Positions 1 to 64,000 of a DNA stretch of 64,000 bases are shown here, in pieces. The DNA lies in contig CAVVPN010000003.1 in the NCBI GenBank assembly GCA_963750165.1, forward strand, positions 928,001 to 992,000, written 5' to 3'. The notes beneath the pieces were generated by a model. It was not told the origin of the DNA. It saw nothing but the letters and a program-made list of their open reading frames with translations, and made no database searches. Position numbers and translations under genes: made by a program. Source of the stretch: an uncultured Gemmataceae bacterium. Its GTDB lineage: Bacteria; Planctomycetota; Planctomycetia; Gemmatales; Gemmataceae. Numbering within the stretch: position 1 is the first letter of the stretch; each line of letters starts with the position of its first letter.

Positions 1-2
1 AG

Positions 3-104
3 GGCCCGAAGGACGCGGCCAACGAGGTCATCATCCGCGCCGGCGGCGGCCAGACCGCGGCGCTGAAATTCACCCTGTACGTCGTCCGCCGGCTGCACGC
101 CTGA
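3..104 (+). CDS. tssK: 3' end of probable T6SS baseplate/connector TssK (partial, runs off window start)
   Basis: Open frame GPKDAANEVIIRAGGGQTAALKFTLYVVRRLHA* ending 35 bp before tssL. The ending resembles TssK C-termini and the position fits the usual tssK-tssL-tssM order. Confidence 0.55.
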   Translation, partial: GPKDAANEVIIRAGGGQTAALKFTLYVVRRLHA

Positions 105-139
105 GCGGCCGCCGCCAACTCGCTGGGATTGCGCACGCC

Positions 140-868
140 ATGCGTGAGGACATCGCCGAACTGGTGCATGCCGTGTTCCGGGGCGGGTTCCGCCTGAAAG
201 AGCGGCTGGCCGCCGGGGAGCCCGTGGACCTCAAGGAGGGCCGCCGCGACCTGCTGCGGCTGCTCGACAACCCCCTGCTGCACGCCGGCGACAGGTACGA
301 CCTGGGCGTCCACTACGCGCTGGTGTGCTGGCTGGACGAGCTTCTCATCGACGACACGCCGGCGGGCCAGCAGTGGAGCGAGGAGTTTTGCCTGGAGCAG
401 GAACTCTATCAGACGCGCCTGCGGGCCCACAAGTTCTGGAACCCCGGCGTCAAGGCGGCCGAGGCGCGGCCCGGCGGCGACGTGCTGGAGGTGTATTACC
501 TCTGCTACCTGCTCGGCTTCCGGGGCGATGAGGACAGCCGCCCCGCCGACCTGGCCGCCTGGGCCGAGCGCGTGCGGCCGCAGGTGATGCGCGGCTACGG
601 CGAGGAACCGGCGCAGCTCGATAAGAGCACGCCGGACTCGGACGTGCCGTACCTGTTTGGGCGGTCGCAGTTCCGCAAGATGCTCCAGACGTGGGCCGTG
701 GCGTTGTTGATCCTGGCCTTCGTGGTGGGCTTCCTGGTGGTCTACCGGTTCGGCTCCCGGGTCAGCGCCCACGCCGCAGCGTGGGCCGAGCATGCCGCCC
801 GGCTGCATTGTGCTCCGGAGAGATCATGGGCTTCTTGCGTTGGATCTGGGACGGCCTCCGGCAACTGA
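140..868 (+). CDS. tssL: T6SS membrane subunit TssL (DotU family)
   Basis: YALVCWLDE, W..F.LE..LY, LEVYYLCYLLGFRG DotU motifs. Single C-terminal TM (AVALLILAFVVGFLVVY), no OmpA domain. Confidence 0.9.
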   Translation: MREDIAELVHAVFRGGFRLKERLAAGEPVDLKEGRRDLLRLLDNPLLHAGDRYDLGVHYALVCWLDELLIDDTPAGQQWSEEFCLEQELYQTRLRAHKFWNPGVKAAEARPGGDVLEVYYLCYLLGFRGDEDSRPADLAAWAERVRPQVMRGYGEEPAQLDKSTPDSDVPYLFGRSQFRKMLQTWAVALLILAFVVGFLVVYRFGSRVSAHAAAWAEHAARLHCAPERSWASCVGSGTASGN

Positions 869-2427
869 TCGGCCTGATTCTACCGATCTTTTCGAAGGCG
901 GCCGACTTCCGGTCGTACAGCTCGGGCGCGAAAATCGCCCTGCACGTCCTCGTTTTGGTCGTGGTCCTGGCCGGGTTGACCTTCCTGCAGAACTGGGTGC
1001 TACTGAGTTTCACCCTGGCTTTCCCCAATCACCCGTACCTCAAATGGATGTGGCTGCCGGTCCTGTTCCTGCTGGTGTACGTCCTCGTCTGGCTGCTCTG
1101 GTGGCTGTGGCACATCCTCCTCAGCGAGGAGGCCGGCTCGGACTTCCCGGACCTGGACGCGGCCTGGGGCGAGATCAGCAAGGCCCTGCAGGCGGCGAAC
1201 ATTGCCTTGCAGGACGTGCCGTTGTACCTGGTGCTGGGCCGGCCGGCGGCGGGGGAGGCGGCGTTGTTCCACGCCGCCCGCCTGCCGTTTCTGGTCAAGC
1301 AGGCGCCGGGCCCGGACGCGCCGGTGCAGGCCTGGGCCAACCGGCAGGACGGCATTTACGTCGCCTGCGTGGACTCGTCGCGGCTCGGCTCCCGGGCGAG
1401 CCTGCTGGCGCTCACCGGGGCCGAGGACTCGGGCGGCGCCGCCGCGCCGCTGGAGTTCGACGCCGCGACCGCCACCATCGGCGGCGCCACCATCGGGGCC
1501 GGCATGCAGGTAAATGTCGGCGGGTTGCTGGACGAGCAACTGCCGGAGGGGGAGCGGCGGCGCCGGGCCAAGGCGCTGGACGTGGCGGACCAGCCGGAGC
1601 TGGCCCGGCGGTTGACGGCGCGGCTGGAGCACCTGTGCCGGCTCGTGGCCCGGGAGCGCTGGCCGGAGCCGCCCGTCAACGGCATCCTGGTGCTGATCCC
1701 GCACGTCGCCACGCAGTCGCGGGCGGCCGCGGAGGGCACGACGCGCGACTGTCAGCAGGATCTGGAATCGGTCTGGAACGTCTTCCGGCTGTCTTGCCCG
1801 CTGTTCGCGCTGGTGTGCGACCTGGAAAAGGCCCCGGGGTTCGCGGACTTCCTGGAGGGCCACCTGGCGCGCTGCCGGACCGAGGAGGAGCGGCGCAAGG
1901 AGCGGCGGCGGCGCCTGGGCCGCCGCCTGGGCTGGGGCGTGGGCATGGACCCGGCGACCCGCCGCAGCGCCATCGAGGAACAGGTTGGGTGGATCGGCCG
2001 CGGCATGTTCCCGCACCAGATCTACAAAAGCGTTTTCTACACGGAACGGCCGGGGCGTGAGGACCCCGCCGAGATCATCCGTCACAACTACCAGGTCAGC
2101 CGCTTCTTCAACGCCATGTTCCAGGGCCAGCGCTGGCTGACCGCCATCGTTCGGGACGGCCTGATTATCCGGCAGGACGGGCCGGAGTTACTGGGCGGCT
2201 GTTACCTGGCCGCCACCGGCCAGGACGCGGACCGCGAACAGGCGTTCGTCGCCGGGGTGTTTGAGCGCCTGCAGGAATCCCTCCGCCTGATTCGCTGGAG
2301 CGACGAGGCCTTTCAGGAGGACGCCCAGTACCAGCAGTGGACGCGCCTCGGCTATCTCGGCTTGCCGGTGTTCGTTCTCGTCGTGGCGGTGCTGCTGATC
2401 CTGTGGTGGCAACCGTTTGGGGGCTGA
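826..2427 (+). CDS. tssM: TssM/IcmF-like protein: N-terminal TMs + cytoplasmic IcmF-N domain + final TM, no periplasmic domain
   Basis: ATG 826 after GGAG. Two N-terminal TMs, PLYLVLG degenerate P-loop, PVNGILVLIP, CPLFALVCDLEKAPGFADF, GCYLAATG..QAFV.GVF motifs typical of IcmF-N. Follows tssL. Confidence 0.8.
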   Translation: MGFLRWIWDGLRQLIGLILPIFSKAADFRSYSSGAKIALHVLVLVVVLAGLTFLQNWVLLSFTLAFPNHPYLKWMWLPVLFLLVYVLVWLLWWLWHILLSEEAGSDFPDLDAAWGEISKALQAANIALQDVPLYLVLGRPAAGEAALFHAARLPFLVKQAPGPDAPVQAWANRQDGIYVACVDSSRLGSRASLLALTGAEDSGGAAAPLEFDAATATIGGATIGAGMQVNVGGLLDEQLPEGERRRRAKALDVADQPELARRLTARLEHLCRLVARERWPEPPVNGILVLIPHVATQSRAAAEGTTRDCQQDLESVWNVFRLSCPLFALVCDLEKAPGFADFLEGHLARCRTEEERRKERRRRLGRRLGWGVGMDPATRRSAIEEQVGWIGRGMFPHQIYKSVFYTERPGREDPAEIIRHNYQVSRFFNAMFQGQRWLTAIVRDGLIIRQDGPELLGGCYLAATGQDADREQAFVAGVFERLQESLRLIRWSDEAFQEDAQYQQWTRLGYLGLPVFVLVVAVLLILWWQPFGG

Positions 2428-2439
2428 GCAGGCGGACCG

Positions 2440-2448
2440 TGCTACAAT
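2440..2448 (+). promoter_or_regulatory. Possible extended -10 promoter for the kinase gene
   Basis: TGCTACAAT (TGn-TAcAAT) in an AT-richer gap just after the tssM stop. Confidence 0.35.
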
Positions 2449-2589
2449 TATCTTTCTTCCTCCAGGATCCGTTTACGTTTCGCGCTCTGCTCGTGCGTGA
2501 AACGAAAACGGGTTCGCGCGGGCGAAAGCATCAGAAAACATCAGGAGTTTACAGTTCGGACAGGTCCAGCGCAACACTGCGAGGTCATC

Positions 2590-5500
2590 ATGGAACGGAC
2601 GGACGCCAACCGGGACGCACTCACCCCGGCGGATCAGCAGGTCCTGGAATCGTGGCTGCAGGAATTTGAACAATCCTGGCACGAGGACAAGCTCGGCCAG
2701 ACCCTCCATGAACTGCCAGCGGAGGGGACGCTGCGCCAGGTGGCGATGAGCGAGCTGACCAAGCTGGACCTGCGCCACCGCTGGCGTCGGGGCGAGCCGA
2801 AGAAAATCGAGTCCTACCTGAACGACATTCCCGATCTCGGCACGTCGGCCACGCTGTCGGTGGACCTGATCCGCGCAGAGGTGGAAGTGCGGCGGGAACT
2901 GGGCGAAGACGTCTCGGAGCAGGAACTGCTGACCCGCTTCCCGCTGCACGCGGACCAGCTGCGGGGCGAATTCTCGCAGTCCTGGCGCGCCGTCCCCGGT
3001 TCGCGGCCGAGCGCCTCGCTCTCGACCATCAACCCCATCGACACCCCGGCCCCGCGCACGGCTCCCGCCCCCGCTCCCCCGGCTCCCCGGCCCGCCGGCA
3101 AGGCCCCGGCGGCCGCCACGGCCCTGCCCCGGGCCGGCCAGCGCTACCGGATTATAACGAAGCACGACCAGGGCAACGTGGGCGAGGTGTTTCTGGCCCT
3201 GGACGAGGAGGTGCCGCGCGAGGTGGCGCTCAAGCGGTTGCAGGCCAAGTGCGCCGACGACCCGGAAACCCGCGCCCGCTTCCTCCGCGAGGCTGAAATC
3301 TGCGGACGGCTGGAGCACCCGGGCGTCGTCCCCGTCTACGGCCTGGGCGTCGATTCCGACGGCCGCCCCTTCTACGCCATGCGCTTCGTCAAGGGGGAGA
3401 GCCTCCGCGAGGTCCTGCGCCGCTTCCACGGCCAGGGGCCGCGCGACGCCGGTGCCCGCCGCGTCGAACTGCACAAGCTGCTCGGCCGTTTCATTACCGT
3501 GTGCCAGGCGGTGGAGTTCGCCCACCGCAGCGGCGTGCTGCACCGCGACCTCAAGCCGGCGAACATCATGCTCGGCGAATTCGGCGAGACCCTGCTCGTG
3601 GACTGGGGCATGGCCAAAATCCTCGGCCAGGACGAGGAACCGGGCGGCGACGTGGTCAGTGCGGTCGAGGCCCTGCTGCCGGACGCGCCGGGGGACGGAC
3701 AGGCATCCGCCGCGTCCGCCCAGTCCACCGCCCGCGGCCCGCAAGCGGACCTCACCCAGACCGGGCAGATTCGCGGCACCACCGCCTTCATGAGCCCCGA
3801 ACAGGCGGCCGGGAAGATCCACGAACTCACCCCGGCCAGCGACATCTACGGCCTGGGGGCGACGCTGTACCAGATCCTGACGGGCAAGCCGCCGTTCGAG
3901 GGGTCGGACCTCCGGCACATCCTGGGCCGGGTGCGGGCCGGCGACTTCCCGCGGCCGCGCAAGCTGGCCCCGGCGGTCCCGCCTGCCCTGGAGGCGATCT
4001 GCCTGAAGGCGATGGCACTGCGGCCGGGACAGCGCTACCCCTCGGCCCGGGCGCTGGCCGACGACCTGGAGCGCTGGCTGGCCGACGAGCCGGTGAGCGC
4101 ACTGCCCGAGCCGTGGACCGCGCGGGCCGGGCGCTGGCTGCGGCGGCACAAGGCGCTGGTGACCGGCGCCGTCGTCCTGCTGACGGCGGCGGTGGTCGCG
4201 CTGAGCGCCAGCACCGTGCTGATCGCCGAGGCCCAGCAGCGGACCGAGCAGCAGCGTGCGGCGGCGGCGGCGGCGGAGCAACAGGCCCGCGCCGCCTTCC
4301 AGGACGCGGACCACCAGCGCCAGCTCGCGGTCGCGGCGGAGCAGAAAATCAAGGGCGCCCTGGACAAGGTCGAGGTCGCCCGACAGGACGCCGAACGCCA
4401 GCGCATCAAGGCTGTGGACTCTCAGGAGAAGGAGGCCGAAGCCCGTGCGGCGGCGGAGCAGGCCCTTGCGAACGAGAAGGCGGCGCGGGAACAGGAGCAG
4501 GCGGAACGGAAGAAGCGGGCCCTGGCCGAGGCCGAGGGCCTCACCGAGGCCAACCCGGTCGCGGTGCGCAAGGTCATCGACATCCTGAAGTCCACCCCCC
4601 AGGACGTGCTGCCGCACGTGCTGCCGCGGCTGCGCGAACTCTGGGAGCGGAAAAAGCCGCCCCTGAGCCTCGGCCAGCGCCTCCGCGTCGGCGTGGCTCT
4701 GCTGATGCTGGACGACAAGGCGACCAGGGACATGCTCGCCGCGCTGCCCGGGTTGATGCTGCAGACGGACGACCCCGGGGAATTGCTCCTGGTGCGCGGC
4801 GCCCTGGAGCCGCACCGCGCGGCGGTGGCCCCGGCCCTGTGGCAGAAGGCGGACGACCCGAAGACGCCGAACGCCGAACGCTTCCGCGCGCTGGCGGCGC
4901 TGGCGGGGCTGGACGACGCGAAGGCCCGGTGGCACAACCCGACCTGGGCGCCGGCGAAAACCACTGCCGCCGGCACGCCCACGGCCTTTGTCGTCGAGCA
5001 CCTGCTGTCCGCCAACGCCCTGCGCCTGGGCCAGTGGGCCGAGGCGTTCCGGCCGGTCAGCGCGGAGTTGCTCGAGCCGCTGCAGGCGGCGTTCAAGGAC
5101 GCCCACCGACCGCACCGCGGGGTGGTGGCGGCGCGGCTGCTGGCCGACTTCGCCGCCGGGCTGCCCGAACTGCTCGCGGGACTGGCGCTGGACGCAAAGG
5201 ACGAGCAGTACCTGTTGCTGCGGCCGGTTTTGCTGGCCCACCCAGACCGGGCGGCGCCCGTGTTCCGCAAGGAGCTGGCGCGGCCGAAGCCGGACGCGCT
5301 GGACGCCCAGGTCGCCCTGGCGCGGCGGCAGGCGCACGCAGCGGTGGCCCTGCTCCACCTGGGCCAGGTGCAGGAGTCGGGGCGACTGCTCAAGCACGGC
5401 CCGGACCCGACGCTGCGGACGTTTCTGATCCACGCCCTGGGCCGGCGCGGCACCGACCCGGACCTGCTGGTGAAGCGGCTGAAGGCGACGGACGAGGTGT

Positions 5501-6619
5501 CGGAGCGGCGGGCGTTGATCCTGAGCTTCGGCGAGATCGCGGCGGGGCAGTGGCCGCTGGCGCGACGCCAGGAGGTGACCCAGGAATTGTTGAAGTGGTA
5601 TCGCGAGGACCCGGACCCGGGCGTGCATAGCGCCATCGACTGGCTGCTGCGGCACGGCATGCAGGGGCCGGTGCCGCGCAAACTGGACTGGCAGCAGGCC
5701 GCGGCGCTGGACAAACTCGACCGGAACCTTGCCGCCCTCGGCGACAAACTCCCGGTTGGTCGCGACTGGTTCGTCACAGCCCGGGGTGGGCACACGCTGG
5801 CAGTGGTCCGCAGACCTGTCGAGTTCTGGATGGGATCGCCTGCGGGCGAGCCACGGGGCTGGAGCTTTGACAACGAGGCGCTGCACCGCAAACGCATTCC
5901 CCGCTCCTTCGCGGTCGCCACGCGCGAGGTGACCGCCGCGCAGTTCAAGGCGTTTTTGCAAGCGCATTCGGAGCTGCAGAAGAAACACAAGCTGGAAAGC
6001 CAGGAGCGGTTCGGCCCCGACCCGGACGGGCCGGCGCTGGGGGTCACCTGGTCCGAGGCGGCTGCCTACTGCAACTGGCTGAGCAAGATCAACGGCATCG
6101 ACGCGGACCAGTGGTGTTACCAGATCAACGCCAGTTCCGGGGCCGTGAAAATGGCCCCCAATTTCCTCAACCTGCGCGGCTACCGCCTGCCCACCGAGTC
6201 GGAATGGGAATACAGCTGCCGGGCCGGCGCGGACCCGCTGGGGATTCGGCAACGGGGTCGCGATGCTGCCCGAGTACGCGTGGTTCTTCCTCACGAGCGA
6301 GGACCGCGCCTGGCCGGTGGGCCAGTTGAAGCCCAACGACCTCGGCCTGTTTGACATGCACGGCAATGCCTGGGAGTGGTGTCAGGATCGGGTGATGACA
6401 TTCGATTACCCGAAGAACGTGGCCGGCCAGGCCGTCGTGGAAACGCTGGAGCGGGAACTCACGCCTCTCGCGGCCAACCGGCGGTGTGTCATGCGTGGCG
6501 GTTCGTTCTTCAATCGAGCGCCCATCACCCGCTGTGCGCAGCGTTACCTTGGGAAAGTGCTGGGCGATCCGCCGGCCAACGACGCCGGCTTTCGGGTCGC
6601 ACGCACCATGCAACTCTGA
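2590..6619 (+). CDS. Membrane Ser/Thr protein kinase with C-terminal FGE-sulfatase (SUMF1-like) domain; frameshift near 6231
   Basis: VALK, HRDLKPANIM, DWGMAK, GTTAFMSPEQ motifs, then TM (ALVTGAVVLLTAAVVALS) and a coiled coil. FGE motifs FWMGS, YRLPTESEWEYSCRAG continue in another frame as KPNDLGLFDMHGNAWEWC..RGGSF..GFRVART*. Confidence 0.9.
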
Positions 6620-6747
6620 TGGGAGCGCGCGAAACTATGCGGGCGGACAGGGTTGTTTGGCGCTTTCCCCGAGGAGGGAGAACGTGCCAGACAACCCCGT
6701 CCGCCCGCGCTGAGCCAATCGTGTCCCCTGTCCGGGAGCGCGGAGTG

Positions 6748-8524
6748 CTATTCCGGGACATCCACCAACACCACTCCGGTGGAGATACGCTCGCTCTCAG
6801 GACGAATGACCGTCCTGGGCGCTGGCGCTGGAGGGACCGCACCCGGGGCGGTTGGCGCCGGACCAGGAGGCTGCATCTCGATCGGTCTCGGGGCGTACCG
6901 CACCGGGAAGGCCGGCGCCGCGCCGGGTTGCACCGTGACAGCAGACGCTGGCGTGACCGGCGTCCATGCGGCCTGCCGGGGTGCGAACTGCACCGGGGTC
7001 GTCGGGGCGGGGTTGGTCCGCACCGGGATGATCGGCGCCGAGATGACCGGCGGCAGGGCGGCGGGCGGCTGGTCGAATCGCACCGGGGCTACTGGAGCCG
7101 GAGCGGCCGGCAGCGGGCCGGTTGACAGCGGAGCCACCGGAGCCGGAGCGGCCGGCAGCGGGTCGAATCGCACCGGACTGATCAGCGGGGGAACGGGGGG
7201 AAGCAGGGTCGCCGACGCCGTGAAGGACGCCGGGGCGGACGGCATCGGGGCGAATCCGGCCGTGGTGGCCGCCGCCGGGGCGACGCCCACCGGCGTGATT
7301 GGCGCCGGCGCGGGGTGCGGCGGCGCAACCGGCACTGGGTTGGTGCGCATCGAGGTGGCCGGCGCCGGGGCGGCCTGCTTCGGAACGGCCTGTTTCGGAA
7401 CGACCTGCTTCGGAGCGACGCGCGCCGGGGATTCCGGGGTAGCGTTGAGGGAGTTTTCAATCACGCCGAAAAAGCTGGCCTCGGGGCGGGGCGACGCGGA
7501 CGGCGACGCGGGCATGGCGTTCCCCATCTTCTCGAGGGCTTTCCGCGAATTGGCCACCACCTGAGCCAGCGTCATTTTCTCGATGCGCTGATAATAAGAA
7601 AGCGCGCCGGCGCCCTTGGCGGGCGTGCTGCCGGGGTTTGCGGGCGTGGCCGCGGCGGTTTTGGCGGGCGCCTCGCTGGCGGCCTTGGCGGGCGTGGTAC
7701 CGGCGGTCTTGGTGGGCGCCGCTCCCGCCCTGGCGGGCACTTCCGGCGGGAGGGCCTCCACCGGTTTCTTGTCGAGTTCCCGAAGGGGCGGCCCTTCCAC
7801 CAGCGGGGGTTCGATGGGCACCAAGTCCGGGGGCACCGCCGCCGCGAAGCGGGCCAGGCAGGAGTTCAGCGCCATCCAGGCGGTGGCCCGCACGCGCTCC
7901 GAGGCCTCCGGCGGTCGGCCGTCCTCGTCGTTACAGGTCACCGTCAACGTCAGGGCCTGAATGGTGGACCTGGTGCAGCAGCAGCCGCGGCCCAGCGCCA
8001 GCGCCGCCTCCCAGCGCACGCACTCGTTACGGTCGGCGCAGGGCGTTAATCAGCGCCTCCTGTGCCTCGGGCCAGTAGCGGCAATCGACCGTGCCCAGGT
8101 AGCGGACGTCGGCCCGGCGCGCCTTGGCGGCGGCCTCGTCGGCCTTGACCAGGGCGGCGGCCCCTGTCGGGCTGTCCGCCGGCGCCGCCAGCTGCGCGGC
8201 GGTCGGCAGGTCCGGGCAGCAGTTCCCGAGGATGCCGCCGCTGAAGACGCGGATGGGGGCCAGGCTGTTGTTGAAGAACTGCCCCACCGGCGAGGCACAG
8301 AACTTCGCCTTGCAGTAGGCACAGGTGGCGATCAGGTTCGCGATCTTGGTCCCGGCCGGTGGGCCGGCCGCGGGGACGACGGCGGCAGCCGGTGCTGCCG
8401 CGAGGGGCCCGGCCGCGGCCGGCGCCACCGGCACGGCCGCGGCCGGCACGGCCGGAACCTGACCGCGAGCGGCTGGCAGCAGCAGGGCCACCAGCACCAC
8501 TGGGGCGCCGAATTTCTTCCACAT
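6748..8524 (-). CDS. Exported Cys-rich HEAT-repeat-like protein with long Pro/Ala-rich C-terminus; frameshift near 8036
   Basis: Signal peptide MWKKFGAPVVLVALLLPAARG. ORFs 8027..8626 and 6748..8019 join as EALINALR-(A)DRNECVRWEAALALG, a HEAT/PBS-like repeat. Low-complexity tail with internal repeats (PLPAAPAPVAP x2, PVRFD x2). Confidence 0.7.
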
Positions 8525-8965
8525 GGCCAAGGGCTCCTTCAGTCTGTTATTCCCCACCCAGTTCCAGGTGGCCCGGGAGACGCCGCCGAAGTAGCCGTCC
8601 CCTTCTGAAAATTGATGCAAAGTCACTTCACCACCAACTTCGGCCGCGGCCCCTCAGGCTGAAATGATTGCGACGGTTGAAGCGGCTGGCGGCATATTCG
8701 CGCGAACCCTCATATCCTGGAGAACCCCTTCTGTCGGAAAAGGCGTTGGAATTTACGATGCAGGCGCGGGAGCGGGTCCGATACTGAAAACAATCTCGAC
8801 GGGGTGAACCTCCTACGACCGCGGAACGGGCGAACCACCCTTTCCAGGCCGCGCAACCTGCCCCGAATCCGTTACGGTCACACCTCCATCCCGTTGGTCG
8901 TCGCGCCCGGTCCTCGCGGGCCCACGCCGCGGACGAGCTTGAACAGGAAAGAAGGAGTGCAGCCT

Positions 8966-10224
8966 ATGAGGTGGGAGTCAAGTCAGCCCCGTGGGGGCAA
9001 GGCGAAGGTTTGGGCGTTCGGGTTGACGTGCGTGGCCCTGTTGACCGGGGTTGCGCCGGCGCTGGCGCAGAAGCCTACTGACGCCCCGCCGACGAAGCTG
9101 TCGGACCTCGCCGCCCCGACGTTGGCGGCGGCGCCGGCGGCGCCGGACGCCAACGTGACCCAGGCGAGCTGCAGCACCTGCTCCGGCGGACTGCTCGGCG
9201 GCTCGCTCGGCGGCCCGCCGCCGCTCCCCGGCGACGGCGGCGGCTGCGGCGGTGGCGGCTGTGGCGGCGGTCAGTGCGTCCCGGGGCGATTGAACTGTTG
9301 CAGCTGCTGCGAGGGCCAGACCTGCCTGGGCCGCATGCTCTGCGGGTTCTACGAGTGCATCTGCTGCCCCGACCCCTGCTACGATCCACACTGGATCGCC
9401 CTCGCCGACTCCGCCCTCTTCGTGAACGCGCCCCGGCCCGTCACCCAGATGCACTGCGCTACGACGGCATTTACGGCATCCCGTTCGCGGATCGGGCTGA
9501 ATACTACTTCGCCCGGGACACGGGCACCCCGGCGGGCGGCGGCCGCGGGCCGAACTTCAACATGGCGCGCCTCGTCAACATCAATCAGCTGAGCCTGTAT
9601 AACGAAGCGGCCCTGGGGCGGTTCAGCGCCTTCATCGCGGTCCCGTACAACGAGGTCCACCGCGACACCGACTTCGGCTACAGCGTCGCCAGCTCCGGCT
9701 TCGGGAACCTGAGCGTCGGCACCAAGTCCATGTTACTCGACTGTGAGTTGCTGCAGATCACGTTGCAATTCACCACGTACATCCCCACCGCCAGCCCCGG
9801 CGGCGGCCTGGCAAACGGCCACGTGAGCCTGGAACCGGCCCTGCTGTTCGCGTTAAAGTTGACCCCCGAATCGTACTTCCAGGGGGAACTGGCCCAGTGG
9901 ATTCCGGTCGGCGGGGACACAATCTACCAGGGGAACGTGTTCCACTCCCACTTCAGCTTCAACCACATCCTGTGGCGTTTCCTCCCCGACGTGCAGTTGA
10001 TCGGGACGATGGAGCTGAGCGAGTGGTCGGTGTTGAACGGCAACTTCACCGACCCGTTGACCGGCGCGATCCAGCGGGCGGCCGGGTCCGCCTGGAGCCT
10101 CGGGCCGGGCCTGCGGTTAAACATCTGCAACCGGATCGACTTCGGCGCGGGGGTGCAGTTCGGCGTCGGCTCAGATCGGTGGTATGACGAGAACTTCCGG
10201 GCAGAATTCCGGTGGCGCTTCTGA
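8966..10224 (+). CDS. Putative outer-membrane beta-barrel protein with Cys/Gly-rich N-terminal region; frameshift near 9452
   Basis: ATG after GAAGGAG, signal peptide ending ALA, Cys-rich segment. Then amphipathic beta strands with GFGNLSVGTK and PT..GLANG motifs resembling MetA-pathway/phenol-degradation barrels, and C-terminal FRAEFRWRF (BAM beta-signal-like terminal Phe). Confidence 0.7.
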
Positions 10225-10235
10225 TGCGGTTCGCA

Positions 10236-10267
10236 AGTCAGAGTAGCGGGGAGCCGCTACTCTGACT
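10236..10267. terminator. 14-bp perfect hairpin after the beta-barrel gene
   Basis: AGTCAGAGTAGCGG-ggag-CCGCTACTCTGACT just after the stop. No clear U-tract. Confidence 0.5.
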
Positions 10268-10442
10268 GTCATGTGCTCCAGTGCAGACAAACGCGCGTGC
10301 GGGCGCACGGTTTTCTTTTTCCGAGGCGGGTGTGTATACTTTCAGAATCACGGAGCACCCGCCACGCCGTTGCGTGCGCCGGAGTGCGCGGGCCGGGACG
10401 GTCGTCCTGACCCGATCTGCGGCCATCCGCGGTAGAAACGCC

Positions 10443-11579
10443 ATGCTCGCCACGGACACTCTGAACCTCGACAGGCTAACGGCCCCCATCTCCGCGGAAC
10501 ACCCCACCGGCGTGGACCTGCGCAGCGACCGCTCCCCCAACTCCCTCTACCGGCAGATTCGCGACGTCCGCGACACCGCCAAGACGGCGGAGCGGCAACT
10601 CCTCGTGGACGACGAGGAAGGCGGCGGGACAACACCCCCGGACTGGGTACCGGTGTTCGACCTGACCCGGCAGGCCCTCGCGGAAAAAACCAAGGACCTG
10701 GAACTCACGGTCTACCTGCTGGAGGCTCTGGTGCGCCGCGACGGCCTGGCCGGGCTGTCCGCGGGCTTCCACCTGATCCGTGAGTTGTGCGAGCGCTACT
10801 GGGACCAGCTGTATCCCGGCGCCGGTGCCGGTGCGGGGCTCGCGGACCGGGTCGCCCCGCTGGCGGGCCTGAACGACGTGGATGGCCTGATCCTGGAGCC
10901 CATGAACACCCTGCCGATCACGGAGGCCAGTGCCGCGGGGGGGCCGTACGATGGCGTGCGCTATCAGAAGGCAGTGGACCTGACCACGCGCGACGAGGCG
11001 ACGCGGCAAAAGCGCATTGCGGCGGGGACGATGCCGCTGGAGGCGCTCCAGGAGGCGGCCCAGGGGACCTCGCCGGAATTCTACGCGCGGGCGGTGGCCG
11101 CCCTGGCGGAATGCACCGATGCGCTGGAGCAACTGGGGGCCGTGCTGCAGGCGAAATGCGGCCGCGACGCGCCCTCCACGGCGCGGATCCGCGCCGCCCT
11201 GCAAAAATACGGCGAGGCGCTGCGCGGCGTGGCGAAGGACAAGGTGGCCGCCGCCATGCGGCCGCCCGGCGCGCCGCCGGCGCCGGCCGGCGCCGACGGG
11301 CCGGCGCCACCCGCGGCGGCGGCCCCGCTCCGGCCCGACGGGCCGCCGCCGACCCCCGGGCCCATCGGCAGCCGGGAGGAGGCGTTGCAAACCCTGCTGA
11401 AGGTGGCGGAATTTTTTCGCCGCACCGAGCCGCACACTCCGGTATCATATGCCCTGGAGGAGGCCGTCCGCTGGGGCAGGATGAAGCTGCCGGATTTGCT
11501 GGAAGAACTGATCGCCGACGAGGGGACACGGCAGCAGGTGTTCAAGCGGGTGGGCATCCGGCCGCCGTCCGCCGGGTGA
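10443..11579 (+). CDS. tssA: T6SS protein TssA (ImpA N-terminal domain)
   Basis: [29 protein letters not shown], Pro-rich linker, C-terminal [30 protein letters not shown]. Confidence 0.92.
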
Positions 11580-11620
11580 GGCCCGCCAACCGATTTCACG
11601 AGAAAGCGAGCGTTCAGACC

Positions 11621-12151
11621 ATGTCGCGCAGCATTCACGACGAGCTGAGTATGGTCCGCAAGCCCCGGGTACACATCACCTACGCGGTGGAAACCGAAGG
11701 GGCAGAGGTCGTCAAGGAACTGCCCTTCGTGGTGGGCGTCCTGGGCGACTTCTCAGGCAACCCCACCGAGCCGCTCAAGCCGCTGAGCGAGCGCAAGTTC
11801 ATCCAGATCGACCGGGATAATTTCAACGACGTGCTGCGGCGGATGACGCCGGGGCTGAACCTGCGGGTGGCGAACACCCTGAAGGACGACGGCAGCGAAC
11901 TGCCGGTGCAGCTGAAATTCAACTCGCTGGACGACTTCACGCCGGGCCAGGTGGTCAAGCAGGTGGAGCCGCTCCGCAAGTTACTCGAGGCCCGCAACAA
12001 GCTCCGCGACCTGTTGACGCGCGTGGACCGATCCGAAAAACTGGAGGGCCTGCTCGAGGAGGCCCTGCAGAACACCGAAAAACTCAAGCAATTCACGCCG
12101 GGTTCGGGCGGCGATGCCGCGGGCGACGCGAAGAAGGGGGGTGACTCGTGA
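11621..12151 (+). CDS. tssB: T6SS sheath small subunit TssB
   Basis: [50 protein letters not shown]. Confidence 0.97.
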
Positions 12152-13635
12152 GCCCGAAGGAACAGGCACAGGGCCGGCCGGCCGCCGAGACCCAGGAGGT
12201 CAGCCTCCTGGAGGAGGCCATCAAGCTCACCAAAACCGAGCGGTCCCAGGCCGAGGACATGCTCAGTAACCTCGCCGAGTGGGCGCTGAACAACACCATC
12301 ACCTGGGACAAGAACGTCACCCGGTCGATCAAGAAGGGCATGGAGGTCATCGACCAGATGATCTCGCGGCAGCTGGCCGCCATCATGCACGCGCCGGAGT
12401 TCCAGAAACTCGAGGGGACGTGGCGCGGCCTGCACTACCTGGTGCAGAACTCGCGGACCAGCGCCCAGCTCAAGCTCAAGGTGTTCAACGTCTCCAAGAA
12501 GGAACTGCTCAAGGACGTCGAGTCGGCGGTCGAGTTCGATCAGAGCCAGATCTTCAAGAAGGTATACACCAGCGAGTTCGACATGCCCGGCGGCGAGCCG
12601 TACGGGGCGCTCATCGGCGACTACGAATTCACCAACCACCCCGACGATCTGACGCTGGTCAGCAAGATGTCGAACGTGGCGGCGGCGGGGTTCTGCCCGT
12701 TCCTGACGGCGGCCTCGCCGGAGCTGTTCGGCTTCGACAAGTGGACCGAACTGTCCAAGCCGCGCGACCTGGAGCGGATCTTTGACACGGTCGAGTACAC
12801 GAAGTGGAAGTCGCTCCGCAACTCGGAGGACGCGCGCTTCGTCACGCTCACGCTGCCGCGCGTCCTGGCGCGGCTGCCGTACGGGGCGCAGACGAAGCCA
12901 ATCGAGGAGTTCGCCTACGAGGAGTTCGAGCAGAACCGCACGAGCAAGCCGCAGCCGGCGCCGCACGACCACTTCACGTGGATGAACGCCGCCTACGTGC
13001 TCGGCGTGCGGCTGACGGATGCGTTCTCGCAGTATGGCTTCTGCGTGGCCATCCGCGGGGCCGAGGGCGGCGGCATGGTGCAGGGGCTGCCGCCGTACAT
13101 CTTCACCAGCGACGACGGCGACCCGGACCTCAAGTGTCCGACGGAGATCGGCATCACCGACCGCCGCGAGAAGGAGCTGAGCGACCTGGGCTTTCTGCCG
13201 CTGTGCCACTACAAGAACACCGATTACGCGGTCTTTTTCGGCGCCCAGACGGCGCAGAAGCCCAAGAAGTACGACCGGCCCGAGGCGACCGCCAACGCCG
13301 CCATCTCGGCGCGGCTGCCGTACATCATGGCGACGTCGCGCTTCGCCCACTACCTCAAGGTAATGGCCCGCGACTGGATCGGCTCGCTGATGGAGGCTTC
13401 CGACACCGAAGCGCGGCTGACGCGCTGGATCATGAATTACGTCAACAACAACGAGAAGGCCTCGCAGGAGGAAAAGGCCCGCTACCCGTTGCGCGACGCG
13501 AAGGTGCAGGTCAAGGAGATTCCCGGCAAGCCCGGCTCGTACAACGCCATCGCCTGGCTGCGGCCGTGGCTGCAGCTGGAGGAGCTGAACGCCTCGCTGC
13601 GCATGGTGGCCCGCATCCCGCAGCTGGGCAGCTAG
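12148..13635 (+). CDS. tssC: T6SS sheath large subunit TssC (copy 1)
   Basis: GTG overlapping tssB stop. [63 protein letters not shown]. Confidence 0.97.
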
Positions 13636-13652
13636 AGCGGTTGGCGTTTGGG

Positions 13653-13711
13653 CGTAGCGGAAGTCGCCAGACTTCCGAAGCCGCTACGGAAGTCTGGCGA
13701 CTTCCGCTACG
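13653..13711. repeat. REPIN-like element: two inverted GTAG-type REPs
   Basis: Perfect 25-bp inverted repeat CGTAGCGGAAGTCGCCAGACTTCCG / CGGAAGTCTGGCGACTTCCGCTACG with 9-nt loop. Each arm is GTAG plus an internal palindrome CGGAAGTC-gcca-GACTTCCG. Confidence 0.8.
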
Positions 13712-13886
13712 AACAGATCGCTACACCCGACCGCGATGCGCGCTAGGCCGGCGGCCACGGTTACTTCGAGCCTTTTTCCCGAGCGGACCCGTTTATGTTT
13801 CGCGCGCTGCCGGTGCGCGGAACGTAAACGCATTCCGCGGAGCGGCAGCGCCGAGTGCGCAGTGAACTCCTTACCCCTGGATTGAG

Positions 13887-15510
13887 ATGGACCCCTCCGC
13901 CGGCGCCGCCGCCCTTCCCCCAAGCGTCCCCCAGACCGCACTGGTAGACGCCCCGGCCCCGGCGTTCGCGAGCCCGCCCGCGGCGGTCGGCCTGCTCGAC
14001 CACCTCCTGCAGGCGGCCCAGTCCGCCAGCAACCACGCCACCCACTGGCTGGACCGCTTTCTCGCGGAAACCTCCCTGGAGCAGGCGCTGGCGTTCTGGT
14101 GCGCGCGCAGCGCGACCGGGCCGCGGACCCGCCAGGAACTGGCCCAGTCCCTGAGCCGCGACATCGCCCGCCTCGACGCACTCCTGAGCCGGCAAGTCAA
14201 CGCCATCCTGCACCACCCGCAGTTCCAGCAACTGGAGGCCTCCTGGCGGGGGTTGCACTACCTTGTGGAGCAGGCCGGCGCGGCCGAGACGGCGAAAATT
14301 CGGGTCCTCAACCTCTCCTGGGCCGAACTGACGCGCGATCTCGACCAGGCCCTGGAGTTCGATCAGAGTCAGCTGTTCCGCAAGGTGTACGAGGGCGAGT
14401 TCGGCATGCCCGGCGGCGAGCCGTTCGCGGTCCTGCTCGGGGACTACGAGGTCCGGCCGCGGCCCACGGCGGAGCACCCCCACGACGACATCGCCACGCT
14501 GGCGGCCGTCGCCCGGGTGGCGGCGGCGGCCTTCGCGCCGTTCATCGCCGCGGCCCATCCGTCTCTGCTGGGGCTGGACAGTTTTACGGAGTTGGAGCGG
14601 CCCCCGAACCTGGCGCGGGCGTTCGACCAGCTGGAGTACCTCACCTGGCGGCGGCTGCGGGACGGCGAGGACGCCCGCTTCGTCGGGTTGACGATGCCGC
14701 GCGTCCTGTGGCGGCTGCCCTACCGCGACGACGGCACCCGCGTCGATGGGTTCGCGTTCAGGGAGGAAATCGAGGATCCGGCGCGGCGGCAGTACCTGTG
14801 GGGCAACGCCACCTACGCCTACGGCGCCGTGCTGCTGCGGGCGTTCGACGAAAACGGCTGGCTGGCGAACATCCGCGGCGTGCATCGCGACCCGGACGCC
14901 GGGGTCGGCGGCGGCGGCCTGGTGACCGGGCTGCCGGTCCACGCCTTCCGCACCGACCACCTGGGCGTCGCCGTCAAGTCGTCCACCGACATCCAGCTCA
15001 CCGACTTCCTGGAGAAGGAGCTGAGCGAGCTGGGCTTCTTGCCACTGTGCCACTGCCCGGACACCGAGGTGTCGGCGTTCTACAGCAGCGCGTCGGTGCA
15101 GAAGCCGCGCCGCTTCCAGGAGGCGGCGGCCACGGCCAGCGCCCGGCTGTCGGCGATGCTGCACTGCCTGCTGTGCGCCTGCCGGTTCGCCCACTACCTC
15201 AAGGTGATGATGCGCGACAAGCTGGGCGGCTTCACCGGCCCGGCCGAGTGCGAGGCGCACCTTGACGCCTGGCTGCGCGGCTACACGACCGCCACGAACG
15301 ACGACGACATCAGCTCGTCGGTGCGCCGCCGCTACCCGCTGCGCGAGGGCGCGTCCGCGTCCGCGAACACCCGCGCAAACCGGGGAGTTACACCTGTGTC
15401 ATGTACCTTCGCCCGCACTTCCAGCTGGACCAGGTGGTCACCGCGGTCAAGCTGACCACCGAACTGGTGCCGATGACCAGCTCGACGGCCCGGAAAGGAC
15501 CCCGCCATGA
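13887..15510 (+). CDS. tssC: T6SS sheath large subunit TssC (copy 2, N-terminally extended); frameshift near 15349, 3' end uncertain
   Basis: [44 protein letters not shown]. Continues in another frame as VRVREHPRKPGSYTCVMYLRPHFQLD. The end probably overlaps the tagJ ATG via a second slip. Confidence 0.9.
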
Positions 15511-16307
15511 GCGCAGCAGACGATTTTCAGGCCGGGCGGCTGCGGGAGGCCGTCGCCGCGCAGACCGAGGCGGTGCGCCAGCACCCGGACGACCCGGCCC
15601 GGCGCGTCTTCCTGGCGGAACTGCTGTGTTTCGCCGGCGACCTGCCGCGCGCCGACAAGCAGCTCGACGCCACCGCCCACCTGAACCCCAAACTGACGCC
15701 GGGCATTAGCCTGCTCCGCAACCTGATCCGGGCGGAGCAGGCGCGGCAGCAGTTTTACAGCGACGGCCGGCTCCCCGAATTTCTGGAGGAGCCGTCGCCG
15801 GTGTTCCGGCTGCACCTGGAGGCGTCGATCTGTCTGCGCGAGGGCAAGCCGGCCGACGCGTCGGCCCTGCTGGCGCAGGCCGAGGCGCAGCGCGTCCGTG
15901 TGAGCGGCACCTGCGACGGCACGCCGTTCCAGGGGCTTCGCGACCTGGACGACCTGACCGCCCCCGTCCTCGAAGTCCTGGCGACCAACGGCAATTACTA
16001 CTGGATCCCGATCGAGCGCGTCGAGCGGGTGCAGTGCGAGGCGCCGCGGCAGCCGCGCGACCTGCTGTGGCGGCGCGCCCAGCTGGCGGTGAGCGGCGGG
16101 CCGGACGGCGAGGTCTACCTGCCCACCCTGTATGCCGGCGCTGCCGCGGAGACGGACGATGGCCTGCGCCTGGGGCGCCGCACCGACTGGCGCGGCGGCG
16201 ACGGCGCGCCGGTGCGCGGCGTGGGCCAGCGCATGCTGCTGGTGGGCGGCGAGGCGCGGTCGATCCTGGAACTGCGCGACCTGACCGTGGAACAACCGCC
16301 CGCCTGA
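15507..16307 (+). CDS. tagJ: T6SS accessory protein TagJ (ImpE/SciE family)
   Basis: VRQHP.D...R.FLAELLCFAGD..RADKQL, RDLDD...PVLE, YYWIP, RDLLW, YLPTLY, LRLGRRTDW, GVGQR. Confidence 0.92.
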   Translation: MSAADDFQAGRLREAVAAQTEAVRQHPDDPARRVFLAELLCFAGDLPRADKQLDATAHLNPKLTPGISLLRNLIRAEQARQQFYSDGRLPEFLEEPSPVFRLHLEASICLREGKPADASALLAQAEAQRVRVSGTCDGTPFQGLRDLDDLTAPVLEVLATNGNYYWIPIERVERVQCEAPRQPRDLLWRRAQLAVSGGPDGEVYLPTLYAGAAAETDDGLRLGRRTDWRGGDGAPVRGVGQRMLLVGGEARSILELRDLTVEQPPA

Positions 16308-16318
16308 GGAGGCACCCC

Positions 16319-16812
16319 GTGGCCCGTGTCAAACCCGACCAGCCGCTCGTGCCCTCGGTGCTGGACCGCCTGCTCGACGACGAGCCGGGCGTGTCCACCG
16401 AGGCGCCGCGCTCGCGCGGCCAGGTGCTGCGCGAGCTGAAGCTGTCCGTGCAGCGCGACCTGAATCACCTGCTGAACACCCGCTGGCGGTGCCGGCACTG
16501 GCCGGCGGACCTCAAGGAACTGGGGCAGTCGCTGGTCAACTACGGCATCCCGGATTTCGCCGGCAGCAACCTGGCCTCCGCGGACAGCCGCCGGGCGCTG
16601 TGCCGCATCCTGGAGGACGTCATCCGGGCGTACCAGCCGGCCTTTTTGAAGGTCACCGTCCGTGTGCGCGACGACGACGAGCCGCTCGACGGCACGCTGC
16701 GCTTCCGCATCGACGCCCTGCTGCGCGTACATCCGCGCCGGAACCGGTTACCTTCGACCCGGACCTGGAACTGGACACCGGGACATTCAAGTTCGAGGCG
16801 CCGTCCCCATGA
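16319..16812 (+). CDS. tssE: T6SS baseplate subunit TssE (gp25-like); frameshift near 16733
   Basis: GTG after GAGGAGG. PSVLDRLLDD, SVQRDLNHLLNTR, SLVNYGIPDF, LRFRIDALL, then PEPVTFD in another frame ending with ATGA overlap on tssF. Confidence 0.9.
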
Positions 16813-18639
16813 GCGACGACCTGCTGGCGTATTACAACAAGGAACTGAGCTACCTCCGCCACCTGGGCGACGCCTTCGGCCGGGCGCACCCCAAGATCGC
16901 CCGCCGGCTGCGCCTGGACGCGGGCGCCAGCGACGACCCGCACGTCGAGCGCCTGCTGGAGGGCTTCGCCTACCTGAGCGCCCGCATCCGGCACAAGCTC
17001 GACGACGACCTGCCGGAAATCAGCGACGCCCTGCTCGGCGTGCTCTACCCGCACTACCAGGCGCCGGTGCCGTCGCTGGCGCTGGTGCAGTTCGCCCTGG
17101 ACCCGGGGCAGGCCGAGCTGGCGCAGGGCTACGCGCTCCCGGCCGGCACCGCCCTTGAGGCCGAGGCGCCCGACGGGGGGACCTGCTCCTTCCGCACCTG
17201 CTACCCGGTGACGCTCTGGCCGCTGGCGGTGCATGAGGCGGGCCTGCGCAAGCCGCCGTTCACCGCCCCGGTGACGCCGTTCTCCGGCAAGGCGGCGGCG
17301 GTGCTGCGGCTGTCGCTGCGCGGCCTCGCGCCCGCCCTGCCGCCGGCGCAACTGGAACTGGATGTGCTGCGGCTGTACCTGAAGGGCCAGCCGCAGCACA
17401 TCTACCCGCTGTACGAACTGCTGCACAAGGACACGCTCGGGGTCGCGGTGGCGGCGTCGGCCAACGACCCCGAGCCGGCCGTCCTGCCGCGGTCCTGTGT
17501 GCGGCCCGTCGGCTTCGACCGCGCCGAGGGCGCCCTGCCCTACACGGCCCGCTCGTTCCTGGGCTACCGGCTGTTGACCGAGTACTTCACGTTCCCGGAG
17601 AAATTTTTGTTCGTGGACCTGGCAGGGCTGCGCGGGCGACGGCCGCGCCGCCCCGGCGCGGCGCTGGAGGTCTACTTCTACCTGAGTCACTGGTCGAAGG
17701 ACCTGGAGCAGAACGTCACGGCGGACACGTTCCGGCTCGGCTGCACGCCGGTGGTCAACCTGTTCGCGCACCGCGCCGACCCGATCGAGCTGACCCAGAC
17801 TGAGTGGGAGTACCGCGTCGTGCCCGACCGCCGCCGGCCCGCGGGGCTCGAGGTGTACTCGGTGGACCGCGTCGTCGCCAGTTCGCCCGACGGCGCGGCC
17901 GTCGAGTACCGGCCCTTCTTCTCCACCCGGCACAGTCAGGAGGGCGAAGCGCCGGCGCCGTTCTGGTTCGCCACACGGCGGCCGTCCGAGGTGCCCGACG
18001 ACGCCGGGACCGAGGTGTACCTGTCGCTGGTCGATCTGAACCTGCGGCCGGCGGCGCCGGCGGCGTGGACCGTCACCGTGGAGACGACCTGCCTGAACCG
18101 CGACCTGCCGCGGCAGCTGCCCTACGGCGGCGACCAGCCGCGGCTGACGCTGAGCGCGGGCCGTGGCCCGGTGGGGGACATCCGCTGCCTGACGCCACCC
18201 ACGCCGACGCGCCGGCCTGCCCTCAAGCACGGGGCCATGTGGCGACTGATCTCGCACCTGACGCTGAACCACCTGTCCGTTGTGCATGACGGCGACGGTG
18301 CCGCGGCGCTCCGCGAGATCCTCAAGCTGTACGACTTCGCCGGCTCCGCCGAGACGCTGGCCCTGATCGACGGCCTGCGCGGCGCGCGGGCGGCCCGCCG
18401 TGGCGCGCGTCGGCCCGCCGGGCCGGTCGGCCGTCTGCCGCGGCGTCGAGGTCGCGCTGACGTTCAACGCCGAGAAGTTCGCCGGGCAGGGGGCGTACCT
18501 GTTCGCGTGCGTGCTGGAGCGGTTCCTGGCGCTGTACTGTTCGGTCAATTCGTTTACCCGGGTCGTCGCCACCGTTGAGGGGCGCGAGGGGGTGTGGTGT
18601 CAATGGCCGCCGCGGGCTGGGGAGATGATCTTGCTCTGA
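16809..18639 (+). CDS. tssF: T6SS baseplate subunit TssF; frameshift near 18390
   Basis: LLAYYNKELSYLR, DPHVERLLEGFAYL, GYRLLTEYFTFPEKFLF, LGCTPVVNLF, WRLISHLTLNHLS. Tail VLERFLALYCSVNSFT..WPPRAG in another frame. Confidence 0.95.
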
Positions 18640-19694
18640 CCCGGTGCCTGCAGCGCGAGGGGCACCGCTTCGACTTCTTCCAGGCGGTGCGCTTGCTGGA
18701 GCGCCTGGCCCGCGAGCGCGCCGCCGGCGCCGCGGCGCGGCCGTGGCGGCCCCTCGGGCAGGACTGGCCCGACCAGGAGGCCGTCCGCCTGCGCGTGCTG
18801 GCGGCGCTGAGCTTCCCCGCCAGTGCCGTCCACGAAATCCGGCCGCCGGTCGATTCGGGCCCGGCGGCGCCGCCGGAGTTGCTCGTCAGCTTCTTCGGGC
18901 TGACCGGCCCCAGCGGCGTGCTGCCGCAGCATTACACGTCGCTGCTCATCGAGCGCGTGCGGCAAAAAGACTTCGCCCTGCGCGACTTCCTGGACCTGTT
19001 CCACCACCGGCTGCTGTCCCTGTTCTACCGGGCCTGGCAGAAGTACCGGCTGCCGTTCGCCTATGAGCAGTCGCGGCTCGACCCGGGCGCCGACGCGGCG
19101 GACGCCGCGACCGGGGCCCTCTACTGCCTGGTCGGCCTCGGCACCGGCGGGCTGCGCCGGCGGCTGGCGGTCGATGACGAGGCGTTCCTGTTTTACGGCG
19201 GCCACTTCGCCCACCACCCGCGGAACGCCGATTCGCTGGAACGCTTGCTCGCGGACTACTTCGGCGTGGCAGTGGTGCTGGAGCAGTTTCGCGGCCAGTG
19301 GCTATACCTGGCGGAGGCGGACTGTTCGCAGTTGCCCACGGCGGCCGCGGCGGGGCGGAACCACGAACTGGGCGCCAACCTCGTGGTCGGCCGCCGCGTC
19401 TGGGATGTGCAGAGCAAGTTCCGATTGCGCCTGGGGCCGCTCACCTACGAGCAGTTCCGCGGCTTCCTGCCCGACGGGCGGGCCTTCCGGGCCCTGTGTC
19501 AGTTGACCCGCTCCTATGTGGGGTTAGAATTCGACTACGACGTGCAGCCGGTATTGCGCCGCGCGGAGGTGCCGCGCTGCCGGCTCACCCGGCAGGGGCC
19601 GGAGCGGCGCCGGCTCGGCTGGGACACCTGGGTGCGCTACGGCGACTTCCCGCGGGACGCGGAGGATGTCGTCCTACCCGCTCCGGCCGACTGA
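18603..19694 (+). CDS. tssG: T6SS baseplate subunit TssG
   Basis: FDFFQAVRLLE, FFGLTGPSGVLP.HYT, DFLDLFHHRLLSLFYRAW.KY, KFRLRLGPLTY..F..FLP, LGWDTW. Confidence 0.95.
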   Translation: MAAAGWGDDLALTRCLQREGHRFDFFQAVRLLERLARERAAGAAARPWRPLGQDWPDQEAVRLRVLAALSFPASAVHEIRPPVDSGPAAPPELLVSFFGLTGPSGVLPQHYTSLLIERVRQKDFALRDFLDLFHHRLLSLFYRAWQKYRLPFAYEQSRLDPGADAADAATGALYCLVGLGTGGLRRRLAVDDEAFLFYGGHFAHHPRNADSLERLLADYFGVAVVLEQFRGQWLYLAEADCSQLPTAAAAGRNHELGANLVVGRRVWDVQSKFRLRLGPLTYEQFRGFLPDGRAFRALCQLTRSYVGLEFDYDVQPVLRRAEVPRCRLTRQGPERRRLGWDTWVRYGDFPRDAEDVVLPAPAD

Positions 19695-19727
19695 GGGCGG
19701 CGCCGGCAGAACACCTTGGAGGCGACC

Positions 19728-20288
19728 ATGTCGGGGAAACGGCTTCCTGGCCCCGTGTGCAGCCATTCCCAGGGTTCCGGGCTCGACCCCGTGGACGACG
19801 GGACGTTGTGCCGCCAACCGTCGCCGCCCCCCGGGCCGCTGCAACCTTCACCCAGGGTCGAGAAGTCGCAGGCAGCCTGGGTCCGGGAGGCAGACGAGGA
19901 CGCGGCGCGGACGCAGGGCCTTCGCTTGCCGCCAGCGGAGAACGTGCCACTGCAACAGATCGTCACGGCGGCCTGGCACGCATTCCAGTACCTGAACCGC
20001 GCCCGGAAAGGCCACCCGCACGACACGGCCCTGGCGTGCGCCGAGCATTACGCCTACGCCCGTGCCGTGGTTTGCGCCGGCGGCCCCGTGGTGTACCCGC
20101 TCATGGTCGGTGTTGCGCTCTACTACGATGTCGCCAAGTGGGCCCTCGACAAGGTGAACCTCCGTCAGTTGCTCGACGCCAACCTGGACGGCTCGGGCTT
20201 CGTGACCGCCTCCTCTCCGGAACAGGTCAAGGCCGCCCGCGACGGGGCCGACGCAGGACTCGCGCTCCACTTCGCGGCGTTCCGGTAG
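19728..20288 (+). CDS. Hypothetical protein inside the T6SS core operon (possible effector or accessory)
   Basis: ATG after GGAGG, 186 aa, between tssG and clpV. Contains AEHYAYAR and a hydrophobic stretch. No family recognised. Confidence 0.65.
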   Translation: MSGKRLPGPVCSHSQGSGLDPVDDGTLCRQPSPPPGPLQPSPRVEKSQAAWVREADEDAARTQGLRLPPAENVPLQQIVTAAWHAFQYLNRARKGHPHDTALACAEHYAYARAVVCAGGPVVYPLMVGVALYYDVAKWALDKVNLRQLLDANLDGSGFVTASSPEQVKAARDGADAGLALHFAAFR

Positions 20289-20470
20289 ACGCGCTGTCCC
20301 GTTGATTCTGCCGGCCGGATGGCGAAAGAGGTGATTCGTCTGGCTCACCGCTCCCAGCCGATCCGCCATTCTGATTTCCGATGGCTTTTTCGCTGGCGAC
20401 AACTTGACCGGGGGCGTAAAATGCCTCCGCGTTGCCGGCGTGTTGGTGCAACACTCTGGATGGTGGCAGC

Positions 20471-23125
20471 ATGACCTCGGTCAACCTCAATTCCCTGGTC
20501 GGCAAGCTGAACGACACCTGCCGCAAGGCGCTGGAAGGTGCGGTCGCCCTGTGCCTGACCCAGACCCACTACAACGTCGAAATCGAGCACTGGTTCCTCA
20601 AACTCCTCGAGGCGTCGGACGGCGACCTGCCCCGAATCCTGCGACAGTACAACATCGATGCGGCCCGCCTTGCCCGCGACCTGACCGCAAGCACCGAGCG
20701 GTTCAAGACCGGCAACTCCCGTACCCCGGCCATCTCCCTGCACGTCGTTGACCTGGCCCGCGAGGGTTGGCTCGCGGCCTCCGTGCAGTTCAACGAACAG
20801 CGTGTCCGTTCCGGACATTTGCTGTACGCCCTCGTGGCCAACGAATCCCTCGCCCCCATGAGCCGCGAGGCGTCGCGCGAGTTCGCCCGGCTGGAGCCGG
20901 AGGCGCTGCGCCGCGACCTGCCCGCTCTCGTGGCCGGCTCGGCCGAGACGAAGGAGCAGCCGTCCGCCACCCCCGCCGCGGGCGGCGCGGCGGGGCCGGT
21001 CTCGACCCCGGGCAAGACCACCGCCCTGGACCAGTACACCATCGACCTGACGCAGAAGGCGTGCGCCGGCCAGATCGACCCGGTCCTGGGCCGCGACCGT
21101 GAGATCGAGCAGGTGATGGACATCCTGACGCGGCGGCGGCAGAACAACCCGATCCTGACCGGCGAGGCCGGCGTCGGCAAGACGGCGGTGGTTGAGGGCT
21201 TCGCCCTGCGCATCGCCGCCGGCGACGTGCCACCCGCGCTGCAGAACGTGGCGTTGCGGCAGCTGGACCTGGGCCTGCTGCAGGCCGGCGCCGGCGTCCG
21301 CGGCGAGTTCGAGAACCGCCTCAAGAACGTCATCGCCGAGGTCAAGGCGTCGCCGCGGCCCGTCGTGCTGTTCATCGACGAGGCGCACACCATGATCGGC
21401 GCCGGCGGCCAGGAGGGGCAGGGCGACGCCGCCAACCTGCTCAAGCCGGCGCTGGCCCGCGGCGAGCTGCGCACCATCGCGGCGACCACCTGGGCCGAGT
21501 ACAAGAAGTACTTCGAGAAGGACGCCGCCCTGGCGCGGCGCTTCCAGGTCGTCAAGGTTGACGAGCCGAGCGAGCCGGTTGCCGAGGAAATGCTCCGCGG
21601 GCTGGTGCAGCTGCTGGAAGGGCACCACAAGGTCCGCATCCTGGCGGAGGCGGTCCGCGAGGCGGTGCGGCTGTCGCACCGCTTCCTGCAGGGGCGGCAG
21701 TTGCCCGACAAGGCGGTCAGCGTGCTCGACACCGCCTGCGCCCGCGTCGCCATCAGCCACACGGCGGTGCCGCCCGCGCTGCAGGACTGCCGGCGGCGCA
21801 TCGCCCGGCTGGACACGACGGCCGGCCTGCTGCGCCGCGAGGACGCCGCCGGCGCCGACCACCGGCAGCGGCTCGACGAACTGGCCCGCGAGCGCGCCGC
21901 CGCCGAGGCAGAGCAGAAGACGCTGGAGGCCCGCTGGCAGGAGGAGCTGCGGGGGGTGCGGCGCTACCAGGAAGTCCGCGGCCAGCTGGAAGCCCTGGCG
22001 GCGCCGGCGGGCGGCCAGCGCTCCGTGGCGGACACGGAGCGGCTCAGGGCCGAGCTGGCCGCGCTGGAGAGTCAGCTGCGCGGCCTGCAGGGCGAGACGC
22101 CGCTGGTGCATGTCGGCGTGGACGCGCAGACCATCGCCGGCGTGGTGTCGGCGTGGACCGGCATCCCCGTGCGGCGCATGGTCGCCGACGAGATCAACAC
22201 CCTGCTGACGCTGCGGCAGCGCCTGGAGGAGCGCATCATTGGGCAGGCGCACGCCCTTGAGGCCGTCACGCAGTGCGTGCGGACGGCGCGGGCCAACCTG
22301 ACCGACCCGCGCAAGCCGATCGGCGTGTTCCTGCTGGTCGGGCCGAGCGGCGTGGGCAAGACCGAGACGGCGCTGGCGCTGGCCGATCTGCTGTACGGCG
22401 GCGACCAGAACATGACGGTCATCAACATGTCGGAGTTCAAGGAGGAGCACAAGGTTTCGCTGTTGATGGGCTCGCCCCCGGGCTACGTGGGCTACGGCGA
22501 GGGCGGCGTGCTGACCGAGGCGGTGCGGCGGCGGCCCTACGGCGTGGTGCTGCTCGACGAGATGGAGAAGGCGCACCCCGGGGTGCAGCACGTCTTCTAC
22601 CAGGTGTTCGACAAGGGCACGCTGCGCGACGGCGAGGGCCGCGACATCGACTTCAAGAACACCCTCATCCTCATGACCTCCAACGCCGCGAGCGACACGG
22701 TGCTGAAGCTCTGTGCCGACCCGGAGACGCGGCCGGACCCGGAGCGGCTGGCCGAACTGATGCGCGGCGAACTGCTGAAGGTGTTCCAGGCGCCGTTCCT
22801 GGGGCGGGTCCAGGTGGTGCCGTACTTCCCGCTCACCGACGAGGCGCTGAACACCATCATTGCCCTGCACCTGGGCCGCATCGGGCGGCGGGTGGCGGAG
22901 CATTACCGCGCCCGCTTCACCTACGCCCCGGAACTGGTCGCGCACCTCAAGGCGCGCTGCCAGGAGGTGGACACCGGCGCGCGGAACATTGACCACATCC
23001 TCACCCGCGGCCTGCTGCCGGAACTGGCCACCGCGTTCCTGGCGCGGTTGGCGCACGCCCAGCCGGTGACCGCGATTCACGTGTCCATCGACGGGAACGG
23101 GGCTTTTACATACGACATCTCGTGA
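20471..23125 (+). CDS. tssH: T6SS AAA+ ATPase ClpV/TssH
   Basis: Clp N-domain (HYNVEIEHW), RRRQNNPILTGEAGVGKT, FIDEAH, GRQLPDKAVSVLDTACARV, second Walker A GPSGVGKTE, PPGYVGYGEGG. Confidence 0.97.
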   Translation: MTSVNLNSLVGKLNDTCRKALEGAVALCLTQTHYNVEIEHWFLKLLEASDGDLPRILRQYNIDAARLARDLTASTERFKTGNSRTPAISLHVVDLAREGWLAASVQFNEQRVRSGHLLYALVANESLAPMSREASREFARLEPEALRRDLPALVAGSAETKEQPSATPAAGGAAGPVSTPGKTTALDQYTIDLTQKACAGQIDPVLGRDREIEQVMDILTRRRQNNPILTGEAGVGKTAVVEGFALRIAAGDVPPALQNVALRQLDLGLLQAGAGVRGEFENRLKNVIAEVKASPRPVVLFIDEAHTMIGAGGQEGQGDAANLLKPALARGELRTIAATTWAEYKKYFEKDAALARRFQVVKVDEPSEPVAEEMLRGLVQLLEGHHKVRILAEAVREAVRLSHRFLQGRQLPDKAVSVLDTACARVAISHTAVPPALQDCRRRIARLDTTAGLLRREDAAGADHRQRLDELARERAAAEAEQKTLEARWQEELRGVRRYQEVRGQLEALAAPAGGQRSVADTERLRAELAALESQLRGLQGETPLVHVGVDAQTIAGVVSAWTGIPVRRMVADEINTLLTLRQRLEERIIGQAHALEAVTQCVRTARANLTDPRKPIGVFLLVGPSGVGKTETALALADLLYGGDQNMTVINMSEFKEEHKVSLLMGSPPGYVGYGEGGVLTEAVRRRPYGVVLLDEMEKAHPGVQHVFYQVFDKGTLRDGEGRDIDFKNTLILMTSNAASDTVLKLCADPETRPDPERLAELMRGELLKVFQAPFLGRVQVVPYFPLTDEALNTIIALHLGRIGRRVAEHYRARFTYAPELVAHLKARCQEVDTGARNIDHILTRGLLPELATAFLARLAHAQPVTAIHVSIDGNGAFTYDIS

Positions 23126-23295
23126 CCAGGGGGACGAGGCAAGAAGGGAGGTCAAGGAACCGGGAAACCGAGCAGCCCGGCATCGTTGGACCTGTCGGAA
23201 CGCCTGACGGCATCAGCACGCAGTCCCGCTCAGGCACCGCACCGTCATCGCACGAGCACGCAACGGGCAACCTTTACCTGAAGGAGCTGTGGACC

Positions 23296-23787
23296 ATGCC
23301 GATTTACATGAAATACGAGGCGATCAAGAAGGGTGAGTCGCAGGCCAAGGGCCACGAGGGCGACAAGGGCTGGATCGAAGTGCAGAGCGTGCAGTTCGGG
23401 GCCAGCCGCAACATCCAGACGCCGGTTGGGCAGAGCAGCAAGCGCGAGGCGTCGGCGCCGAGCATCAGCGAAATCACCATCACCAAGGTCCAGGACAGCA
23501 CCTCACCGTTGCTGTTCCAAGAAGCCGTGGCCGGCAAGGGCAGCAAGGTGAACATCGATTTCTGCCAAACCCAAGAGGGCAAGCTGGAGACCTACCTGGA
23601 ACTGACGCTGACGAATACGATGGTGTCCGGCTACAGCGTCAGCAGCGCCGGCGAAAACCACCGCCCCGTGGAAAGCATCTCGCTGAACTTCACCAAGATC
23701 GAGTACAAGACCACGCCCTTCGACGACAAGCACGTGGCCGGCACGCCGACCTCGACATCGTACGACCTGGCCCAGGGGGCCAAGTGA
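23296..23787 (+). CDS. hcp: T6SS tube protein Hcp (TssD)
   Basis: ATG after AAGGAG. IYMKY..I.KGES..KGH..WIEVQS..G, SEITITK..DS.SP.LF, P.ESISLNFTKIEY. Confidence 0.95.
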   Translation: MPIYMKYEAIKKGESQAKGHEGDKGWIEVQSVQFGASRNIQTPVGQSSKREASAPSISEITITKVQDSTSPLLFQEAVAGKGSKVNIDFCQTQEGKLETYLELTLTNTMVSGYSVSSAGENHRPVESISLNFTKIEYKTTPFDDKHVAGTPTSTSYDLAQGAK

Positions 23788-23900
23788 GCGGGCCGTGCTG
23801 ACCGCGTTTTCGGCTGGCGGCGCCCCGCGGCGCAGGGCGCCGCCGCTGAGGAGTTCGGCCCCGTTCCCCCAGCACGCGCCCGCAAGGGAGGGCCGCCGTC

Positions 23901-26177
23901 ATGGCCTTGACCTATTCGCAGGATAACCGGCAGCTGACCCTGTCCACGCCGCTGGGCAAGGACGTGCTGCTCCTGACCGCCTTCGCCGGGCAGGAGGAGC
24001 TGTCGCGGCTGTTCCAGTACCGCCTGGAGATGATCTCGGAGCAGGACGGCCTGGCGGCGAAGGACCTCGTCGGCAAGAGCGTGACCTGGGCGGTGCAGCG
24101 CCTGGAGACGGCGCCGCGTTACTTCAACGGGCTGGTGAGCCGCTTTTCCGCGGGGGCGCTGCGAACCGGCGGGCTGCGCCAGTACGCGGTGGAGGTCGTG
24201 CCCTGGCTGTGGTTCCTGACGCGCACCGCCGACTGCCGCATCTTCCAGCAGAAGTCGGTGCCGGAGATCATCGAGCAGATCTTCAAGGACCTCGGCTTCA
24301 CCGCGTTCGAGCTGGCCGTCAAGGGGCCGCACCCGAAGTGGGACTACTGCGTGCAGTACCGCGAGACGGACTTCAACTTCGTGTCGCGCCTGGCGGAGCA
24401 GGAGGGCATCTTTTACTACTTCCGGCACGAGAACGGTAAGCACACGCTGGTGCTGGCCGACCAGAAGGGCGCGTACCGCGACCTGCCCCAGAAGGACGTG
24501 GCGTACACGACCGGGTCGCTGACGCCCAACCACATCCACAGCTGGGAGCACAGCTACGAGTTCCGCCCCGGCAAGTGGACGCAGACCGACTACAACTTCG
24601 AGACGCCGAGCACCAGCCTGAAGACCTCGGCGCCGACGGTCGTCAAGCTGCCCGGCATCGACAAGTACGAGATCTACGACTACCCCGGCGAGTATGAGGT
24701 CAAGGGGGACGGCGAGCCGGACACCAGGGTGCGCATGGAGGAGGCGGAGGCGGGGTACGACGTGGTGCAGGGGGCGAGCACCTGCAGCCAGTTCATGCCC
24801 GGCGGCAAGTTCACGCTGAAAGAACATGATTGCGCCTCCGAACAGGGCAAGACGTTCGTGCTGACGGCGGTGCGGCACTGGGCCACGGTCGAGGAGAGTT
24901 ACTCGGGCAACGGCACGGGCGGGAACTATCGCAACAGCTTCACGTGCATCCCGGAGGCGGTAACGTTCCGGCCGCCGCGGCTGACGCCCAAGCCGATGGT
25001 GCAGGGGCCGCAGACGGCGGTGGTGGTGGGCCCGGCGGGCGAGGAGATTTACACGGACAAGTACAGCCGGGTCAAGGTACAGTTCCACTGGGACCGCGAG
25101 GGCAAGAAGAACGAGCACAGTTCGTGCTGGGTGCGGGTGAGCACCAGCTGGGCGGGCAAGGGCTGGGGCTTCATCCAGATCCCGCGCATCGGTCAGGAGG
25201 TGGTCGTCGGCTTCCTGGAGGGCGACCCGGATCGGCCGATCATCATCGGCAGCGTCTACAACGCCGAGCAGATGCCGCCGTACGCCCTGCCCGGCAACAA
25301 GACGCAGAGCGGCATCCAGAGTCGGAGCAGCCTGGGCGGCGGCGCCGCGAACTACAACGAACTGCGCTTCGAGGACAGGAAGGGCAGCGAGCTGGTCACG
25401 CTGCACGCGGAGAAGGACCAGAGCATCGGCGTGGAAAACAACGAGGCGCATTGGGTCGGCCACGACCGCACGAAGGCGATCGACCACGACGAGACGACGC
25501 ACGTCAAGCACGACCGCACCGAGACGGTGGACAACAACGAGACGATTACGGTACACGCCAACCGGACCCGGACGGTGGACCAGAACGAAGCGATCACGAT
25601 TCACCAGAACCTGACCCACACGGTGGACCAGAACGAGACGCGGACAGTCTCAGGCAATCGGACGCGGACGGTTTCGCAGAACGAGACGGTGATGGTGGCG
25701 TTGATGCGGACGCACCTGGTCGGCGTCAACGAGGCGATCACGGTGGGGGCGGCGCAGGAGGTGACGGTCGGGGCGTTCCGGGCCTTGACGGTGGGGGCGA
25801 ATCAGACGACGACCATCGGCGGCAGTCACTCGGTGTCGGTCGGGGTTGATCAGACGGTCCGGGTGGCCGGGAACCAGTCGATCAGCGTCGGGGCGGGGCT
25901 GAAGGAGCAGGTCAGCGACAACTACGAAGAGAACGTCGGCAAGTCCAAAAAGTCCGTGATAGGCGAGGATTCGGGGACCGAGGTGGGCAAACACTATTCG
26001 CTCGGGGCTGGCGAACAAATCGTGCTGAAGACCGGAGATGCCGAAATCATCATGAAGAAGGACGGCACCATCCAGATCAAGGGCAAGGACATCACCATCA
26101 ACGGCTCGGGCAACATCACCGGCAAGGCGGCGAGTGACATGGTCCTCAAGGGCGGCTCGAAGATTACGTTGAATTAA
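23901..26177 (+). CDS. vgrG: T6SS spike protein VgrG (TssI) with long gp5-like C-terminal repeats
   Basis: GQEELSRLF, YCVQYRETDFNFVSRL, GPQTAVVVGP, RVKVQFHWD, PRIGQEVVV.FLEGDPDRP, NELRFED, octapeptide V..N/D.T.T repeats. No C-terminal toxin domain. Confidence 0.97.
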   Translation: MALTYSQDNRQLTLSTPLGKDVLLLTAFAGQEELSRLFQYRLEMISEQDGLAAKDLVGKSVTWAVQRLETAPRYFNGLVSRFSAGALRTGGLRQYAVEVVPWLWFLTRTADCRIFQQKSVPEIIEQIFKDLGFTAFELAVKGPHPKWDYCVQYRETDFNFVSRLAEQEGIFYYFRHENGKHTLVLADQKGAYRDLPQKDVAYTTGSLTPNHIHSWEHSYEFRPGKWTQTDYNFETPSTSLKTSAPTVVKLPGIDKYEIYDYPGEYEVKGDGEPDTRVRMEEAEAGYDVVQGASTCSQFMPGGKFTLKEHDCASEQGKTFVLTAVRHWATVEESYSGNGTGGNYRNSFTCIPEAVTFRPPRLTPKPMVQGPQTAVVVGPAGEEIYTDKYSRVKVQFHWDREGKKNEHSSCWVRVSTSWAGKGWGFIQIPRIGQEVVVGFLEGDPDRPIIIGSVYNAEQMPPYALPGNKTQSGIQSRSSLGGGAANYNELRFEDRKGSELVTLHAEKDQSIGVENNEAHWVGHDRTKAIDHDETTHVKHDRTETVDNNETITVHANRTRTVDQNEAITIHQNLTHTVDQNETRTVSGNRTRTVSQNETVMVALMRTHLVGVNEAITVGAAQEVTVGAFRALTVGANQTTTIGGSHSVSVGVDQTVRVAGNQSISVGAGLKEQVSDNYEENVGKSKKSVIGEDSGTEVGKHYSLGAGEQIVLKTGDAEIIMKKDGTIQIKGKDITINGSGNITGKAASDMVLKGGSKITLN

Positions 26178-26213
26178 CGGCCCTGGACCCGCACGGGTTA
26201 GAAGGGATGGGCG

Positions 26214-26945
26214 ATGAGAAAACTCAAGGCGGAGATGCTGCCGCGGCTGCTCTCCCAGTCGCAGCCCAGCGGCGTTCGGCTGGGGCGCGTCGTCGCGGTC
26301 GAGGCGGACGGGCGGGTGCTGGTGGACTACGCAGGCAATCCGTTCGGGCCGGTGGCGGCGCGGCTGACGCTGTCGGTCAAACCGGCGGCGGTGCGGAGCG
26401 TGTTCGAGCGGGGTGGTGAGGTCCTGCTGGCGCTGGGTGGCCCTGGCGCGGACGGGCCGGTCCTGTTCGACGTGGTGGGCGTGCGCCCGCCGCGCCGCGC
26501 ACGGGCCGCGATGCGAACGCCCGAGCAGTCCCCGGCACCGACGGAGCCGGAAGTCGGCACCGCGCGCCTCGGTCGCATCGTCGCGGTTCAGGACGGCGCC
26601 GTCGTCGTCGATTACGACGGCAACGGGGCAGGCCCCCGGCCGGCGCAGCACGGCGCCCTGCGCAACCTGAAGGACGCCGTGCTGCTCCAGTTCCTCCCCG
26701 GCGGCGAGCCCGTCATCGTCGGCCAGCTGTTCGCCGAGGTGCCCGTCGAGGAAGCCGGCGGCGTGGACGTGGTGTTGAAGGGCCGGCGCGTTCGTATCGA
26801 GGCCGAGGCGGAGCTGGAACTGGTTGCCGGCGACTCCCGCATCCACCTGGACGCGCGCGGCAAGGCGGTGACGACGGCCGACCAGGTGGTGTCACGGGCC
26901 CGCGGGGCGAACAAGGTGCAGGGCGGCTGCGTGCAGCTGAATTGA
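26214..26945 (+). CDS. DUF6484-like protein with internally duplicated N-terminal module
   Basis: Two copies of RLGR(V/I)VAV..G.V.VDY.GN..GP..A. Tail AEAELEL.AG.SRI.L.A.GK...SRA.G.NK..GG.VQLN resembles DUF6484 proteins that follow vgrG. Confidence 0.7.
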   Translation: MRKLKAEMLPRLLSQSQPSGVRLGRVVAVEADGRVLVDYAGNPFGPVAARLTLSVKPAAVRSVFERGGEVLLALGGPGADGPVLFDVVGVRPPRRARAAMRTPEQSPAPTEPEVGTARLGRIVAVQDGAVVVDYDGNGAGPRPAQHGALRNLKDAVLLQFLPGGEPVIVGQLFAEVPVEEAGGVDVVLKGRRVRIEAEAELELVAGDSRIHLDARGKAVTTADQVVSRARGANKVQGGCVQLN

Positions 26946-26953
26946 GGTGCGGC

Positions 26954-27349
26954 ATGGGTGCAACCGTTTCGGTGAACTCGCCGAACACCATCGTCCACAA
27001 GGACAGCGGCGGCATTTCCCAGATCTTCCCCGACGTGTGCAAGACCCCCGCACCGCCTGCGCCCCCCGTGCCGATCCCTTACCCGAACATCGCCAAGTCG
27101 GCCGACGCTGCGGAAACGGCGACCACGGTCCAGGCGGACGGCCAGCCGATCATGCTCAAGTCGTCGGTGTTCAGCACGAGCACCGGCGACGAGGCCGGTT
27201 CGGTGGGCGGCGTCGTCTCGAACGTGACCAAGGGCAAGGCGCAGTTCATCCTGTACTCCTTTGACGTCAAGGCGGAGGGCCAGAACGTCCCGCGCCTGAG
27301 CGACATGATGAAGCAGAACGGCAGCAGTTCCTACAACGCGGTTGGGTAG
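26954..27349 (+). CDS. PAAR-like spike tip protein (DUF4150), stand-alone
   Basis: VHKDSGG...FPDVCKTP..P.PVPIPYPNIA, STGDEAG..GGVVS, YSFDVKAEG.NV.RL.D.M. Confidence 0.9.
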   Translation: MGATVSVNSPNTIVHKDSGGISQIFPDVCKTPAPPAPPVPIPYPNIAKSADAAETATTVQADGQPIMLKSSVFSTSTGDEAGSVGGVVSNVTKGKAQFILYSFDVKAEGQNVPRLSDMMKQNGSSSYNAVG

Positions 27350-27360
27350 GAGAGTCGGCC

Positions 27361-27909
27361 ATGGCGGCGACAGTCAAGCACAAGGTCCAGGACGTGGTGC
27401 GACGGTTGGAGGACGCGGTGCGTGCCCTTTCCGACCTCGAAGAGTACGGCTGCCCGAAATTAAAATCGCACCCGCCCGCCAGCGCGGCGGAACTCGCCAA
27501 ATACGAGGAATACCTGGAATTCAAACTGCCGCCGACCTACCGGGCCTTTCTGGAGATGCACAACGGCTACGACAACCTGGTCCACCCCGGCGACATGCTG
27601 TCCGTCCAGTCGGTCATGCCGCGCGGCAAGAAGTACAAGGCCATCCAGGAAATGAAGAAGATGTTCGCGGATTACGGCGCCGGCGAGATCCTGGACGGCG
27701 CCATCATCGCCTACCTGGACCAGCCGAACAACTGGGCCTACCTGGACCCCAACAAGCCCACCGGCAAGGGCGAGTTGACCGTGGTCCAGTGGCTGTCGGC
27801 GAGTACCATGGAGTTCCCCACCCTGGTGGAGTTCTTCGAATACCGCATCACGGTTTGCGAATACGCCAAGGCGACGGCCTCGCCGAATCCCGATCAGCCG
27901 AAGAAGTGA
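27361..27909 (+). CDS. SMI1/KNR4 (SUKH)-family immunity protein
   Basis: PPAS.AEL.KYEEYLEFKLPPTYRAFLE.HNG SUKH signature, C-terminal FPTLVEFF. Confidence 0.85.
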   Translation: MAATVKHKVQDVVRRLEDAVRALSDLEEYGCPKLKSHPPASAAELAKYEEYLEFKLPPTYRAFLEMHNGYDNLVHPGDMLSVQSVMPRGKKYKAIQEMKKMFADYGAGEILDGAIIAYLDQPNNWAYLDPNKPTGKGELTVVQWLSASTMEFPTLVEFFEYRITVCEYAKATASPNPDQPKK

Positions 27910-27922
27910 CCGCAGGTGGCGC

Positions 27923-28540
27923 GTGGCCAATGAATTTCAAGCGCGGTTCGACGGGGGCGCGGTCGTGATGGAATGCGACGACCGTTGGAGCTGTTGCCAG
28001 CGGGCCCAGGCCGCCGCCAAGGTCGATGTCATGAATCAGAAACTGAAAGCCACCCCGACGCCGCAAATCCAGCCCGACATCACCCACCTGGAAGCGGCCA
28101 AAACCAACTGCCAGAACGCCGCCAAGACAGTGTGGAACCGGTGTGAAACCAAGGCAGACAAGGAGGCCCACATGAAAAAAGTGGAGGGGGCGGATTGCGT
28201 CGCCGACGGCCGCAAACAAAACCCGGACGACCTTCAGCAAGACCACCCGCTCGACGCGAAATGGGGCGGGGAGGCGGACAGCCCCACCTTGCGGCAGAAC
28301 ATGATCCCGACCGACAAGGCCGTCAACGGCGCCTTCGGCACCATCGCCAAGAACCTCGGCAACAAGATGCTCGCCAAGGGCATCAAGCACGTCGAGAGTT
28401 TTTCGCTGATCTGCCCCCCCAGTTCCCCGGGGTGCCCGAAGGAGGACCATTCCACCGGCCGGCGGTCGAAAATGCCGGAAGACAAGACGAAAAATCAGGA
28501 GTCCACGGCCAAGGCCAACTATTCGGCCTTCCTGGATTGA
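27923..28540 (+). CDS. Putative T6SS effector, HNH/His-Me-finger-like nuclease
   Basis: QDHPLDAKWGG...NMIPTDKAVNGAFG matches the DH..GG..N.....VN pattern of HNH-type toxins. Lys- and Cys-rich, lower GC, adjacent to SUKH and PAAR genes. Confidence 0.6.
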   Translation: MANEFQARFDGGAVVMECDDRWSCCQRAQAAAKVDVMNQKLKATPTPQIQPDITHLEAAKTNCQNAAKTVWNRCETKADKEAHMKKVEGADCVADGRKQNPDDLQQDHPLDAKWGGEADSPTLRQNMIPTDKAVNGAFGTIAKNLGNKMLAKGIKHVESFSLICPPSSPGCPKEDHSTGRRSKMPEDKTKNQESTAKANYSAFLD

Positions 28541-28584
28541 CGGCCGGGCCGGGGGCGACCGGTCACGGTGGCGCGGAGGATTCG

Positions 28585-29375
28585 ATGGCCCGGCTCTTCA
28601 ATGAAACCCCTTACGCCGTTGAAGTCGTTCCCTTGATTGACCGGGACGGGCGCACCGTCGGCGTTGTCGTCGCCAAGGGGACTTATCAGATCGAGCCGTC
28701 CGGGGAGTTGAGGTTGGCGCCGGAGCAGGTGCCAGTGCAACTCGCCGACGAGTACCTGGGAGACCCGGCCCGGAGTGACCTGCGGGTGCCCACCGACCTG
28801 GTGGACTTCAAACCGGCGGCCGAGGTGATCGTCGTCGGGCCGAGCGAACCACTCGACCGGAGCTTCGTGTACGGCCGGAAAATTGCGGTGGAGGTCGGGC
28901 CGGTGGCGTTCGCCGGGACCATGGTCCGGCGTTGGGAATTCGGGCCGGTGCGCCGCGACCAGAAACCACGTAAGAGTTTTGCCGGGACCTACGATCAGGA
29001 CTGGGCGGACAATCGCATGCCCCTGGTGCCGAAAGATTTTGACCCGCGCTACCACCTGGCCGCCCCCGCCCGCCAAATCAACGCCGGGTTTTTCACCGGC
29101 GACGAGCGGCTGCGGTTGAGCGGGCTCCACGCCGAGGGCCAGCCGGTTGACACGCGACTGCCCGGCCGGGTGGTCGTCGTCGGAGGCAACGTGTTGTACC
29201 GTTATTATTCCACCCCGGCGGTCCTCGACACGGTGATTCTCTGGGCGGAGCGGCCGCTGGTCACGCTGGTGTGGCGGCTCGCCATTCCCACGCGCAAAAA
29301 TATGAGGAGGTCCGCAACGTCTACGTATACCAGGTCCGCCTCAAGACGGCGCGGGAACTGTTTGGTGCCTCGTGA
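28585..29375 (+). CDS. DUF2169 T6SS effector adaptor; frameshift at A-run near 29300
   Basis: ATG after GGAGG. VVVAKGTY, ADEY.GDP..S, D.V.FKP.AEV, FAGTYD..W..R.P..P.DFD.RY..AAP, LDTV, LVWR. Tail YEEVR..FGAS* overlaps the next GTG. Confidence 0.85.
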
Positions 29376-31788
29376 AAACGGCGTTCGCGATTACCGGTGT
29401 GGGCATGCTGTCTCCGGTCGGCGTCGGGGCCAGTCAGTGTCTCCATTCCGTCCGCTCCGGCATCAGCCGCCTGGTCGTTCAGCCCTATCCGGACCGTGCC
29501 CGCGAATGGGTCGTGGGCGGCCACGTCCCCCTGGGAGTCCCTTTTGTCCGGGAGCGGCGACTCGCCTTCCTCGCCGGCATCGCCGTCAAACGGGCCTGGC
29601 TGCAGGCGTTCGGCACAGCCGACCCCGGCGGCCTGGGTCCCATGGCTTTTTTCCTCGGGGCGCCGAACCGTTCCGGCCGGGTTACCGATTTCCCGGGGCG
29701 GAATTCGACCCCCGACCGTGGCTCGCCGGCCTGGGCGTATCCGCCTCAACCCCCTGCGAAACCGTCCCTGCCGGCTCCAGTAGCGCCCAGGCAGCCCTCG
29801 TCAAGGCGGAACAACTGCTCGGCACCGGGCAGGTGCGGGCCTGTGTGATCGGGGCCGTCGATACGTTGTTGCAAATCCAGGTCATTCGCTGGCTGGAAAA
29901 TTACAGTCGCCTCAAATGCAGTTACGTCAATGACGGCCTGATGCCCGGCGAGGCGAGTTGTTTCCTCGTCCTCGAGAGGGAAACATCGGCCCAGGGGCGC
30001 GGGGCGGTCATCCTGGCACGCGTGCTGTCTTCGGTGACGGAAGTGGAAGCCGCCAACATCCTTTCCGACCTGCCCAACACGGCCAGGGGGTTGACGACCG
30101 CCGTTCGCGCGGCGCTGCGCGACGCCGAGACCGCGGCCAGGAACCTCGGGGCTGTCTGGTGCGACCTCAACGGCGAGAGTTATCGCGCCCGCGAATGGGC
30201 GTTCACCGAAATTCGTAACGGTTTACAAACGCACACGGAGTTGATCCACCCGGCGGATTGTCACGGCGACCTGGGAACGGTCAACGCGGCAAATCTTCTG
30301 GGCCTGGCGGCGCTCGCCCAGGCAACCGGCTGGGCCGGCGGCAAGCCGCTGCTCGTGTTTACGGCGAGCGAGGGGGGGCTCCGGGCCGCGACAGTAATCG
30401 GCCCCCCTCCAGGGCAACCTCCCCTGGTTCAAATGACCCGCGAACTGCCCCGGGTCGTGTCCGCCCGAGAAGAAGTGTCTCGGCTGGGGCCGGACGAACC
30501 GGATTTCCTTGAGGCCGAGAACCCCCCGCGTGTTTACTTCGACTGGCAACTGCGGCAAGAGCACCTCGACACTCTGGCAGCGCTGCATTACCAACGCAAG
30601 GCGATCCTCCGCAACCCGGCGCTCCCTTGGCCCCGCCTGCGCGAACCCGAGCAGCGCATCCTCAACCACCTCGACGCGGCGGTGGCAGGCGGGGCGGAGT
30701 CCATCTGGGCCGTCGCCTCCGGCCTGCTCGACGGCGAGGAGGGCAAGGCTTTCGCCGGGGCGCTGCTCCTCGGCGTCCTGCCGACGCCCGCCAACCTCGC
30801 CCGCATGGACGCTGCCCTGAAACCCAAGCCCCCCGTCCTCGCTGGAATCGAGGCGGGACTCCGGCACGCCCCGGTCAGCAAACCCCTGTTGCTCCACCTC
30901 GAAACCTGGCTCGACCACGACGAACCCGCCGTCCAGGCGTTGGCCGTCTCTGTCCTGTCCTACCGTCGCGAACTGGAAGCCCGCCGCATCGTCCCCTTCA
31001 TCAAGAGCACGGACCCGCGGCTGCGCCTGGCCGGCATCCGGGCGGCCCGGCGGCACCGCCACCCGGGTGCCGCCCCCGCGCTGGAGGCGCTGCGTACCAC
31101 CGACGACCCTGTGGTGCTGCGCGAAGCACTCCTGGCCCTGCTCTGCCTCGGCCACCGGAACGTCCCGGCGCAGTGCCGTAACCTGATCGCCGCCGCCCCG
31201 CCCGCCGCGCAGGTTCCCTGGCTGCTGGCGCTCGCGGGGCAGGGGAATGACCTCGCCGTGCTGCTGCGCGCCAACAACGCACTCGCCGACCCCATGACGC
31301 TCGCGGCCCTGGGCATCCTCGGCAACGTGGGGGCGGTGCGCTACCTCCTCCAGGCGCTCGAAGCGTCGGACGACAAGGTCAAGGTCGCCGCGGCGGAGGC
31401 GCTGGAACTGATGACCGCCTCCGGTCAGCGCGAACGGGCCGTCCTGGTGGAAAAAACGGAGCTGCTGCCGGGGGAGTTCATCGAGGAGCGCCGCGAGGTC
31501 GAGCGCGTGGCCACCGCCGCCGACGCCTGGCGCGACTGGTGGGCGCAGCACGGCCGGAAGCTGGACCCGGTGCGGCGCTGGCGACGCGGGCAACCCTTCG
31601 ACTACGGTGTGGTCCTTGCGGAATTGAAGGCCCCGGCGACGCGCTTTCACGACCGGCAGCGCGCGTACTGGGAGTTGCTGATTCAGTCGGGGCAGTCATT
31701 CCCGTTCGAGCCAGACTGGTTCGTGCCGCGGCAACAGCAGGCGCTGGCCGAGTGGGACTCCTGGTGGGACACCGCCAAACCGCGTTGA
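29372..31788 (+). CDS. Beta-ketoacyl-synthase-like (PRK06147-type) domain fused to TIGR02270-like HEAT-repeat domain; frameshift near 29660
   Basis: AITGVGMLSPVG, GLMPGEA, DLNGESYRAREW, HPADCHGDLG, GGLRAA. Then in the same frame EHL..LA.L..QR, EQRILNHLD, ALGILG, R.RRG.P, which are TIGR02270-type features. Confidence 0.8.
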
Positions 31789-31795
31789 AACGCGC

Positions 31796-32563
31796 TTACG
31801 CGGACGGCAACGCCTCGCCGTGAGCCCGCGCCACTTCCAGCAGCCGCTCGCGGAGGGGGTCGCGCAGCGCCACGATGTCGTCCACGTTCAGCACCTCCTC
31901 GAACACGTCCATGCCGGAAATCTCCGTGTTCTCGACGATCACGTCGTCGGGCGGACGCACGGTCGTCACCGGGGCGCTGAGGAAAGTGACCGGCAGCTCG
32001 CCGAAACCCTCCAGCCGCCCCGTGCTGACCGGGAAACGCAGATCTCCCAGCAGCTTCGCCAGCCCCGGCTGTCGCGCCAGCACCACGTGCAGCATCAGGT
32101 AGTGCTGGACGAACTGCTGCAGTTCCGGGCTGGTGCGGTCGCGCTGGGCGAGCAGCTCGGCCAGGCGCCGCGGCGGGCAGGCGGCGTAATGACAGACCCA
32201 GCGGAGCGGGGTCGTGACCGCCACCGACTTGACGCCGGGAGTGTGGACGTACTCGGTCGGCGTCAGCTCGACGGCGGTGGCGAGGATGTCCAGCGGCGGC
32301 TTCAACTCGCGGGGGAGGCCGAACGGCTGCATTGGGGCGAGCTTTTCATACAGCGTTTGCAGGTCCTTCAGGGCGGCTTCGGAGCCCTTGACGGTCTCGC
32401 GAGGAGTGCTCTTGACGTACTCGCCGAGGACGGCCCGCTGGCGCAACAGCGGCGCCAGCGCGGCCAGGTACTCCTTCAGCTCGCCACGCAGCAGGTCGGC
32501 CACCGTCCGCGTCAGTTTGCGCAGGGCCAGCAGCCGTTTCGTGGTAAATCGCTTGTCCGTCAT
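31796..32563 (-). CDS. Hypothetical protein within the T6SS locus
   Basis: ATG after GGAG, 255 aa, natural globular composition and host-like codon use (RLLALRKLTR..; RPPDDVIVENTEISG..VFEEV). Confidence 0.75.
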   Translation of the reverse strand: MTDKRFTTKRLLALRKLTRTVADLLRGELKEYLAALAPLLRQRAVLGEYVKSTPRETVKGSEAALKDLQTLYEKLAPMQPFGLPRELKPPLDILATAVELTPTEYVHTPGVKSVAVTTPLRWVCHYAACPPRRLAELLAQRDRTSPELQQFVQHYLMLHVVLARQPGLAKLLGDLRFPVSTGRLEGFGELPVTFLSAPVTTVRPPDDVIVENTEISGMDVFEEVLNVDDIVALRDPLRERLLEVARAHGEALPSA

Positions 32564-32639
32564 CTCCAACCCCTCGCACCCCTTAATCTCTCGCATTATA
32601 CCGCGGCGGCGGCCGTCTCTCCACCACGAACCGGATTGC

Positions 32640-32668
32640 TTGTAACCCGCGCGAGCGCGGCGTACAAT
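32640..32668 (+). promoter_or_regulatory. Sigma70-like promoter for the pseudo-caspase/vWA operon
   Basis: TTGTAA-17 nt-TACAAT, 38 bp before ATG 32707. A divergent TATAAT (32595-32600, minus strand) could serve the upstream gene. Confidence 0.5.
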
Positions 32669-32706
32669 CCAAATGTTTTCAGGCCCTCCCATCCCCCGAG
32701 GTTCCC

Positions 32707-35700
32707 ATGGCCGATAAATCTCCACCCCCCTGGCGCGGAGGTGCCTCGAACTCCGGCCGGCCCACCGGTGGCGGCAATAAACCCTGGAGCAGCAAACCCC
32801 AGCAAGCGGCAGCCTCCGCGCGGCCCTTCCGGGTTCCGCGACGCGTCGTGGTCGGCTTCCTGCTAACCGCGGTCCTGGCGACGGTGGCGACGCTGATTTA
32901 CATCGGCACGCGGCCCGAGACGCCGAAACAGCCTCGCCTCGTCCTCATCGGGGCGGACTACGCCGAGAATCTGGGCGTGCCACCCAACCCGCACGGCATG
33001 CAGAGCCTGCTGGACCTCAAAGCCTATGCCGAAACCGCCGAATGGAAGGCCGGCGTCGAGCAGGAAAAGGTGTTCAACGTCCATCACGGGGCCCCTTTGA
33101 CCTTCAAGTCCCGCGACGCTGCCTACCTACTTCACGACCTGAACGAGGCCAGGGAGAAAACCATCATTGTTTACCTGGCCCTTCACGGCGGCGTTGATGC
33201 CAGGGGGCCTTACCTCCTCCCCCAGGACTATCAGGTTTATCCCCTCTCCGAAAGCAAACAGGGCCAGGGCCTGTTGCGTATCAGCGACGTGCTCGACCGC
33301 CTGGCGGAGTTGAAGGACAAAAACAAGGTTCTGATCCTCGACGCGACGCAAATCCCGGCTCACGCGCCGCTCGGGATGCTGCACAATGACTTCGCCCGGC
33401 AGCTGAAAGAGGGTGCGATCCGCAAGCAAATTGAGGCGATTCCCAACCTGGTGGTTCTCTGTGCCAGCGATGTCGGCCAGCGCTCCTGGTACTCCGAGGA
33501 GTGGGGCCGGACCGCCTTTGGGCATTATGTTCTGGAAGGGCTGAAGGGGGCCGCGGACCAAAACAATAACGGTCGCGTCACCGCGCAGGAACTCATCGAT
33601 TACCTGCAACTCAACGTCCGCAAATGGGTGCGTGCCAACCGCGACGAGGAGCAGGAACCGCTGTTCCTGGTCGGCAAGGAGACGGACCCCGCGCGGATGG
33701 AACTGGCGGTGTACGAGGGGTCGTACCAGTATGAGCCGCCGTCGCCCCGGATCGACGCCGCGGCCAGGGCCGCCCTGGACCGGGCATGGAACGGCTTCCA
33801 CGCCCTCCGTCAAAAGAACCCGTTCGCCCCCCAGCAACACCCGCAGCTGTGGCGGCGTTATCTGGACACGCTGCTGCGCTGCGAGCACCTGGCGCGCTCC
33901 GGCTGCGATGTCCAGCAGAGCACCGGCGGTCTGCTCACGAAACTGGGGACGTGGGAGAAGGAACTGTCCGACGCAGCGCCGCTGCCCCCGTCGCTGGAGC
34001 AGGCGGCGTCCCTCACCTTGCCGTTGCACGCGGCACTGGGGCGGGCCGTCCCCTGGGACAGGGCCCAGCTGAAGAAGTGGTTCGCCGGCCTGTGGAACCC
34101 CGACCCCAAAAAGAATCCCGACCCCAAAAAGAGTCGAGAAGTGTTCTGGGAGGAGGTGAAAAAGGCAGCGCTGGCGAAGGGGACCGAAACGCAACTGTGC
34201 CTGGAACTGGCGACCCTGGCCCTGCGGGCCGACGGGCCGCCCACGGCGAAGGCGCGCGAGCAACGCCGGCAACTGCTGCAATTGCTCTTTCCGGTGGCGG
34301 GCCGGCGCCCGGCCGAGGTTCACACCGTCTTGATGATCGACCAGGATCTCGACGACAAGAAGCAACCCGGTGAGGAACTGCTTGCCCGTTCCAAGGACCT
34401 GCGGTTGCTGGCGGAGCAGACGGTCCTGACGGCCCCCGCTGGCACCGCGTTCGACAGCGCCCGGGTCTTCCCCTGGGTCAAGGCGCAGGTGGCGGACGCG
34501 GACCGCGCACGCACGCTGGGACAGGACTGGCTGTTCGCGGCCGACGGCACCGGGTGGGAGCAGGCTGGGAAACACCTGAAGGACGCCGCCGCGAGGTACG
34601 AGGAGGCGCTGGAGGACGGCAAGGCCGTGCGTGAGGCGCTGGCGGTGCGCGACGAGGCACTGGCGACGCTGCCCTACTATACGCAATGGTTGGCGCGCCG
34701 GCGGTTCCCACCCGGCAAGCGAGAACTAAAGGCAGATGTCGCGGCGTGGGTGGGCAAGGTGGAAGCATTGTGGCAGGACACGCACCTGCTGGCGGGCCGG
34801 CTGACCGACCCGGAGGGGAGCGGGGTCCGGCACGCGGGCGACCGGGGCGAAAGCTTGCAGGTGCTGGCGGCGCGGGGCCGCCAGGGATTGCAGGAGGTCG
34901 CACGATTTTTCGAGGGGCAGTGCGTCGAGTTCAGCAAGGCCGGCGCCGGCGCGGCGTTGCCCTCGTTGTGGCATGACCTGGACGGCGTCCTGTTGGTGCC
35001 GTTCATCGAACCGGCACTGCGCACACAACTGCTGAAGGCCCATGCCCGGGTGGCCAAGGACCTCCACGACAAGTATGACCCGAAACGCAAGTTGGACCCG
35101 GCGGAGGACGACGCGGTCGCGAAGGAGCAGGAGCGCGGGATCGCGGCGGCCCGTCTTCAGGGGCGGCTAGCCTGCGCGGAACTGGGCTCGGAGTGGGTGA
35201 ACCAGCAGGGGGCAGGGCTGAAGTACAACGACCTGTGGGACACGATTCGGCGCGACCAGAAGGAGTACTGGGTGTCCCTGGGGGAGGCCGGCGGCCAGCT
35301 GGGGAAGCTGTTGCGGCGGCGGCCGCAGTCCCTGGAAGAGACGGCCCAGAAGCTCAAGCAGGCGAAATCGGTCGGTGAGGCCGGGAAGGCGGTGCGGGCA
35401 GCGGAAGTGGTCGCCCGCCACCTGGACGGTGCCGGGGCGGAGGTCGCCCCGCTGGACCCGGTGCTGGAGAACCGGTTGCTCCACCTGCACGGGCTGCTGG
35501 TCGGGCTGGCCGACCGCACCTGGCACGAACACTGGTGGTACACCCGCGCGGAGCAGGGGCCGAACCCGCAGCCCTACTACGTCACCGCCGTCGAGACGTT
35601 GCTGGACGCGGCGGGACAAATGGCCGTCGCGGGGAGTCCCTCGAACAGGGCGATCGAGGAACTGCGCAAGGCGGAGGTCCGGTCTGAGGGGGCGCGGCTG

Positions 35701-37833
35701 CGGCGTGCGGACGTGGCCTGCGCGCCGCTGGGGACGGCGTTCGACTGGACCAGCGAACCGCAGCACGTCGTGCGGTTCAAGATCGCACCGCCGCAGGTGC
35801 CGGGGGGGGCGACCGCAGAAGGCGTGGCCATGACCTCCCTGAAGGCCGACCGGTTGAAGACGCCCGGGGAGTACCAGGTGCGCGCGCCGCGGCCCCTCAC
35901 CGCCGCGAGCGCCGCCACGCCCCTGGAATACCACCTGACGAATCCCGCCCTGGACCAGCCGCCGACTGTGGCGTTCGTCAAGACAACGGCCACCCTGCAG
36001 GGGGTGTTCCGCGGTCAGCCGCTGACCCCGACCGCGCACCTCAACCTGCACCTGATCCCGGAAACCGTCGTGTACCGTCAGCCGCCGCCGACCATTGCCG
36101 GCGTCCACGTGCGCGCGGACGAGGAACTGCCGGCCGGGTCGGTCGCCATCGTGCTCGACTGTTCCGGGTCCATGAACGACCCGGTGGGAAAGGCGGGCGG
36201 GACGCGGTACACCTACGCCCTGCAGGCGCTGCGCGAAGTGCTGGGCAAGTTGCGCGAGGGCACCGAACTCAGCCTCCTGGTCTTCGGCCATGAAACAGTT
36301 CAGACCAACGACCTGATCGAAGTCTTTCGCAAACCGACGGAGTGGAAGGAGGCGCAGCTCGACAGCCTCATGAGGCGGCTCGGGAAACTGAAGCCCTACT
36401 ACAAGACACCCCTGGTGAAGGCGATGCTTCACGCCAGGGAGGACCTGAAGGGCAAGCCCGGCTTCAAAACGCTGGTGCTGCTCACCGACGGCACGGACAC
36501 GCTGTACCAGGAGGGGGACCCCGGGGAAACCCGGACAGAGAGGATCAAAAAGAGGTTACTCAAAGAATTCCGCAACCAGCAGATCATGATTAACATGATC
36601 ATTTTCAACGACGGCCGGAATGCGGCGGAGCGGCAGGAAATTCAGAACGCCCGGGACCAGTTCGAGGAGACGATTTACAAGCTGAACTCGCCTGAGGGCA
36701 AGCTGCGCACCGGGTTTTTCGTGGAGAAAGACGCCAAAAACCTGGTGCGCACGCTGCTCGAATTCATGCGGCCCCAGGCGCGCGTGCTGCAAAACCTCAA
36801 GGTGCTGGCCAAGATGCCCATGAGCTATTTCGAGGAGGAGGGCTACGACTTCTGGAAGCTGGAGCCGGGGGAAGACCGCGTGTACTCCCTCGCGGTGAAC
36901 CACGCGGACCAGTTCTTCCGGCTCGACCGCGGAGACTTTCTCGCCGTGCTGGTGCGGCCCAGCGCCGAGGCGCGGGCGGGCGTCGCGTTCGAGCGGCTGC
37001 TGTTCGCGGACCTGAAGGGGTGCGAGAAGCGGCCCCGGAAAAAAATCGGCGAGTGGCAACTGACCGTCCTGCAAAACCAGTACCTGATCAACCGGAAGAC
37101 CCTGGAGATGCTGGCGACCCTGGAAAACTGGAAGCGGGTCAAGCCCGACGGCGGCCGCCTGCGCCTGACGCGACCGGGCTTCATGTGGCTCGAGCTGGAC
37201 GCCCCGGGGGCGCACAAGCCCGTGCAGGTGCGCTGGGGGAACGAATGGCTTTACCCCGGCCCCACCTGGAAGTTGAAAGGGAGGGACTGGCCGACCGACG
37301 CCGGGACGGGGAACACCCCGCGGGGGAACAGTCCGCGGCTGTCCGCCTGGTGGACCTGGGCCGACGATCCCTTCCCCCCGGCCCACACGAAAGTGTTTCA
37401 CGAGGAGGGCAAGCGCTTCGAGGACGAGTTGCGCGACCGCGCGGAGAACGTCCGCGATGAGGGCGTGACCATCGAGAGCGTCACGACGGAGGAACTCCCG
37501 CGGGAAGGGGTTGCCGGGAAGGCGGAGTGCCTGGTGGTGCGGCTGCGGCACAAGGTCGGGAAGCCCGTCTGGGTGGAGTTGGGGGACCTGGCGCCCACGT
37601 ACCAGGAACACCACTTTTACGCGCGGGCCGGCAAGGTGACCGCCATCTTCTGGGGCATCTCGAACGACCAGGCCCAGAAACGGTTCTCGTTGAACCTGAC
37701 CTCGCTCGACGCCCTCAAGCACGACAGGAACACGTTCCGCCTGGCGGCCGACGAATTGCCCTTGCCCACGCCCGACCTGCCGCCGCCCAACCCGGTGACG
37801 TTGCGCACACCGGCGGTCGGTCGGCAGGATTGA
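32707..37833 (+). CDS. Giant membrane-anchored protein: caspase-like (C14, non-catalytic) domain + helical region + vWA domain
   Basis: N-terminal TM. YLALHGG, LILDATQ, LCAS..GQRS, F..YVLEGLKGAAD.NNNGRVT..EL caspase-fold motifs. vWA MIDAS IVLDCSGSM..TPL..LLTDG. Confidence 0.8.
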   Translation: MADKSPPPWRGGASNSGRPTGGGNKPWSSKPQQAAASARPFRVPRRVVVGFLLTAVLATVATLIYIGTRPETPKQPRLVLIGADYAENLGVPPNPHGMQSLLDLKAYAETAEWKAGVEQEKVFNVHHGAPLTFKSRDAAYLLHDLNEAREKTIIVYLALHGGVDARGPYLLPQDYQVYPLSESKQGQGLLRISDVLDRLAELKDKNKVLILDATQIPAHAPLGMLHNDFARQLKEGAIRKQIEAIPNLVVLCASDVGQRSWYSEEWGRTAFGHYVLEGLKGAADQNNNGRVTAQELIDYLQLNVRKWVRANRDEEQEPLFLVGKETDPARMELAVYEGSYQYEPPSPRIDAAARAALDRAWNGFHALRQKNPFAPQQHPQLWRRYLDTLLRCEHLARSGCDVQQSTGGLLTKLGTWEKELSDAAPLPPSLEQAASLTLPLHAALGRAVPWDRAQLKKWFAGLWNPDPKKNPDPKKSREVFWEEVKKAALAKGTETQLCLELATLALRADGPPTAKAREQRRQLLQLLFPVAGRRPAEVHTVLMIDQDLDDKKQPGEELLARSKDLRLLAEQTVLTAPAGTAFDSARVFPWVKAQVADADRARTLGQDWLFAADGTGWEQAGKHLKDAAARYEEALEDGKAVREALAVRDEALATLPYYTQWLARRRFPPGKRELKADVAAWVGKVEALWQDTHLLAGRLTDPEGSGVRHAGDRGESLQVLAARGRQGLQEVARFFEGQCVEFSKAGAGAALPSLWHDLDGVLLVPFIEPALRTQLLKAHARVAKDLHDKYDPKRKLDPAEDDAVAKEQERGIAAARLQGRLACAELGSEWVNQQGAGLKYNDLWDTIRRDQKEYWVSLGEAGGQLGKLLRRRPQSLEETAQKLKQAKSVGEAGKAVRAAEVVARHLDGAGAEVAPLDPVLENRLLHLHGLLVGLADRTWHEHWWYTRAEQGPNPQPYYVTAVETLLDAAGQMAVAGSPSNRAIEELRKAEVRSEGARLRRADVACAPLGTAFDWTSEPQHVVRFKIAPPQVPGGATAEGVAMTSLKADRLKTPGEYQVRAPRPLTAASAATPLEYHLTNPALDQPPTVAFVKTTATLQGVFRGQPLTPTAHLNLHLIPETVVYRQPPPTIAGVHVRADEELPAGSVAIVLDCSGSMNDPVGKAGGTRYTYALQALREVLGKLREGTELSLLVFGHETVQTNDLIEVFRKPTEWKEAQLDSLMRRLGKLKPYYKTPLVKAMLHAREDLKGKPGFKTLVLLTDGTDTLYQEGDPGETRTERIKKRLLKEFRNQQIMINMIIFNDGRNAAERQEIQNARDQFEETIYKLNSPEGKLRTGFFVEKDAKNLVRTLLEFMRPQARVLQNLKVLAKMPMSYFEEEGYDFWKLEPGEDRVYSLAVNHADQFFRLDRGDFLAVLVRPSAEARAGVAFERLLFADLKGCEKRPRKKIGEWQLTVLQNQYLINRKTLEMLATLENWKRVKPDGGRLRLTRPGFMWLELDAPGAHKPVQVRWGNEWLYPGPTWKLKGRDWPTDAGTGNTPRGNSPRLSAWWTWADDPFPPAHTKVFHEEGKRFEDELRDRAENVRDEGVTIESVTTEELPREGVAGKAECLVVRLRHKVGKPVWVELGDLAPTYQEHHFYARAGKVTAIFWGISNDQAQKRFSLNLTSLDALKHDRNTFRLAADELPLPTPDLPPPNPVTLRTPAVGRQD

Positions 37834-37860
37834 CGCCCGACACCTTCGAGGAGTCGCACC

Positions 37861-38847
37861 ATGTCCCAGGGACAGCATTCTCCGGACCGGCCGCCCCCGG
37901 CGTGGCGGTCGGCGCCGGGGGCACCGCCCGCGCCGGCCCGCCGGCTCCCCGCGGGCGGCACCGGCGGGCCGCGGTTGCGCAAACTGTTCATCCTGCTGGC
38001 CGTCATCCTCGGGCTGTGCGGGGCCATCGCCGCCTGGGTCTTTCTGCTGCGCACCTTCGACGAGCCGCTATTCGTGGCCCTGCCCATCACCGAGTATCGC
38101 GGGGCCGGACTGCCGAAAAACCCGTACGTGGAGGAGGACGGGGCAGCGCTGCGGCGACACTTCCCCGGCAGCCGTGGCGCGTTCGATTTCCAGGAACGGC
38201 ACCAGCTGGCGGCGGTGCTCCGCGGCCTGCGTCAGGAGAAGCCGCCCGCACTCGTCGTCTTCCTCTCGGCCCACGCCGTCGTCCGCGACGGCCAGGTTTA
38301 TCTCCTGCCAGGGGACGCGGTGCTCGACAACCCGGACACCTGGTTGCCCCTCGGCGCCGTGCTCACCAGCATGCGCCGGTGCCACACGGAGCACCGGTTG
38401 CTCATCCTCGACGTGATGCGAGCCACGGTGGGGCCGGACGCGAAGGCGGAAGACGGCGTCTCACGCCAGGTGTACTCGTTCCTGGAGAAGGAACTCGGCA
38501 AGCAGGAGGAACCGCCGTTGTTCGTGTTGTGTGCGTGCGGGCCGGGGGAAGTCGCGCTCGCCGCGGAGCCGGTGAAGTTGTCGCTGTTTGCCTACCACCT
38601 CAACGAGGGGTTGTACGGCGCGGCGGTTGGCTATGCCCGCAAGCGAAACGACGGGTTCGTGTCGGTCCGGGACCTGGCCGCCTACGCCGCCCACCACGTG
38701 GATGCGTGGGCCCGGCACAATCTCCACGTCCGCCAGCGGCCCGTGCTCCTGGGCGCCGGCCCGGACTTTTACCTGGCGTCGCGGTCGCGGCCACAGGCGC
38801 CGGCCCGCCCGGCGGATTTGCCCAGGCTGAAAGATTTGCCCCGCTGA
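37861..38847 (+). CDS. Second membrane-anchored caspase-like (non-catalytic) protein
   Basis: TM (LFILLAVILGLCGAIAAWVFLL), VVFLSAHA, YLLPGDA, LLILDVMR, VLCACGPGE, F.YHL.EGL.GAA..NDG.VSV.DL. Paralogous to the N-terminus of the previous gene. Confidence 0.75.
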   Translation: MSQGQHSPDRPPPAWRSAPGAPPAPARRLPAGGTGGPRLRKLFILLAVILGLCGAIAAWVFLLRTFDEPLFVALPITEYRGAGLPKNPYVEEDGAALRRHFPGSRGAFDFQERHQLAAVLRGLRQEKPPALVVFLSAHAVVRDGQVYLLPGDAVLDNPDTWLPLGAVLTSMRRCHTEHRLLILDVMRATVGPDAKAEDGVSRQVYSFLEKELGKQEEPPLFVLCACGPGEVALAAEPVKLSLFAYHLNEGLYGAAVGYARKRNDGFVSVRDLAAYAAHHVDAWARHNLHVRQRPVLLGAGPDFYLASRSRPQAPARPADLPRLKDLPR

Positions 38848-39097
38848 CCGTGTGGCGGTTCGGGGGCATCTTGTGGTTTACGCCGGCGAGCGGCGGCGGT
38901 AACGTTCCCGCGGGGGAGGCCGCGTTGACGAACCGTATTCCGGGCCTACGCATCAAGCATCCCTCGGCGGGCGCGAGCACAATAGAAAAGCCCCGGCGTC
39001 CGGGCGGACCCCTTCTGGGGACGGGACGTGGAGCGTCGCAAGCGCGCGGCCCTGTTCAGGGCGTGGGGCTGAAGCCCAGATAGAAAGGTTTACCGAA

Positions 39098-41056
39098 ATG
39101 GAACAACAACGATATTCGCGCTGGCGCGTTCCCCGGCAGGGTGGGTGGCCGCTCGGGGCGGTGCTGGCCATCGTCGTGTGGGGTAGCTGGGGGTGCGCCG
39201 CGGCCTCGGCGGCCGACTGGGAATTGCTCCTGAGCAGCACCCCCGACGTGCCGGGGACCACCTATAAGGTCTACGGCCTGCGCTGCAACGTGGAAAACCG
39301 CGTGTACCTGTCCGTCAAGAATGACACGGCGATCGCGGAGGCGGTGACGGTTCGGCTGTCCGTACCGGGGCCAGCCGGCAAGATGAAGCCGCTGGCCGAA
39401 CAAAAGCTGTCCGTGCCCGCCAACAAGACCGTCCCGGTCCTGTTCCCGCCGCCGGAACCGCCGAAGGACGGCAAACCGGCGCCGCCGCCGCCCCTGGCGC
39501 CGCTGGCCGGGCCGCCGTTCAAGATCCAGTTCCAGGTGGTGGGCAAGGCGAAAGTGCTGGCCGAAGGGGAGGTGTATTTTCGGATCCTGCACCCGAACCA
39601 GTTCGTGAACGTCCAGCAGCCGGAGTTCGATCTTCTGGAAGAGGGCAACACCCTGGTCGTCAAGGCGGAAGCGAAGGAGGACTTCACCGGGCCGCCGGCC
39701 CGGCTGGAACTGGTGCTGCAGCCGGACCGCATCCCCGGGCTGATTGTCAATAAAAAGGAGGGCGTTTACGCCCAGAAGCTGCGCAAGGCCGGCGACAAGA
39801 CCCGGCTGGTGGCCCGCAACCTGCTGTTCCGCAACCTGCTGCTCGAAAGCTGGGTAGGGCCGCCCAGCGGGCTGGTGCTGGTTCGGGTGGACGACTATGC
39901 GCGGGCGTTCCGCTTTCCGACGGCCTTTTCGCGATCCGGCAAGTCGGAAATCGCCCTGGCGGAGCCGGGCATCCGCATCGCGCGGCTGCCAGGCTACGGC
40001 CCGCCGGCGGAGAAACTTGTCGTGCCGCTGGAGGTGGACACGCCGGGCAGCCTCGACGATGTGACCGTCGTCACGCAGTTGCTCGTCCCCACCGGGGAGG
40101 GCAAGGACGGACCGGAGCTTGAGCAGCGCGACATCAAGAAGTTGTTGGGGGCGCGGCAGCAGGCCGTCCTGGTGAGCGCCGCCGACCCCACCGGGGCCCT
40201 GCTGTTCAACACCGCGGTGCAGGACTGGCGGGTGACGCTGGACACCGAGGGGCTGTTCGGCGAGGTGCGCGTCCGCGCCCAGATGTTCAACCGGAAGAAC
40301 AACGAGAAGGGCGAACCAATCCTCGAACCGTTCCTGGACGCGAAGAAGCGGCTCATCCCGGGCACGGTCGCCGAGGCGGTCTTCTTTTTCGACGACACGC
40401 CGCCGATCTTCGTGAAGTTCGCGCCGGTCAGCGAGTTCCCGCGCCGGCTGGTCCGCGGCGACCCGCTGCCGTTGAAGGCCCGCGGCAGTGACCCGGAGTC
40501 CGGCATTCGCAGCGCTGTCTTCTTCCGCGGCAAGCCGGTCCTCAACAAGAACGCGGTCAAGGTGCCGCCGCCCGACGCGGAATTGATCCCCGCCGTCCTG
40601 GCCGAGGGGTCGGAGAAAATGGTGACGGCGGCCGCCCTGCTGCCGCTGCCGAACGTGCAGAAGGGCATCATGGAGGTCTCGGTCCAGTTCGTCAACAACG
40701 CCAACCAGAGTTCGTTCGACACCATCCGGATCGAACTGGTGGAGCCCGGTCTCGGCAAGAACGGCAAACTCCTGCCCAAACTGTTCAAGGTTGAAGGCAA
40801 GGTGTTGCAGGGCGACATCGCCCAGCCGAACCTGGTCGTGCTGCTCCGAGACGAGAAGGGCAACCTGAAGGCTACCACCCGCACCGCGACCGGTCTGGAG
40901 AAGGAGAAGGACCGCGGCAGTTTCACCTTCATCGACGTGCCGCCGGGCGTGTACTCCGTGTCGTCCATCAACTCGCCCTCCAGGTCCCGCGGTCAAACGC
41001 TGGTCACGGTCGTGGACGGCGACGTGAAGGATGTGACCATCAAACTGCTCCGCTGA
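39098..41056 (+). CDS. Exported beta-rich (Ig-like) protein with C-terminal carboxypeptidase-regulatory-like domain
   Basis: Signal-peptide-like N-terminus (..CAAASAA/DW), FDDTPP, DPESGI, and KVEGKV..VVLLRDEKG..GSFTFIDVPPGVYSV tail. Confidence 0.7.
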   Translation: MEQQRYSRWRVPRQGGWPLGAVLAIVVWGSWGCAAASAADWELLLSSTPDVPGTTYKVYGLRCNVENRVYLSVKNDTAIAEAVTVRLSVPGPAGKMKPLAEQKLSVPANKTVPVLFPPPEPPKDGKPAPPPPLAPLAGPPFKIQFQVVGKAKVLAEGEVYFRILHPNQFVNVQQPEFDLLEEGNTLVVKAEAKEDFTGPPARLELVLQPDRIPGLIVNKKEGVYAQKLRKAGDKTRLVARNLLFRNLLLESWVGPPSGLVLVRVDDYARAFRFPTAFSRSGKSEIALAEPGIRIARLPGYGPPAEKLVVPLEVDTPGSLDDVTVVTQLLVPTGEGKDGPELEQRDIKKLLGARQQAVLVSAADPTGALLFNTAVQDWRVTLDTEGLFGEVRVRAQMFNRKNNEKGEPILEPFLDAKKRLIPGTVAEAVFFFDDTPPIFVKFAPVSEFPRRLVRGDPLPLKARGSDPESGIRSAVFFRGKPVLNKNAVKVPPPDAELIPAVLAEGSEKMVTAAALLPLPNVQKGIMEVSVQFVNNANQSSFDTIRIELVEPGLGKNGKLLPKLFKVEGKVLQGDIAQPNLVVLLRDEKGNLKATTRTATGLEKEKDRGSFTFIDVPPGVYSVSSINSPSRSRGQTLVTVVDGDVKDVTIKLLR

Positions 41057-41088
41057 TCCCGGAGCGCCTGGCAGGGCCTGGGTTGGCA

Positions 41089-41132
41089 GCGCCAGCGAAG
41101 GGGACAGCCCCCTCGCTGGCGTTCGCGTTTTT
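41089..41132 (+). terminator. Rho-independent terminator ending the T6SS-associated operon
   Basis: CGCCAGCGAAGGGG-acag-CCCCCTCGCTGGCG stem (one mismatch) followed by TTCGCGTTTTT. Confidence 0.65.
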
Positions 41133-41388
41133 CAGTACAGGAAATTCAGCCCGACGCCCACACCGATGGAGTAGGCGCGTTTCAGGTAACAGCGTGCACC
41201 GTCAGCGGCCCAGTCCGAGCGGACTGGTTGATGGCTCTGGCGTCGGGCTAATTTCGGGAGAAGGGCGTGTACCCGAGCAACTCCAGTCAATGCGGGTGGG
41301 ACTGGCCCGTCAGCAGTTCCGCCGGTGGTTATCGGCGCGCACCTTTCTTCCTCCTTTTTTCGGTCTCAGGGACGTGGACGTTCCGCTA

Positions 41389-43890
41389 TCATTTCCCGCC
41401 TCGGGCCGGCGTCAGCAGCCCGGGTTGCTTGGGGTCGAAGACGCGGTAGGCCAGCAGTTTCACGCGGTCCGTGACCAGGAAGCAGGCCAGGGCATAGCCC
41501 CACACCAGCAGCGCCCACCCCCAGCCGATGGGCGTCATGAACACCCCATAGACAACGATAAGCGTGGCCAGCAACTGCGTGCCCAGCACCGCCCCGAAGA
41601 GCACGCGCGCCGGCGGGATTGACCAGAACGGGCCGCGCGTCCGGGTGACGAAGATGGTCAGGTGCCCGGCGACCGACAGCTTCAAGTACATGAAGCTCTG
41701 GATCATCTCCCGGCTCAGGTGGAACACGCGCTCCCCCAGGTAGAACAGGCCAAAGGACGCGATCACGCCCGCCACCCCCAGCACGGTCGCCAGCCCGAGC
41801 ACCAACCGCATGTTCCACGCCTCGGGTCGATCCGAGTAGTGGACACGGTCGTAGGCGATGGACAGGATGGCGCCGTCGTTCAGCAGCGCCAGCAGGACGA
41901 TCATCACCGCCGTCACCGGGTAGAAGTTGAAGACCAGGATCGATAGCGTCATGAACAGCAGCACCCGGATTGTCTCGGCAATGCGGTAGATGGCGTAGCT
42001 GTTCATGCGCTGGAAGATTTTGCGGCTCTCCTTGATGGCGTCGATAATCACCGACAGCCCGGGCGCCAGCAGCACGATGTCGGCCGCGGCGCGGGCGGCG
42101 TCGGTGGCGCCGGACACGGCGATGCCGCAGTCGGCCTTCTTCAGGGCCGGGGCGTCGTTGACGCCATCGCCGGTCATGCCGACGATGTGGCCGTGTTGTT
42201 GCAGGATCTCGACGATGTGGAACTTGTGCTCGGGGAAGACCTGGGCGAACCCCTCGGCGTGTTCGATGGTGTCGGCGAGCTGGCTGGTCTCGTGCGGCTT
42301 CGTCTCGTCGAACAGACTGGCGTCCAGGATGTTGGTGCCGAGGCCGACCTGGTGGGCGATTTCCTTGCCGATGGCCACCTGGTCGCCGGTGACCATCTTC
42401 ACGTCGATGCCCATGTGCCGGGCCGTGGCGATGGTGGGTTTGGAGTCGTCGCGCGGCGGGTCGTACAGGGGCAGCACGCCCAGGAAGCGCCACGGGCCGT
42501 CGCCGTCGGCCCGCGCCACGCCGAGGGAGCGAAAGCCGCGCGTGGCGAACTCGTTGATCGTCTTCTCGACCTGGGGCCGGATCGCCTCCGCGTCCGTCGC
42601 CAGGGCCAGGATCACCTGTGGCGCCCCCTTGGCCACCTTGAACCGGAGGCCGTCCGGGCCTGTGACACTGGCCTCTGTTCGTTTGTGGACCGGGTCGAAG
42701 GGCTGGAAATGGGTCACCTGGTAGCCCTGGCTGGGCGCGCCCCTGGGAAGACCGCCGAGGACCGCCAGGTCGATCGGATCCTGGTTCTCGGCGCGCGAGG
42801 CCAGGGCCGCACTGGTGATGACCTCGTCCGGGGTGGTTTGGCCCAGCGCGAACGGCGTCCCCAGGGTGAGCCGGTTTTGTGTCAGCGTGCCGGTCTTGTC
42901 GGAGCAGAGTTCGTCCATGCCGGCCAGTTCCTCGATGGCGACGAGGCGGCTGACGATGGCCTGTTTGCGGGCCAGCAGCCGCGCCCCGACCGCCATCGTC
43001 ACCGACAGCACCGTCGGCATGGCCACGGGGATGGCCGCAATCGTCAGGACGAGGGCGAACAGCAGAGCCGGTTCTCGGCCCGGGGCGGCTTCGAGCATGG
43101 GGTCACCGCGGAACAGGGCGACCGTCAGGATCAGGGCCACGAGGGCCAGGGCGATGACGATGAGGTAATCGCCGATTTTCAACACGGCGCGCTGGAAATG
43201 GCTGACCGTGTGCGCCGCTTCCACCAGCTGTGCGGTCTTGCCGAAGTAGGTGCGCGTGCCGATGGCTGTCACGACCGCATCGACTTCCCCCTGACGGATG
43301 ATCGAGCCGGAGTAGACCGATTCCTGACGCTTGCGCGTGACGGGCAAGGATTCGCCGGTGAGGGCCGATTGGTCCACCTCAATGGGATCGCCCGCCAGCA
43401 GTTTGGCGTCTGCCGGCACAATGTCCCCCAGGCGAATCCGGATGAGGTCGCCGGGCACCAGTTCCCGCGCGGGGAGCGAAACCCAGGTGCCGTTGCGTTT
43501 AACCCTGGCCCCGAGCGCCAGCCTGGCCTTGAGGGCGGCGATGGCATTGCCGGCCTGGTATTCCTCCCAGAAACCCACGACCGCATTGGCCAGGAGCAGC
43601 ACCAGGATGATGCCGAAATCCTCCCAGTGCCCGACCAGGGCCGACAGGATCATCGCCACCTCGATCATCCAGGGGATCGGTCCCCAGAAATACGTCAGGA
43701 ACTTCAGCAGCGGGTTGATCTGTTTTTCGGGCAGTTCGTTGTACCCATACTGTGCCCGCCGGCGCTGGAGTTCGTCCGCACTCAGACCCTCAGGCGGCGT
43801 TTCGGGTTGCGGATGCGGTTCGGGGGGTGGCGTAGCCGTTCGGTCAGCCTCTGGCCCGGGCGCGTGCGTTTCCTTGTTCGCGTGGCTCAT
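41389..43890 (-). CDS. Plasma-membrane proton-efflux P-type ATPase (type IIIA)
   Basis: FWGPIPWMIE, DQSALTGES, IPVAMPTV, CSDKTGTLT, KGAPQ, DPPR, MTGDGVNDAPALKKAD, FQRMNSYAIYRI. Confidence 0.95.
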   Translation of the reverse strand: MSHANKETHAPGPEADRTATPPPEPHPQPETPPEGLSADELQRRRAQYGYNELPEKQINPLLKFLTYFWGPIPWMIEVAMILSALVGHWEDFGIILVLLLANAVVGFWEEYQAGNAIAALKARLALGARVKRNGTWVSLPARELVPGDLIRIRLGDIVPADAKLLAGDPIEVDQSALTGESLPVTRKRQESVYSGSIIRQGEVDAVVTAIGTRTYFGKTAQLVEAAHTVSHFQRAVLKIGDYLIVIALALVALILTVALFRGDPMLEAAPGREPALLFALVLTIAAIPVAMPTVLSVTMAVGARLLARKQAIVSRLVAIEELAGMDELCSDKTGTLTQNRLTLGTPFALGQTTPDEVITSAALASRAENQDPIDLAVLGGLPRGAPSQGYQVTHFQPFDPVHKRTEASVTGPDGLRFKVAKGAPQVILALATDAEAIRPQVEKTINEFATRGFRSLGVARADGDGPWRFLGVLPLYDPPRDDSKPTIATARHMGIDVKMVTGDQVAIGKEIAHQVGLGTNILDASLFDETKPHETSQLADTIEHAEGFAQVFPEHKFHIVEILQQHGHIVGMTGDGVNDAPALKKADCGIAVSGATDAARAAADIVLLAPGLSVIIDAIKESRKIFQRMNSYAIYRIAETIRVLLFMTLSILVFNFYPVTAVMIVLLALLNDGAILSIAYDRVHYSDRPEAWNMRLVLGLATVLGVAGVIASFGLFYLGERVFHLSREMIQSFMYLKLSVAGHLTIFVTRTRGPFWSIPPARVLFGAVLGTQLLATLIVVYGVFMTPIGWGWALLVWGYALACFLVTDRVKLLAYRVFDPKQPGLLTPARGGK

Positions 43891-43968
43891 CGCAGTTCCT
43901 CCAGGATGCCGCGCCGGCCGGGACGGTCCACAACGACTCGCCCACCCCGGTCATGCCGAGAACGGTTC

Positions 43969-44090
43969 TATGCCTCGATCACCGCACCGGCAATCTGTTG
44001 CTTCGTCAGCAAGCCGCGGACGCTGTTGCCGGACACCTTATCCGCACCGTCGGTCATCACGGCGCCGGCGGCCCGCCTCCCGGTCTTCTC
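43969..44090 (-). pseudogene. Possible remnant of a CBS-domain (ClC-type) protein C-terminus
   Basis: Intergenic frame reads GAVMTDGADKVSGNSVRGLLTKQQIAGAVIEA, resembling the G.(I/L)TK..IA end of CBS domains. The upstream part of such a gene is missing. Confidence 0.3.
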
Positions 44091-44097
44091 GTCCCGG

Positions 44098-44820
44098 TCA
44101 CTTCCACCCCAGCAAGGGCAGCAGGACGACGCTGAGGAAGTCCTGCAGGAAGTGCATCACGACGGGCGCCACCAGACTCCCGCGCCACAGGTAGACCAGG
44201 GCGAAGACGGCCCCCAGCACCCCCACCGTCACCAGCCCCGCCGATCCCTCGTAGCCGTGGCCGAGGGCGAAGACCGCCGAGGAGAGGAGCACCGCCGCCG
44301 CCATGCTCCGCACCACGGCCGGGAAGCGCAGCAGCAGGTAGCCGCGGAAGATGGTCTCTTCCGCCACCGCGACCACCGTGACCAGGAGCACGGCCAGGAT
44401 GGCTTCGGCAACGCCCCGCGCTTCCAGGAAGGACGGCCGCGGCGTCGCGGGAGCGGACAGCCCGGCCCGCAACAAGGCCCACTCCAGGAGCATGGCGCCG
44501 AGCCACACCGGGACAAAACACGCCACGCCGACGCTCAGTTCGCGCAGCGGCTGACGCCAGGTCCAGCCGATGCGGGCGACGGGCTCGCCGTTCCGCCACA
44601 GGAAGAACAGGATCAAGCTGACCAGTCCCAGGTCGCGGAAGATGATGGCCGTGGCCGTCAGCACAAAGCCCAGCTGTCCCTGCCGAATCGCGAACAGTGA
44701 GAGGGCCATTGACGGCACGATCAGGAAGAGAAAGACGGCGACTTCCCGCGCCTGTTCTTTCTGGCTGGGCGCGAGGTCGCTCAGGTTGTTGACCGGATTG
44801 TCCATGAGGTTGCTCGACAT
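44098..44820 (-). CDS. CPBP family (CAAX/Abi) intramembrane metalloprotease
   Basis: Multiple TMs, AEETIFRGYL, FALGH, H.LQD motifs. Confidence 0.9.
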   Translation of the reverse strand: MSSNLMDNPVNNLSDLAPSQKEQAREVAVFLFLIVPSMALSLFAIRQGQLGFVLTATAIIFRDLGLVSLILFFLWRNGEPVARIGWTWRQPLRELSVGVACFVPVWLGAMLLEWALLRAGLSAPATPRPSFLEARGVAEAILAVLLVTVVAVAEETIFRGYLLLRFPAVVRSMAAAVLLSSAVFALGHGYEGSAGLVTVGVLGAVFALVYLWRGSLVAPVVMHFLQDFLSVVLLPLLGWK

Positions 44821-45038
44821 GTCCACCCTCGGTTTCCAGTTTGCGACGTGAGCCTTACCTGGTCAGAACCGGCGCCATGATAAAAGCGAGGGCCCAGGCC
44901 GGCCACCCGTAGAGGCGGTTGGAGTCGCTGACGACCTTAATAGGCGTCCATCCGCCGCAGAAGGTCCGGGGAAAGGGGTTCGTCCATCAGGTTGCTCGAA
45001 AACAATTCCCCGACAAAGTGGGAACCTCAGGGGTTGTT

Positions 45039-45995
45039 CTACCCTGCTGCCCCGACCGAATGCACGAACACCGGTTTGCTTGTGTTCTGGATCACCTTGC
45101 GTGCCACGCTCCCCAGGTGCCGGCCGGTCGGGTCGTGGAGGCCGCGCGTCTCCAGAGCCACCAGGTCGATGCCCGTTGCCGCGAGCGCGTCCAGGATGGC
45201 GGCTCCAGGATCACTGTCCACGATCACCTGGGCCTGGACTTGCAGTCCTCGGGAGCGCAGTGGGACGGCAACGCCGTCGAGATAATCCTGGGCCTCTTTC
45301 CGCAGTCGCTCCTGGACCGAACGGATCTCATCGAGCAGTTCCAGCGTCGCTGCAGAGCGGCTGATCAAATCGAGTTCCGGGCTGCCGCCGTAGGCGACAT
45401 CCGGGACGACACGCAACAGGGAATAGTCGGCGCCCATCAGGGCGCCGAAGGTGAGAGCCGGTGTGAGCACGCGCTCGGCCTGTGGGGTGCCGTCCAGCGT
45501 TACGAGCAGGTGTTGCAGGGCGAGTTCCTGCGGTTGCTCGGCGACGCTGGTGCCAGGCTTTACGTACAGGATCGGCACCGAACAACGATGGAGGACCTTG
45601 TAGGCAACACTCCCGAACCAGAGGCGTCCCAAAGTCCCGCGACCGTGGGTACTCATGACGACGAGATCGATGGCGGCGTCCCTGGTGTGCGCACAGAGTG
45701 TGGCCGCGACATCCGTGTCTTGCAGAACCTGGCTGCTCAGGCTGACGCCCGGCCCGGCCACACTCTGTGCGCGCTCGACAACACCGTGCAAATAGTCGTG
45801 CCAGGTGCTGACCAGCTCTGCGGTTGATCGGCCGGAGAACAGTGCAGGGTGCGGAGCTACCGTCACCACTTGCACGCTGGCGCCGATGCGTCGGGCAATG
45901 CCCAGCGCGACCGACAGGGCGTGCTCCGCAAAGGTAGAGCCGTCCAGCGGCACCATCAAGGAACGATACACAACTTCCCGGCGCTCATCACTCAT
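45039..45995 (-). CDS. Universal stress protein (tandem USP domains)
   Basis: ATG after GGAG. VPLDGS..AE.AL, DLVVMSTHGRG...GSVA..V, second LDG..AE and GSVARKV..PVFV. Confidence 0.9.
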   Translation of the reverse strand: MSDERREVVYRSLMVPLDGSTFAEHALSVALGIARRIGASVQVVTVAPHPALFSGRSTAELVSTWHDYLHGVVERAQSVAGPGVSLSSQVLQDTDVAATLCAHTRDAAIDLVVMSTHGRGTLGRLWFGSVAYKVLHRCSVPILYVKPGTSVAEQPQELALQHLLVTLDGTPQAERVLTPALTFGALMGADYSLLRVVPDVAYGGSPELDLISRSAATLELLDEIRSVQERLRKEAQDYLDGVAVPLRSRGLQVQAQVIVDSDPGAAILDALAATGIDLVALETRGLHDPTGRHLGSVARKVIQNTSKPVFVHSVGAAG

Positions 45996-46004
45996 CGTGT
46001 CTCC

Positions 46005-46290
46005 GATCTTCCAAATCTCTGGCGGGACGTGGGCCAGGTCCGGGGCGATCCGGTCGGCCGCGCTCCATCGCTCGGCAGAAAAGGTAGTGGTAAGGGCCAA
46101 ACAACGACAACCGGCCGCCCTGGCCGCCTGCACCCCGGCGCCGGCGTCCTCGACGACCAGGCAGGCGGCGGGCGGTAGCCCCAACCACTGTCCCGCCGTC
46201 AGGAACAGGTCGGGGTGTGGCTTCTTGCGCTGAACGTCGCCGGCATCAACGACCGCGTCGAAACTACTGGGCGTCAGGCCCACTTGACGC
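46005..46290 (-). pseudogene. C-terminal fragment of a HAD-family (beta-PGM-like) phosphatase
   Basis: FDAVV.A.DV.RKKPHPDLFL.A...LG....CLVVEDA.AGVQAARAAG (HAD motifs III/IV). Motif I DxD and a start are absent. Confidence 0.7.
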
Positions 46291-46314
46291 CGGATGCGCT
46301 CCCTTCGCTTCTGC

Positions 46315-47172
46315 CTACCCATGCGCCGGGATCGGCGCATTCTCCGGCCGTTCCCGTGGCACCGGGGCCGCGTTCTTTTGTGGCGAATTGCCCAGCGGGA
46401 GGGCATCCCCGGCGACTCGGTTGGGTTTCAAGAAGGGCCGCATCAGTTCCAGGGGCAACGGGAAGATGATGGTGGAATTCTGATCGGACGCCACGTCCGC
46501 GAGGGCCTGCAGGTAGCGCATCTGCATGGCGATGGGAAAGGGGGTCATGATCTCCGCCGCCTGGCGCAGTCGCTCCGCGGCCTGGAACTCGCCCTCGGCG
46601 TTGATGACCTTCGCGCGACGTTCCCGTTCGGCCTCGGCCTGGCGGGCCATGGACCGCTTCATCGCCTCGGGGAGGTCCACGTCTTTCACCTCCACCGCCG
46701 AGACTTTCACCCCCCACGGCTCAGTGTGCCCGTCGATGATCTCTTGCAAACGGTGGTTCACCTTCTCCCGATCGGTCAAGAGGTCATCGAGTTCCGCCTG
46801 ACCCAGGGTGCTTCGCAAGGTGGTCAAGGCCACCTGCGAGGTGGCGTACAGGAAATCGGCCACCGATAATGCGGAGCGCATGGGGTCAATGACCCGGAAA
46901 TAGAGTACCGCGTTGACCCGGACTGAGACGTTGTCCTTGGTGATGATGTCCTGGGGTTCGATGACCCTCGTCACGATCCGTAAACCGACGCGGACCATCG
47001 TATCGACCGGCCAGAAAACCAGGATCAGCCCCGGGCCCTTGGGCCTGGGTAAGACCCGGCCGAGACGGAAGACCACGCCGCGCTCATATTCCTTCAGGAC
47101 GCGAACGCAGCTCAGCAGGTAGAGGACGGCCAGGACCAGGAAACCCAGCACGCCAAGTGCAATGTCGTTCAT
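46315..47172 (-). CDS. SPFH/band 7 stomatin-like (slipin) protein
   Basis: N-terminal TM, EYERGVVFRLGR, QDIITKDNVSV, TTLRS.LG..ELD, WGVKV..VEVKDV, AEAERERRAKVI.AEGE, MRYLQ. Confidence 0.95.
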   Translation of the reverse strand: MNDIALGVLGFLVLAVLYLLSCVRVLKEYERGVVFRLGRVLPRPKGPGLILVFWPVDTMVRVGLRIVTRVIEPQDIITKDNVSVRVNAVLYFRVIDPMRSALSVADFLYATSQVALTTLRSTLGQAELDDLLTDREKVNHRLQEIIDGHTEPWGVKVSAVEVKDVDLPEAMKRSMARQAEAERERRAKVINAEGEFQAAERLRQAAEIMTPFPIAMQMRYLQALADVASDQNSTIIFPLPLELMRPFLKPNRVAGDALPLGNSPQKNAAPVPRERPENAPIPAHG

Positions 47173-47199
47173 CCCCACGGCTTGGATCCTCAAAGATCT

Positions 47200-47353
47200 T
47201 TGGGGTTAGTAATTCAGGGAGCTTCGGCGTGGCCGGCGCTTCCTGGCATACGGTTGGGGTCGCCTCGGCTCGGGCCAGGTCGGCGGCGCCCTGACAGCCT
47301 TCAGGCAGAGGCTTCTCCGGCAACGGGGCCTTCACGACCAGCACGGGGCAGGT
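47200..47353 (-). pseudogene. Remnant of a USP C-terminus
   Basis: Frame reads [13 protein letters not shown], the typical final strand of USP domains. No upstream domain present. Confidence 0.4.
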
Positions 47354-47505
47354 CGGTTACACACCTCCCGCACGGCAGCCTCGCTACATGGCGAACCGTC
47401 GATGGCTAACAGGATTTTCATTGCTCGGTCCCTTCTTGCCGCAGATTGGGTGAAGCAACACAACCGCAATAAGGAGCCGTTGTTCAGCCTCACGGTGTTC
47501 CGGGG

Positions 47506-47787
47506 TCATGGTTCTCCAAACGTCACCGTCTGCAGCCCGAGGTAAGCAACGACGCAGTCCAAAGTGAGAGCGACGGCACAAAGGAAGATGGCGATGATCG
47601 CCACCCGGTGGTAGAGCGAGCGCCGGCGCGCCGTGTTCCAATCGACAAAACCCACCATCAGCCCGGCAAGACTCATGACCATCCCCATCGGAACCCACCA
47701 GAAAAAAGCACCGCCCAGGACGGCCAGGAGAATGGAGCCGTAACTCAGCCAGCGCACGTTCGGCTGCGTCGTTTTCGTGTCGTTCAC
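47506..47787 (-). CDS. Small membrane protein (about 3 TMs)
   Basis: GTG after GGAGG, 93 aa, hydrophobic segments. Confidence 0.65.
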   Translation of the reverse strand: MNDTKTTQPNVRWLSYGSILLAVLGGAFFWWVPMGMVMSLAGLMVGFVDWNTARRRSLYHRVAIIAIFLCAVALTLDCVVAYLGLQTVTFGEP

Positions 47788-47925
47788 AATTACCTCCTGC
47801 AAATATAAGGCCCAGGGAGCTACTTTCCCCTGGTCAGTAAGCGCTGGTTAACGAGCGTCGCCCTTCAGCCAGCGGAGTGCGTCATACGGAACCTCCACGG
47901 GCAGTAATCCTTTCCTCAGCAAAAG

Positions 47926-48354
47926 TCATTCCAGCCGCACGAAATCGTTCAACGAACACTCGGGCTCAGACTCCTCCTTTCTCGGCACTCCTGCGGAGGC
48001 GGATTTCTTCTGGGAGGCGCCGAACAACAACTTCCAAGAGTAGGACGGCTCTCCAGAGCCGTCCCGACGGCTCTGGAGAGCCGTCCTACGAAGTTGTTGT
48101 TCGGCGCCTCCTGGTTTATCGTCACCGTTCGGGAACCTTGGATGATCGGCTGAGAACGTATCGTTCTCCCGCGTCAGGAAAGCCCGGATCAAGCAACGGA
48201 GCATTTCCCCCGTCGTCCACCCTCGGCTCTGGGCCGCCGTTTCGAGCGCCGCCAGCTGCGGTGTCGGCAACAGCAGCAGGACCTCCACGAGGTCTGCCGC
48301 CGGACGTGGGGATTGATCGGTCCCATTCGGGACATGACGCGAACGCATGGCCAC
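47926..48354 (-). CDS. Small ribbon-helix-helix-like protein whose reading frame runs through a REP insertion
   Basis: VEVLLLLP..QLAALETAAQSRGWTTGEMLRCLIRAFL resembles CopG/RHH-type proteins. The C-terminal part overlaps the 48013-48111 palindrome and is probably not meaningful. Confidence 0.45.
   Translation of the reverse strand: MAMRSRHVPNGTDQSPRPAADLVEVLLLLPTPQLAALETAAQSRGWTTGEMLRCLIRAFLTRENDTFSADHPRFPNGDDKPGGAEQQLRRTALQSRRDGSGEPSYSWKLLFGASQKKSASAGVPRKEESEPECSLNDFVRLE
48013..48111. repeat. Extended REPIN-like palindrome (second GTAG REP family)
   Basis: Inner perfect 24-bp IR GTAGGACGGCTCTCCAGAGCCGTC (48040-63 / 48066-89) plus outer perfect 22-bp IR GGAGGCGCCGAACAACAACTTC (48013-34 / 48090-111), with a 5-nt bulge. 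Confidence 0.85.
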
Positions 48355-48777
48355 CCCCGCTGATCTGGATGCTTGACGACGAACCGTCAGCGCTCGCTGG
48401 CCCGATTCACGGCAGGGTCAGCGCACGACGGCCCCGCCAGCGCCCAGGGACGGTTGTTTGCCCCTCGGCGACCGGCAGATTCCGATCTGCGTCAGTTCCA
48501 TCGTTTGTATGTGCCGTCATCCGCTGGCGTCGTGCGCGGAACAGTGCGACCTGAGAGGAGGAGTGGGGAGAGGATGCGCCCGGGTGAAACCAGTTGAAAT
48601 GAAAAAAGCCGTGGTATCGACCTGGTGGAACGCACCTTACTCCGGGCGAAATAGCTCCCAGTAGGCGATCCGGTAGCGAAATAGGCGAGTGTTGGTACTG
48701 GTGAGCGAACAGTCCTTGCTTCCACCAAGTTGGGCCTGGCGATTTCTGCCCACTTTGAATTGTTAGTGGGCGGCCGT

Positions 48778-48798
48778 GGTGCGTCAAGCGCACCCTAC
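48778..48798 (-). repeat. Single GTAG-type REP (third family)
   Basis: Minus strand GTAG-GGTGCG-cttga-CGCACC. Confidence 0.55.
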
Positions 48799-49026
48799 CG
48801 TTTTTCACAAATTCGTCATTGTGGCCCTCTGCTTCCCTGTCGCCCTGGCAATGCCGGGACCGTTATTTCGGGTGAGCGGCAAGCCTCGGTGCGGACAGCC
48901 ACCGGCGGCTTCCTAAAATACCGGACAGGTTGGGAATTCGGGTCAGCGCCACGTTGAAGCCTGTCCACGGCACCGCCAGCCCGTCCCGTTTTCCACAGCC
49001 GGAAACGCTCGCAGGGGCCAGCGGTT

Positions 49027-49156
49027 AGAGCGGTTTGCAGTCGCAGGGACCACGAACGGCAGGCCGGCGCTGCCAGGCGCCGCATCTCGACTTATGAAAA
49101 CGTTGGCTCCCTTGCTGGGGCAGTGCAGACCCCTGCTGGTCAAGCTGTGCCCGCCG
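49027..49156 (+). repeat. Dispersed ~110-130 bp repeat, copy A
   Basis: Aligns by eye to 50449-50561 and 50608-50706 (GGACCACGAACGGCAGGCC.GCGCTGCCAGGCGCCGC.TCTCGAC..TGAAAA..TGGC..CCTTGCTG.GGCAGTGCAG..GGTCAAGC.GTGCCCGCCG). Confidence 0.85.
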
Positions 49157-49246
49157 TCCCACCCCGTGCACGATCCGCCTGCGAACCGCTCCAAGGGTGC
49201 TCGAATCGCGGTGTGCCTCCTCCCTGAGACATTTGGGAGTCCTTCC

Positions 49247-50254
49247 ATGCGTGCAATGATCCTGAAAGCCCCTCGGACAAAGCTCGAAGCGGTTGACCTC
49301 CCCACTCCGAAACCAGGGCCGGAACAAGTCCTGCTTCGGGTCCACGCCTGCGGCGTCTGCCGAACCGATCTGCACGTGATCGATGGCGAACTGACCGAGC
49401 CCAAGTTGCCACTGGTGCCGGGTCACGAAATTGTTGGGACGGTGGTCGAGAAGGGTGAGAAAGCAAATCGCTTCGCGGTCGGGGATCGTGTCGGCGTGCC
49501 GTGGCTGGGCTTCACGGATGGCACCTGTCGTTATTGCCGCGCTGGTCGAGAAAACCTCTGTGACCAGGCTCGATTCACGGGCTATCAACTCGATGGGGGC
49601 TACGCCGAGTTCACCCTGGCCGATCAGCACTACGCCTTCGCCCTGCCGGCCGGGTATGGCGATGCAGAGGCAGCCCCCTTGCTCTGCGCCGGTTTGATCG
49701 GTTACCGCTCTCTGGTATTCGCCGGCGAGGCCCACCGCCTGGGCTTGTACGGTTTCGGCGCCGCCGCCCACATCATCGCGCAGGTCGCCGTTCACCAGGG
49801 CCGGCAGGTGTTCGCGTTCACCAGCCCGGGAGACCAGCAAGCGCAGCAATTCGCCCGCCAGCTGGGGGCCGTTTGGGCCGGCGCTTCCGATACACTCCCC
49901 CCCGAGGAGTTGGATGCGGCCATTCTCTTCGCCCCGGTGGGAAGCCTCGTCCCGGCAGCCTTGCGTGCCGTCGCCAGGGGAGGCACCGTGGTCTGTGCCG
50001 GCATCCACATGAGCGACATTCCGTCCTTCCCCTACCGCCTGCTTTGGGGGGAGCGCACGGTCCGCTCCGTCGCCAACCTGACCCGCCGCGACGGGGAAGC
50101 GTTCCTCGCCCTGGCTCCTCAAGTCCCGGTGCGCACGGAGGTACAAACCTTCCGACTGTCGGAAGCCAACGAGGCCCTGGGAGCCTTGAAAGCCGGCAAG
50201 ATCCAGGGTGCCGCCGTGCTGGTCATTGCGGATGCGTCTGGATCACGGAGCTAA
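49247..50254 (+). CDS. Zinc-binding alcohol dehydrogenase family protein
   Basis: CGVCRTDLH, PGHEIVG, C..C...ENLC structural Zn site, APLLCAGLIG, GLYGFGAAAH. Confidence 0.95.
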   Translation: MRAMILKAPRTKLEAVDLPTPKPGPEQVLLRVHACGVCRTDLHVIDGELTEPKLPLVPGHEIVGTVVEKGEKANRFAVGDRVGVPWLGFTDGTCRYCRAGRENLCDQARFTGYQLDGGYAEFTLADQHYAFALPAGYGDAEAAPLLCAGLIGYRSLVFAGEAHRLGLYGFGAAAHIIAQVAVHQGRQVFAFTSPGDQQAQQFARQLGAVWAGASDTLPPEELDAAILFAPVGSLVPAALRAVARGGTVVCAGIHMSDIPSFPYRLLWGERTVRSVANLTRRDGEAFLALAPQVPVRTEVQTFRLSEANEALGALKAGKIQGAAVLVIADASGSRS

Positions 50255-50448
50255 GCTGGAAAGCTCTACGGTATTTGCGGATTCACTTCAATTCTTCTCT
50301 GGGCCCGATCAGCGACTTACCCGCTTCATGATTTTGCAAAAGGAGACCTTGCCGTGAAGACAGTTCGGTGGGTTGGGGGTCGGTCGGGTTCGGCATCCGG
50401 GGACGATACGCCGGCCGACCGGAGGGCGCAACCGCTTTCTGGTGATCC

Positions 50449-50706
50449 AGAGCAGTTTGCCGTCGCAAGGACCACGAACGGCAGGCCAGCGCTGCCAGGC
50501 GCCGCTTCTCGACGTGTGAAAAAGTTGGCGTCCTTGGCGTTCTTGGCGTCCTTGCTGTGGCGACCGCCGCCGATGGTTGTCGCGCCGTGCCAGCCGCACG
50601 CGGCCGGGGCGCCGCTTCTCGACGTGTGAAAAAGCTGGCCCCCTTGGCCTCCTTGGCCCCCTTGCTGTGGCAGTGCAGGCCGCTGGTGGTCAAGCCGTGC
50701 CCGCCG
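50449..50706 (+). repeat. Dispersed repeat, tandem copies B and C (110-bp period) with internal 9-nt microrepeats
   Basis: GGCGCCGCTTCTCGACGTGTGAAAAAG at 50498 and 50608, each followed by three TGGC-anchored ~9-nt units and CCTTGCTGTGGC. Confidence 0.85.
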
Positions 50707-50774
50707 CCCCTTCTTTCCGTGGGGCAGACATTCCTCAGCGGTGCCAGCCAATTTCGACCGTTTCAGACTAAACC

Positions 50775-53700
50775 TCAGCGCTCACTCTTCACGCACTTCC
50801 CTACCGGCAACCGCAGCGTGCGCTCCAATTCCTCCAGCTGCTGCCGCAGTTCAGCGTCGTCCGGCCGCAGCCGCACTGCCTCGCGTTGCGTCAGCAGCGC
50901 CTGCGCCCGCTTGCCGGCCAGATACTCCGCCGCCGCCAACCAGTGCAGCGTCAGCGCGTCCTGACGTTTGCCCAGCGCCGCCGCCCGCGTCAGATCGCCG
51001 AGCGCGGCGCCGCCGCCACGCTCCAGCCGCACCCGGCCGCGCACGTACAGTGCCCGCGCGTCATCGCGGAACAGCGCCAGCGCCCGCTCCGCATCCGCCA
51101 GTGCCGCCGTCAGCTTGCCGCGCTCCAGCGCCAGCAGGCCGCGCAGCCCGAACGCCGGCCCGACCTCAACGCCGCTGGCGAACGACGCCCGCAGCAGTGC
51201 CTCGACCCGCGCTGCGGCGCTCCCTTCCTGGTAAGCGCGCTCCGCGCACACCAGCATATCGACCGCCTGACCGCAGGCGCTCGCCCGGGATGGCGCCGGC
51301 TTCAGCGCCGCCAGCAGGTCCGCCCGTCGCCGGCCGAGCGCCAGTACCAGCGCCTGCGTTTCCTGCAACGGCGCAGCGACCGCCGCCAGCGCCTTGACCT
51401 TTTCCGCCTCCGCGAGTGCCTGCCCCAGCTGCCCCAGCGCCAGATGGGCTTTCAGCAAGCCGTGCAGCACGTCGGCAGCGCGGTCGGCGCGGTCCAGGTG
51501 AAAGACGGCCTTCGTGAACTCGCCGCGGTGCAGGTGAATCAGCCCGAGGATGCGCTGCGCCTGTGGGCTGAACTTTTGCGCCGCGCCCGCTGCGCCAGGT
51601 CAAAGGCGTCCTCGTAACGACCCAGCCGCAGGTGCCAGTCCGCCGCCTGCACCAGCCCCGCCACGTCCTCGCCAACCACCACGGTGTAACGCCGCAGATA
51701 CGGTAGCGCCTCCTCGGGCCGCTTCGCGCGCAGTTCCAACCGCACCAGCGCCCGCAGCACCTCCGCCGCCTGGCCGTCCGCTTTCAGCGCCTGCCGATAC
51801 GTCGCCCGCGCGTCGTCGAGCTGGCCCAGCCGCTCCTGCACCGCCGCCTTGAACTGCAGCGCCTCCACGCCGGACACACCGTCCACGTCCGCCTTCTCCG
51901 CCAGCTCCAGGAACGCCAGCGCCTGGTCGTGCCTGTCCAGCCGCGCCGCACTGCGGGCCAGCTGCACCAGCGCCGCCGCCCGGATGGTGCGATCCTTCGC
52001 CTTCGTCAGCGGCCCCAGCACCTGCCGTGCCCCGTCGTGGTCGTCGCGCTTGACGCGCACCGCCCCCAGCGCTACCGCGTACTTTTGCTGCTGCGGGAAG
52101 CGCCGCACCATGACCCGGTACGCCGCCTCCTCCTCGGCCAGGTCCGCGGCGCTGCGCACGGTCAACTCCCACAGCGCCGCGTCGTCGGGGTGGAAGAGCC
52201 GCGCCCACGGCAGCATCCGGCGGGCGTACTCGGGCTCGTCGTGCTCCAGGTACAGCCGGGCCAGCACCGCGGCGCTGACGCGGTCGCCCGGCGCCAGGAT
52301 CACGTGCGTCAGCAGCCGCGGCGCGTCGGCCCACAGCCGTGTCGGTGTCAGCGTCAGCCAGACGCGCCAGACCTTGTTCACGTCCTCGTGAAACTTGCGG
52401 AACGCCGCGAAGTCCGCCGGCAGCACACGCGAGCGCTCCATGCGCAGCCGAAACTCCAGCTCCAGCCGCCGCGGCGTCGCGCGGTCGTACGTCACGCGCA
52501 CCGAAAACTCGCCCCACTTCGAGCGCAGCGTGTGGCCGCGCGGCACGCCGTCCAGCCGGTACGCGGTCGGCAGTTCGATGCGGTAGCGGTGGACGGACTC
52601 GAATGGCGCGTCCAGTTCCAGCGGCGCGGTGCGTTCGTAGTCGAGCGTGTACGCCAGCAGCCGCGACCAGACGCTGCTGTCGCTGAAGTTGCCCTCGCGG
52701 TCCGGTTCGCCGCTGAAGTGCCCGGGAATCTCGAACGCCATCTCCGCCCGCACCGGCCCGTCGTGGCTGCGCAGGTCCATGTCGTTGACCGACAGCGACC
52801 GCAGCCGCGTCTTCGGATAGGCGTCCTGCAGGGCACTGACGACGCCGCGGCGGCGCTCTCCGGGGGCCGCCTCCAGCCAGCGGTCGCGCTGGTGCAGCGC
52901 CGCCAACCCAAAGAACGTCTGCGACCGCCGCGCCTGCACGCTGCCGTCAGGCAGCACAGTCACGTCGGTGGTTTGTTCGAGCCGATTGTCGCGCCAGGTC
53001 AGCGCCGGTGTCCGCACCAGCTTGATTTCCCCCGCGCGCGTCAGGTAGGCGATGCGGTCGCGGTCGCCCGCGGGCAAAAAGTCCCAGCCGGCGTGCGCGG
53101 CGGTCGTGTCGATCCAGTGATGCTGGCCGTCGAGCTGCACCAGGAGGATGGCGTGCGTGCCCCAGGGCATCGGCACTTCCGGCAGCACCTGGCCGTCGTC
53201 GGCCGCCCCGAGCGTCACCAGCCAGACGAGCAGGCCGAGTTCCTGCAGCATTACCGCGAGCAGCTGGGCCTGGTCCTTGCAGTCGCCGAACAGGTTCGCC
53301 AGCACTCGAGCCGGCCGGTGCGGCGTGTAGCCGTGGCCCGCCCCCGCCGAGACGTAACGGATGCGCCGCCGCACCCAGTACGTCAGCGCCGCCGCTTTCT
53401 CGCGCGGCGTTTTCAGGTCCTTCGTCACATCCTGCACCACCTTGCGGATGGCCGGTGTACACTCCCAGCAATCGGCCCGCACCTTGTCTTTCCAGCGGCC
53501 GACCTCCGCCCATGATGGAAACGTCGAGAACGCCACCTGCAAGCGCAAATCCTCCTTCGACGGCAGATCGCTATCCGGCGGCAGCGCCGGCCGCCGCGTC
53601 GCCGTCCAGGTGTAGAGCCGCTGGCCGCCCGCGTCCGTGACGACCGGCTCGACGCGGCCGTTGACCGGGGCGCAGCGCAGCGGCTTGTCCTTCGGCAGCC

Positions 53701-54301
53701 GCACGCGCAGTTCTTCGCGCAGTGTTGGGTGGCGGTCGTCGCCGAAGCGGTAGCGCGAGAAGAAGTGGCCGTGGTACTCCGGGTTCTTGCCGCGCACCGT
53801 CCATTTGACCTCGATGATGTCGCCGATTTGCAGATTCGGGAAGGAGATGACGAGCTGCTTCTCGGGGTCGTAGACCTGGTAGTCGGTGCCCTGGTCGCGC
53901 AGTTGCACGTGCCGTGGTTCAATGGCGACGACGGTGCCGTCGGGCTTCAGGACGCGGGCGATGTTGAGGGTCAGTTTCTGGAAGGCCGGGTCATAGGAAA
54001 TGCTGCGGTACTCGCCGAGTTTGTCGATACCCTTGCGGCTGTTGAGGCGCGTGACCTCGTGCGAGACGGTTTCGACGGTGCCGTCCGGCTCGACGAAGTG
54101 CGTGGTGCCGAAGTAGAGGATGCACGCCGGGGCGTCTTCGAGGAAGTCGCGCGGCACCTGCTTGAGCACGGCGGCGTCGTGGCGGTACGGGACGGGCTCG
54201 CGCGACGGGCCGCGCGGCACCGGCCAGTCGTCGGCGCGGGCGGCCGCGGGGAGGAAGAGCGCGACACAACCGAGCAGCAGGGAAGCGCAGGGGGACCGCA
54301 T
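50775..54301 (-). CDS. Exported DUF3857 + transglutaminase-like + TPR protein; frameshift near 51575
   Basis: Signal peptide, DUF3857-type P.LQIGDIIE, catalytic-triad-like FGDCKD / HAI / WIDTT, TPR-like helices continuing in ORF 50775..51470. Confidence 0.85.
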
Positions 54302-54416
54302 CGGGGGGTCGCCTCAAAGGAGGTTGATCGGTTGGCGCGGCTGGGACCGCCCGCCGCCATTCTAACCGGAGACGAGGCCGGGGCAGAAGGGCTAACTCGG
54401 GACCGACGCGGCCGTG

Positions 54417-54901
54417 CTACTCCAGCAGCCGATCCAGTGCTTGCTCGAAGGAGAAGACCTCAACGGGGTCGGGCGGCTCACGGCGACTCTGTAGCGAGTG
54501 CCAGGGGCGCACGAGCCAGCAAACGCCCTCTTGCCAGATGTACGCCGCAGTGTCGCCGCGCGTGAATCGATACACCGGGGTTGGAATAGCCACGGGGAGC
54601 GAAGTGCAGTCGTCCTTGAAAAAACCGTTTCCCACGCGATCCATCCACGCGACGGCGGGGTGACTGCGATGTTCGGTGATCGGCTGATACAACTGCTCCC
54701 CGAGTTTTTGGGTCGCCGCCTCCAGTTCGCGCGGGTCGGGCCGGGGCAACTCGAGCGTGTCCGCGACGGTGAAGCACGCCCAGCCATCGCAAGATGGGCA
54801 TTGTGCTTCAACCTGCCAGTCCTCAGTGGCGCAACCTGCACCTTGAACTGAAAACGGCATCTGCGGCAGAATACTCGCTGGATGATGGGAGAATCGCTCA
54901 T
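54417..54901 (-). CDS. Hypothetical protein, possible N-terminal zinc ribbon; probable frameshift near 54820
   Basis: MSDSPIIQRVFCRRC in one frame and CPSCDGW.. in ORF 54417..54860 together give CxxC..CxxC. Confidence 0.4.
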
Positions 54902-55049
54902 GCTTTCAGTCGCTCTGTCCGCAGCCGCAACAAGGACTCGCAGGACACGCGCATCTATTTTCGCAGTCTCCCGGAAAAAAGGAATGGGGCACCGGATGTT
55001 CACCCGGCACCCCAACCTTTCCTGTCTTTCACTGACCACTGACCACTGT

Positions 55050-56030
55050 CTACTTCGGCAACACCAACGCCCGCGCCACAAATTCAATGATCCCTTCCTG
55101 CGGCAAATCCGTCACGACCCGCAACGTCCGGTTGATCTCACCGGGCTGGTTCGGCTGCAGCGTCACGGTCAGCACATGAACGGTCTTGGCCTCGGTGGTG
55201 CTGTCGCGCACCTCCAGGTTCTTGTCCACGCCCTCGATGCTGATGATGCGGAACGGCGACACGCCGCGGACGATGACGCGCCGATCCGCCTGCTGGCCGG
55301 CCTTGAGCTGGCCCAGCGCCACCGTGCCGGGGCTGACGGTCAGGGCGGACTCGATCTCCACCGTCAGCGGCACGCGCAGCCGCGGCGTCCCGGGGTTGTT
55401 GGTCGTCAGCCACACGTCCGTGTACCAGCGGCCCGCCGGCGTGTCGGATCGCAGCTGGGTGGTCAGCGTGTAGGTCACCTCGGCGTTGTCGCGGCGCACC
55501 TGCGTCAGCGTCGGGTGCACGTAGTTGCTGTCGCTCTTGACGCCGGTGATCTGCCAACCGGTGTTGCCCGTGAATGAGATGGTCACCGCCGCGCTCGGCG
55601 TGGTGCCGCGGCGGACGCTGCCGAAGGTCAGGCCCTCCGGCTGCACGCTCACGTCGTCGCGGCTGTTGGCCTGCACCCAGAGGCGGACCTCCTCATAACG
55701 CGGCTGGCTGAAGGTGACGAAGATGGTGACGTTCTTGTGGCCGACGAAGCGGCGCGTGTCCATGTAGGCCAGGACGGCGGTCTCCTCGCCGGGGGCCAAG
55801 GTGCCCTTGAGGGCGGTCGCCGAGACGCACCCGCAGGAGACGCGGATGCCGGAGATGGTGACCACCTGGTCGGTTTTGTTGACCAGGCGGAACGGATGCT
55901 GCAGCGTGGGGCCGCGCGGCACCGAGCCGAAGTCGCGCGACAACTCGTCGAACAACTTGTCGGCCCACGAGGCCCGCGCCGACCCCACGGCACACAGGCC
56001 CAGCACGATGGCAAGACTGTAACGAAGCAT
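55050..56030 (-). CDS. DUF1573-domain exported protein
   Basis: Signal peptide, DFGSV.RG, F.L.N, I..IRVSCGC, L.PGE; repeated Ig-like units. Confidence 0.85.
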   Translation of the reverse strand: MLRYSLAIVLGLCAVGSARASWADKLFDELSRDFGSVPRGPTLQHPFRLVNKTDQVVTISGIRVSCGCVSATALKGTLAPGEETAVLAYMDTRRFVGHKNVTIFVTFSQPRYEEVRLWVQANSRDDVSVQPEGLTFGSVRRGTTPSAAVTISFTGNTGWQITGVKSDSNYVHPTLTQVRRDNAEVTYTLTTQLRSDTPAGRWYTDVWLTTNNPGTPRLRVPLTVEIESALTVSPGTVALGQLKAGQQADRRVIVRGVSPFRIISIEGVDKNLEVRDSTTEAKTVHVLTVTLQPNQPGEINRTLRVVTDLPQEGIIEFVARALVLPK

Positions 56031-56334
56031 GTTGACCCTTCCCTGCTGGAAAGCGGCTCAGGGGCGGCCCGGCGCCGTGAACGTTTCGGGAACGACCCCG
56101 AAAGGCGCGTACGAAGCGGGCCGCCACCGTCGAGCCACTATTTCTATTCCCCCCATCGGCCGCGGTGTCAAACCGACGGGAGGCCGACCGGGCGGTCTGC
56201 GCAAAATCCGCGCAGCTAGATCTGCGCGACGGGGGCAGACGGCACTTCACTCACGGTTTGCCAAGGCACCTGCGGATGCCGTGGTGTTTTCCTGATGAGA
56301 GCGCCCGCGTTGCTCAGGCCGCCCCGGCGCCGCC

Positions 56335-56350
56335 TGGCACGACCTATGCT
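56335..56350 (+). promoter_or_regulatory. Candidate sigma54 (-24/-12) promoter upstream of the DedA gene
   Basis: TGGCACG-ACCT-ATGCT: GG-N10-GC spacing, one mismatch from TGGCACG-N4-TTGCW. Confidence 0.5.
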
Positions 56351-56477
56351 TTCAGCAGGGCCGGGGCCGGCAAGTTGCCCTTTGCACGGGGCGGTAAAAC
56401 CATTACCCTTTACCAAAGTAACCCACACCCCGACAGCCCCCTTGCGTATCCGTTTACTCCAGGCAGGAAAAGCGTTC

Positions 56478-57350
56478 ATGACGGCAACCCCGCACTCCCG
56501 GCGTGGCACCAGGCTGCTGGCCTGGGCGCTGTTGTTCTGGCTCGCCTTCGGCGGCGTGGCGCCGGCGCTGGCGGACGGCAACCCCAAGGACGCCAGCGTC
56601 TCGGCCGCGGAACCGCCGGCCAACTTCTTCGTCCAGGTGGCCCGCAACCTGTTCGACAGCAAGGCCCTGCTGCGCACGCTCGGCCAGAAGGAGTTCGCCG
56701 TCTCCGCCTTCCTCGTGCTTAACGTGATCGTCTTCACCGAGACGGGCCTGCTGGTCGGCTTTTTCCTGCCGGGCGACTCGCTGCTGGTGACCGCCGGCCT
56801 GGTGTGCGCCGAGTCGAACGGTGCCTGGAGCCTGCCACTGCTGCTGGGCACGCTGTCGCTGTCGGCTATCGTCGGCGACAGCCTCGGCTACGCCATCGGC
56901 TACAAGACCGGCCCGAAAATCTTCAAGCGCGAGAAGTCGCTGCTGTTCCACAAGGACCACCTGCTCAAGGCGCAGGCGTTCTACGAGCAGCACGGCGGCA
57001 AGACGATCATCCTGGCGCGGTTCATGCCGATCCTGCGGACGTTCGCGCCGGTGGTGGCGGGCGTTGGTCGAATGGAGTACCGGCAGTTCGTGTTCTTCAA
57101 CGTCTTCGGCGGCATTGGCTGGGTGTGCAGCATGGTGCTGCTGGGGTACTTCCTGCCGTCGCTGATCGAGCCACCGCTGCGGCAGCTCTTCGGCCCCGAA
57201 TTCTCGGTGCAGGAGCACCTGGAAAAGGTGATCGTGCTGGTGGTGCTGGCGTCGGTGGCGCCGGGCGGCATCGTCTGGCTGCGCAGCAAGCTCAAGGGCA
57301 AGGCACCGCCGACCACGGAGGCGACGACGCCGGAACAGGTGTCGGCCTGA
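56478..57350 (+). CDS. DedA/VTT family membrane protein with N-terminal extension
   Basis: IVFTETGLLVGFFLPGDSLL..AG, GD.LGY.IG, HGGKTIILARF.PI.RTFAP.VAG. Confidence 0.93.
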   Translation: MTATPHSRRGTRLLAWALLFWLAFGGVAPALADGNPKDASVSAAEPPANFFVQVARNLFDSKALLRTLGQKEFAVSAFLVLNVIVFTETGLLVGFFLPGDSLLVTAGLVCAESNGAWSLPLLLGTLSLSAIVGDSLGYAIGYKTGPKIFKREKSLLFHKDHLLKAQAFYEQHGGKTIILARFMPILRTFAPVVAGVGRMEYRQFVFFNVFGGIGWVCSMVLLGYFLPSLIEPPLRQLFGPEFSVQEHLEKVIVLVVLASVAPGGIVWLRSKLKGKAPPTTEATTPEQVSA

Positions 57351-57359
57351 GCAGTGGGA

Positions 57360-57434
57360 CCGGACAATGACGAACCCCGTTTTTAGTTTCGCGCTGCCCG
57401 CGCGAAACTAAAAACGGGGTTCGTCGTTGTCCGG
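57360..57434. repeat. 35-bp inverted repeat between convergent genes (possible bidirectional terminator)
   Basis: CCGGACAATGACGAACCCCGTTTTTAGTTTCGCGC-tgccc-GCGCGAAACTAAAAACGGGGTTCGTCGTTGTCCGG, one G-U type mismatch. Confidence 0.8.
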
Positions 57435-57438
57435 CGGT

Positions 57439-58398
57439 TTACTCCAGCCAGTCGGGACCGAGCACTTCCAGCCCGGCGGGTGTCAAGGCGGCGTTCCACG
57501 TCCGCATGGTCACGCTGCCGTTGACGCCGCGGACGCTGGCGTCGGCCATGAGGATTTGTACGGCCCCCGAATGGCCGCTGTTGAAGGTGAGCGGACTGCA
57601 GGAACCGCCAAGGCCCACGGTCGGGTGGACCTGCGGCAGCGGAAAACTCAGGGCGTTGCCGTTGTTCGGGTCGGCGACCTTCGCGGTGGGATACTCGCTG
57701 GCGAACGTGCCCGGGGCGAGGTTCGGCGGGTTGGTGGTCGTGTTGACGCCGGTCCAGTAGACAATCGGGTCGCCAGTCGTCAGGTTGATGGCCGGCCAGA
57801 CCATCCGCCCCGCGGTGGCGATATTGTTACCGTTCGGATCTGGACACAGGGCCATGAGTTCGCCGAACAACACGGTGTTACTCGTGCCGTCGCGGAAGGT
57901 GGACTTCAAGGATGGATAATTATTGGAGACGAACACCTGGCCGTTCTCGGCGTAGCTGGCCAGGTTCCAGCCGGCGCCTCCCTGACCGTCGTTGACGCCG
58001 CTGTAGTCCAGCGGGCAGATGAAGATTTTGATGGAGAGGGGGTGGCTGGAGCCGTTGTAGTAAGAACTTTGCTTGCTCAGCCCGGTCAGGGCGTTGTACG
58101 CATTCTCCTGCTCCAGGAACGGCAGCAGGGCCCAGAACACGGAAGTATTCACCAGATTGATGCTGCCGCGTGGGAAGTTGTAGCCGTGCAACGGCATGTA
58201 CTTGTACGTATTGTCGCAGTCATGGGCGGCCGTACCAAGGTTCTTCATGTTGTTGCGACACTGGGTCGCCGCCGCGGCTTCGCGGACCTTCTGGACCGCG
58301 GGCAAGAGTAAGCCGATGAGAATCGCGATGATGGCGATTACCACCAGCAGTTCAATCAGCGTGAAGCCGAAACGCCGGGCGGGAAGCGGCAAAGGCAT
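57439..58398 (-). CDS. DUF1559 family prepilin-type protein
   Basis: [47 protein letters not shown]9-D(A) motif HSGAVQILMADASVR. Confidence 0.95.
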   Translation of the reverse strand: MPLPLPARRFGFTLIELLVVIAIIAILIGLLLPAVQKVREAAAATQCRNNMKNLGTAAHDCDNTYKYMPLHGYNFPRGSINLVNTSVFWALLPFLEQENAYNALTGLSKQSSYYNGSSHPLSIKIFICPLDYSGVNDGQGGAGWNLASYAENGQVFVSNNYPSLKSTFRDGTSNTVLFGELMALCPDPNGNNIATAGRMVWPAINLTTGDPIVYWTGVNTTTNPPNLAPGTFASEYPTAKVADPNNGNALSFPLPQVHPTVGLGGSCSPLTFNSGHSGAVQILMADASVRGVNGSVTMRTWNAALTPAGLEVLGPDWLE

Positions 58399-58593
58399 GG
58401 GAGTGGTTCCTGCTCGTGCGGGGGTAAAAACCATTTACGGTAAGTAGGTGAGGGGGATTTTACCCTGCAAGTCGCGGGGGAGCCAGCGTAAAGGCATGAA
58501 AAATAGTAAATGCGTAGGAAATGAAAATCCCTTGCTCCCCGACCGCCGTTCGAGAGGCGTTCGCGCGCGCCAGCCGCGCCCTCTTCGGGAAGG

Positions 58594-58755
58594 TCAACGC
58601 GATCGTTTCTTGATCTGTTCCCCTTCCTGCTGGCGGGCTTTTTTCAGGTTGTCGTACTCCTGCTTGCCGCGCTCCGGGTCCGGTTTGGTCTCTCCCTGGC
58701 ACCCCAGGACCAGCCCCAGCAGCACGGCACAGCTCCAGCCCAAACGACGCAACAT
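58594..58755 (-). CDS. Small lipoprotein following a DUF1559 gene
   Basis: MLRRLGWSCAVLLGLVLGC lipobox, 53 aa, GAGG upstream. Confidence 0.65.
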   Translation of the reverse strand: MLRRLGWSCAVLLGLVLGCQGETKPDPERGKQEYDNLKKARQQEGEQIKKRSR

Positions 58756-58824
58756 GGCCGCCTCCGCCTCTCGAAAACGTGGCGGCAAGTTGGCGACTTG
58801 CCGCCACGCCAGGTCCGTTCGTGC

Positions 58825-59823
58825 TCAGTCCAGCAGTTCCAGGGTTTCGCCGCCGGCGCGACTGCCCACGGCCGTCCAGGTGGCCTGGTCCACACCGCTG
58901 GACACGAAGCGAACACTGCCGTCGCTCATGAGCACGTTGGCGCCGCCGGGGTGCCAGCTGCTCGCGGGCGATACCAGGTTCCACCAGTCGCCGTCGCTGA
59001 TCCCCCAGCAGGGGGCGTTGGGCGGCAGCAGATGGTTGTAGCCGGTGCGCCAGATGCTGCCCTCGCGCCAGGGGTAGCCGCGCCAGCGCCACGGTGGGCT
59101 CCAACCGCCAGCGTTGCCCGCCGTCTGCCAGTTCTGCGCCAGGAAGGCGGCCCGCGCCGTTGTGAGGTTCTTGGCTGGCGGCGTGCCGAACTCGAAGCAG
59201 TCCGTCTTCGGGTCGTTGGCCGCGGCGTCGCTGCCGGAGCTGAGGCAGACCTCGGCCATGGCAGCGGTGTTACTGGAGCCATCGCGGATGTCGGTGATCT
59301 TGACGAAGCCCGGCGAGGTGAAGCCGCTCGTCGGGTTGAAGTTGGGCGTGAAGACGCCGTCCCAGCCGTTGACGTAGGCCCAGGTGCCGTAGTTCGTGTG
59401 ATAGCTGGTCCAGCCGAACTCGTAGCCGTCGCCCTGCCGCGGGTCCGAGGGGCACAGGAACGTGGGGATGCGCGTCCGCCCGGCGACATCCCAGGCACTC
59501 ACCGGGCTGTTGTCCGAGGCGCCCGACGCCACCGCGGGGTTGATGCTGGTGGCGACGTTGTCCTGCTCGATGTAGGGCAGCAAGTAGGCCAGCGCGGAGG
59601 GGCCGTAGTCGTTGCTGTTGAACGAGGCACTGGGGAATTTTTTGTAGACGCTGTGGTAGTTGTGCATCGCCTTGCCGAGCTGGCTGAGGTTGTTCTGGCA
59701 CTTCGATCGGGCCGCCGCCTCGCGCACCTTCTGCACGGCGGGCAACAGCAGGCCGATGAGGATGGCGATGATGGCAATCACCACCAGTAACTCAATCAGC
59801 GTGAACCCTGTCCGTCGTCGCAT
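58825..59823 (-). CDS. DUF1559 family prepilin-type protein
   Basis: GFTLIELL.., [35 protein letters not shown] (H-X9-DG). Confidence 0.95.
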
Positions 59824-60020
59824 GTTTCACTGCCTTTCGTCCTGAAGGTTGTATAAGATAAACGACTTCAATGCCGGGAGCAATGCAGCAGCCCCATCCC
59901 CTGTGCCGGTGGTGTCTGGGTCGTAGAGGAGAAAGTTGATTTTACACCGGAAGCGGTGGTGTGCCAGGAAAAAGAGATGAAAAAGGGAAGATGAAAGCAA
60001 TTGTGAGAACGAATGGTCCG

Positions 60021-60902
60021 TCAGAACGGGATCGGCTCCGCCCGCAGCGCCGCCGCGAACGCTGGCCACGGCAGGTGCGGGAACCGCGTGCGCCAGCGTG
60101 TCGAGTCCAGGGAAGTGTCGCGCGGCCGCGGTTCGGCGGCGGCGACTGCGGCGCGGCTGGTCGGCACCAGGACCGCAGGGTCGGCGCCCAGGTGAACGGC
60201 CAGTTGCTGCGCCATCTCCAGACGGTTCAGGCGTTCGGGGCCGCCGAGATGTAGCAACCCAGTCACGTCCACGGGCAGCAGCGCCGCCAGTGCCTCCGCG
60301 GCGGTGGCCAGCGCCAGCGGCGTCCGCCATTCGTCGCTGAAGCACGCGATTGGCTGACGCTGACGCAGGGCGCGCACCTGCTCGTCGAAGAACGCCGGCC
60401 GGCCCGTCAGGCTGGGACCGTACAGCAAACTCAGCCGCACCACCAGGCCGCGCGGCGTGCCCAGCACGGCCAGTTCCGCATCGCGCTTGCTCTGACCGTA
60501 GACCGACAGCGGCGCGGGCGCGTCCGCTTCGCGATAACCGCCCTGCTCACCGTCGAACACCAGGTCAGTGGACACGAACACCAGGCGTACTCCCGCCGCG
60601 GCGCACAGGTCCGCGAGCAGGGCGGTGGCCTCGACGTTAACCCGACGGGCGCGGGCGGGGTCGCGGTGACAGGCGGCAACGCTGGCAAGGGCGGCGGCGT
60701 GCAACACGGCGTTGGGGTGGGCCGCGGCGAAGACGGCGCGCACGACGTCCGGCTGCGTCAGGTCGATGGGCTGCAGCGAAAAGCCGAACAGGTCGCCGCC
60801 GCGACTGCCGCTCCAGGCAGTGACGGCGTGCGGGCCGCCTTGCAGGTGGCGCAGCAGGTAGGCGCCGAGGTTGCCGCTGGTGCCGGTAATGAGAAGACGC
60901 AT
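60021..60902 (-). CDS. SDR oxidoreductase, dTDP-4-dehydrorhamnose reductase (RfbD/RmlD)-like
   Basis: LITGTSGNLG, STDLVFDG, YGQSK (YxxxK), F.DEWRTP, PRP.D.SL. The annotated start is probably the ATG at 60902. Confidence 0.88.
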   Translation of the reverse strand: MRLLITGTSGNLGAYLLRHLQGGPHAVTAWSGSRGGDLFGFSLQPIDLTQPDVVRAVFAAAHPNAVLHAAALASVAACHRDPARARRVNVEATALLADLCAAAGVRLVFVSTDLVFDGEQGGYREADAPAPLSVYGQSKRDAELAVLGTPRGLVVRLSLLYGPSLTGRPAFFDEQVRALRQRQPIACFSDEWRTPLALATAAEALAALLPVDVTGLLHLGGPERLNRLEMAQQLAVHLGADPAVLVPTSRAAVAAAEPRPRDTSLDSTRWRTRFPHLPWPAFAAALRAEPIPF

Positions 60903-60947
60903 GGAGCCGTTCCGATCAAGTGCTGTGCCGGCTCTGACAAATTGGAT

Positions 60948-61136
60948 TCACGGAAGTTGCAGCGCCGTCTTCAGGCAAGCGTCGAGTTGCGCCACCAGCG
61001 CATCCGAGAGTGTACCGGCATATTCAGCCAAAGGCACGAGGACAAATTGCTCGTGCGTGAGCGGATTAACGACGCGCGGCGGTGTGGACTCGGGTTTCCC
61101 CAGGGCTTGCACTTGCTCCTGAGTCAGTTCGATCCT
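60948..61136 (-). pseudogene. Probable collapsed toxin-antitoxin remnant (antitoxin-like N-part joined to PemK/MazF-like C-terminal helix)
   Basis: Start-less frame RIELTQEQVQALGKPESTPPRVVNPLTHEQFVLVPLAEY-AGTLSDALVAQLDACLKTALQLP*. AGG sits where ATG is expected, after a purine-rich RBS region. Confidence 0.5.
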
Positions 61137-61159
61137 GCGATTTCTTCTTTCTCCTTCGG

Positions 61160-63090
61160 TCAGCGCTTCAACTCATACTGCTTGATCTTGCGGTCCAGCG
61201 TCGAGCGCTCGATCTGCAAGATTTGCGCGGCCTGGCTCTTGTTCCAGTCGGTGTGCTCCAGCGTCTTCAGAATGTGCCGCTTCTCCATCTCGTTAATCGT
61301 CAGCGGCTCATACAGCGGTTCGACGGGCGGCGGCAGCGGCGCCGGGCCGCCCACGTCCAGCGACGACAGCCACACGTCCGGCGCATCCAGCATCGGCCCG
61401 GTGCTCAACGCCACGCTGCGCTCGATGACGTTGCGCAGCTCGCGGACGTTGCCCGGCCAGTGGTAGTGCTGCAACTTCTGCATCGCCGCCGCCGTGAAGC
61501 CGCGCACCTTCCGCCCCGTCTCGCGCACGAAGCGCTTCAGGAAGTGGTCCGCCAGCAGCGTCACGTCGCTCAGCCGTTCGCGCAGCGGGGGCACCCGGAA
61601 CTCCACCACCTGCAGACGGTAGAACAGATCGCGGCGGAACGTGCCGTCCTTCAGGTTCTGCTCCAGCGGCTGGTTGGTCGCCGCCACCACGCGCACATCG
61701 ACACGGATGGGCGTGTTGCCGCCGACGCGCTCGAACGGATGGCCCTCCAGGATGCGCAGCAACTTCGCCTGCGTGCCGACGTTCATCTCGCCGATCTCGT
61801 CCAGGAAGATCGTGCCGTGGTCCGACGCCTCGAACTTGCCAACCTTCTTCTCCGTCGCGCCGGTGAACGCCCCTTTTTCGTGGCCGAACAGCTCGCTCTC
61901 CAGCAGCGTCTCGGTCAGCGCGGCGCAGTTCAGGCAGACGAACGGCCCCTCCTTGCGCGGGCTGGAATAGTGGATGGCGCGGGCGACCAGTTCCTTGCCG
62001 CTGCCGCTCTCGCCGCGGATCAGCACCGTGGCGTTGGTGCCGGCGACGCGGCCGATCTGCGTCTCAATGGCCTTCATCGGCGCGCTGGTGCCGACCAGTT
62101 CGCTCTCGACGCGCAGCTGCTGCCGCAGCGACTGGTTCTCCGCCGTCAACGATTCCTGCCGCAGCATCTGGTGTGTCACCGCGCCCAGCTGCTTGGCCAC
62201 CGCCACCGTGAACTCCAGGTCCTCCGCGTTCAGCGCCTTGAGCGGGTCGGTGCAGTACAGGTGAATCAGGCCCAGCACCTTGCCGCCGAACATCACCGGG
62301 GCGCAAATCAAACTGGAGGCGCCCAGGCTGGTCAGGCTCTCGCGGTTGCGCAGGTAGCGGTCGCGGGCCACGTCCTCGGCCAGGATCGCCTCCTTGCCGG
62401 CGATGACCTCGTGCGTGACGAACTCCGAAACGCGCGTGTACAGGAGAATGTTCGGGTCGCGGTGGCGGTGGGCGGTCACCTCCAGTTCGCGGCCCTCCTT
62501 GCACGTCAGGATGGCGCCGACCTCCGCGGGGATCGCCTCCAGCAAACCGTCGAGGACCACGTTGATCAGGTCCTCGTAAGTGCTGGCCGATCCCATGTCC
62601 AGGGCCATGCGATAGAGCAGCGCCAGGTCGCGGCTGATGCTGTGGCGGCCGGGCGTCCCCCGGGCCTCCGGCTCCGGCGGCGGTTCCTCCGGATTGGGCG
62701 TCAGGAAGCGCGTCTGGCCGAGCCGCTTCATGATGTTGACGCCTTCCGCGCCGCGCGGCGGCGGCAGCGGCGGCAGCTGGTCCATGTCCTCGACGTACAG
62801 CAGGTGCAGACGGCCGACGTTGATCTCGTCGCCGGCGTTCAACTCCCACTCCGAATCGACGCGCTGGTCGTTGAGACGGGTGCCGTTCAGGCTCTGCAGA
62901 TCGCGCAGCGCCAGCGGCCGTCGGCGTGGTACACCTCGGCGTGCTCGCGGCTGCACACCTCGTCCTTGACGACGATGCGGTTGGTCGAGGCACGGCCGAG
63001 GGTCGTGCGCTGACCGACGATCAGGGGGTAAACGTCCCCGTAGCCGTCATCACGGCGGACCACCAGATAAGCGGCGGCGTCTGCAACCAT
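61160..63090 (-). CDS. Sigma54-dependent activator FHA-GAF-AAA+-HTH; frameshift near 62910
   Basis: FHA (LGRA..N, CSR.HA, LRDL.S.NGT), [32 protein letters not shown], Fis-type HTH. Confidence 0.93.
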
Positions 63091-63310
63091 GGTTGTTCGC
63101 GGAAAAAAAGAGTTAGGTCGTGGGGTGTCCCTCTTCTACCTTACGACGAACGCGGCGGTTCAGGCAAGCGTTTTTACAAACGGCCGGCGAGCGGCGCGGC
63201 GTCAGCCCGCCGCTCGTGCCGTTACCGGCGGCCTGACGTCGCGCCGCTCGCCGGGTCGGGTTGGTGCGGCCGTGCCGCGCGGTGCAGGTTGGGCAATCGC
63301 TGCCGGCCGA

Positions 63311-63340
63311 TTGACACTGCTCGCCCGTGCGGGCTATGAT
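63311..63340 (+). promoter_or_regulatory. Sigma70-like promoter for the downstream kinase
   Basis: TTGACA-18 nt-TATGAT. Confidence 0.55.
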
Positions 63341-63527
63341 AACCGCTGTGGAAGCCATTTGCGTTCCCTCGGCGATCTCCTCTCCCACCGTCCGCGCCGG
63401 GCCGGAGCAGTCCGAGGATCCCCTGCCCCGCGGCCGCGAGTGAATGGCGCGACGCATAACCCGGCAGCCATGGGACCGGACGGAAACGCCACCACTGAGG
63501 GGCGGGGGTCACCCCGTAACGATATCC

Positions 63528-64000
63528 ATGTCCGATGCACGCTCAGGCCGTCCGGTCGGTGACGACCTCGGTTCGCCCCCCGCGGACCTGGAGGCCGAGA
63601 GCCCCATTGCCGACGTGTTCATCGGCGCAGCGCGGTCGGGCCGGACGACGATGCGCCCACCATCATTTCCAAAAATCCGGCCCCTGCCGCCCGATCCAGC
63701 AGTTCCGGCAACCACACCCGGCCCACCGGCGAGTCCGGCGTCAACGGCAGCATCCGCGGCCGCACCCTGGCGCACTTTGAACTGATCGAGCCCATCGGCG
63801 TCGGCGGCATGGCGGCGGTGCTCCGTGCCCGCGACAAGCAGCTCGACCGCTGCGTCGCCCTGAAAATCCTGCCGCCGGAGATGGCCGCCGACCCGGAGAA
63901 CGTCAAGCGCTTCCACCAGGAGGCCCGCGCCGCCGCCAAGCTCGACCATGAGAACATCGCCCGCGTTTTTTACTGCGGTGAGGACCAACGGCTGCACTTC
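63528..64000 (+). CDS. Ser/Thr protein kinase, 5' part (runs off window); frameshift near 63720
   Basis: After the slip: HFELIEPIGVGGMAAV.RARD..LDR.VALKILP..RF.QEARAAAKLDHENIARV. Confidence 0.88.

Follow-up and report, generated by a model that had tools for sequence, protein, structure and literature searches.

A putative type VI secretion subtype of class Planctomycetia, with a half-length TssM and candidate replacement envelope proteins

Genes of the locus

We analysed a window of 64,000 nucleotides from an uncultured Gemmataceae bacterium (contig CAVVPN010000003.1, positions 928,001 to 992,000), which carries a type VI secretion system (T6SS) locus with the following features, in window coordinates.

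1..104 (gene from -1329 to 104), + strand: 3′ end of tssK; PF05936 E 2e-73, TIGR03353 265 bits (cut-off 100)
140..868, + strand: tssL (DotU) with a C-terminal TM; PF09850 E 1e-17, over cut-off; TIGR03349
826..2427, + strand: mini-TssM, 533 aa; TM1, TM2, cytoplasmic domain with degenerate Walker A, TM3, stop
2590..6354, + strand: Ser/Thr kinase with an FGE-sulfatase-like C-terminus; Pkinase E 4e-30, FGE-sulfatase E 3e-20
6748..8524, - strand: predicted secreted Cys-rich HEAT protein with a Pro-rich tail, frameshifted near 8036; signal-like N-terminus read from the sequence
8966..10224, + strand: predicted outer-membrane beta-barrel, COG4313/PF13557-like, frameshifted near 9450; PF13557 E 5e-6, atlas 0.97
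10443..11579, + strand: tssA (ImpA_N); PF06812 E 9e-30
11621..12151, + strand: tssB; PF05591 E 1e-58
12148..13635, + strand: tssC1; PF05943/PF18945, closest PDB entries 9n4v and 5n8n
13887..15455, + strand: tssC2, frameshifted near its end; Pfam and frameshift reading
15507..16307, + strand: tagJ (ImpE); PF07024 E 5e-41
16316..16808, + strand: tssE, approximate limits, probable frameshift; PF04965 E 1e-16
16809..18636, + strand: tssF, frameshifted near 18365; PF05947 E 5e-200
18600..19694, + strand: tssG; PF06996 E 4e-105
20471..23125, + strand: clpV; AAA and Clp_N domains
23296..23787, + strand: hcp; PF05638 E 5e-33
23901..26177, + strand: vgrG; PF05954, PF04717, gp5 C-terminal repeats
26214..31788, + strand: Class II Tvp-like spike-loading cassette; DUF6484, DUF4150 PAAR, DUF2169, PRK06147-like and TIGR02270 HEAT
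32707..37833, + strand: giant A, 1708 aa; N-in TM (about 48-66), pseudo-caspase, Ig-like, vWA with MIDAS
37861..38847, + strand: giant B, N-terminal piece, 328 aa; TM and pseudo-caspase, the helical middle of its relatives missing
39098..41056, + strand: giant B, C-terminal piece, 652 aa; own signal-like leader, beta-sandwich chain, terminal transthyretin-like (CarboxypepD_reg) domain

The core genes were identified by Pfam and NCBIfam profiles, with the sheath, tube, spike, baseplate and ATPase sets all present. An initial annotation, made from the letters alone, had named the tail, baseplate and recycling parts together with TssL; the profiles recovered them all, adding two tssC genes and tagJ, and the TssK it called probable proved real, though almost wholly upstream of the window. 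The tail, baseplate, spike, ClpV, TagJ, TssK and TssL are orthologous to those of the TssJLM-based T6SS-i (of the Pseudomonas aeruginosa H1 type, with TagJ and ClpV), and TssC is closest to the T6SS sheaths 9n4v and 5n8n. TssL has no match to an OmpA domain. The kinase is presumably PpkA/TagR-like, by analogy, with a putative role in the T6SS. For a 255-aa ORF at 31796-32563, neither a family match nor a homologue among the fetched loci was found.

In the excerpted text of PMC13373197, a Class II Tvp is defined by DUF6484 after vgrG, DUF2169, a PRK06147-like protein and a DUF4150 PAAR. The cassette at 26214..31788 contains all of these, the PRK06147 match lying below cut-off; it also holds an SMI1/KNR4 immunity-like gene and a 205-aa protein of unknown kind, a candidate effector.

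The initial annotation had further listed five accessory envelope genes. All are present, including the barrel and the exported HEAT/Pro-rich protein, but they belong to only four families: its second pseudo-caspase and its Ig-like protein are two pieces of a single family, giant B, usually 1450-1800 aa. Giant B is a paralogue of giant A; in this genome it is short by about 550-700 residues, most of the helical middle.

This assembly has frameshifts in four genes of the locus (barrel, HEAT, tssC2, tssF) and probably also in tssE and the kinase gene. Since frameshifts also affect 12 of 106 conserved genes elsewhere in the genome, those within the locus look like assembly noise or sequencing indels.

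Truncation of TssM and absence of recognisable TssJ

TssM retains TM1-TM3 and the cytoplasmic domain, an IcmF-related N domain between TM2 and TM3, and its stop codon follows 7 residues past TM3. This stop, rather than any absence of Pfam matches, is the direct evidence that the periplasmic half has been lost, as the initial annotation had claimed. When TssM was compared with a 1523-aa TssM, residues 88-455 of the longer protein were aligned, the alignment ending at its TM3 (HHalign 98.5%). The last helix lies no more than 30 residues from the C-terminus in 88 of 97 homologues, the periplasmic domain after TM3 is missing family-wide, and no ORF of >1000 aa was seen among the 150 class TssM matches listed. 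The Walker A motif GxxxxGK[ST] is kept in one of 76 rows of the mini-TssM family, and the mini-TssM profile had no significant match among PDB sequences.

That no tssJ lies in the window proved true of the genome as a whole (assembly 93% complete, 12 contigs): PF12790 (best E 0.2), IcmF_C (best E 0.17) and PF06761 gave no match, IcmF_helical reached only E 0.8, and neither a profile of the long-TssM periplasmic domain nor two lipoprotein candidates from the phylum found a counterpart. A separate tssJ or TssM-periplasmic gene, upstream or elsewhere in the genome, was thus sought by profile searches and not found. Across the class, Pfam TssJ was observed in 0 of 47 genomes, against 7 of 21 genomes of other classes; such counts refer to recognisable forms, and a very divergent TssJ could escape. 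Pfam detected neither TssJ nor PF06761 in 14 of 21 long-TssM genomes, so its silence taken alone is weak evidence. A scan of 14 loci with a simple lipobox pattern revealed no lipoprotein conserved in place of TssJ. As judged from these profile comparisons, truncation of TssM and lack of recognisable TssJ are confirmed as class-wide.

One could suppose that this T6SS has decayed, or that the locus was misassembled, and that the truncation has no functional meaning; at least four locus genes are frameshifted here and giant B is shortened. Yet intact single-contig genomes throughout the class show this truncation as well, which rules out frameshift or decay as its origin, and the conserved non-locus genes share the frameshifting. 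We give this explanation almost no credence, and at family level it is largely refuted already.

Other classes of Planctomycetota have T6SS with TssM of 1124-1736 aa, with Pfam TssJ missing in those same 14 of 21 genomes. One of these long-TssM genomes (G147) has a TssC that groups inside the mini-TssM systems, in a tree with one outgroup. The same genome has a small lipoprotein gene upstream of tssK.

Envelope families that accompany the truncated TssM

Of 401 sampled genomes of the class, 175 were TssB-positive, and 169 of these had a match to the TssM profile. Carriers of the locus that were listed include Singulisphaera sp. GP187 and Ch08 and Tundrisphaera sp. TA3. With a first profile (E<1e-15) giant A was found in 147 of the 175 TssB-positive and 8 of the 226 TssB-negative genomes; a profile of the helical region recovered 16 of the 28 missed genomes, raising the count by two profiles to 163 of 175, about 93%. 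Among the 12 TssB-positive genomes left with no strong match, several are fragmented. Such counts include related genomes and are not independent, and the E-value thresholds were chosen after the data had been seen, so as to exclude generic vWA, Ig and HEAT matches.

The other three families follow the truncated TssM. Giant B was observed in 33 of 42 mini-TssM genomes, the HEAT protein in 39 and the barrel in 32; among 24 TssM-negative genomes the counts were 0, 1 and 1, and none of the three was found in the 14 long-TssM genomes tested, while the helical region of the giants was found in none of 21 long-TssM genomes tested. Genomes outside the query alignments behaved similarly (giant B 20/29, HEAT 26/29, barrel 21/31), and the giants are duplicated in genomes with two systems (G645, G303). 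Pairwise distances of giant A over 14 loci correlate with those of TssM (0.65) and TssL (0.69) and to a lesser degree with those of TssK (0.52) and TssF (0.44), which may reflect shared ancestry or linkage. As far as profile matches can tell, the four families co-occur tightly with the T6SS across the class and are not found in the long-TssM genomes tested, as the initial annotation's proposal had anticipated.

Exceptions were seen in both directions. Two genomes (G321, G339) combine a complete T6SS with a single divergent giant, and giant B, the HEAT protein and the barrel went undetected in them; these three are therefore not universal, and one sub-lineage, family f86, appears at least in part to be of this kind. 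Another genome (G328) has homologues of the HEAT protein and barrel, yet no TssB or mini-TssM.

In giant A a helical scaffold of ~650 aa lies between the pseudo-caspase and the Ig-like domain, and a further C-terminal region follows the vWA domain, whose MIDAS is kept in 13 of 15 rows. The giants often directly adjoin tssM. Their caspase domain was assigned by sequence as peptidase C14-like: all top atlas matches are C14 (0.92), profile NF047832 matched at E 5e-7 and 4e-6, below cut-off, and the caspase profile had no significant match among PDB sequences. An active caspase is ruled out, as the His-Cys dyad occurs in 0 of 32 giant A and 0 of 41 giant B rows (some loci were fetched twice); the catalytic His alone is kept in 19 of the 32 giant A rows. 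In 10 split copies of giant B the Ig half opens with a signal-like leader, as judged by eye, and this supports the predicted periplasmic orientation of the giants.

The HEAT and barrel genes, divergently oriented here, are no more than 4 kb apart in 23 of 30 genomes, and in many cases the pair is not at the main locus. Just upstream of tssK there is a further barrel gene, related to the first. The window barrel ORF matched PF13557 with 27.1 bits (cut-off 22); Pfam gave no match on five related barrels, three of the same family and two of the upstream paralogue, and the barrel profile found no significant match among PDB sequences. The Hcp tube measures about 8-9 nm across. Given this width, and since a solved relative of the barrel is 12-stranded and plugged according to the excerpt of PMC4493636, the barrel is probably an anchor rather than a pore.

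A proposed envelope complex

Compared with T6SS-i, the planctomycete system has neither a recognisable TssJ nor the TssM periplasmic domain, its Walker A is degenerate, and it has four extra co-inherited envelope families. We consider it reasonably probable, on genomic support, that TssL and mini-TssM serve as the platform on which these families build a substitute envelope complex. Slightly better than even, in our estimate, are the chances of the fuller proposal: a Planctomycetia-specific subtype, present in ~44% of sampled genomes, in which a ring of TssL and half-TssM carries a hetero-oligomer of dead-caspase giants that spans the wide periplasm and docks on a HEAT/barrel anchor.

In this proposal, a tail and baseplate of T6SS-i type would work on a rebuilt envelope complex typical of the class. 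TssL and the three-helix mini-TssM would retain the inner-membrane platform, with TssK docking as in the canonical system, and the co-inherited proteins would take the place of the lost periplasmic channel and TssJ. The paralogous giants, single-pass N-in proteins, would insert next to TssL/TssM; their dead caspase domains, on the periplasmic face, would probably oligomerise, the helical scaffolds would serve as wall or spacer, and the Ig chains and vWA domain would extend outward to a probable outer-membrane anchor made of the secreted Cys-HEAT protein and the small barrel. Some strain on the view of giant B as a rigid part may come from its shortening here by ~550-700 residues, perhaps not tolerable structurally.

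The giants could instead be the detached, unrecognisable periplasmic half of TssM, in a canonical complex whose gene has been split. Both span the membrane once in N-in orientation, have beta domains after a helical region and are often encoded beside tssM, and the transthyretin-like fold, which is that of TssJ, is found at the C-terminus of giant B. We regard this as highly improbable: HHalign of the long-TssM periplasmic profile, a small one, gave 0.2% with giant A and 0.1% with giant B, that profile matched nothing in this genome, and models of the giants (pLDDT 89 and 87) resembled generic Ig and helical-bundle folds, with TssM and TssJ absent among the fold matches listed. The caspase and vWA domains also speak against it, and a weak search among longer proteins returned no TssM-giant fusion.

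Planctomycetes have a large periplasm and an invaginated inner membrane. A tethered contractile machine might thus fire into the enlarged periplasm, or at material taken in there, with no secretion past the outer membrane and with the giants organising membrane contacts; neither a wide outer-membrane pore nor, in the 14 lipobox-scanned loci, a conserved lipoprotein was seen. This seems quite improbable to us, as ClpV, TagJ, TssA, the spike-loading cassette and the SMI1/KNR4 immunity-like gene fit repeated firing at other bacteria, and the system is accompanied by a conserved outer-membrane barrel.

In the remaining alternative, the giants, the HEAT protein and the barrel do not form the channel but would act as sensors or positioning factors of the kind of TagQRST/PpkA or TslA, anywhere from useful to essential; the baseplate would be held by the TssL/mini-TssM ring on its own, and the spike would push through the envelope by force. 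In its favour, vWA/MIDAS and Ig domains serve in adhesion or sensing, tssM is followed here by a kinase gene, genome G551 has a kinase-mini-TssM fusion, giant B, HEAT and barrel go undetected in part of family f86, and TssJ is dispensable in some systems (portion of 10.1101/2023.12.21.572528 consulted). We hold this to be unlikely, given that nearly all TssB-positive genomes have a giant and that giants appear specifically in systems whose TssM has lost its periplasmic half. The Acinetobacter T6SS, in the excerpt of PMC12949010, likewise lacks TssJ, retains TssL and TssM and uses lineage-specific helpers (TsmK, TslA, TagX), but its full-length TssM spans the periplasm, the very half that is gone here.

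The replacement complex that we favour has a parallel in Bacteroidota. There, in the excerpted account of PMC10781749, T6SS-iii has no tssJ, tssL or tssM and is built on TssNQOPR, single-pass periplasmic proteins with Ig-like PKD domains and a vWA domain, with TssR as lipoprotein. The canonical channel is replaced there by lineage-specific proteins, as it would be here; unlike T6SS-iii, the planctomycete system keeps TssL and half of TssM and has 1600-aa pseudo-caspase proteins and a linked beta-barrel. Pfam TssN, O, P, Q and R matched none of 35 window ORFs or 31 family members. No such design is described in the main papers of the literature searched, supplements aside, which may list planctomycete T6SS loci.

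If true, the proposal would represent an independent solution to envelope crossing, with a caspase fold in structural use and an integral outer-membrane barrel as a T6SS part. It would add a membrane-complex architecture beside TssJLM and TssNQOPR and give names to four unannotated families. The comparison yields a short list of replacement genes in a class where the channel half of TssM is deleted throughout, and the proposal would bear on how planctomycetes compete in soil and on surfaces.

Core of the locus and truncation of TssM

In the assembly that holds the window (contig C3; 9.6 Mb, 93% complete), Pfam and NCBIfam matches bore out the complete tail, baseplate and spike set of the initial annotation, together with TagJ and ClpV. 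The tssK gene lies directly upstream, with just its last codons inside the window; after tssL comes the gene for a TssM of 533 aa (mini-TssM, window 826-2427), which opens with two helices, continues with an IcmF-related domain and stops seven residues after a third helix. The periplasmic half, said earlier to be missing, is indeed absent: aligned to a TssM of 1523 aa, the family profile covers residues 88-455 and reaches no further than TM3. No match close to cut-off came from a whole-genome search for TssJ, IcmF_C, PF06761 and IcmF_helical (the E. coli control was positive), and neither a profile built from long-TssM periplasmic regions nor two lipoprotein candidates from the phylum matched any of the genome's 61,815 six-frame ORFs. 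The core is T6SS-i-like, but of two defining features of T6SS-i the TssM periplasmic domain is absent here and TssJ was not found.

The vgrG-adjacent cassette fits a class II Tvp system as described in PMC13373197. Further genes were observed as follows.

window 19944-20288: 114-aa ORF between tssG and clpV, without family match
window 27361-28540: SMI1/KNR4 immunity-like gene, then a 205-aa ORF, rich in Cys and containing a D-H-like motif
window 31796-32563 (-): 255-aa ORF, well formed, separating the Tvp cassette from giant A; it has no family match, nor any homologue in the fetched loci
window 41389-46406 (-): P-type ATPase and Usp/HAD genes, marking the end of the T6SS locus

The Cys-rich ORF, which has no family match, is by eye a candidate antibacterial nuclease-type effector.

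Truncation of TssM is a trait of the class Planctomycetia. A protein search covering lengths of 293-933 aa yielded 97 homologues of 326-602 aa, and in 88 of these no more than 30 residues follow the last hydrophobic segment (median 5); the remaining nine are accounted for by helices near the threshold (five), fragments (two) and short tails (two). A weak search for longer forms gave one distant 1415-aa Phycisphaeraceae protein. Across 301 genomes of the phylum, nine matches from the same class fell in ORFs of 532-600 aa and 21 from other classes in ORFs of 1124-1736 aa. The TssM profile matched 180 of 401 class genomes, TssB 175, and both 169; no ORF >1000 aa occurred among the 150 class TssM matches listed (there were 122 weaker matches besides), and a canonical long TssM does occur in one member of the class, G457. 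Pfam TssJ was found in 0/47 class genomes vs 7/21 genomes of other classes; since 14 of these 21 long-TssM genomes also had no Pfam TssJ or PF06761 match, Pfam absence is weak evidence, and the firm evidence for truncation is the stop after TM3.

The species-genome scan gave 61 mini-TssM loci: 59 come under planctomycete titles, one is labelled an uncultured bacterium and one belongs to a bin titled Alcaligenaceae (L160), which is misbinned or carries a transferred gene. At a second locus of G551 (L138-L141), a genome without a TssB match, a 944-aa Ser/Thr kinase is joined N-terminally to mini-TssM. Loci of other Planctomycetota classes (L142-L149, L118-L121) encode TssM of 1360-1740 aa whose periplasmic part has no Pfam IcmF match, and G147, also with long TssM, has a 175-aa lipoprotein gene upstream of tssK; long-TssM Planctomycetota possibly have a further unusual membrane complex.

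Anatomy of the accessory proteins

window 6748-8524 (-): HEAT protein, secreted and Cys-rich
window 8966-10224 (+): barrel
L001:16772-17983, i.e. window -2729..-1518 (+): second barrel gene, a relative of the first (HHalign 94%)
window 32707-37833: giant A
window 37861-38847 and 39098-41056: pieces of giant B

The initial annotation had listed two pseudo-caspases and a separate Ig-like protein; these are present, but the second pseudo-caspase and the Ig protein are two pieces of giant B, which is paralogous to giant A over the first 750-890 residues and in this genome has lost most of the helical middle. Each giant starts with basic residues followed by a single hydrophobic helix, which points to N-in topology. 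In ten split giant B copies the freed Ig half opens, as judged by eye, with a signal-like leader, a natural check for export of the C-terminal part. The domain after the TM helix is caspase-like, with both catalytic residues in 0/73 giant rows (some loci were fetched twice), and the vWA MIDAS motif is retained in 13/15 rows. For giant A residues 345-1140, the predicted fold (pLDDT 89) has ∼650 helical residues and one Ig-like sandwich, with generic matches (Z ∼10 for the Ig part; small bundles only for the helical part). The C-terminal piece of giant B is predicted (pLDDT 87) as a beta-sandwich chain ending in a transthyretin-like domain (best match Z 12.7, rmsd 1.5 over 78 residues). HHalign detected no relation of the giants to long-TssM periplasmic regions.

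A signal-like leader, a Pro-rich tail and conserved cysteines mark the HEAT protein, which matches 940 cluster representatives at E<1e-30. The barrel is PF13557/COG4313-like; a solved relative is 12-stranded and plugged (PMC4493636), which favours an anchor over a pore. The second barrel gene lies directly upstream of tssK; its family is represented in 6/31 loci, two of which place it between tssK and the first barrel.

Frameshifts interrupt the barrel, HEAT, tssC2 and tssF genes in this assembly; as they also affect 12 of 106 conserved genes with good coverage outside the locus, they more likely stem from sequencing indels. The shortness of the giant B piece may reflect a genuine loss.

Co-occurrence with T6SS

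Gene calling covered 31 loci of 80 kb each, 30 with mini-TssM and one with long TssM. The mini-TssM loci contained giant A in 16/30, giant B in 17/30, HEAT in 14/30 and barrel in 12/30; in many genomes T6SS genes are spread across several loci. Genome-wide, the expected association of accessory families with T6SS was found: giant A, called with a C-terminal profile at E<1e-15 (a threshold placed in the gap above generic vWA matches), occurred in 147/175 TssB+ vs 8/226 TssB- genomes, and five of these eight carry mini-TssM. A helical-region profile gave a strong giant match in 16 of the 28 giant A misses (3 of the 16 had contributed to the query alignment); in 21 long-TssM genomes from other classes its matches were confined to the vWA part.

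In a comparison set of our choosing (42 mini-TssM, 24 TssM-negative and 14 long-TssM genomes, respectively), giant B was found in 33, 0 and 0 (E<1e-40), HEAT in 39, 1 and 0 (E<1e-20) and barrel in 32, 1 and 0 (E<1e-12), co-occurrence counts that take in related, non-independent genomes. Among genomes outside the query alignments the figures were 20/29, 26/29 and 21/31. In 23/30 genomes the HEAT and barrel genes are no more than 4 kb apart, often distant from tssM; in one further genome they are on separate contigs. G645 has two systems and two copies of all four families; each of the two systems of G303 has its own giants A and B.

Proposed envelope complex

Known systems offer partial parallels. 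In T6SS-iii, TssJLM is missing altogether, and TssNQOPR, which has PKD and vWA domains, is used instead (PMC10781749, whose main text does not contain 'Planctomyc' or 'caspase'); an Acinetobacter T6SS has no TssJ but keeps the TssM channel (PMC12949010). The accessible parts of PMC3482391, 10.1101/031039 and 10.1101/2023.12.21.572528 give no account of the present architecture, and listings from full-text literature searches that did not extend to subscription journals or supplements named no work dealing with the membrane complex of a planctomycete T6SS.

We regard as likeliest, with moderate confidence, a putative assembly in which TssL and mini-TssM would form the inner-membrane hold for the baseplate, giants A and B would stand in for the TssM periplasmic channel, and HEAT and barrel would fix the complex to the outer membrane. 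Over 14 loci, pairwise identity of giant A correlates more with that of TssL (0.69) and TssM (0.65) than with TssK (0.52) and TssF (0.44), to which linkage or ancestry could contribute. Several genomes speak against replacement: G328 carries HEAT and barrel without T6SS; G551 has mini-TssM and barrel without TssB or giants; two profiles gave no strong giant match in 12 of the 175 TssB+ genomes; and G321 and G339, of sub-lineage f86, combine a full T6SS with a single divergent giant, while giant B, HEAT and barrel went undetected in them. The main rival, that the accessory proteins are sensing or positioning factors, appears to us unlikely.

L122-L133 (G321, G339, G562): f86 sub-type, mini-TssM of 470-500 aa, single giant of 1280-1370 aa

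At these f86 loci giant B, HEAT and barrel were likewise not seen; the giant adjoins tssK in two of three, and TssA has 630 aa in two of three. The sub-type is possibly a simpler version of the envelope complex.

Other neighbours were observed. A 127-138-aa protein and a sigma-factor-like gene (clusters C36, C23) inside T6SS loci L084, L091, L111, L115 and L076 are possibly a dedicated regulator. A secreted 1770-1790-aa protein of repeat-like sequence adjoins giant A and a kinase at two loci (L082-L085, L090-L093), with a homologue near the G321 system.

The T6SS variant is real, conserved and class-wide, and it probably carries a new, putative envelope complex.

What the first reader, a model, noticed from the sequence alone, without database searches (positions are those of the whole stretch)
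826..2427. Mini-TssM ending immediately after its last TM helix, with a degenerate Walker A
Seen: the 533-aa protein ends LPVFVLVVAVLLILWWQPFGG*. The following DNA is AT-richer with a promoter-like TGCTACAAT and then a kinase gene, so the stop does not look like a frameshift artefact. The P-loop position reads GRPAAGEA instead of GxxGxGK(T/S). Established: canonical TssM is roughly twice this length with a large periplasmic domain. Inference: only the cytoplasmic TssK/TssL-docking function is kept, probably without NTPase activity.
Basis: partly seen in the sequence, partly recalled or inferred. Interest (0 to 1): 0.75.

Follow-up and report, generated by a model that had tools for sequence, protein, structure and literature searches.

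The report
Stub TssM of planctomycete T6SS
This gene is the membrane anchor of a bacterial injection machine (type VI secretion) that, across a whole class of planctomycete bacteria, has lost the half that normally spans the cell envelope, and large unstudied membrane proteins that travel with it probably do that job instead.

Summary
Confirmed, and not a pseudogene. The 533-aa protein is a TssM that ends 7 residues after its third membrane helix. It is the genome's only TssM and lies in a complete T6SS cluster without tssJ.

The short form is the rule in this class (Planctomycetia). Of 401 genomes, 180 match and 179 of those are short. In other classes of the phylum, all 26 matching genomes have frames of 1124-1736 aa.

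The cytoplasmic domain keeps a small-GTPase fold. The G1 lysine, G3 aspartate and G4 lysine are replaced almost throughout 222 short homologs and kept in 20 of 20 long ones. TssL also lacks a periplasmic part.

Partner genes travel with the stub: two giant single-pass pseudo-caspase proteins (one marker in 127/179 stub genomes versus 5/222 others) and a FapF-like barrel (125/179 versus 21/222).

Best reading: TssL plus stub TssM dock the baseplate, and the giants supply the periplasmic span, as TssQOPR do in Bacteroidota. That step rests on gene context only. I did not find it in the papers searched; earlier unchecked notes of this scan say much the same.

The parts
826..2427 (+). stub TssM, 533 aa: two N-terminal membrane helices, GTPase-like cytoplasmic domain, third helix, 7-residue tail
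   Evidence: (PF14331, E 1.8e-8); only PF14331 match in the genome
1237..1260 (+). degenerate P-loop GRPAAGEA (residues 138-145)
2347..2403 (+). third membrane helix (residues 508-526), where PF14331 ends in long TssMs
2425..2427 (+). TGA stop at the family-conserved end point
1..104 (+). 3' end of tssK (gene starts about 1350 bases before the window)
   Evidence: PF05936, E 1.4e-73
140..868 (+). tssL (DotU); C-terminal helix, no peptidoglycan-binding domain; in relatives the protein ends within 15 residues of the helix (78 of 80), here 40 residues
2590..6354 (+). Ser/Thr kinase with FGE-sulfatase-like domain; appears to continue in another frame (6263-6619); not a conserved neighbour
6748..8626 (-). 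exported Cys/Pro-rich protein that recurs beside the barrel gene (fused to it in G358); split by one frameshift near 8036
8804..10224 (+). FapF/COG4313-like outer-membrane barrel with signal peptide and N-terminal extension; one frameshift near 9450; single copy in the genome
10281..27349 (+). rest of the T6SS core: tssA, tssB, two tssC, tagJ (ImpE), tssE, tssF, tssG, clpV, hcp, vgrG, DUF6484, PAAR-like
32707..37833 (+). giant protein A, 1708 aa: Arg-rich tail with a conserved Trp, one membrane helix, caspase-like domain without the catalytic Cys, long middle, VWA domain
37861..38847 (+). N-terminal piece of giant protein B (328 aa: tail, helix, caspase-like domain); relatives' N-pieces are 834-893 aa
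39098..41056 (+). C-terminal piece of giant protein B as a separate gene with a signal-peptide-like start; ends in a carboxypeptidase-regulatory (Ig-like) domain; fused to the N-piece (about 1450-1900 aa) in most families

Best explanation
This is the normal TssM of a Planctomycetia-specific T6SS variant. Shown by computation: it keeps the N-terminal helical hairpin, the GTPase-fold cytoplasmic domain and the third helix; it has lost the whole periplasmic half and the nucleotide-binding residues; TssL has no periplasmic part either; and no TssJ is detected. Inferred from known systems: TssL and the stub form an inner-membrane ring that recruits TssK and the baseplate, with the dead GTPase domain serving as a scaffold. 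Inferred from gene context only: the periplasmic scaffold and guide for the tube are supplied by giant single-pass proteins A and B (tail inside, about 1500 residues outside, pseudo-caspase domain next to the membrane, VWA or Ig-like domains at the far end). In about 70% of genomes a FapF-like barrel with an exported partner gives an outer-membrane attachment in place of TssJ. A 12-stranded barrel is too narrow to pass the Hcp tube (own knowledge), so it would be an anchor or sensor, not the channel. The result would be a hybrid: a proteobacterial-type TssK-L-M dock under a periplasmic part built on the Bacteroidota TssQOPR plan.
For: Short form: 233 homologs, median 543 aa, maximum 629; 179 of 180 matching genomes of the class; 26 of 26 other-class genomes are long. 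Motifs: the G1 Lys column is Glu in 149 of 222 and Lys in at most 4; the G3 Asp column is Thr in 165; the G4 Lys column is Asp in 215 and Lys in 0; all three are kept in 20 of 20 long TssMs. TssJ (PF12790) in 0 of 100 stub genomes; IcmF_C in 0 of 21. TssK from 66 stub loci forms one side of a branch against 20 long loci (support 99, quick tree). Giant B C-domain at E<=1e-17: 127/179 stub genomes versus 5/222 others; barrel 125/179 versus 21/222. Caspase-like domain in a frame of 1200 aa or more: 28/38 versus 0/38. Five genomes lacking the B marker all have a 1300-1940 aa member within 60 kb of tssM. tssM sits directly between two giant genes, away from tssK-tssL, in G120, G370, G551 and G183; a giant gene lies within 500 bases of tssM in 22 of 79 loci. 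None of these families occurs in 20 long-TssM neighbourhoods. Topology: more Lys/Arg before than after the helix in 24 of 27 giants; stand-alone B C-pieces begin with signal-peptide-like sequences (9 of 9 by eye). Precedent: Bacteroidota TssQ/O/P are single-pass, TssP is PKD-like and TssR has a VWA domain (PMC10781749).
Against: No physical link between the stub and the giants is shown; co-occurrence and adjacency fit regulators, sensors or adhesins as well. 40 of 179 stub genomes lack both the B marker and the barrel at these thresholds, and a compact Isosphaeraceae-type cluster has no giant or barrel gene within 10 kb of tssM in G418 and G434. The E<=1e-17 cut for B was chosen after seeing a two-humped score list; at E<=1e-5, 280 of 401 genomes match through the generic Ig-like end. 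The caspase-like profile also hits 11 of 38 genomes without the stub, in frames of 416-1102 aa, and 1 of 5 long-TssM genomes. The TssJ profile finds only 6 of 26 long-TssM genomes of this phylum, so its absence is weak evidence by itself. Kin are not independent: one origin makes all these counts one evolutionary event. In this genome giant B lacks about 550 residues and the barrel, its partner and the kinase look frameshifted, so this copy may be decaying or misassembled. Firing has not been shown.
Confidence: 0.58

Rival explanations
1. Inner-membrane-only anchor. TssL plus stub TssM are the whole membrane complex, and the spike punches through wall and outer membrane unguided, or fires only where the two membranes are already held together. 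The giants and the barrel are sensors, adhesins or regulators that say when and where to fire.
For: Some complete genomes have compact clusters with no giant or barrel gene within 10 kb of tssM, and the barrel is missing in 54 of 179. Planctomycete periplasm is variable and pinned at crateriform structures (PMC5394234), which may disfavour a fixed-length bell. VWA and Ig-like domains are typical of binding proteins (PMC10781749).
Against: A giant was found in or near the locus in all 5 marker-negative genomes tested, and 38 of 38 sampled stub genomes have either the caspase-like hit or a strong B hit. Such constancy, with tssM placed between the two giant genes, suits structural parts. In studied systems the TssM C-terminal domain is required (PMC4256274).
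Confidence: 0.27
2. The machine has been redirected: it delivers cargo into the cell's own enlarged periplasm, or is released on lysis, and needs no envelope channel.
For: No recognisable channel part; very large periplasm in this phylum.
Against: The cluster keeps clpV, tssA, tagJ, vgrG, a PAAR-like gene, a DUF2169 adaptor and an SMI1/KNR4 immunity gene, as in ordinary reusable antibacterial systems.
Confidence: 0.08
3. Split or recoded gene: the periplasmic half of TssM is encoded separately or reached by frameshifting, as in Citrobacter tssM1.
For: Precedent in C. rodentium (PMC4256274); a G5 run precedes the stop. Very divergent halves could escape detection.
Against: No long frame follows the stop except the kinase. 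The C-terminal parts of 20 long TssMs match nothing in the stub loci or this genome; PF06744 is absent. Downstream neighbours differ between loci.
Confidence: 0.05
4. Strain-specific pseudogene or assembly error.
For: Other genes of this locus have apparent frameshifts; no reads were checked.
Against: 224 of 230 homologs end at the same place, including complete single-contig genomes.
Confidence: 0.01

Closest known systems
T6SS-i membrane complex TssJ-TssL-TssM (EAEC; PMC6517824, PMC10433429)
   Same: tssK-tssL-tssM order; TssM with an N-terminal hairpin, a cytoplasmic NTPase-like domain and a third helix; full baseplate, sheath, tube, spike and ClpV set.
   Different: No periplasmic TssM half, no TssJ detected, TssL without a periplasmic part, nucleotide motifs lost; extra conserved envelope proteins.
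Agrobacterium tumefaciens TssM (PMC3346141)
   Same: Three helices and the GTPase-type cytoplasmic fold.
   Different: There Walker A, Walker B (hhhhDxxG) and (N/T)KxD are intact and ATPase activity is needed for Hcp release; here all three are replaced.
Bacteroidota T6SS-iii membrane complex TssNQOPR (PMC10781749)
   Same: A cytoplasmic hub docks TssK, while separate single-pass or exported proteins, with VWA and Ig-like (PKD) domains, build the periplasmic part (proposed here by analogy).
   Different: T6SS-iii has no TssL or TssM. The giants here gave no Pfam or NCBIfam match to TssN-R and are far larger.
Acinetobacter T6SS without TssJ (TsmK, TslA, TagX; PMC10564176, PMC13584744)
   Same: No TssJ; lineage-specific accessory proteins, including a pseudo-enzyme, make up for it.
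   Different: Acinetobacter TssM is full length and itself reaches the outer membrane.
TagP of Pseudomonas putida K1-T6SS and frameshift-truncated TssM1 of Citrobacter rodentium (PMC10433429, PMC4256274)
   Same: TssM forms without the canonical C-terminal domain.
   Different: TagP carries a peptidoglycan-binding domain instead; TssM1[1-807] keeps part of the periplasmic region and needs the full-length form. The stub is the only TssM here and has no periplasmic domain.
FapF / COG4313 outer-membrane barrels (PDB 5o65, 4rl8)
   Same: Fold of the co-occurring barrel (E 1.5e-7, TM 0.67).
   Different: No amyloid (fap) genes were seen; linked to T6SS loci instead; role unknown.

Membership tests
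TssM/IcmF | IcmF-related N-terminal domain (PF14331) | tested here: met
   E 1.8e-8, 34.5 bits over cut-off 25, profile positions 6-86 of 259 only; hhalign to a long TssM 97.3% over 188 columns
TssM/IcmF | Two N-terminal helices, cytoplasmic NTPase-like domain, third helix | tested here: met
   hydropathy, model and fold search; orientation in the membrane inferred from homology
TssM/IcmF | Encoded after tssK-tssL in a T6SS cluster | tested here: met
   tssL in 40 of 40 and tssK in 35 of 40 loci of 20 kb or more
TssM/IcmF | Large periplasmic domain (PF06761, PF21070, PF06744) | tested here: not met
   7-residue tail; no such Pfam match; PF06744 absent in the genome; TIGR03348 not matched
TssM/IcmF | Walker A, Walker B and (N/T)KxD motifs | tested here: not met
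   (some canonical TssMs also do without NTPase activity; partly recalled, partly PMC3346141)
TssM/IcmF | Binds TssL and TssK | not tested
   inferred from gene order and literature
T6SS-i | Core tail and baseplate genes tssA, B, C, E, F, G, K, clpV, hcp, vgrG | tested here: met
T6SS-i | Outer-membrane lipoprotein TssJ | tested here: inconclusive
   0 of 100 stub genomes, but the profile finds only 6 of 26 long-TssM genomes of the phylum
T6SS-i | Hcp release, sheath firing | not testable with these tools
   needs cultures
T6SS-iii (TssNQOPR) | TssN-R present, TssL/M absent | tested here: not met
   TssL and TssM are present; no TssN-R family among the Pfam/NCBIfam hits of the locus proteins scanned
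Caspase/metacaspase (C14), giant partners | His-Cys catalytic dyad | tested here: not met
   His in 15 of 27; Cys in 1 of 27 at each of the two columns after the invariant Asp; fold likeness from NF047832 below cut-off and Atlas leads at 0.87

The most novel reading that the evidence does not exclude
Planctomycetia have a third design of T6SS membrane complex. TssL and a dead-GTPase stub of TssM dock the baseplate, two giant pseudo-caspase single-pass proteins build a longer or extensible conduit suited to their variable periplasm, and a FapF-like barrel with an exported partner ties it to the outer membrane. It arose once and is carried by about 45% of the class's species.
Probability: 0.5. 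Interest if true: 0.85.

Novelty: new variant of a known kind. Interest (0 to 1): 0.7.

Why it matters
The periplasmic half of TssM is regarded as the channel and outer-membrane anchor of the T6SS and as essential. A large bacterial class keeps complete T6SS clusters in 180 of 401 sampled species while dropping that half, TssJ and the NTPase site together. Either another set of proteins builds the channel, which would be a membrane-complex design beside TssJLM and TssNQOPR, or a T6SS can fire without one. It also separates TssM's docking role from its channel and NTPase roles in a natural protein. The stub is a compact subject for the cytoplasmic domain, for which PMC6517824 (2019) reports no high-resolution structure and my fold searches listed none. 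Cultured, completely sequenced carriers exist (Singulisphaera, Tundrisphaera), so it is directly testable.

Tried and rejected
Read check of the stop: no sequencing run was listed; no evidence either way.

Complex prediction of the stub (A1) with the first 330 residues of giant A (A8): no verdict, score 0.01 against a mark of 0.32; counted neither for nor against.

Search for longer homologs by shared words found 0 of 7993 candidates. It is insensitive, since long homologs do exist in other classes, so I do not rely on it.

Foldseek of the whole stub model against the PDB gave nothing at E<=0.001; the wide search gave the GTPase fold and listed no TssM chain.

Idea that the giants or barrels are the split-off periplasmic half of long TssM: no BLAST or profile match; rejected at sequence level, folds not compared.

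The barrel-like gene upstream of tssK (L001:17271-18482) recurred in only 2 of 90 loci, so it is not treated as a core part. The kinase after the stub is not a conserved neighbour (3 of 11 wide loci). The promoter scan found no site. The careful tree did not finish; the quick tree is used. Outputs were cut, so parts of L179-L180 were not seen.

Ten literature searches listed no paper describing this form.
Full report
OBSERVATION. The ORF at 826-2427 gives 533 aa ending in LPVFVLVVAVLLILWWQPFGG*. It has hydrophobic helices at 37-55, 76-94 and 508-526 and a 7-residue tail. It matches PF14331 (IcmF N-terminal; E 1.8e-8) and no other Pfam family. It is the only PF14331 match in the 9.6-Mb, 93% complete genome, which has no IcmF C-terminal domain. 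An AlphaFold2 model from 83 homologs has pLDDT 88.6. Foldseek found nothing significant, but the wide structural search matched residues 130-490 to small GTPases (best Z 11.0, rmsd 3.3 A, 166 residues). GRPAAGEA (138-145) lies between the first strand and the next helix, the P-loop position. After the stop come a 162-base spacer of 54% G+C with TGCTACAAT at 2440-2448 (no full promoter call) and a kinase gene. A G5 run precedes the stop, but the two other frames close within about 80 codons and the same frame leads only into the kinase. No sequencing run was listed.

THE LOCUS. Upstream are tssK and tssL. Downstream are tssA, tssB, two tssC, tagJ, tssE, tssF, tssG, clpV, hcp, vgrG, DUF6484, a PAAR-like gene, SMI1/KNR4 and DUF2169. 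This is a complete T6SS-i set apart from tssJ, each gene at one locus in the genome. Named relatives are Gemmataceae, Isosphaeraceae, Pirellulales and Planctomycetaceae, so the class is Planctomycetia (inferred).

THE SHORT FORM IS THE RULE IN THIS CLASS. The word search gave 97 proteins of 326-602 aa (window 293-933 aa). The search for longer ones gave 0 of 7993 candidates but is insensitive. The unbiased profile search gave 977 representatives at E<=1e-30, the best 150 being 381-629 aa. Over all 233 proteins the median is 543 aa; 230 reach the end of the model and 224 of those stop within 15 residues, none beyond 54.

In 401 genomes drawn from the phylum, 47 matched. The 21 of this class have short frames, and all 26 of other classes have frames of 1124-1736 aa. 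In 401 genomes of the class, 180 matched. The best match of each was seen, and only G533 lies in a frame over 1000 aa. Eleven of the longest other frames, from ten genomes, end 1-54 residues after the match, the excess being upstream. G724 (738 aa) was not checked, and not all secondary matches were listed.

TssF was found in 3 of 75 genomes without the stub and 5 of 5 tested with it, so stub and T6SS go together. In long TssMs PF14331 ends at the third helix, so the stub is the canonical protein cut at that helix. TssK from 66 stub loci falls on one side of a branch against 20 long loci (support 99; quick tree, midpoint root, no outside outgroup, partial TssKs left out). That fits a single origin without proving it.

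A DEAD GTPase. I aligned 222 near-complete short proteins with 20 long ones. The Walker A lysine column is Glu in 149, Asp in 17 and Lys in at most 4. The Walker B aspartate column is Thr in 165 and Asp in at most 1. The lysine of (N/T)KxD is Asp in 215 and Lys in none. All three residues are present in 20 of 20 long proteins. These are the motifs that matter in Agrobacterium TssM (PMC3346141, passages), so NTPase activity is very probably gone; this was not measured. TssL ends within 15 residues of its helix in 78 of 80 cases. TssJ was found in 0 of 21 and 0 of 79 stub genomes, and not in G533. The same profile finds only 6 of 26 long-TssM genomes, so this absence is weak by itself.

WHAT MIGHT FILL THE GAP. 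Ninety neighbourhoods (79, 11 wider ones) were scanned with local profiles. Three groups recur.

(1) Giant proteins A and B, mostly 1450-1900 aa. They have an Arg-rich N-terminal tail with a conserved Trp, one helix (more Lys/Arg before than after in 24 of 27), and then a caspase-like domain (NF047832 below cut-off; Atlas leads 0.87) lacking the catalytic Cys. A has a VWA domain and B ends in an Ig-like domain. In several Gemmataceae, and here, B's C-part is a separate gene with a signal-peptide-like start, which supports a periplasmic location. A giant gene lies within 500 bases of tssM in 22 of 79 loci, and tssM sits between the two giants, away from tssK-tssL, in four genomes. Genome-wide, B's C-part at E<=1e-17 is in 127 of 179 stub genomes and 5 of 222 others. 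The cut was set after seeing the scores; at E<=1e-5, 280 of 401 match. The caspase-like domain at E<=1e-20 is in 34 of 38 stub and 11 of 38 other genomes, and in frames of 1200 aa or more in 28 of 38 and 0 of 38. The four misses have strong B hits. Five genomes without the B marker all have a 1300-1940 aa member within 60 kb of tssM. Of 5 long-TssM genomes, 1 had weaker hits on another contig.

(2) A barrel that models as about twelve strands and matches FapF and COG4313: 125 of 179 versus 21 of 222 genomes, often beside tssK.

(3) An exported protein next to the barrel, fused to it in G358.

None of these occurs in 20 long-TssM neighbourhoods, and the periplasmic parts of long TssMs match none of them. 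Against a strict requirement: 40 of 179 stub genomes lack both the B marker and the barrel, and compact clusters exist without them nearby. All these genomes are kin, so the counts reflect one event, not many.

MECHANISM. Shown: architecture, motif loss, class-wide spread and co-occurrence. Inferred from known systems: TssL and the stub dock TssK and the baseplate (PMC10781749 and PMC10433429, passages). Inferred from context only: the giants form the periplasmic scaffold and the barrel anchors it. The model is Bacteroidota, where a cytoplasmic hub binds TssK and single-pass or exported proteins with PKD and VWA domains build the periplasmic part. I put this at 0.58. The main rival, an inner-membrane-only anchor with the partners as sensors or adhesins, gets 0.27; it draws on the variable periplasm and crateriform contact sites of planctomycetes (PMC5394234, passages). 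Redirected secretion (0.08), a split or recoded gene (0.05) and artefact (0.01) are less likely. In this strain giant B lacks about 550 residues and three genes look frameshifted, so this copy may be damaged or misassembled although the stub itself is normal.

COMPARISON AND NOVELTY. It works like the cytoplasmic half of TssM but fails two defining features of the canonical family, the periplasmic domain and the nucleotide motifs. Known departures differ: Acinetobacter lacks TssJ but keeps full TssM (PMC10564176, PMC13584744; passages); TagP swaps in a peptidoglycan-binding domain; Citrobacter restores full length by slippage (PMC4256274; passages). T6SS genes in Rhodopirellula baltica are noted without comment on TssM in the passages seen (PMC2660368; PMC5394234), and their supplements, which I did not open, may list the short gene. 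PMC6517824 and 10.1101/031039 were also seen as passages only; all other papers only as search listings. Ten searches listed no description of this form, but the library lacks most subscription papers. Earlier notes of this scan on other genomes reach the same reading (nothing). I saw them after my analysis, and they are not independent support.

VERDICT. A real, new variant of a known kind. Interest 0.7; 0.85 if the giants prove to be a third membrane-complex design (probability about 0.5).

Noticed in passing
L144-L155, L160-L162 (other classes of the phylum): These TssMs are unusually long (1398-1606 aa). The five scanned match only PF14331 among the IcmF families, so their periplasmic 1000 residues have no IcmF family match, and most of these genomes show no TssJ. 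Possibly a second non-canonical membrane complex.
   Followed up: partly
L176:9321-10826, L178:9330-10790, L177:9492-10943, L173, L174: An Isosphaeraceae-type subgroup has an even shorter TssM (about 480-500 aa), some with a second C-terminal hydrophobic helix, in a compact cluster. In G418 the next gene is a 526-aa ORF that looks like a methyltransferase (by eye, not scanned). G602, G618 and G473 carry both kinds of stub.
   Followed up: partly
L170:997-5145: G533 is the one genome of the class with a long TssM (intact Walker A), on a 9.9-kb contig; it may be a transfer or a misbinned contig.
   Followed up: partly
window 6263-6354, about 8036, about 9450: Apparent single frameshifts in the kinase, the barrel's partner and the barrel; assembly indels or decay.
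   Followed up: partly
L001:17271-18482 (just before the window, upstream of tssK): A second predicted outer-membrane barrel gene (signal peptide, C-terminal Phe, no Pfam or NCBIfam match), single copy in the genome; a homolog lies beside tssK in G120.
   Followed up: partly
window 26214-31788: DUF6484, PAAR-like, SMI1/KNR4, a 205-aa ORF without Pfam match (27923-28540; a nuclease-like look is recalled, not tested) and a DUF2169-HEAT protein: a likely effector, immunity and adaptor block.
   Followed up: no
window 19716-20288: A 190-aa ORF between tssG and clpV with no Pfam match and no homolog in the ten wide loci compared.
   Followed up: no
L069:3095-7051, L079:9812-13203: Two stub tssM genes in tandem.
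   Followed up: no
L078, L090, L092, L093: Four records titled Alcaligenaceae or Alphaproteobacteria carry the stub; mislabelled records or transfers out of the phylum.
   Followed up: no
L106:63-4607, L103, L113: A caspase-like protein of about 1500 aa (with WD40 repeats in L106, the one scanned) lies just upstream of tssK in several Isosphaeraceae loci.
   Followed up: no
P0001 family, alignment A1: Cysteines are conserved where nucleotide motifs used to be (C181 93%, C331 80%, C459 84%); a structural or redox role is possible.
   Followed up: no
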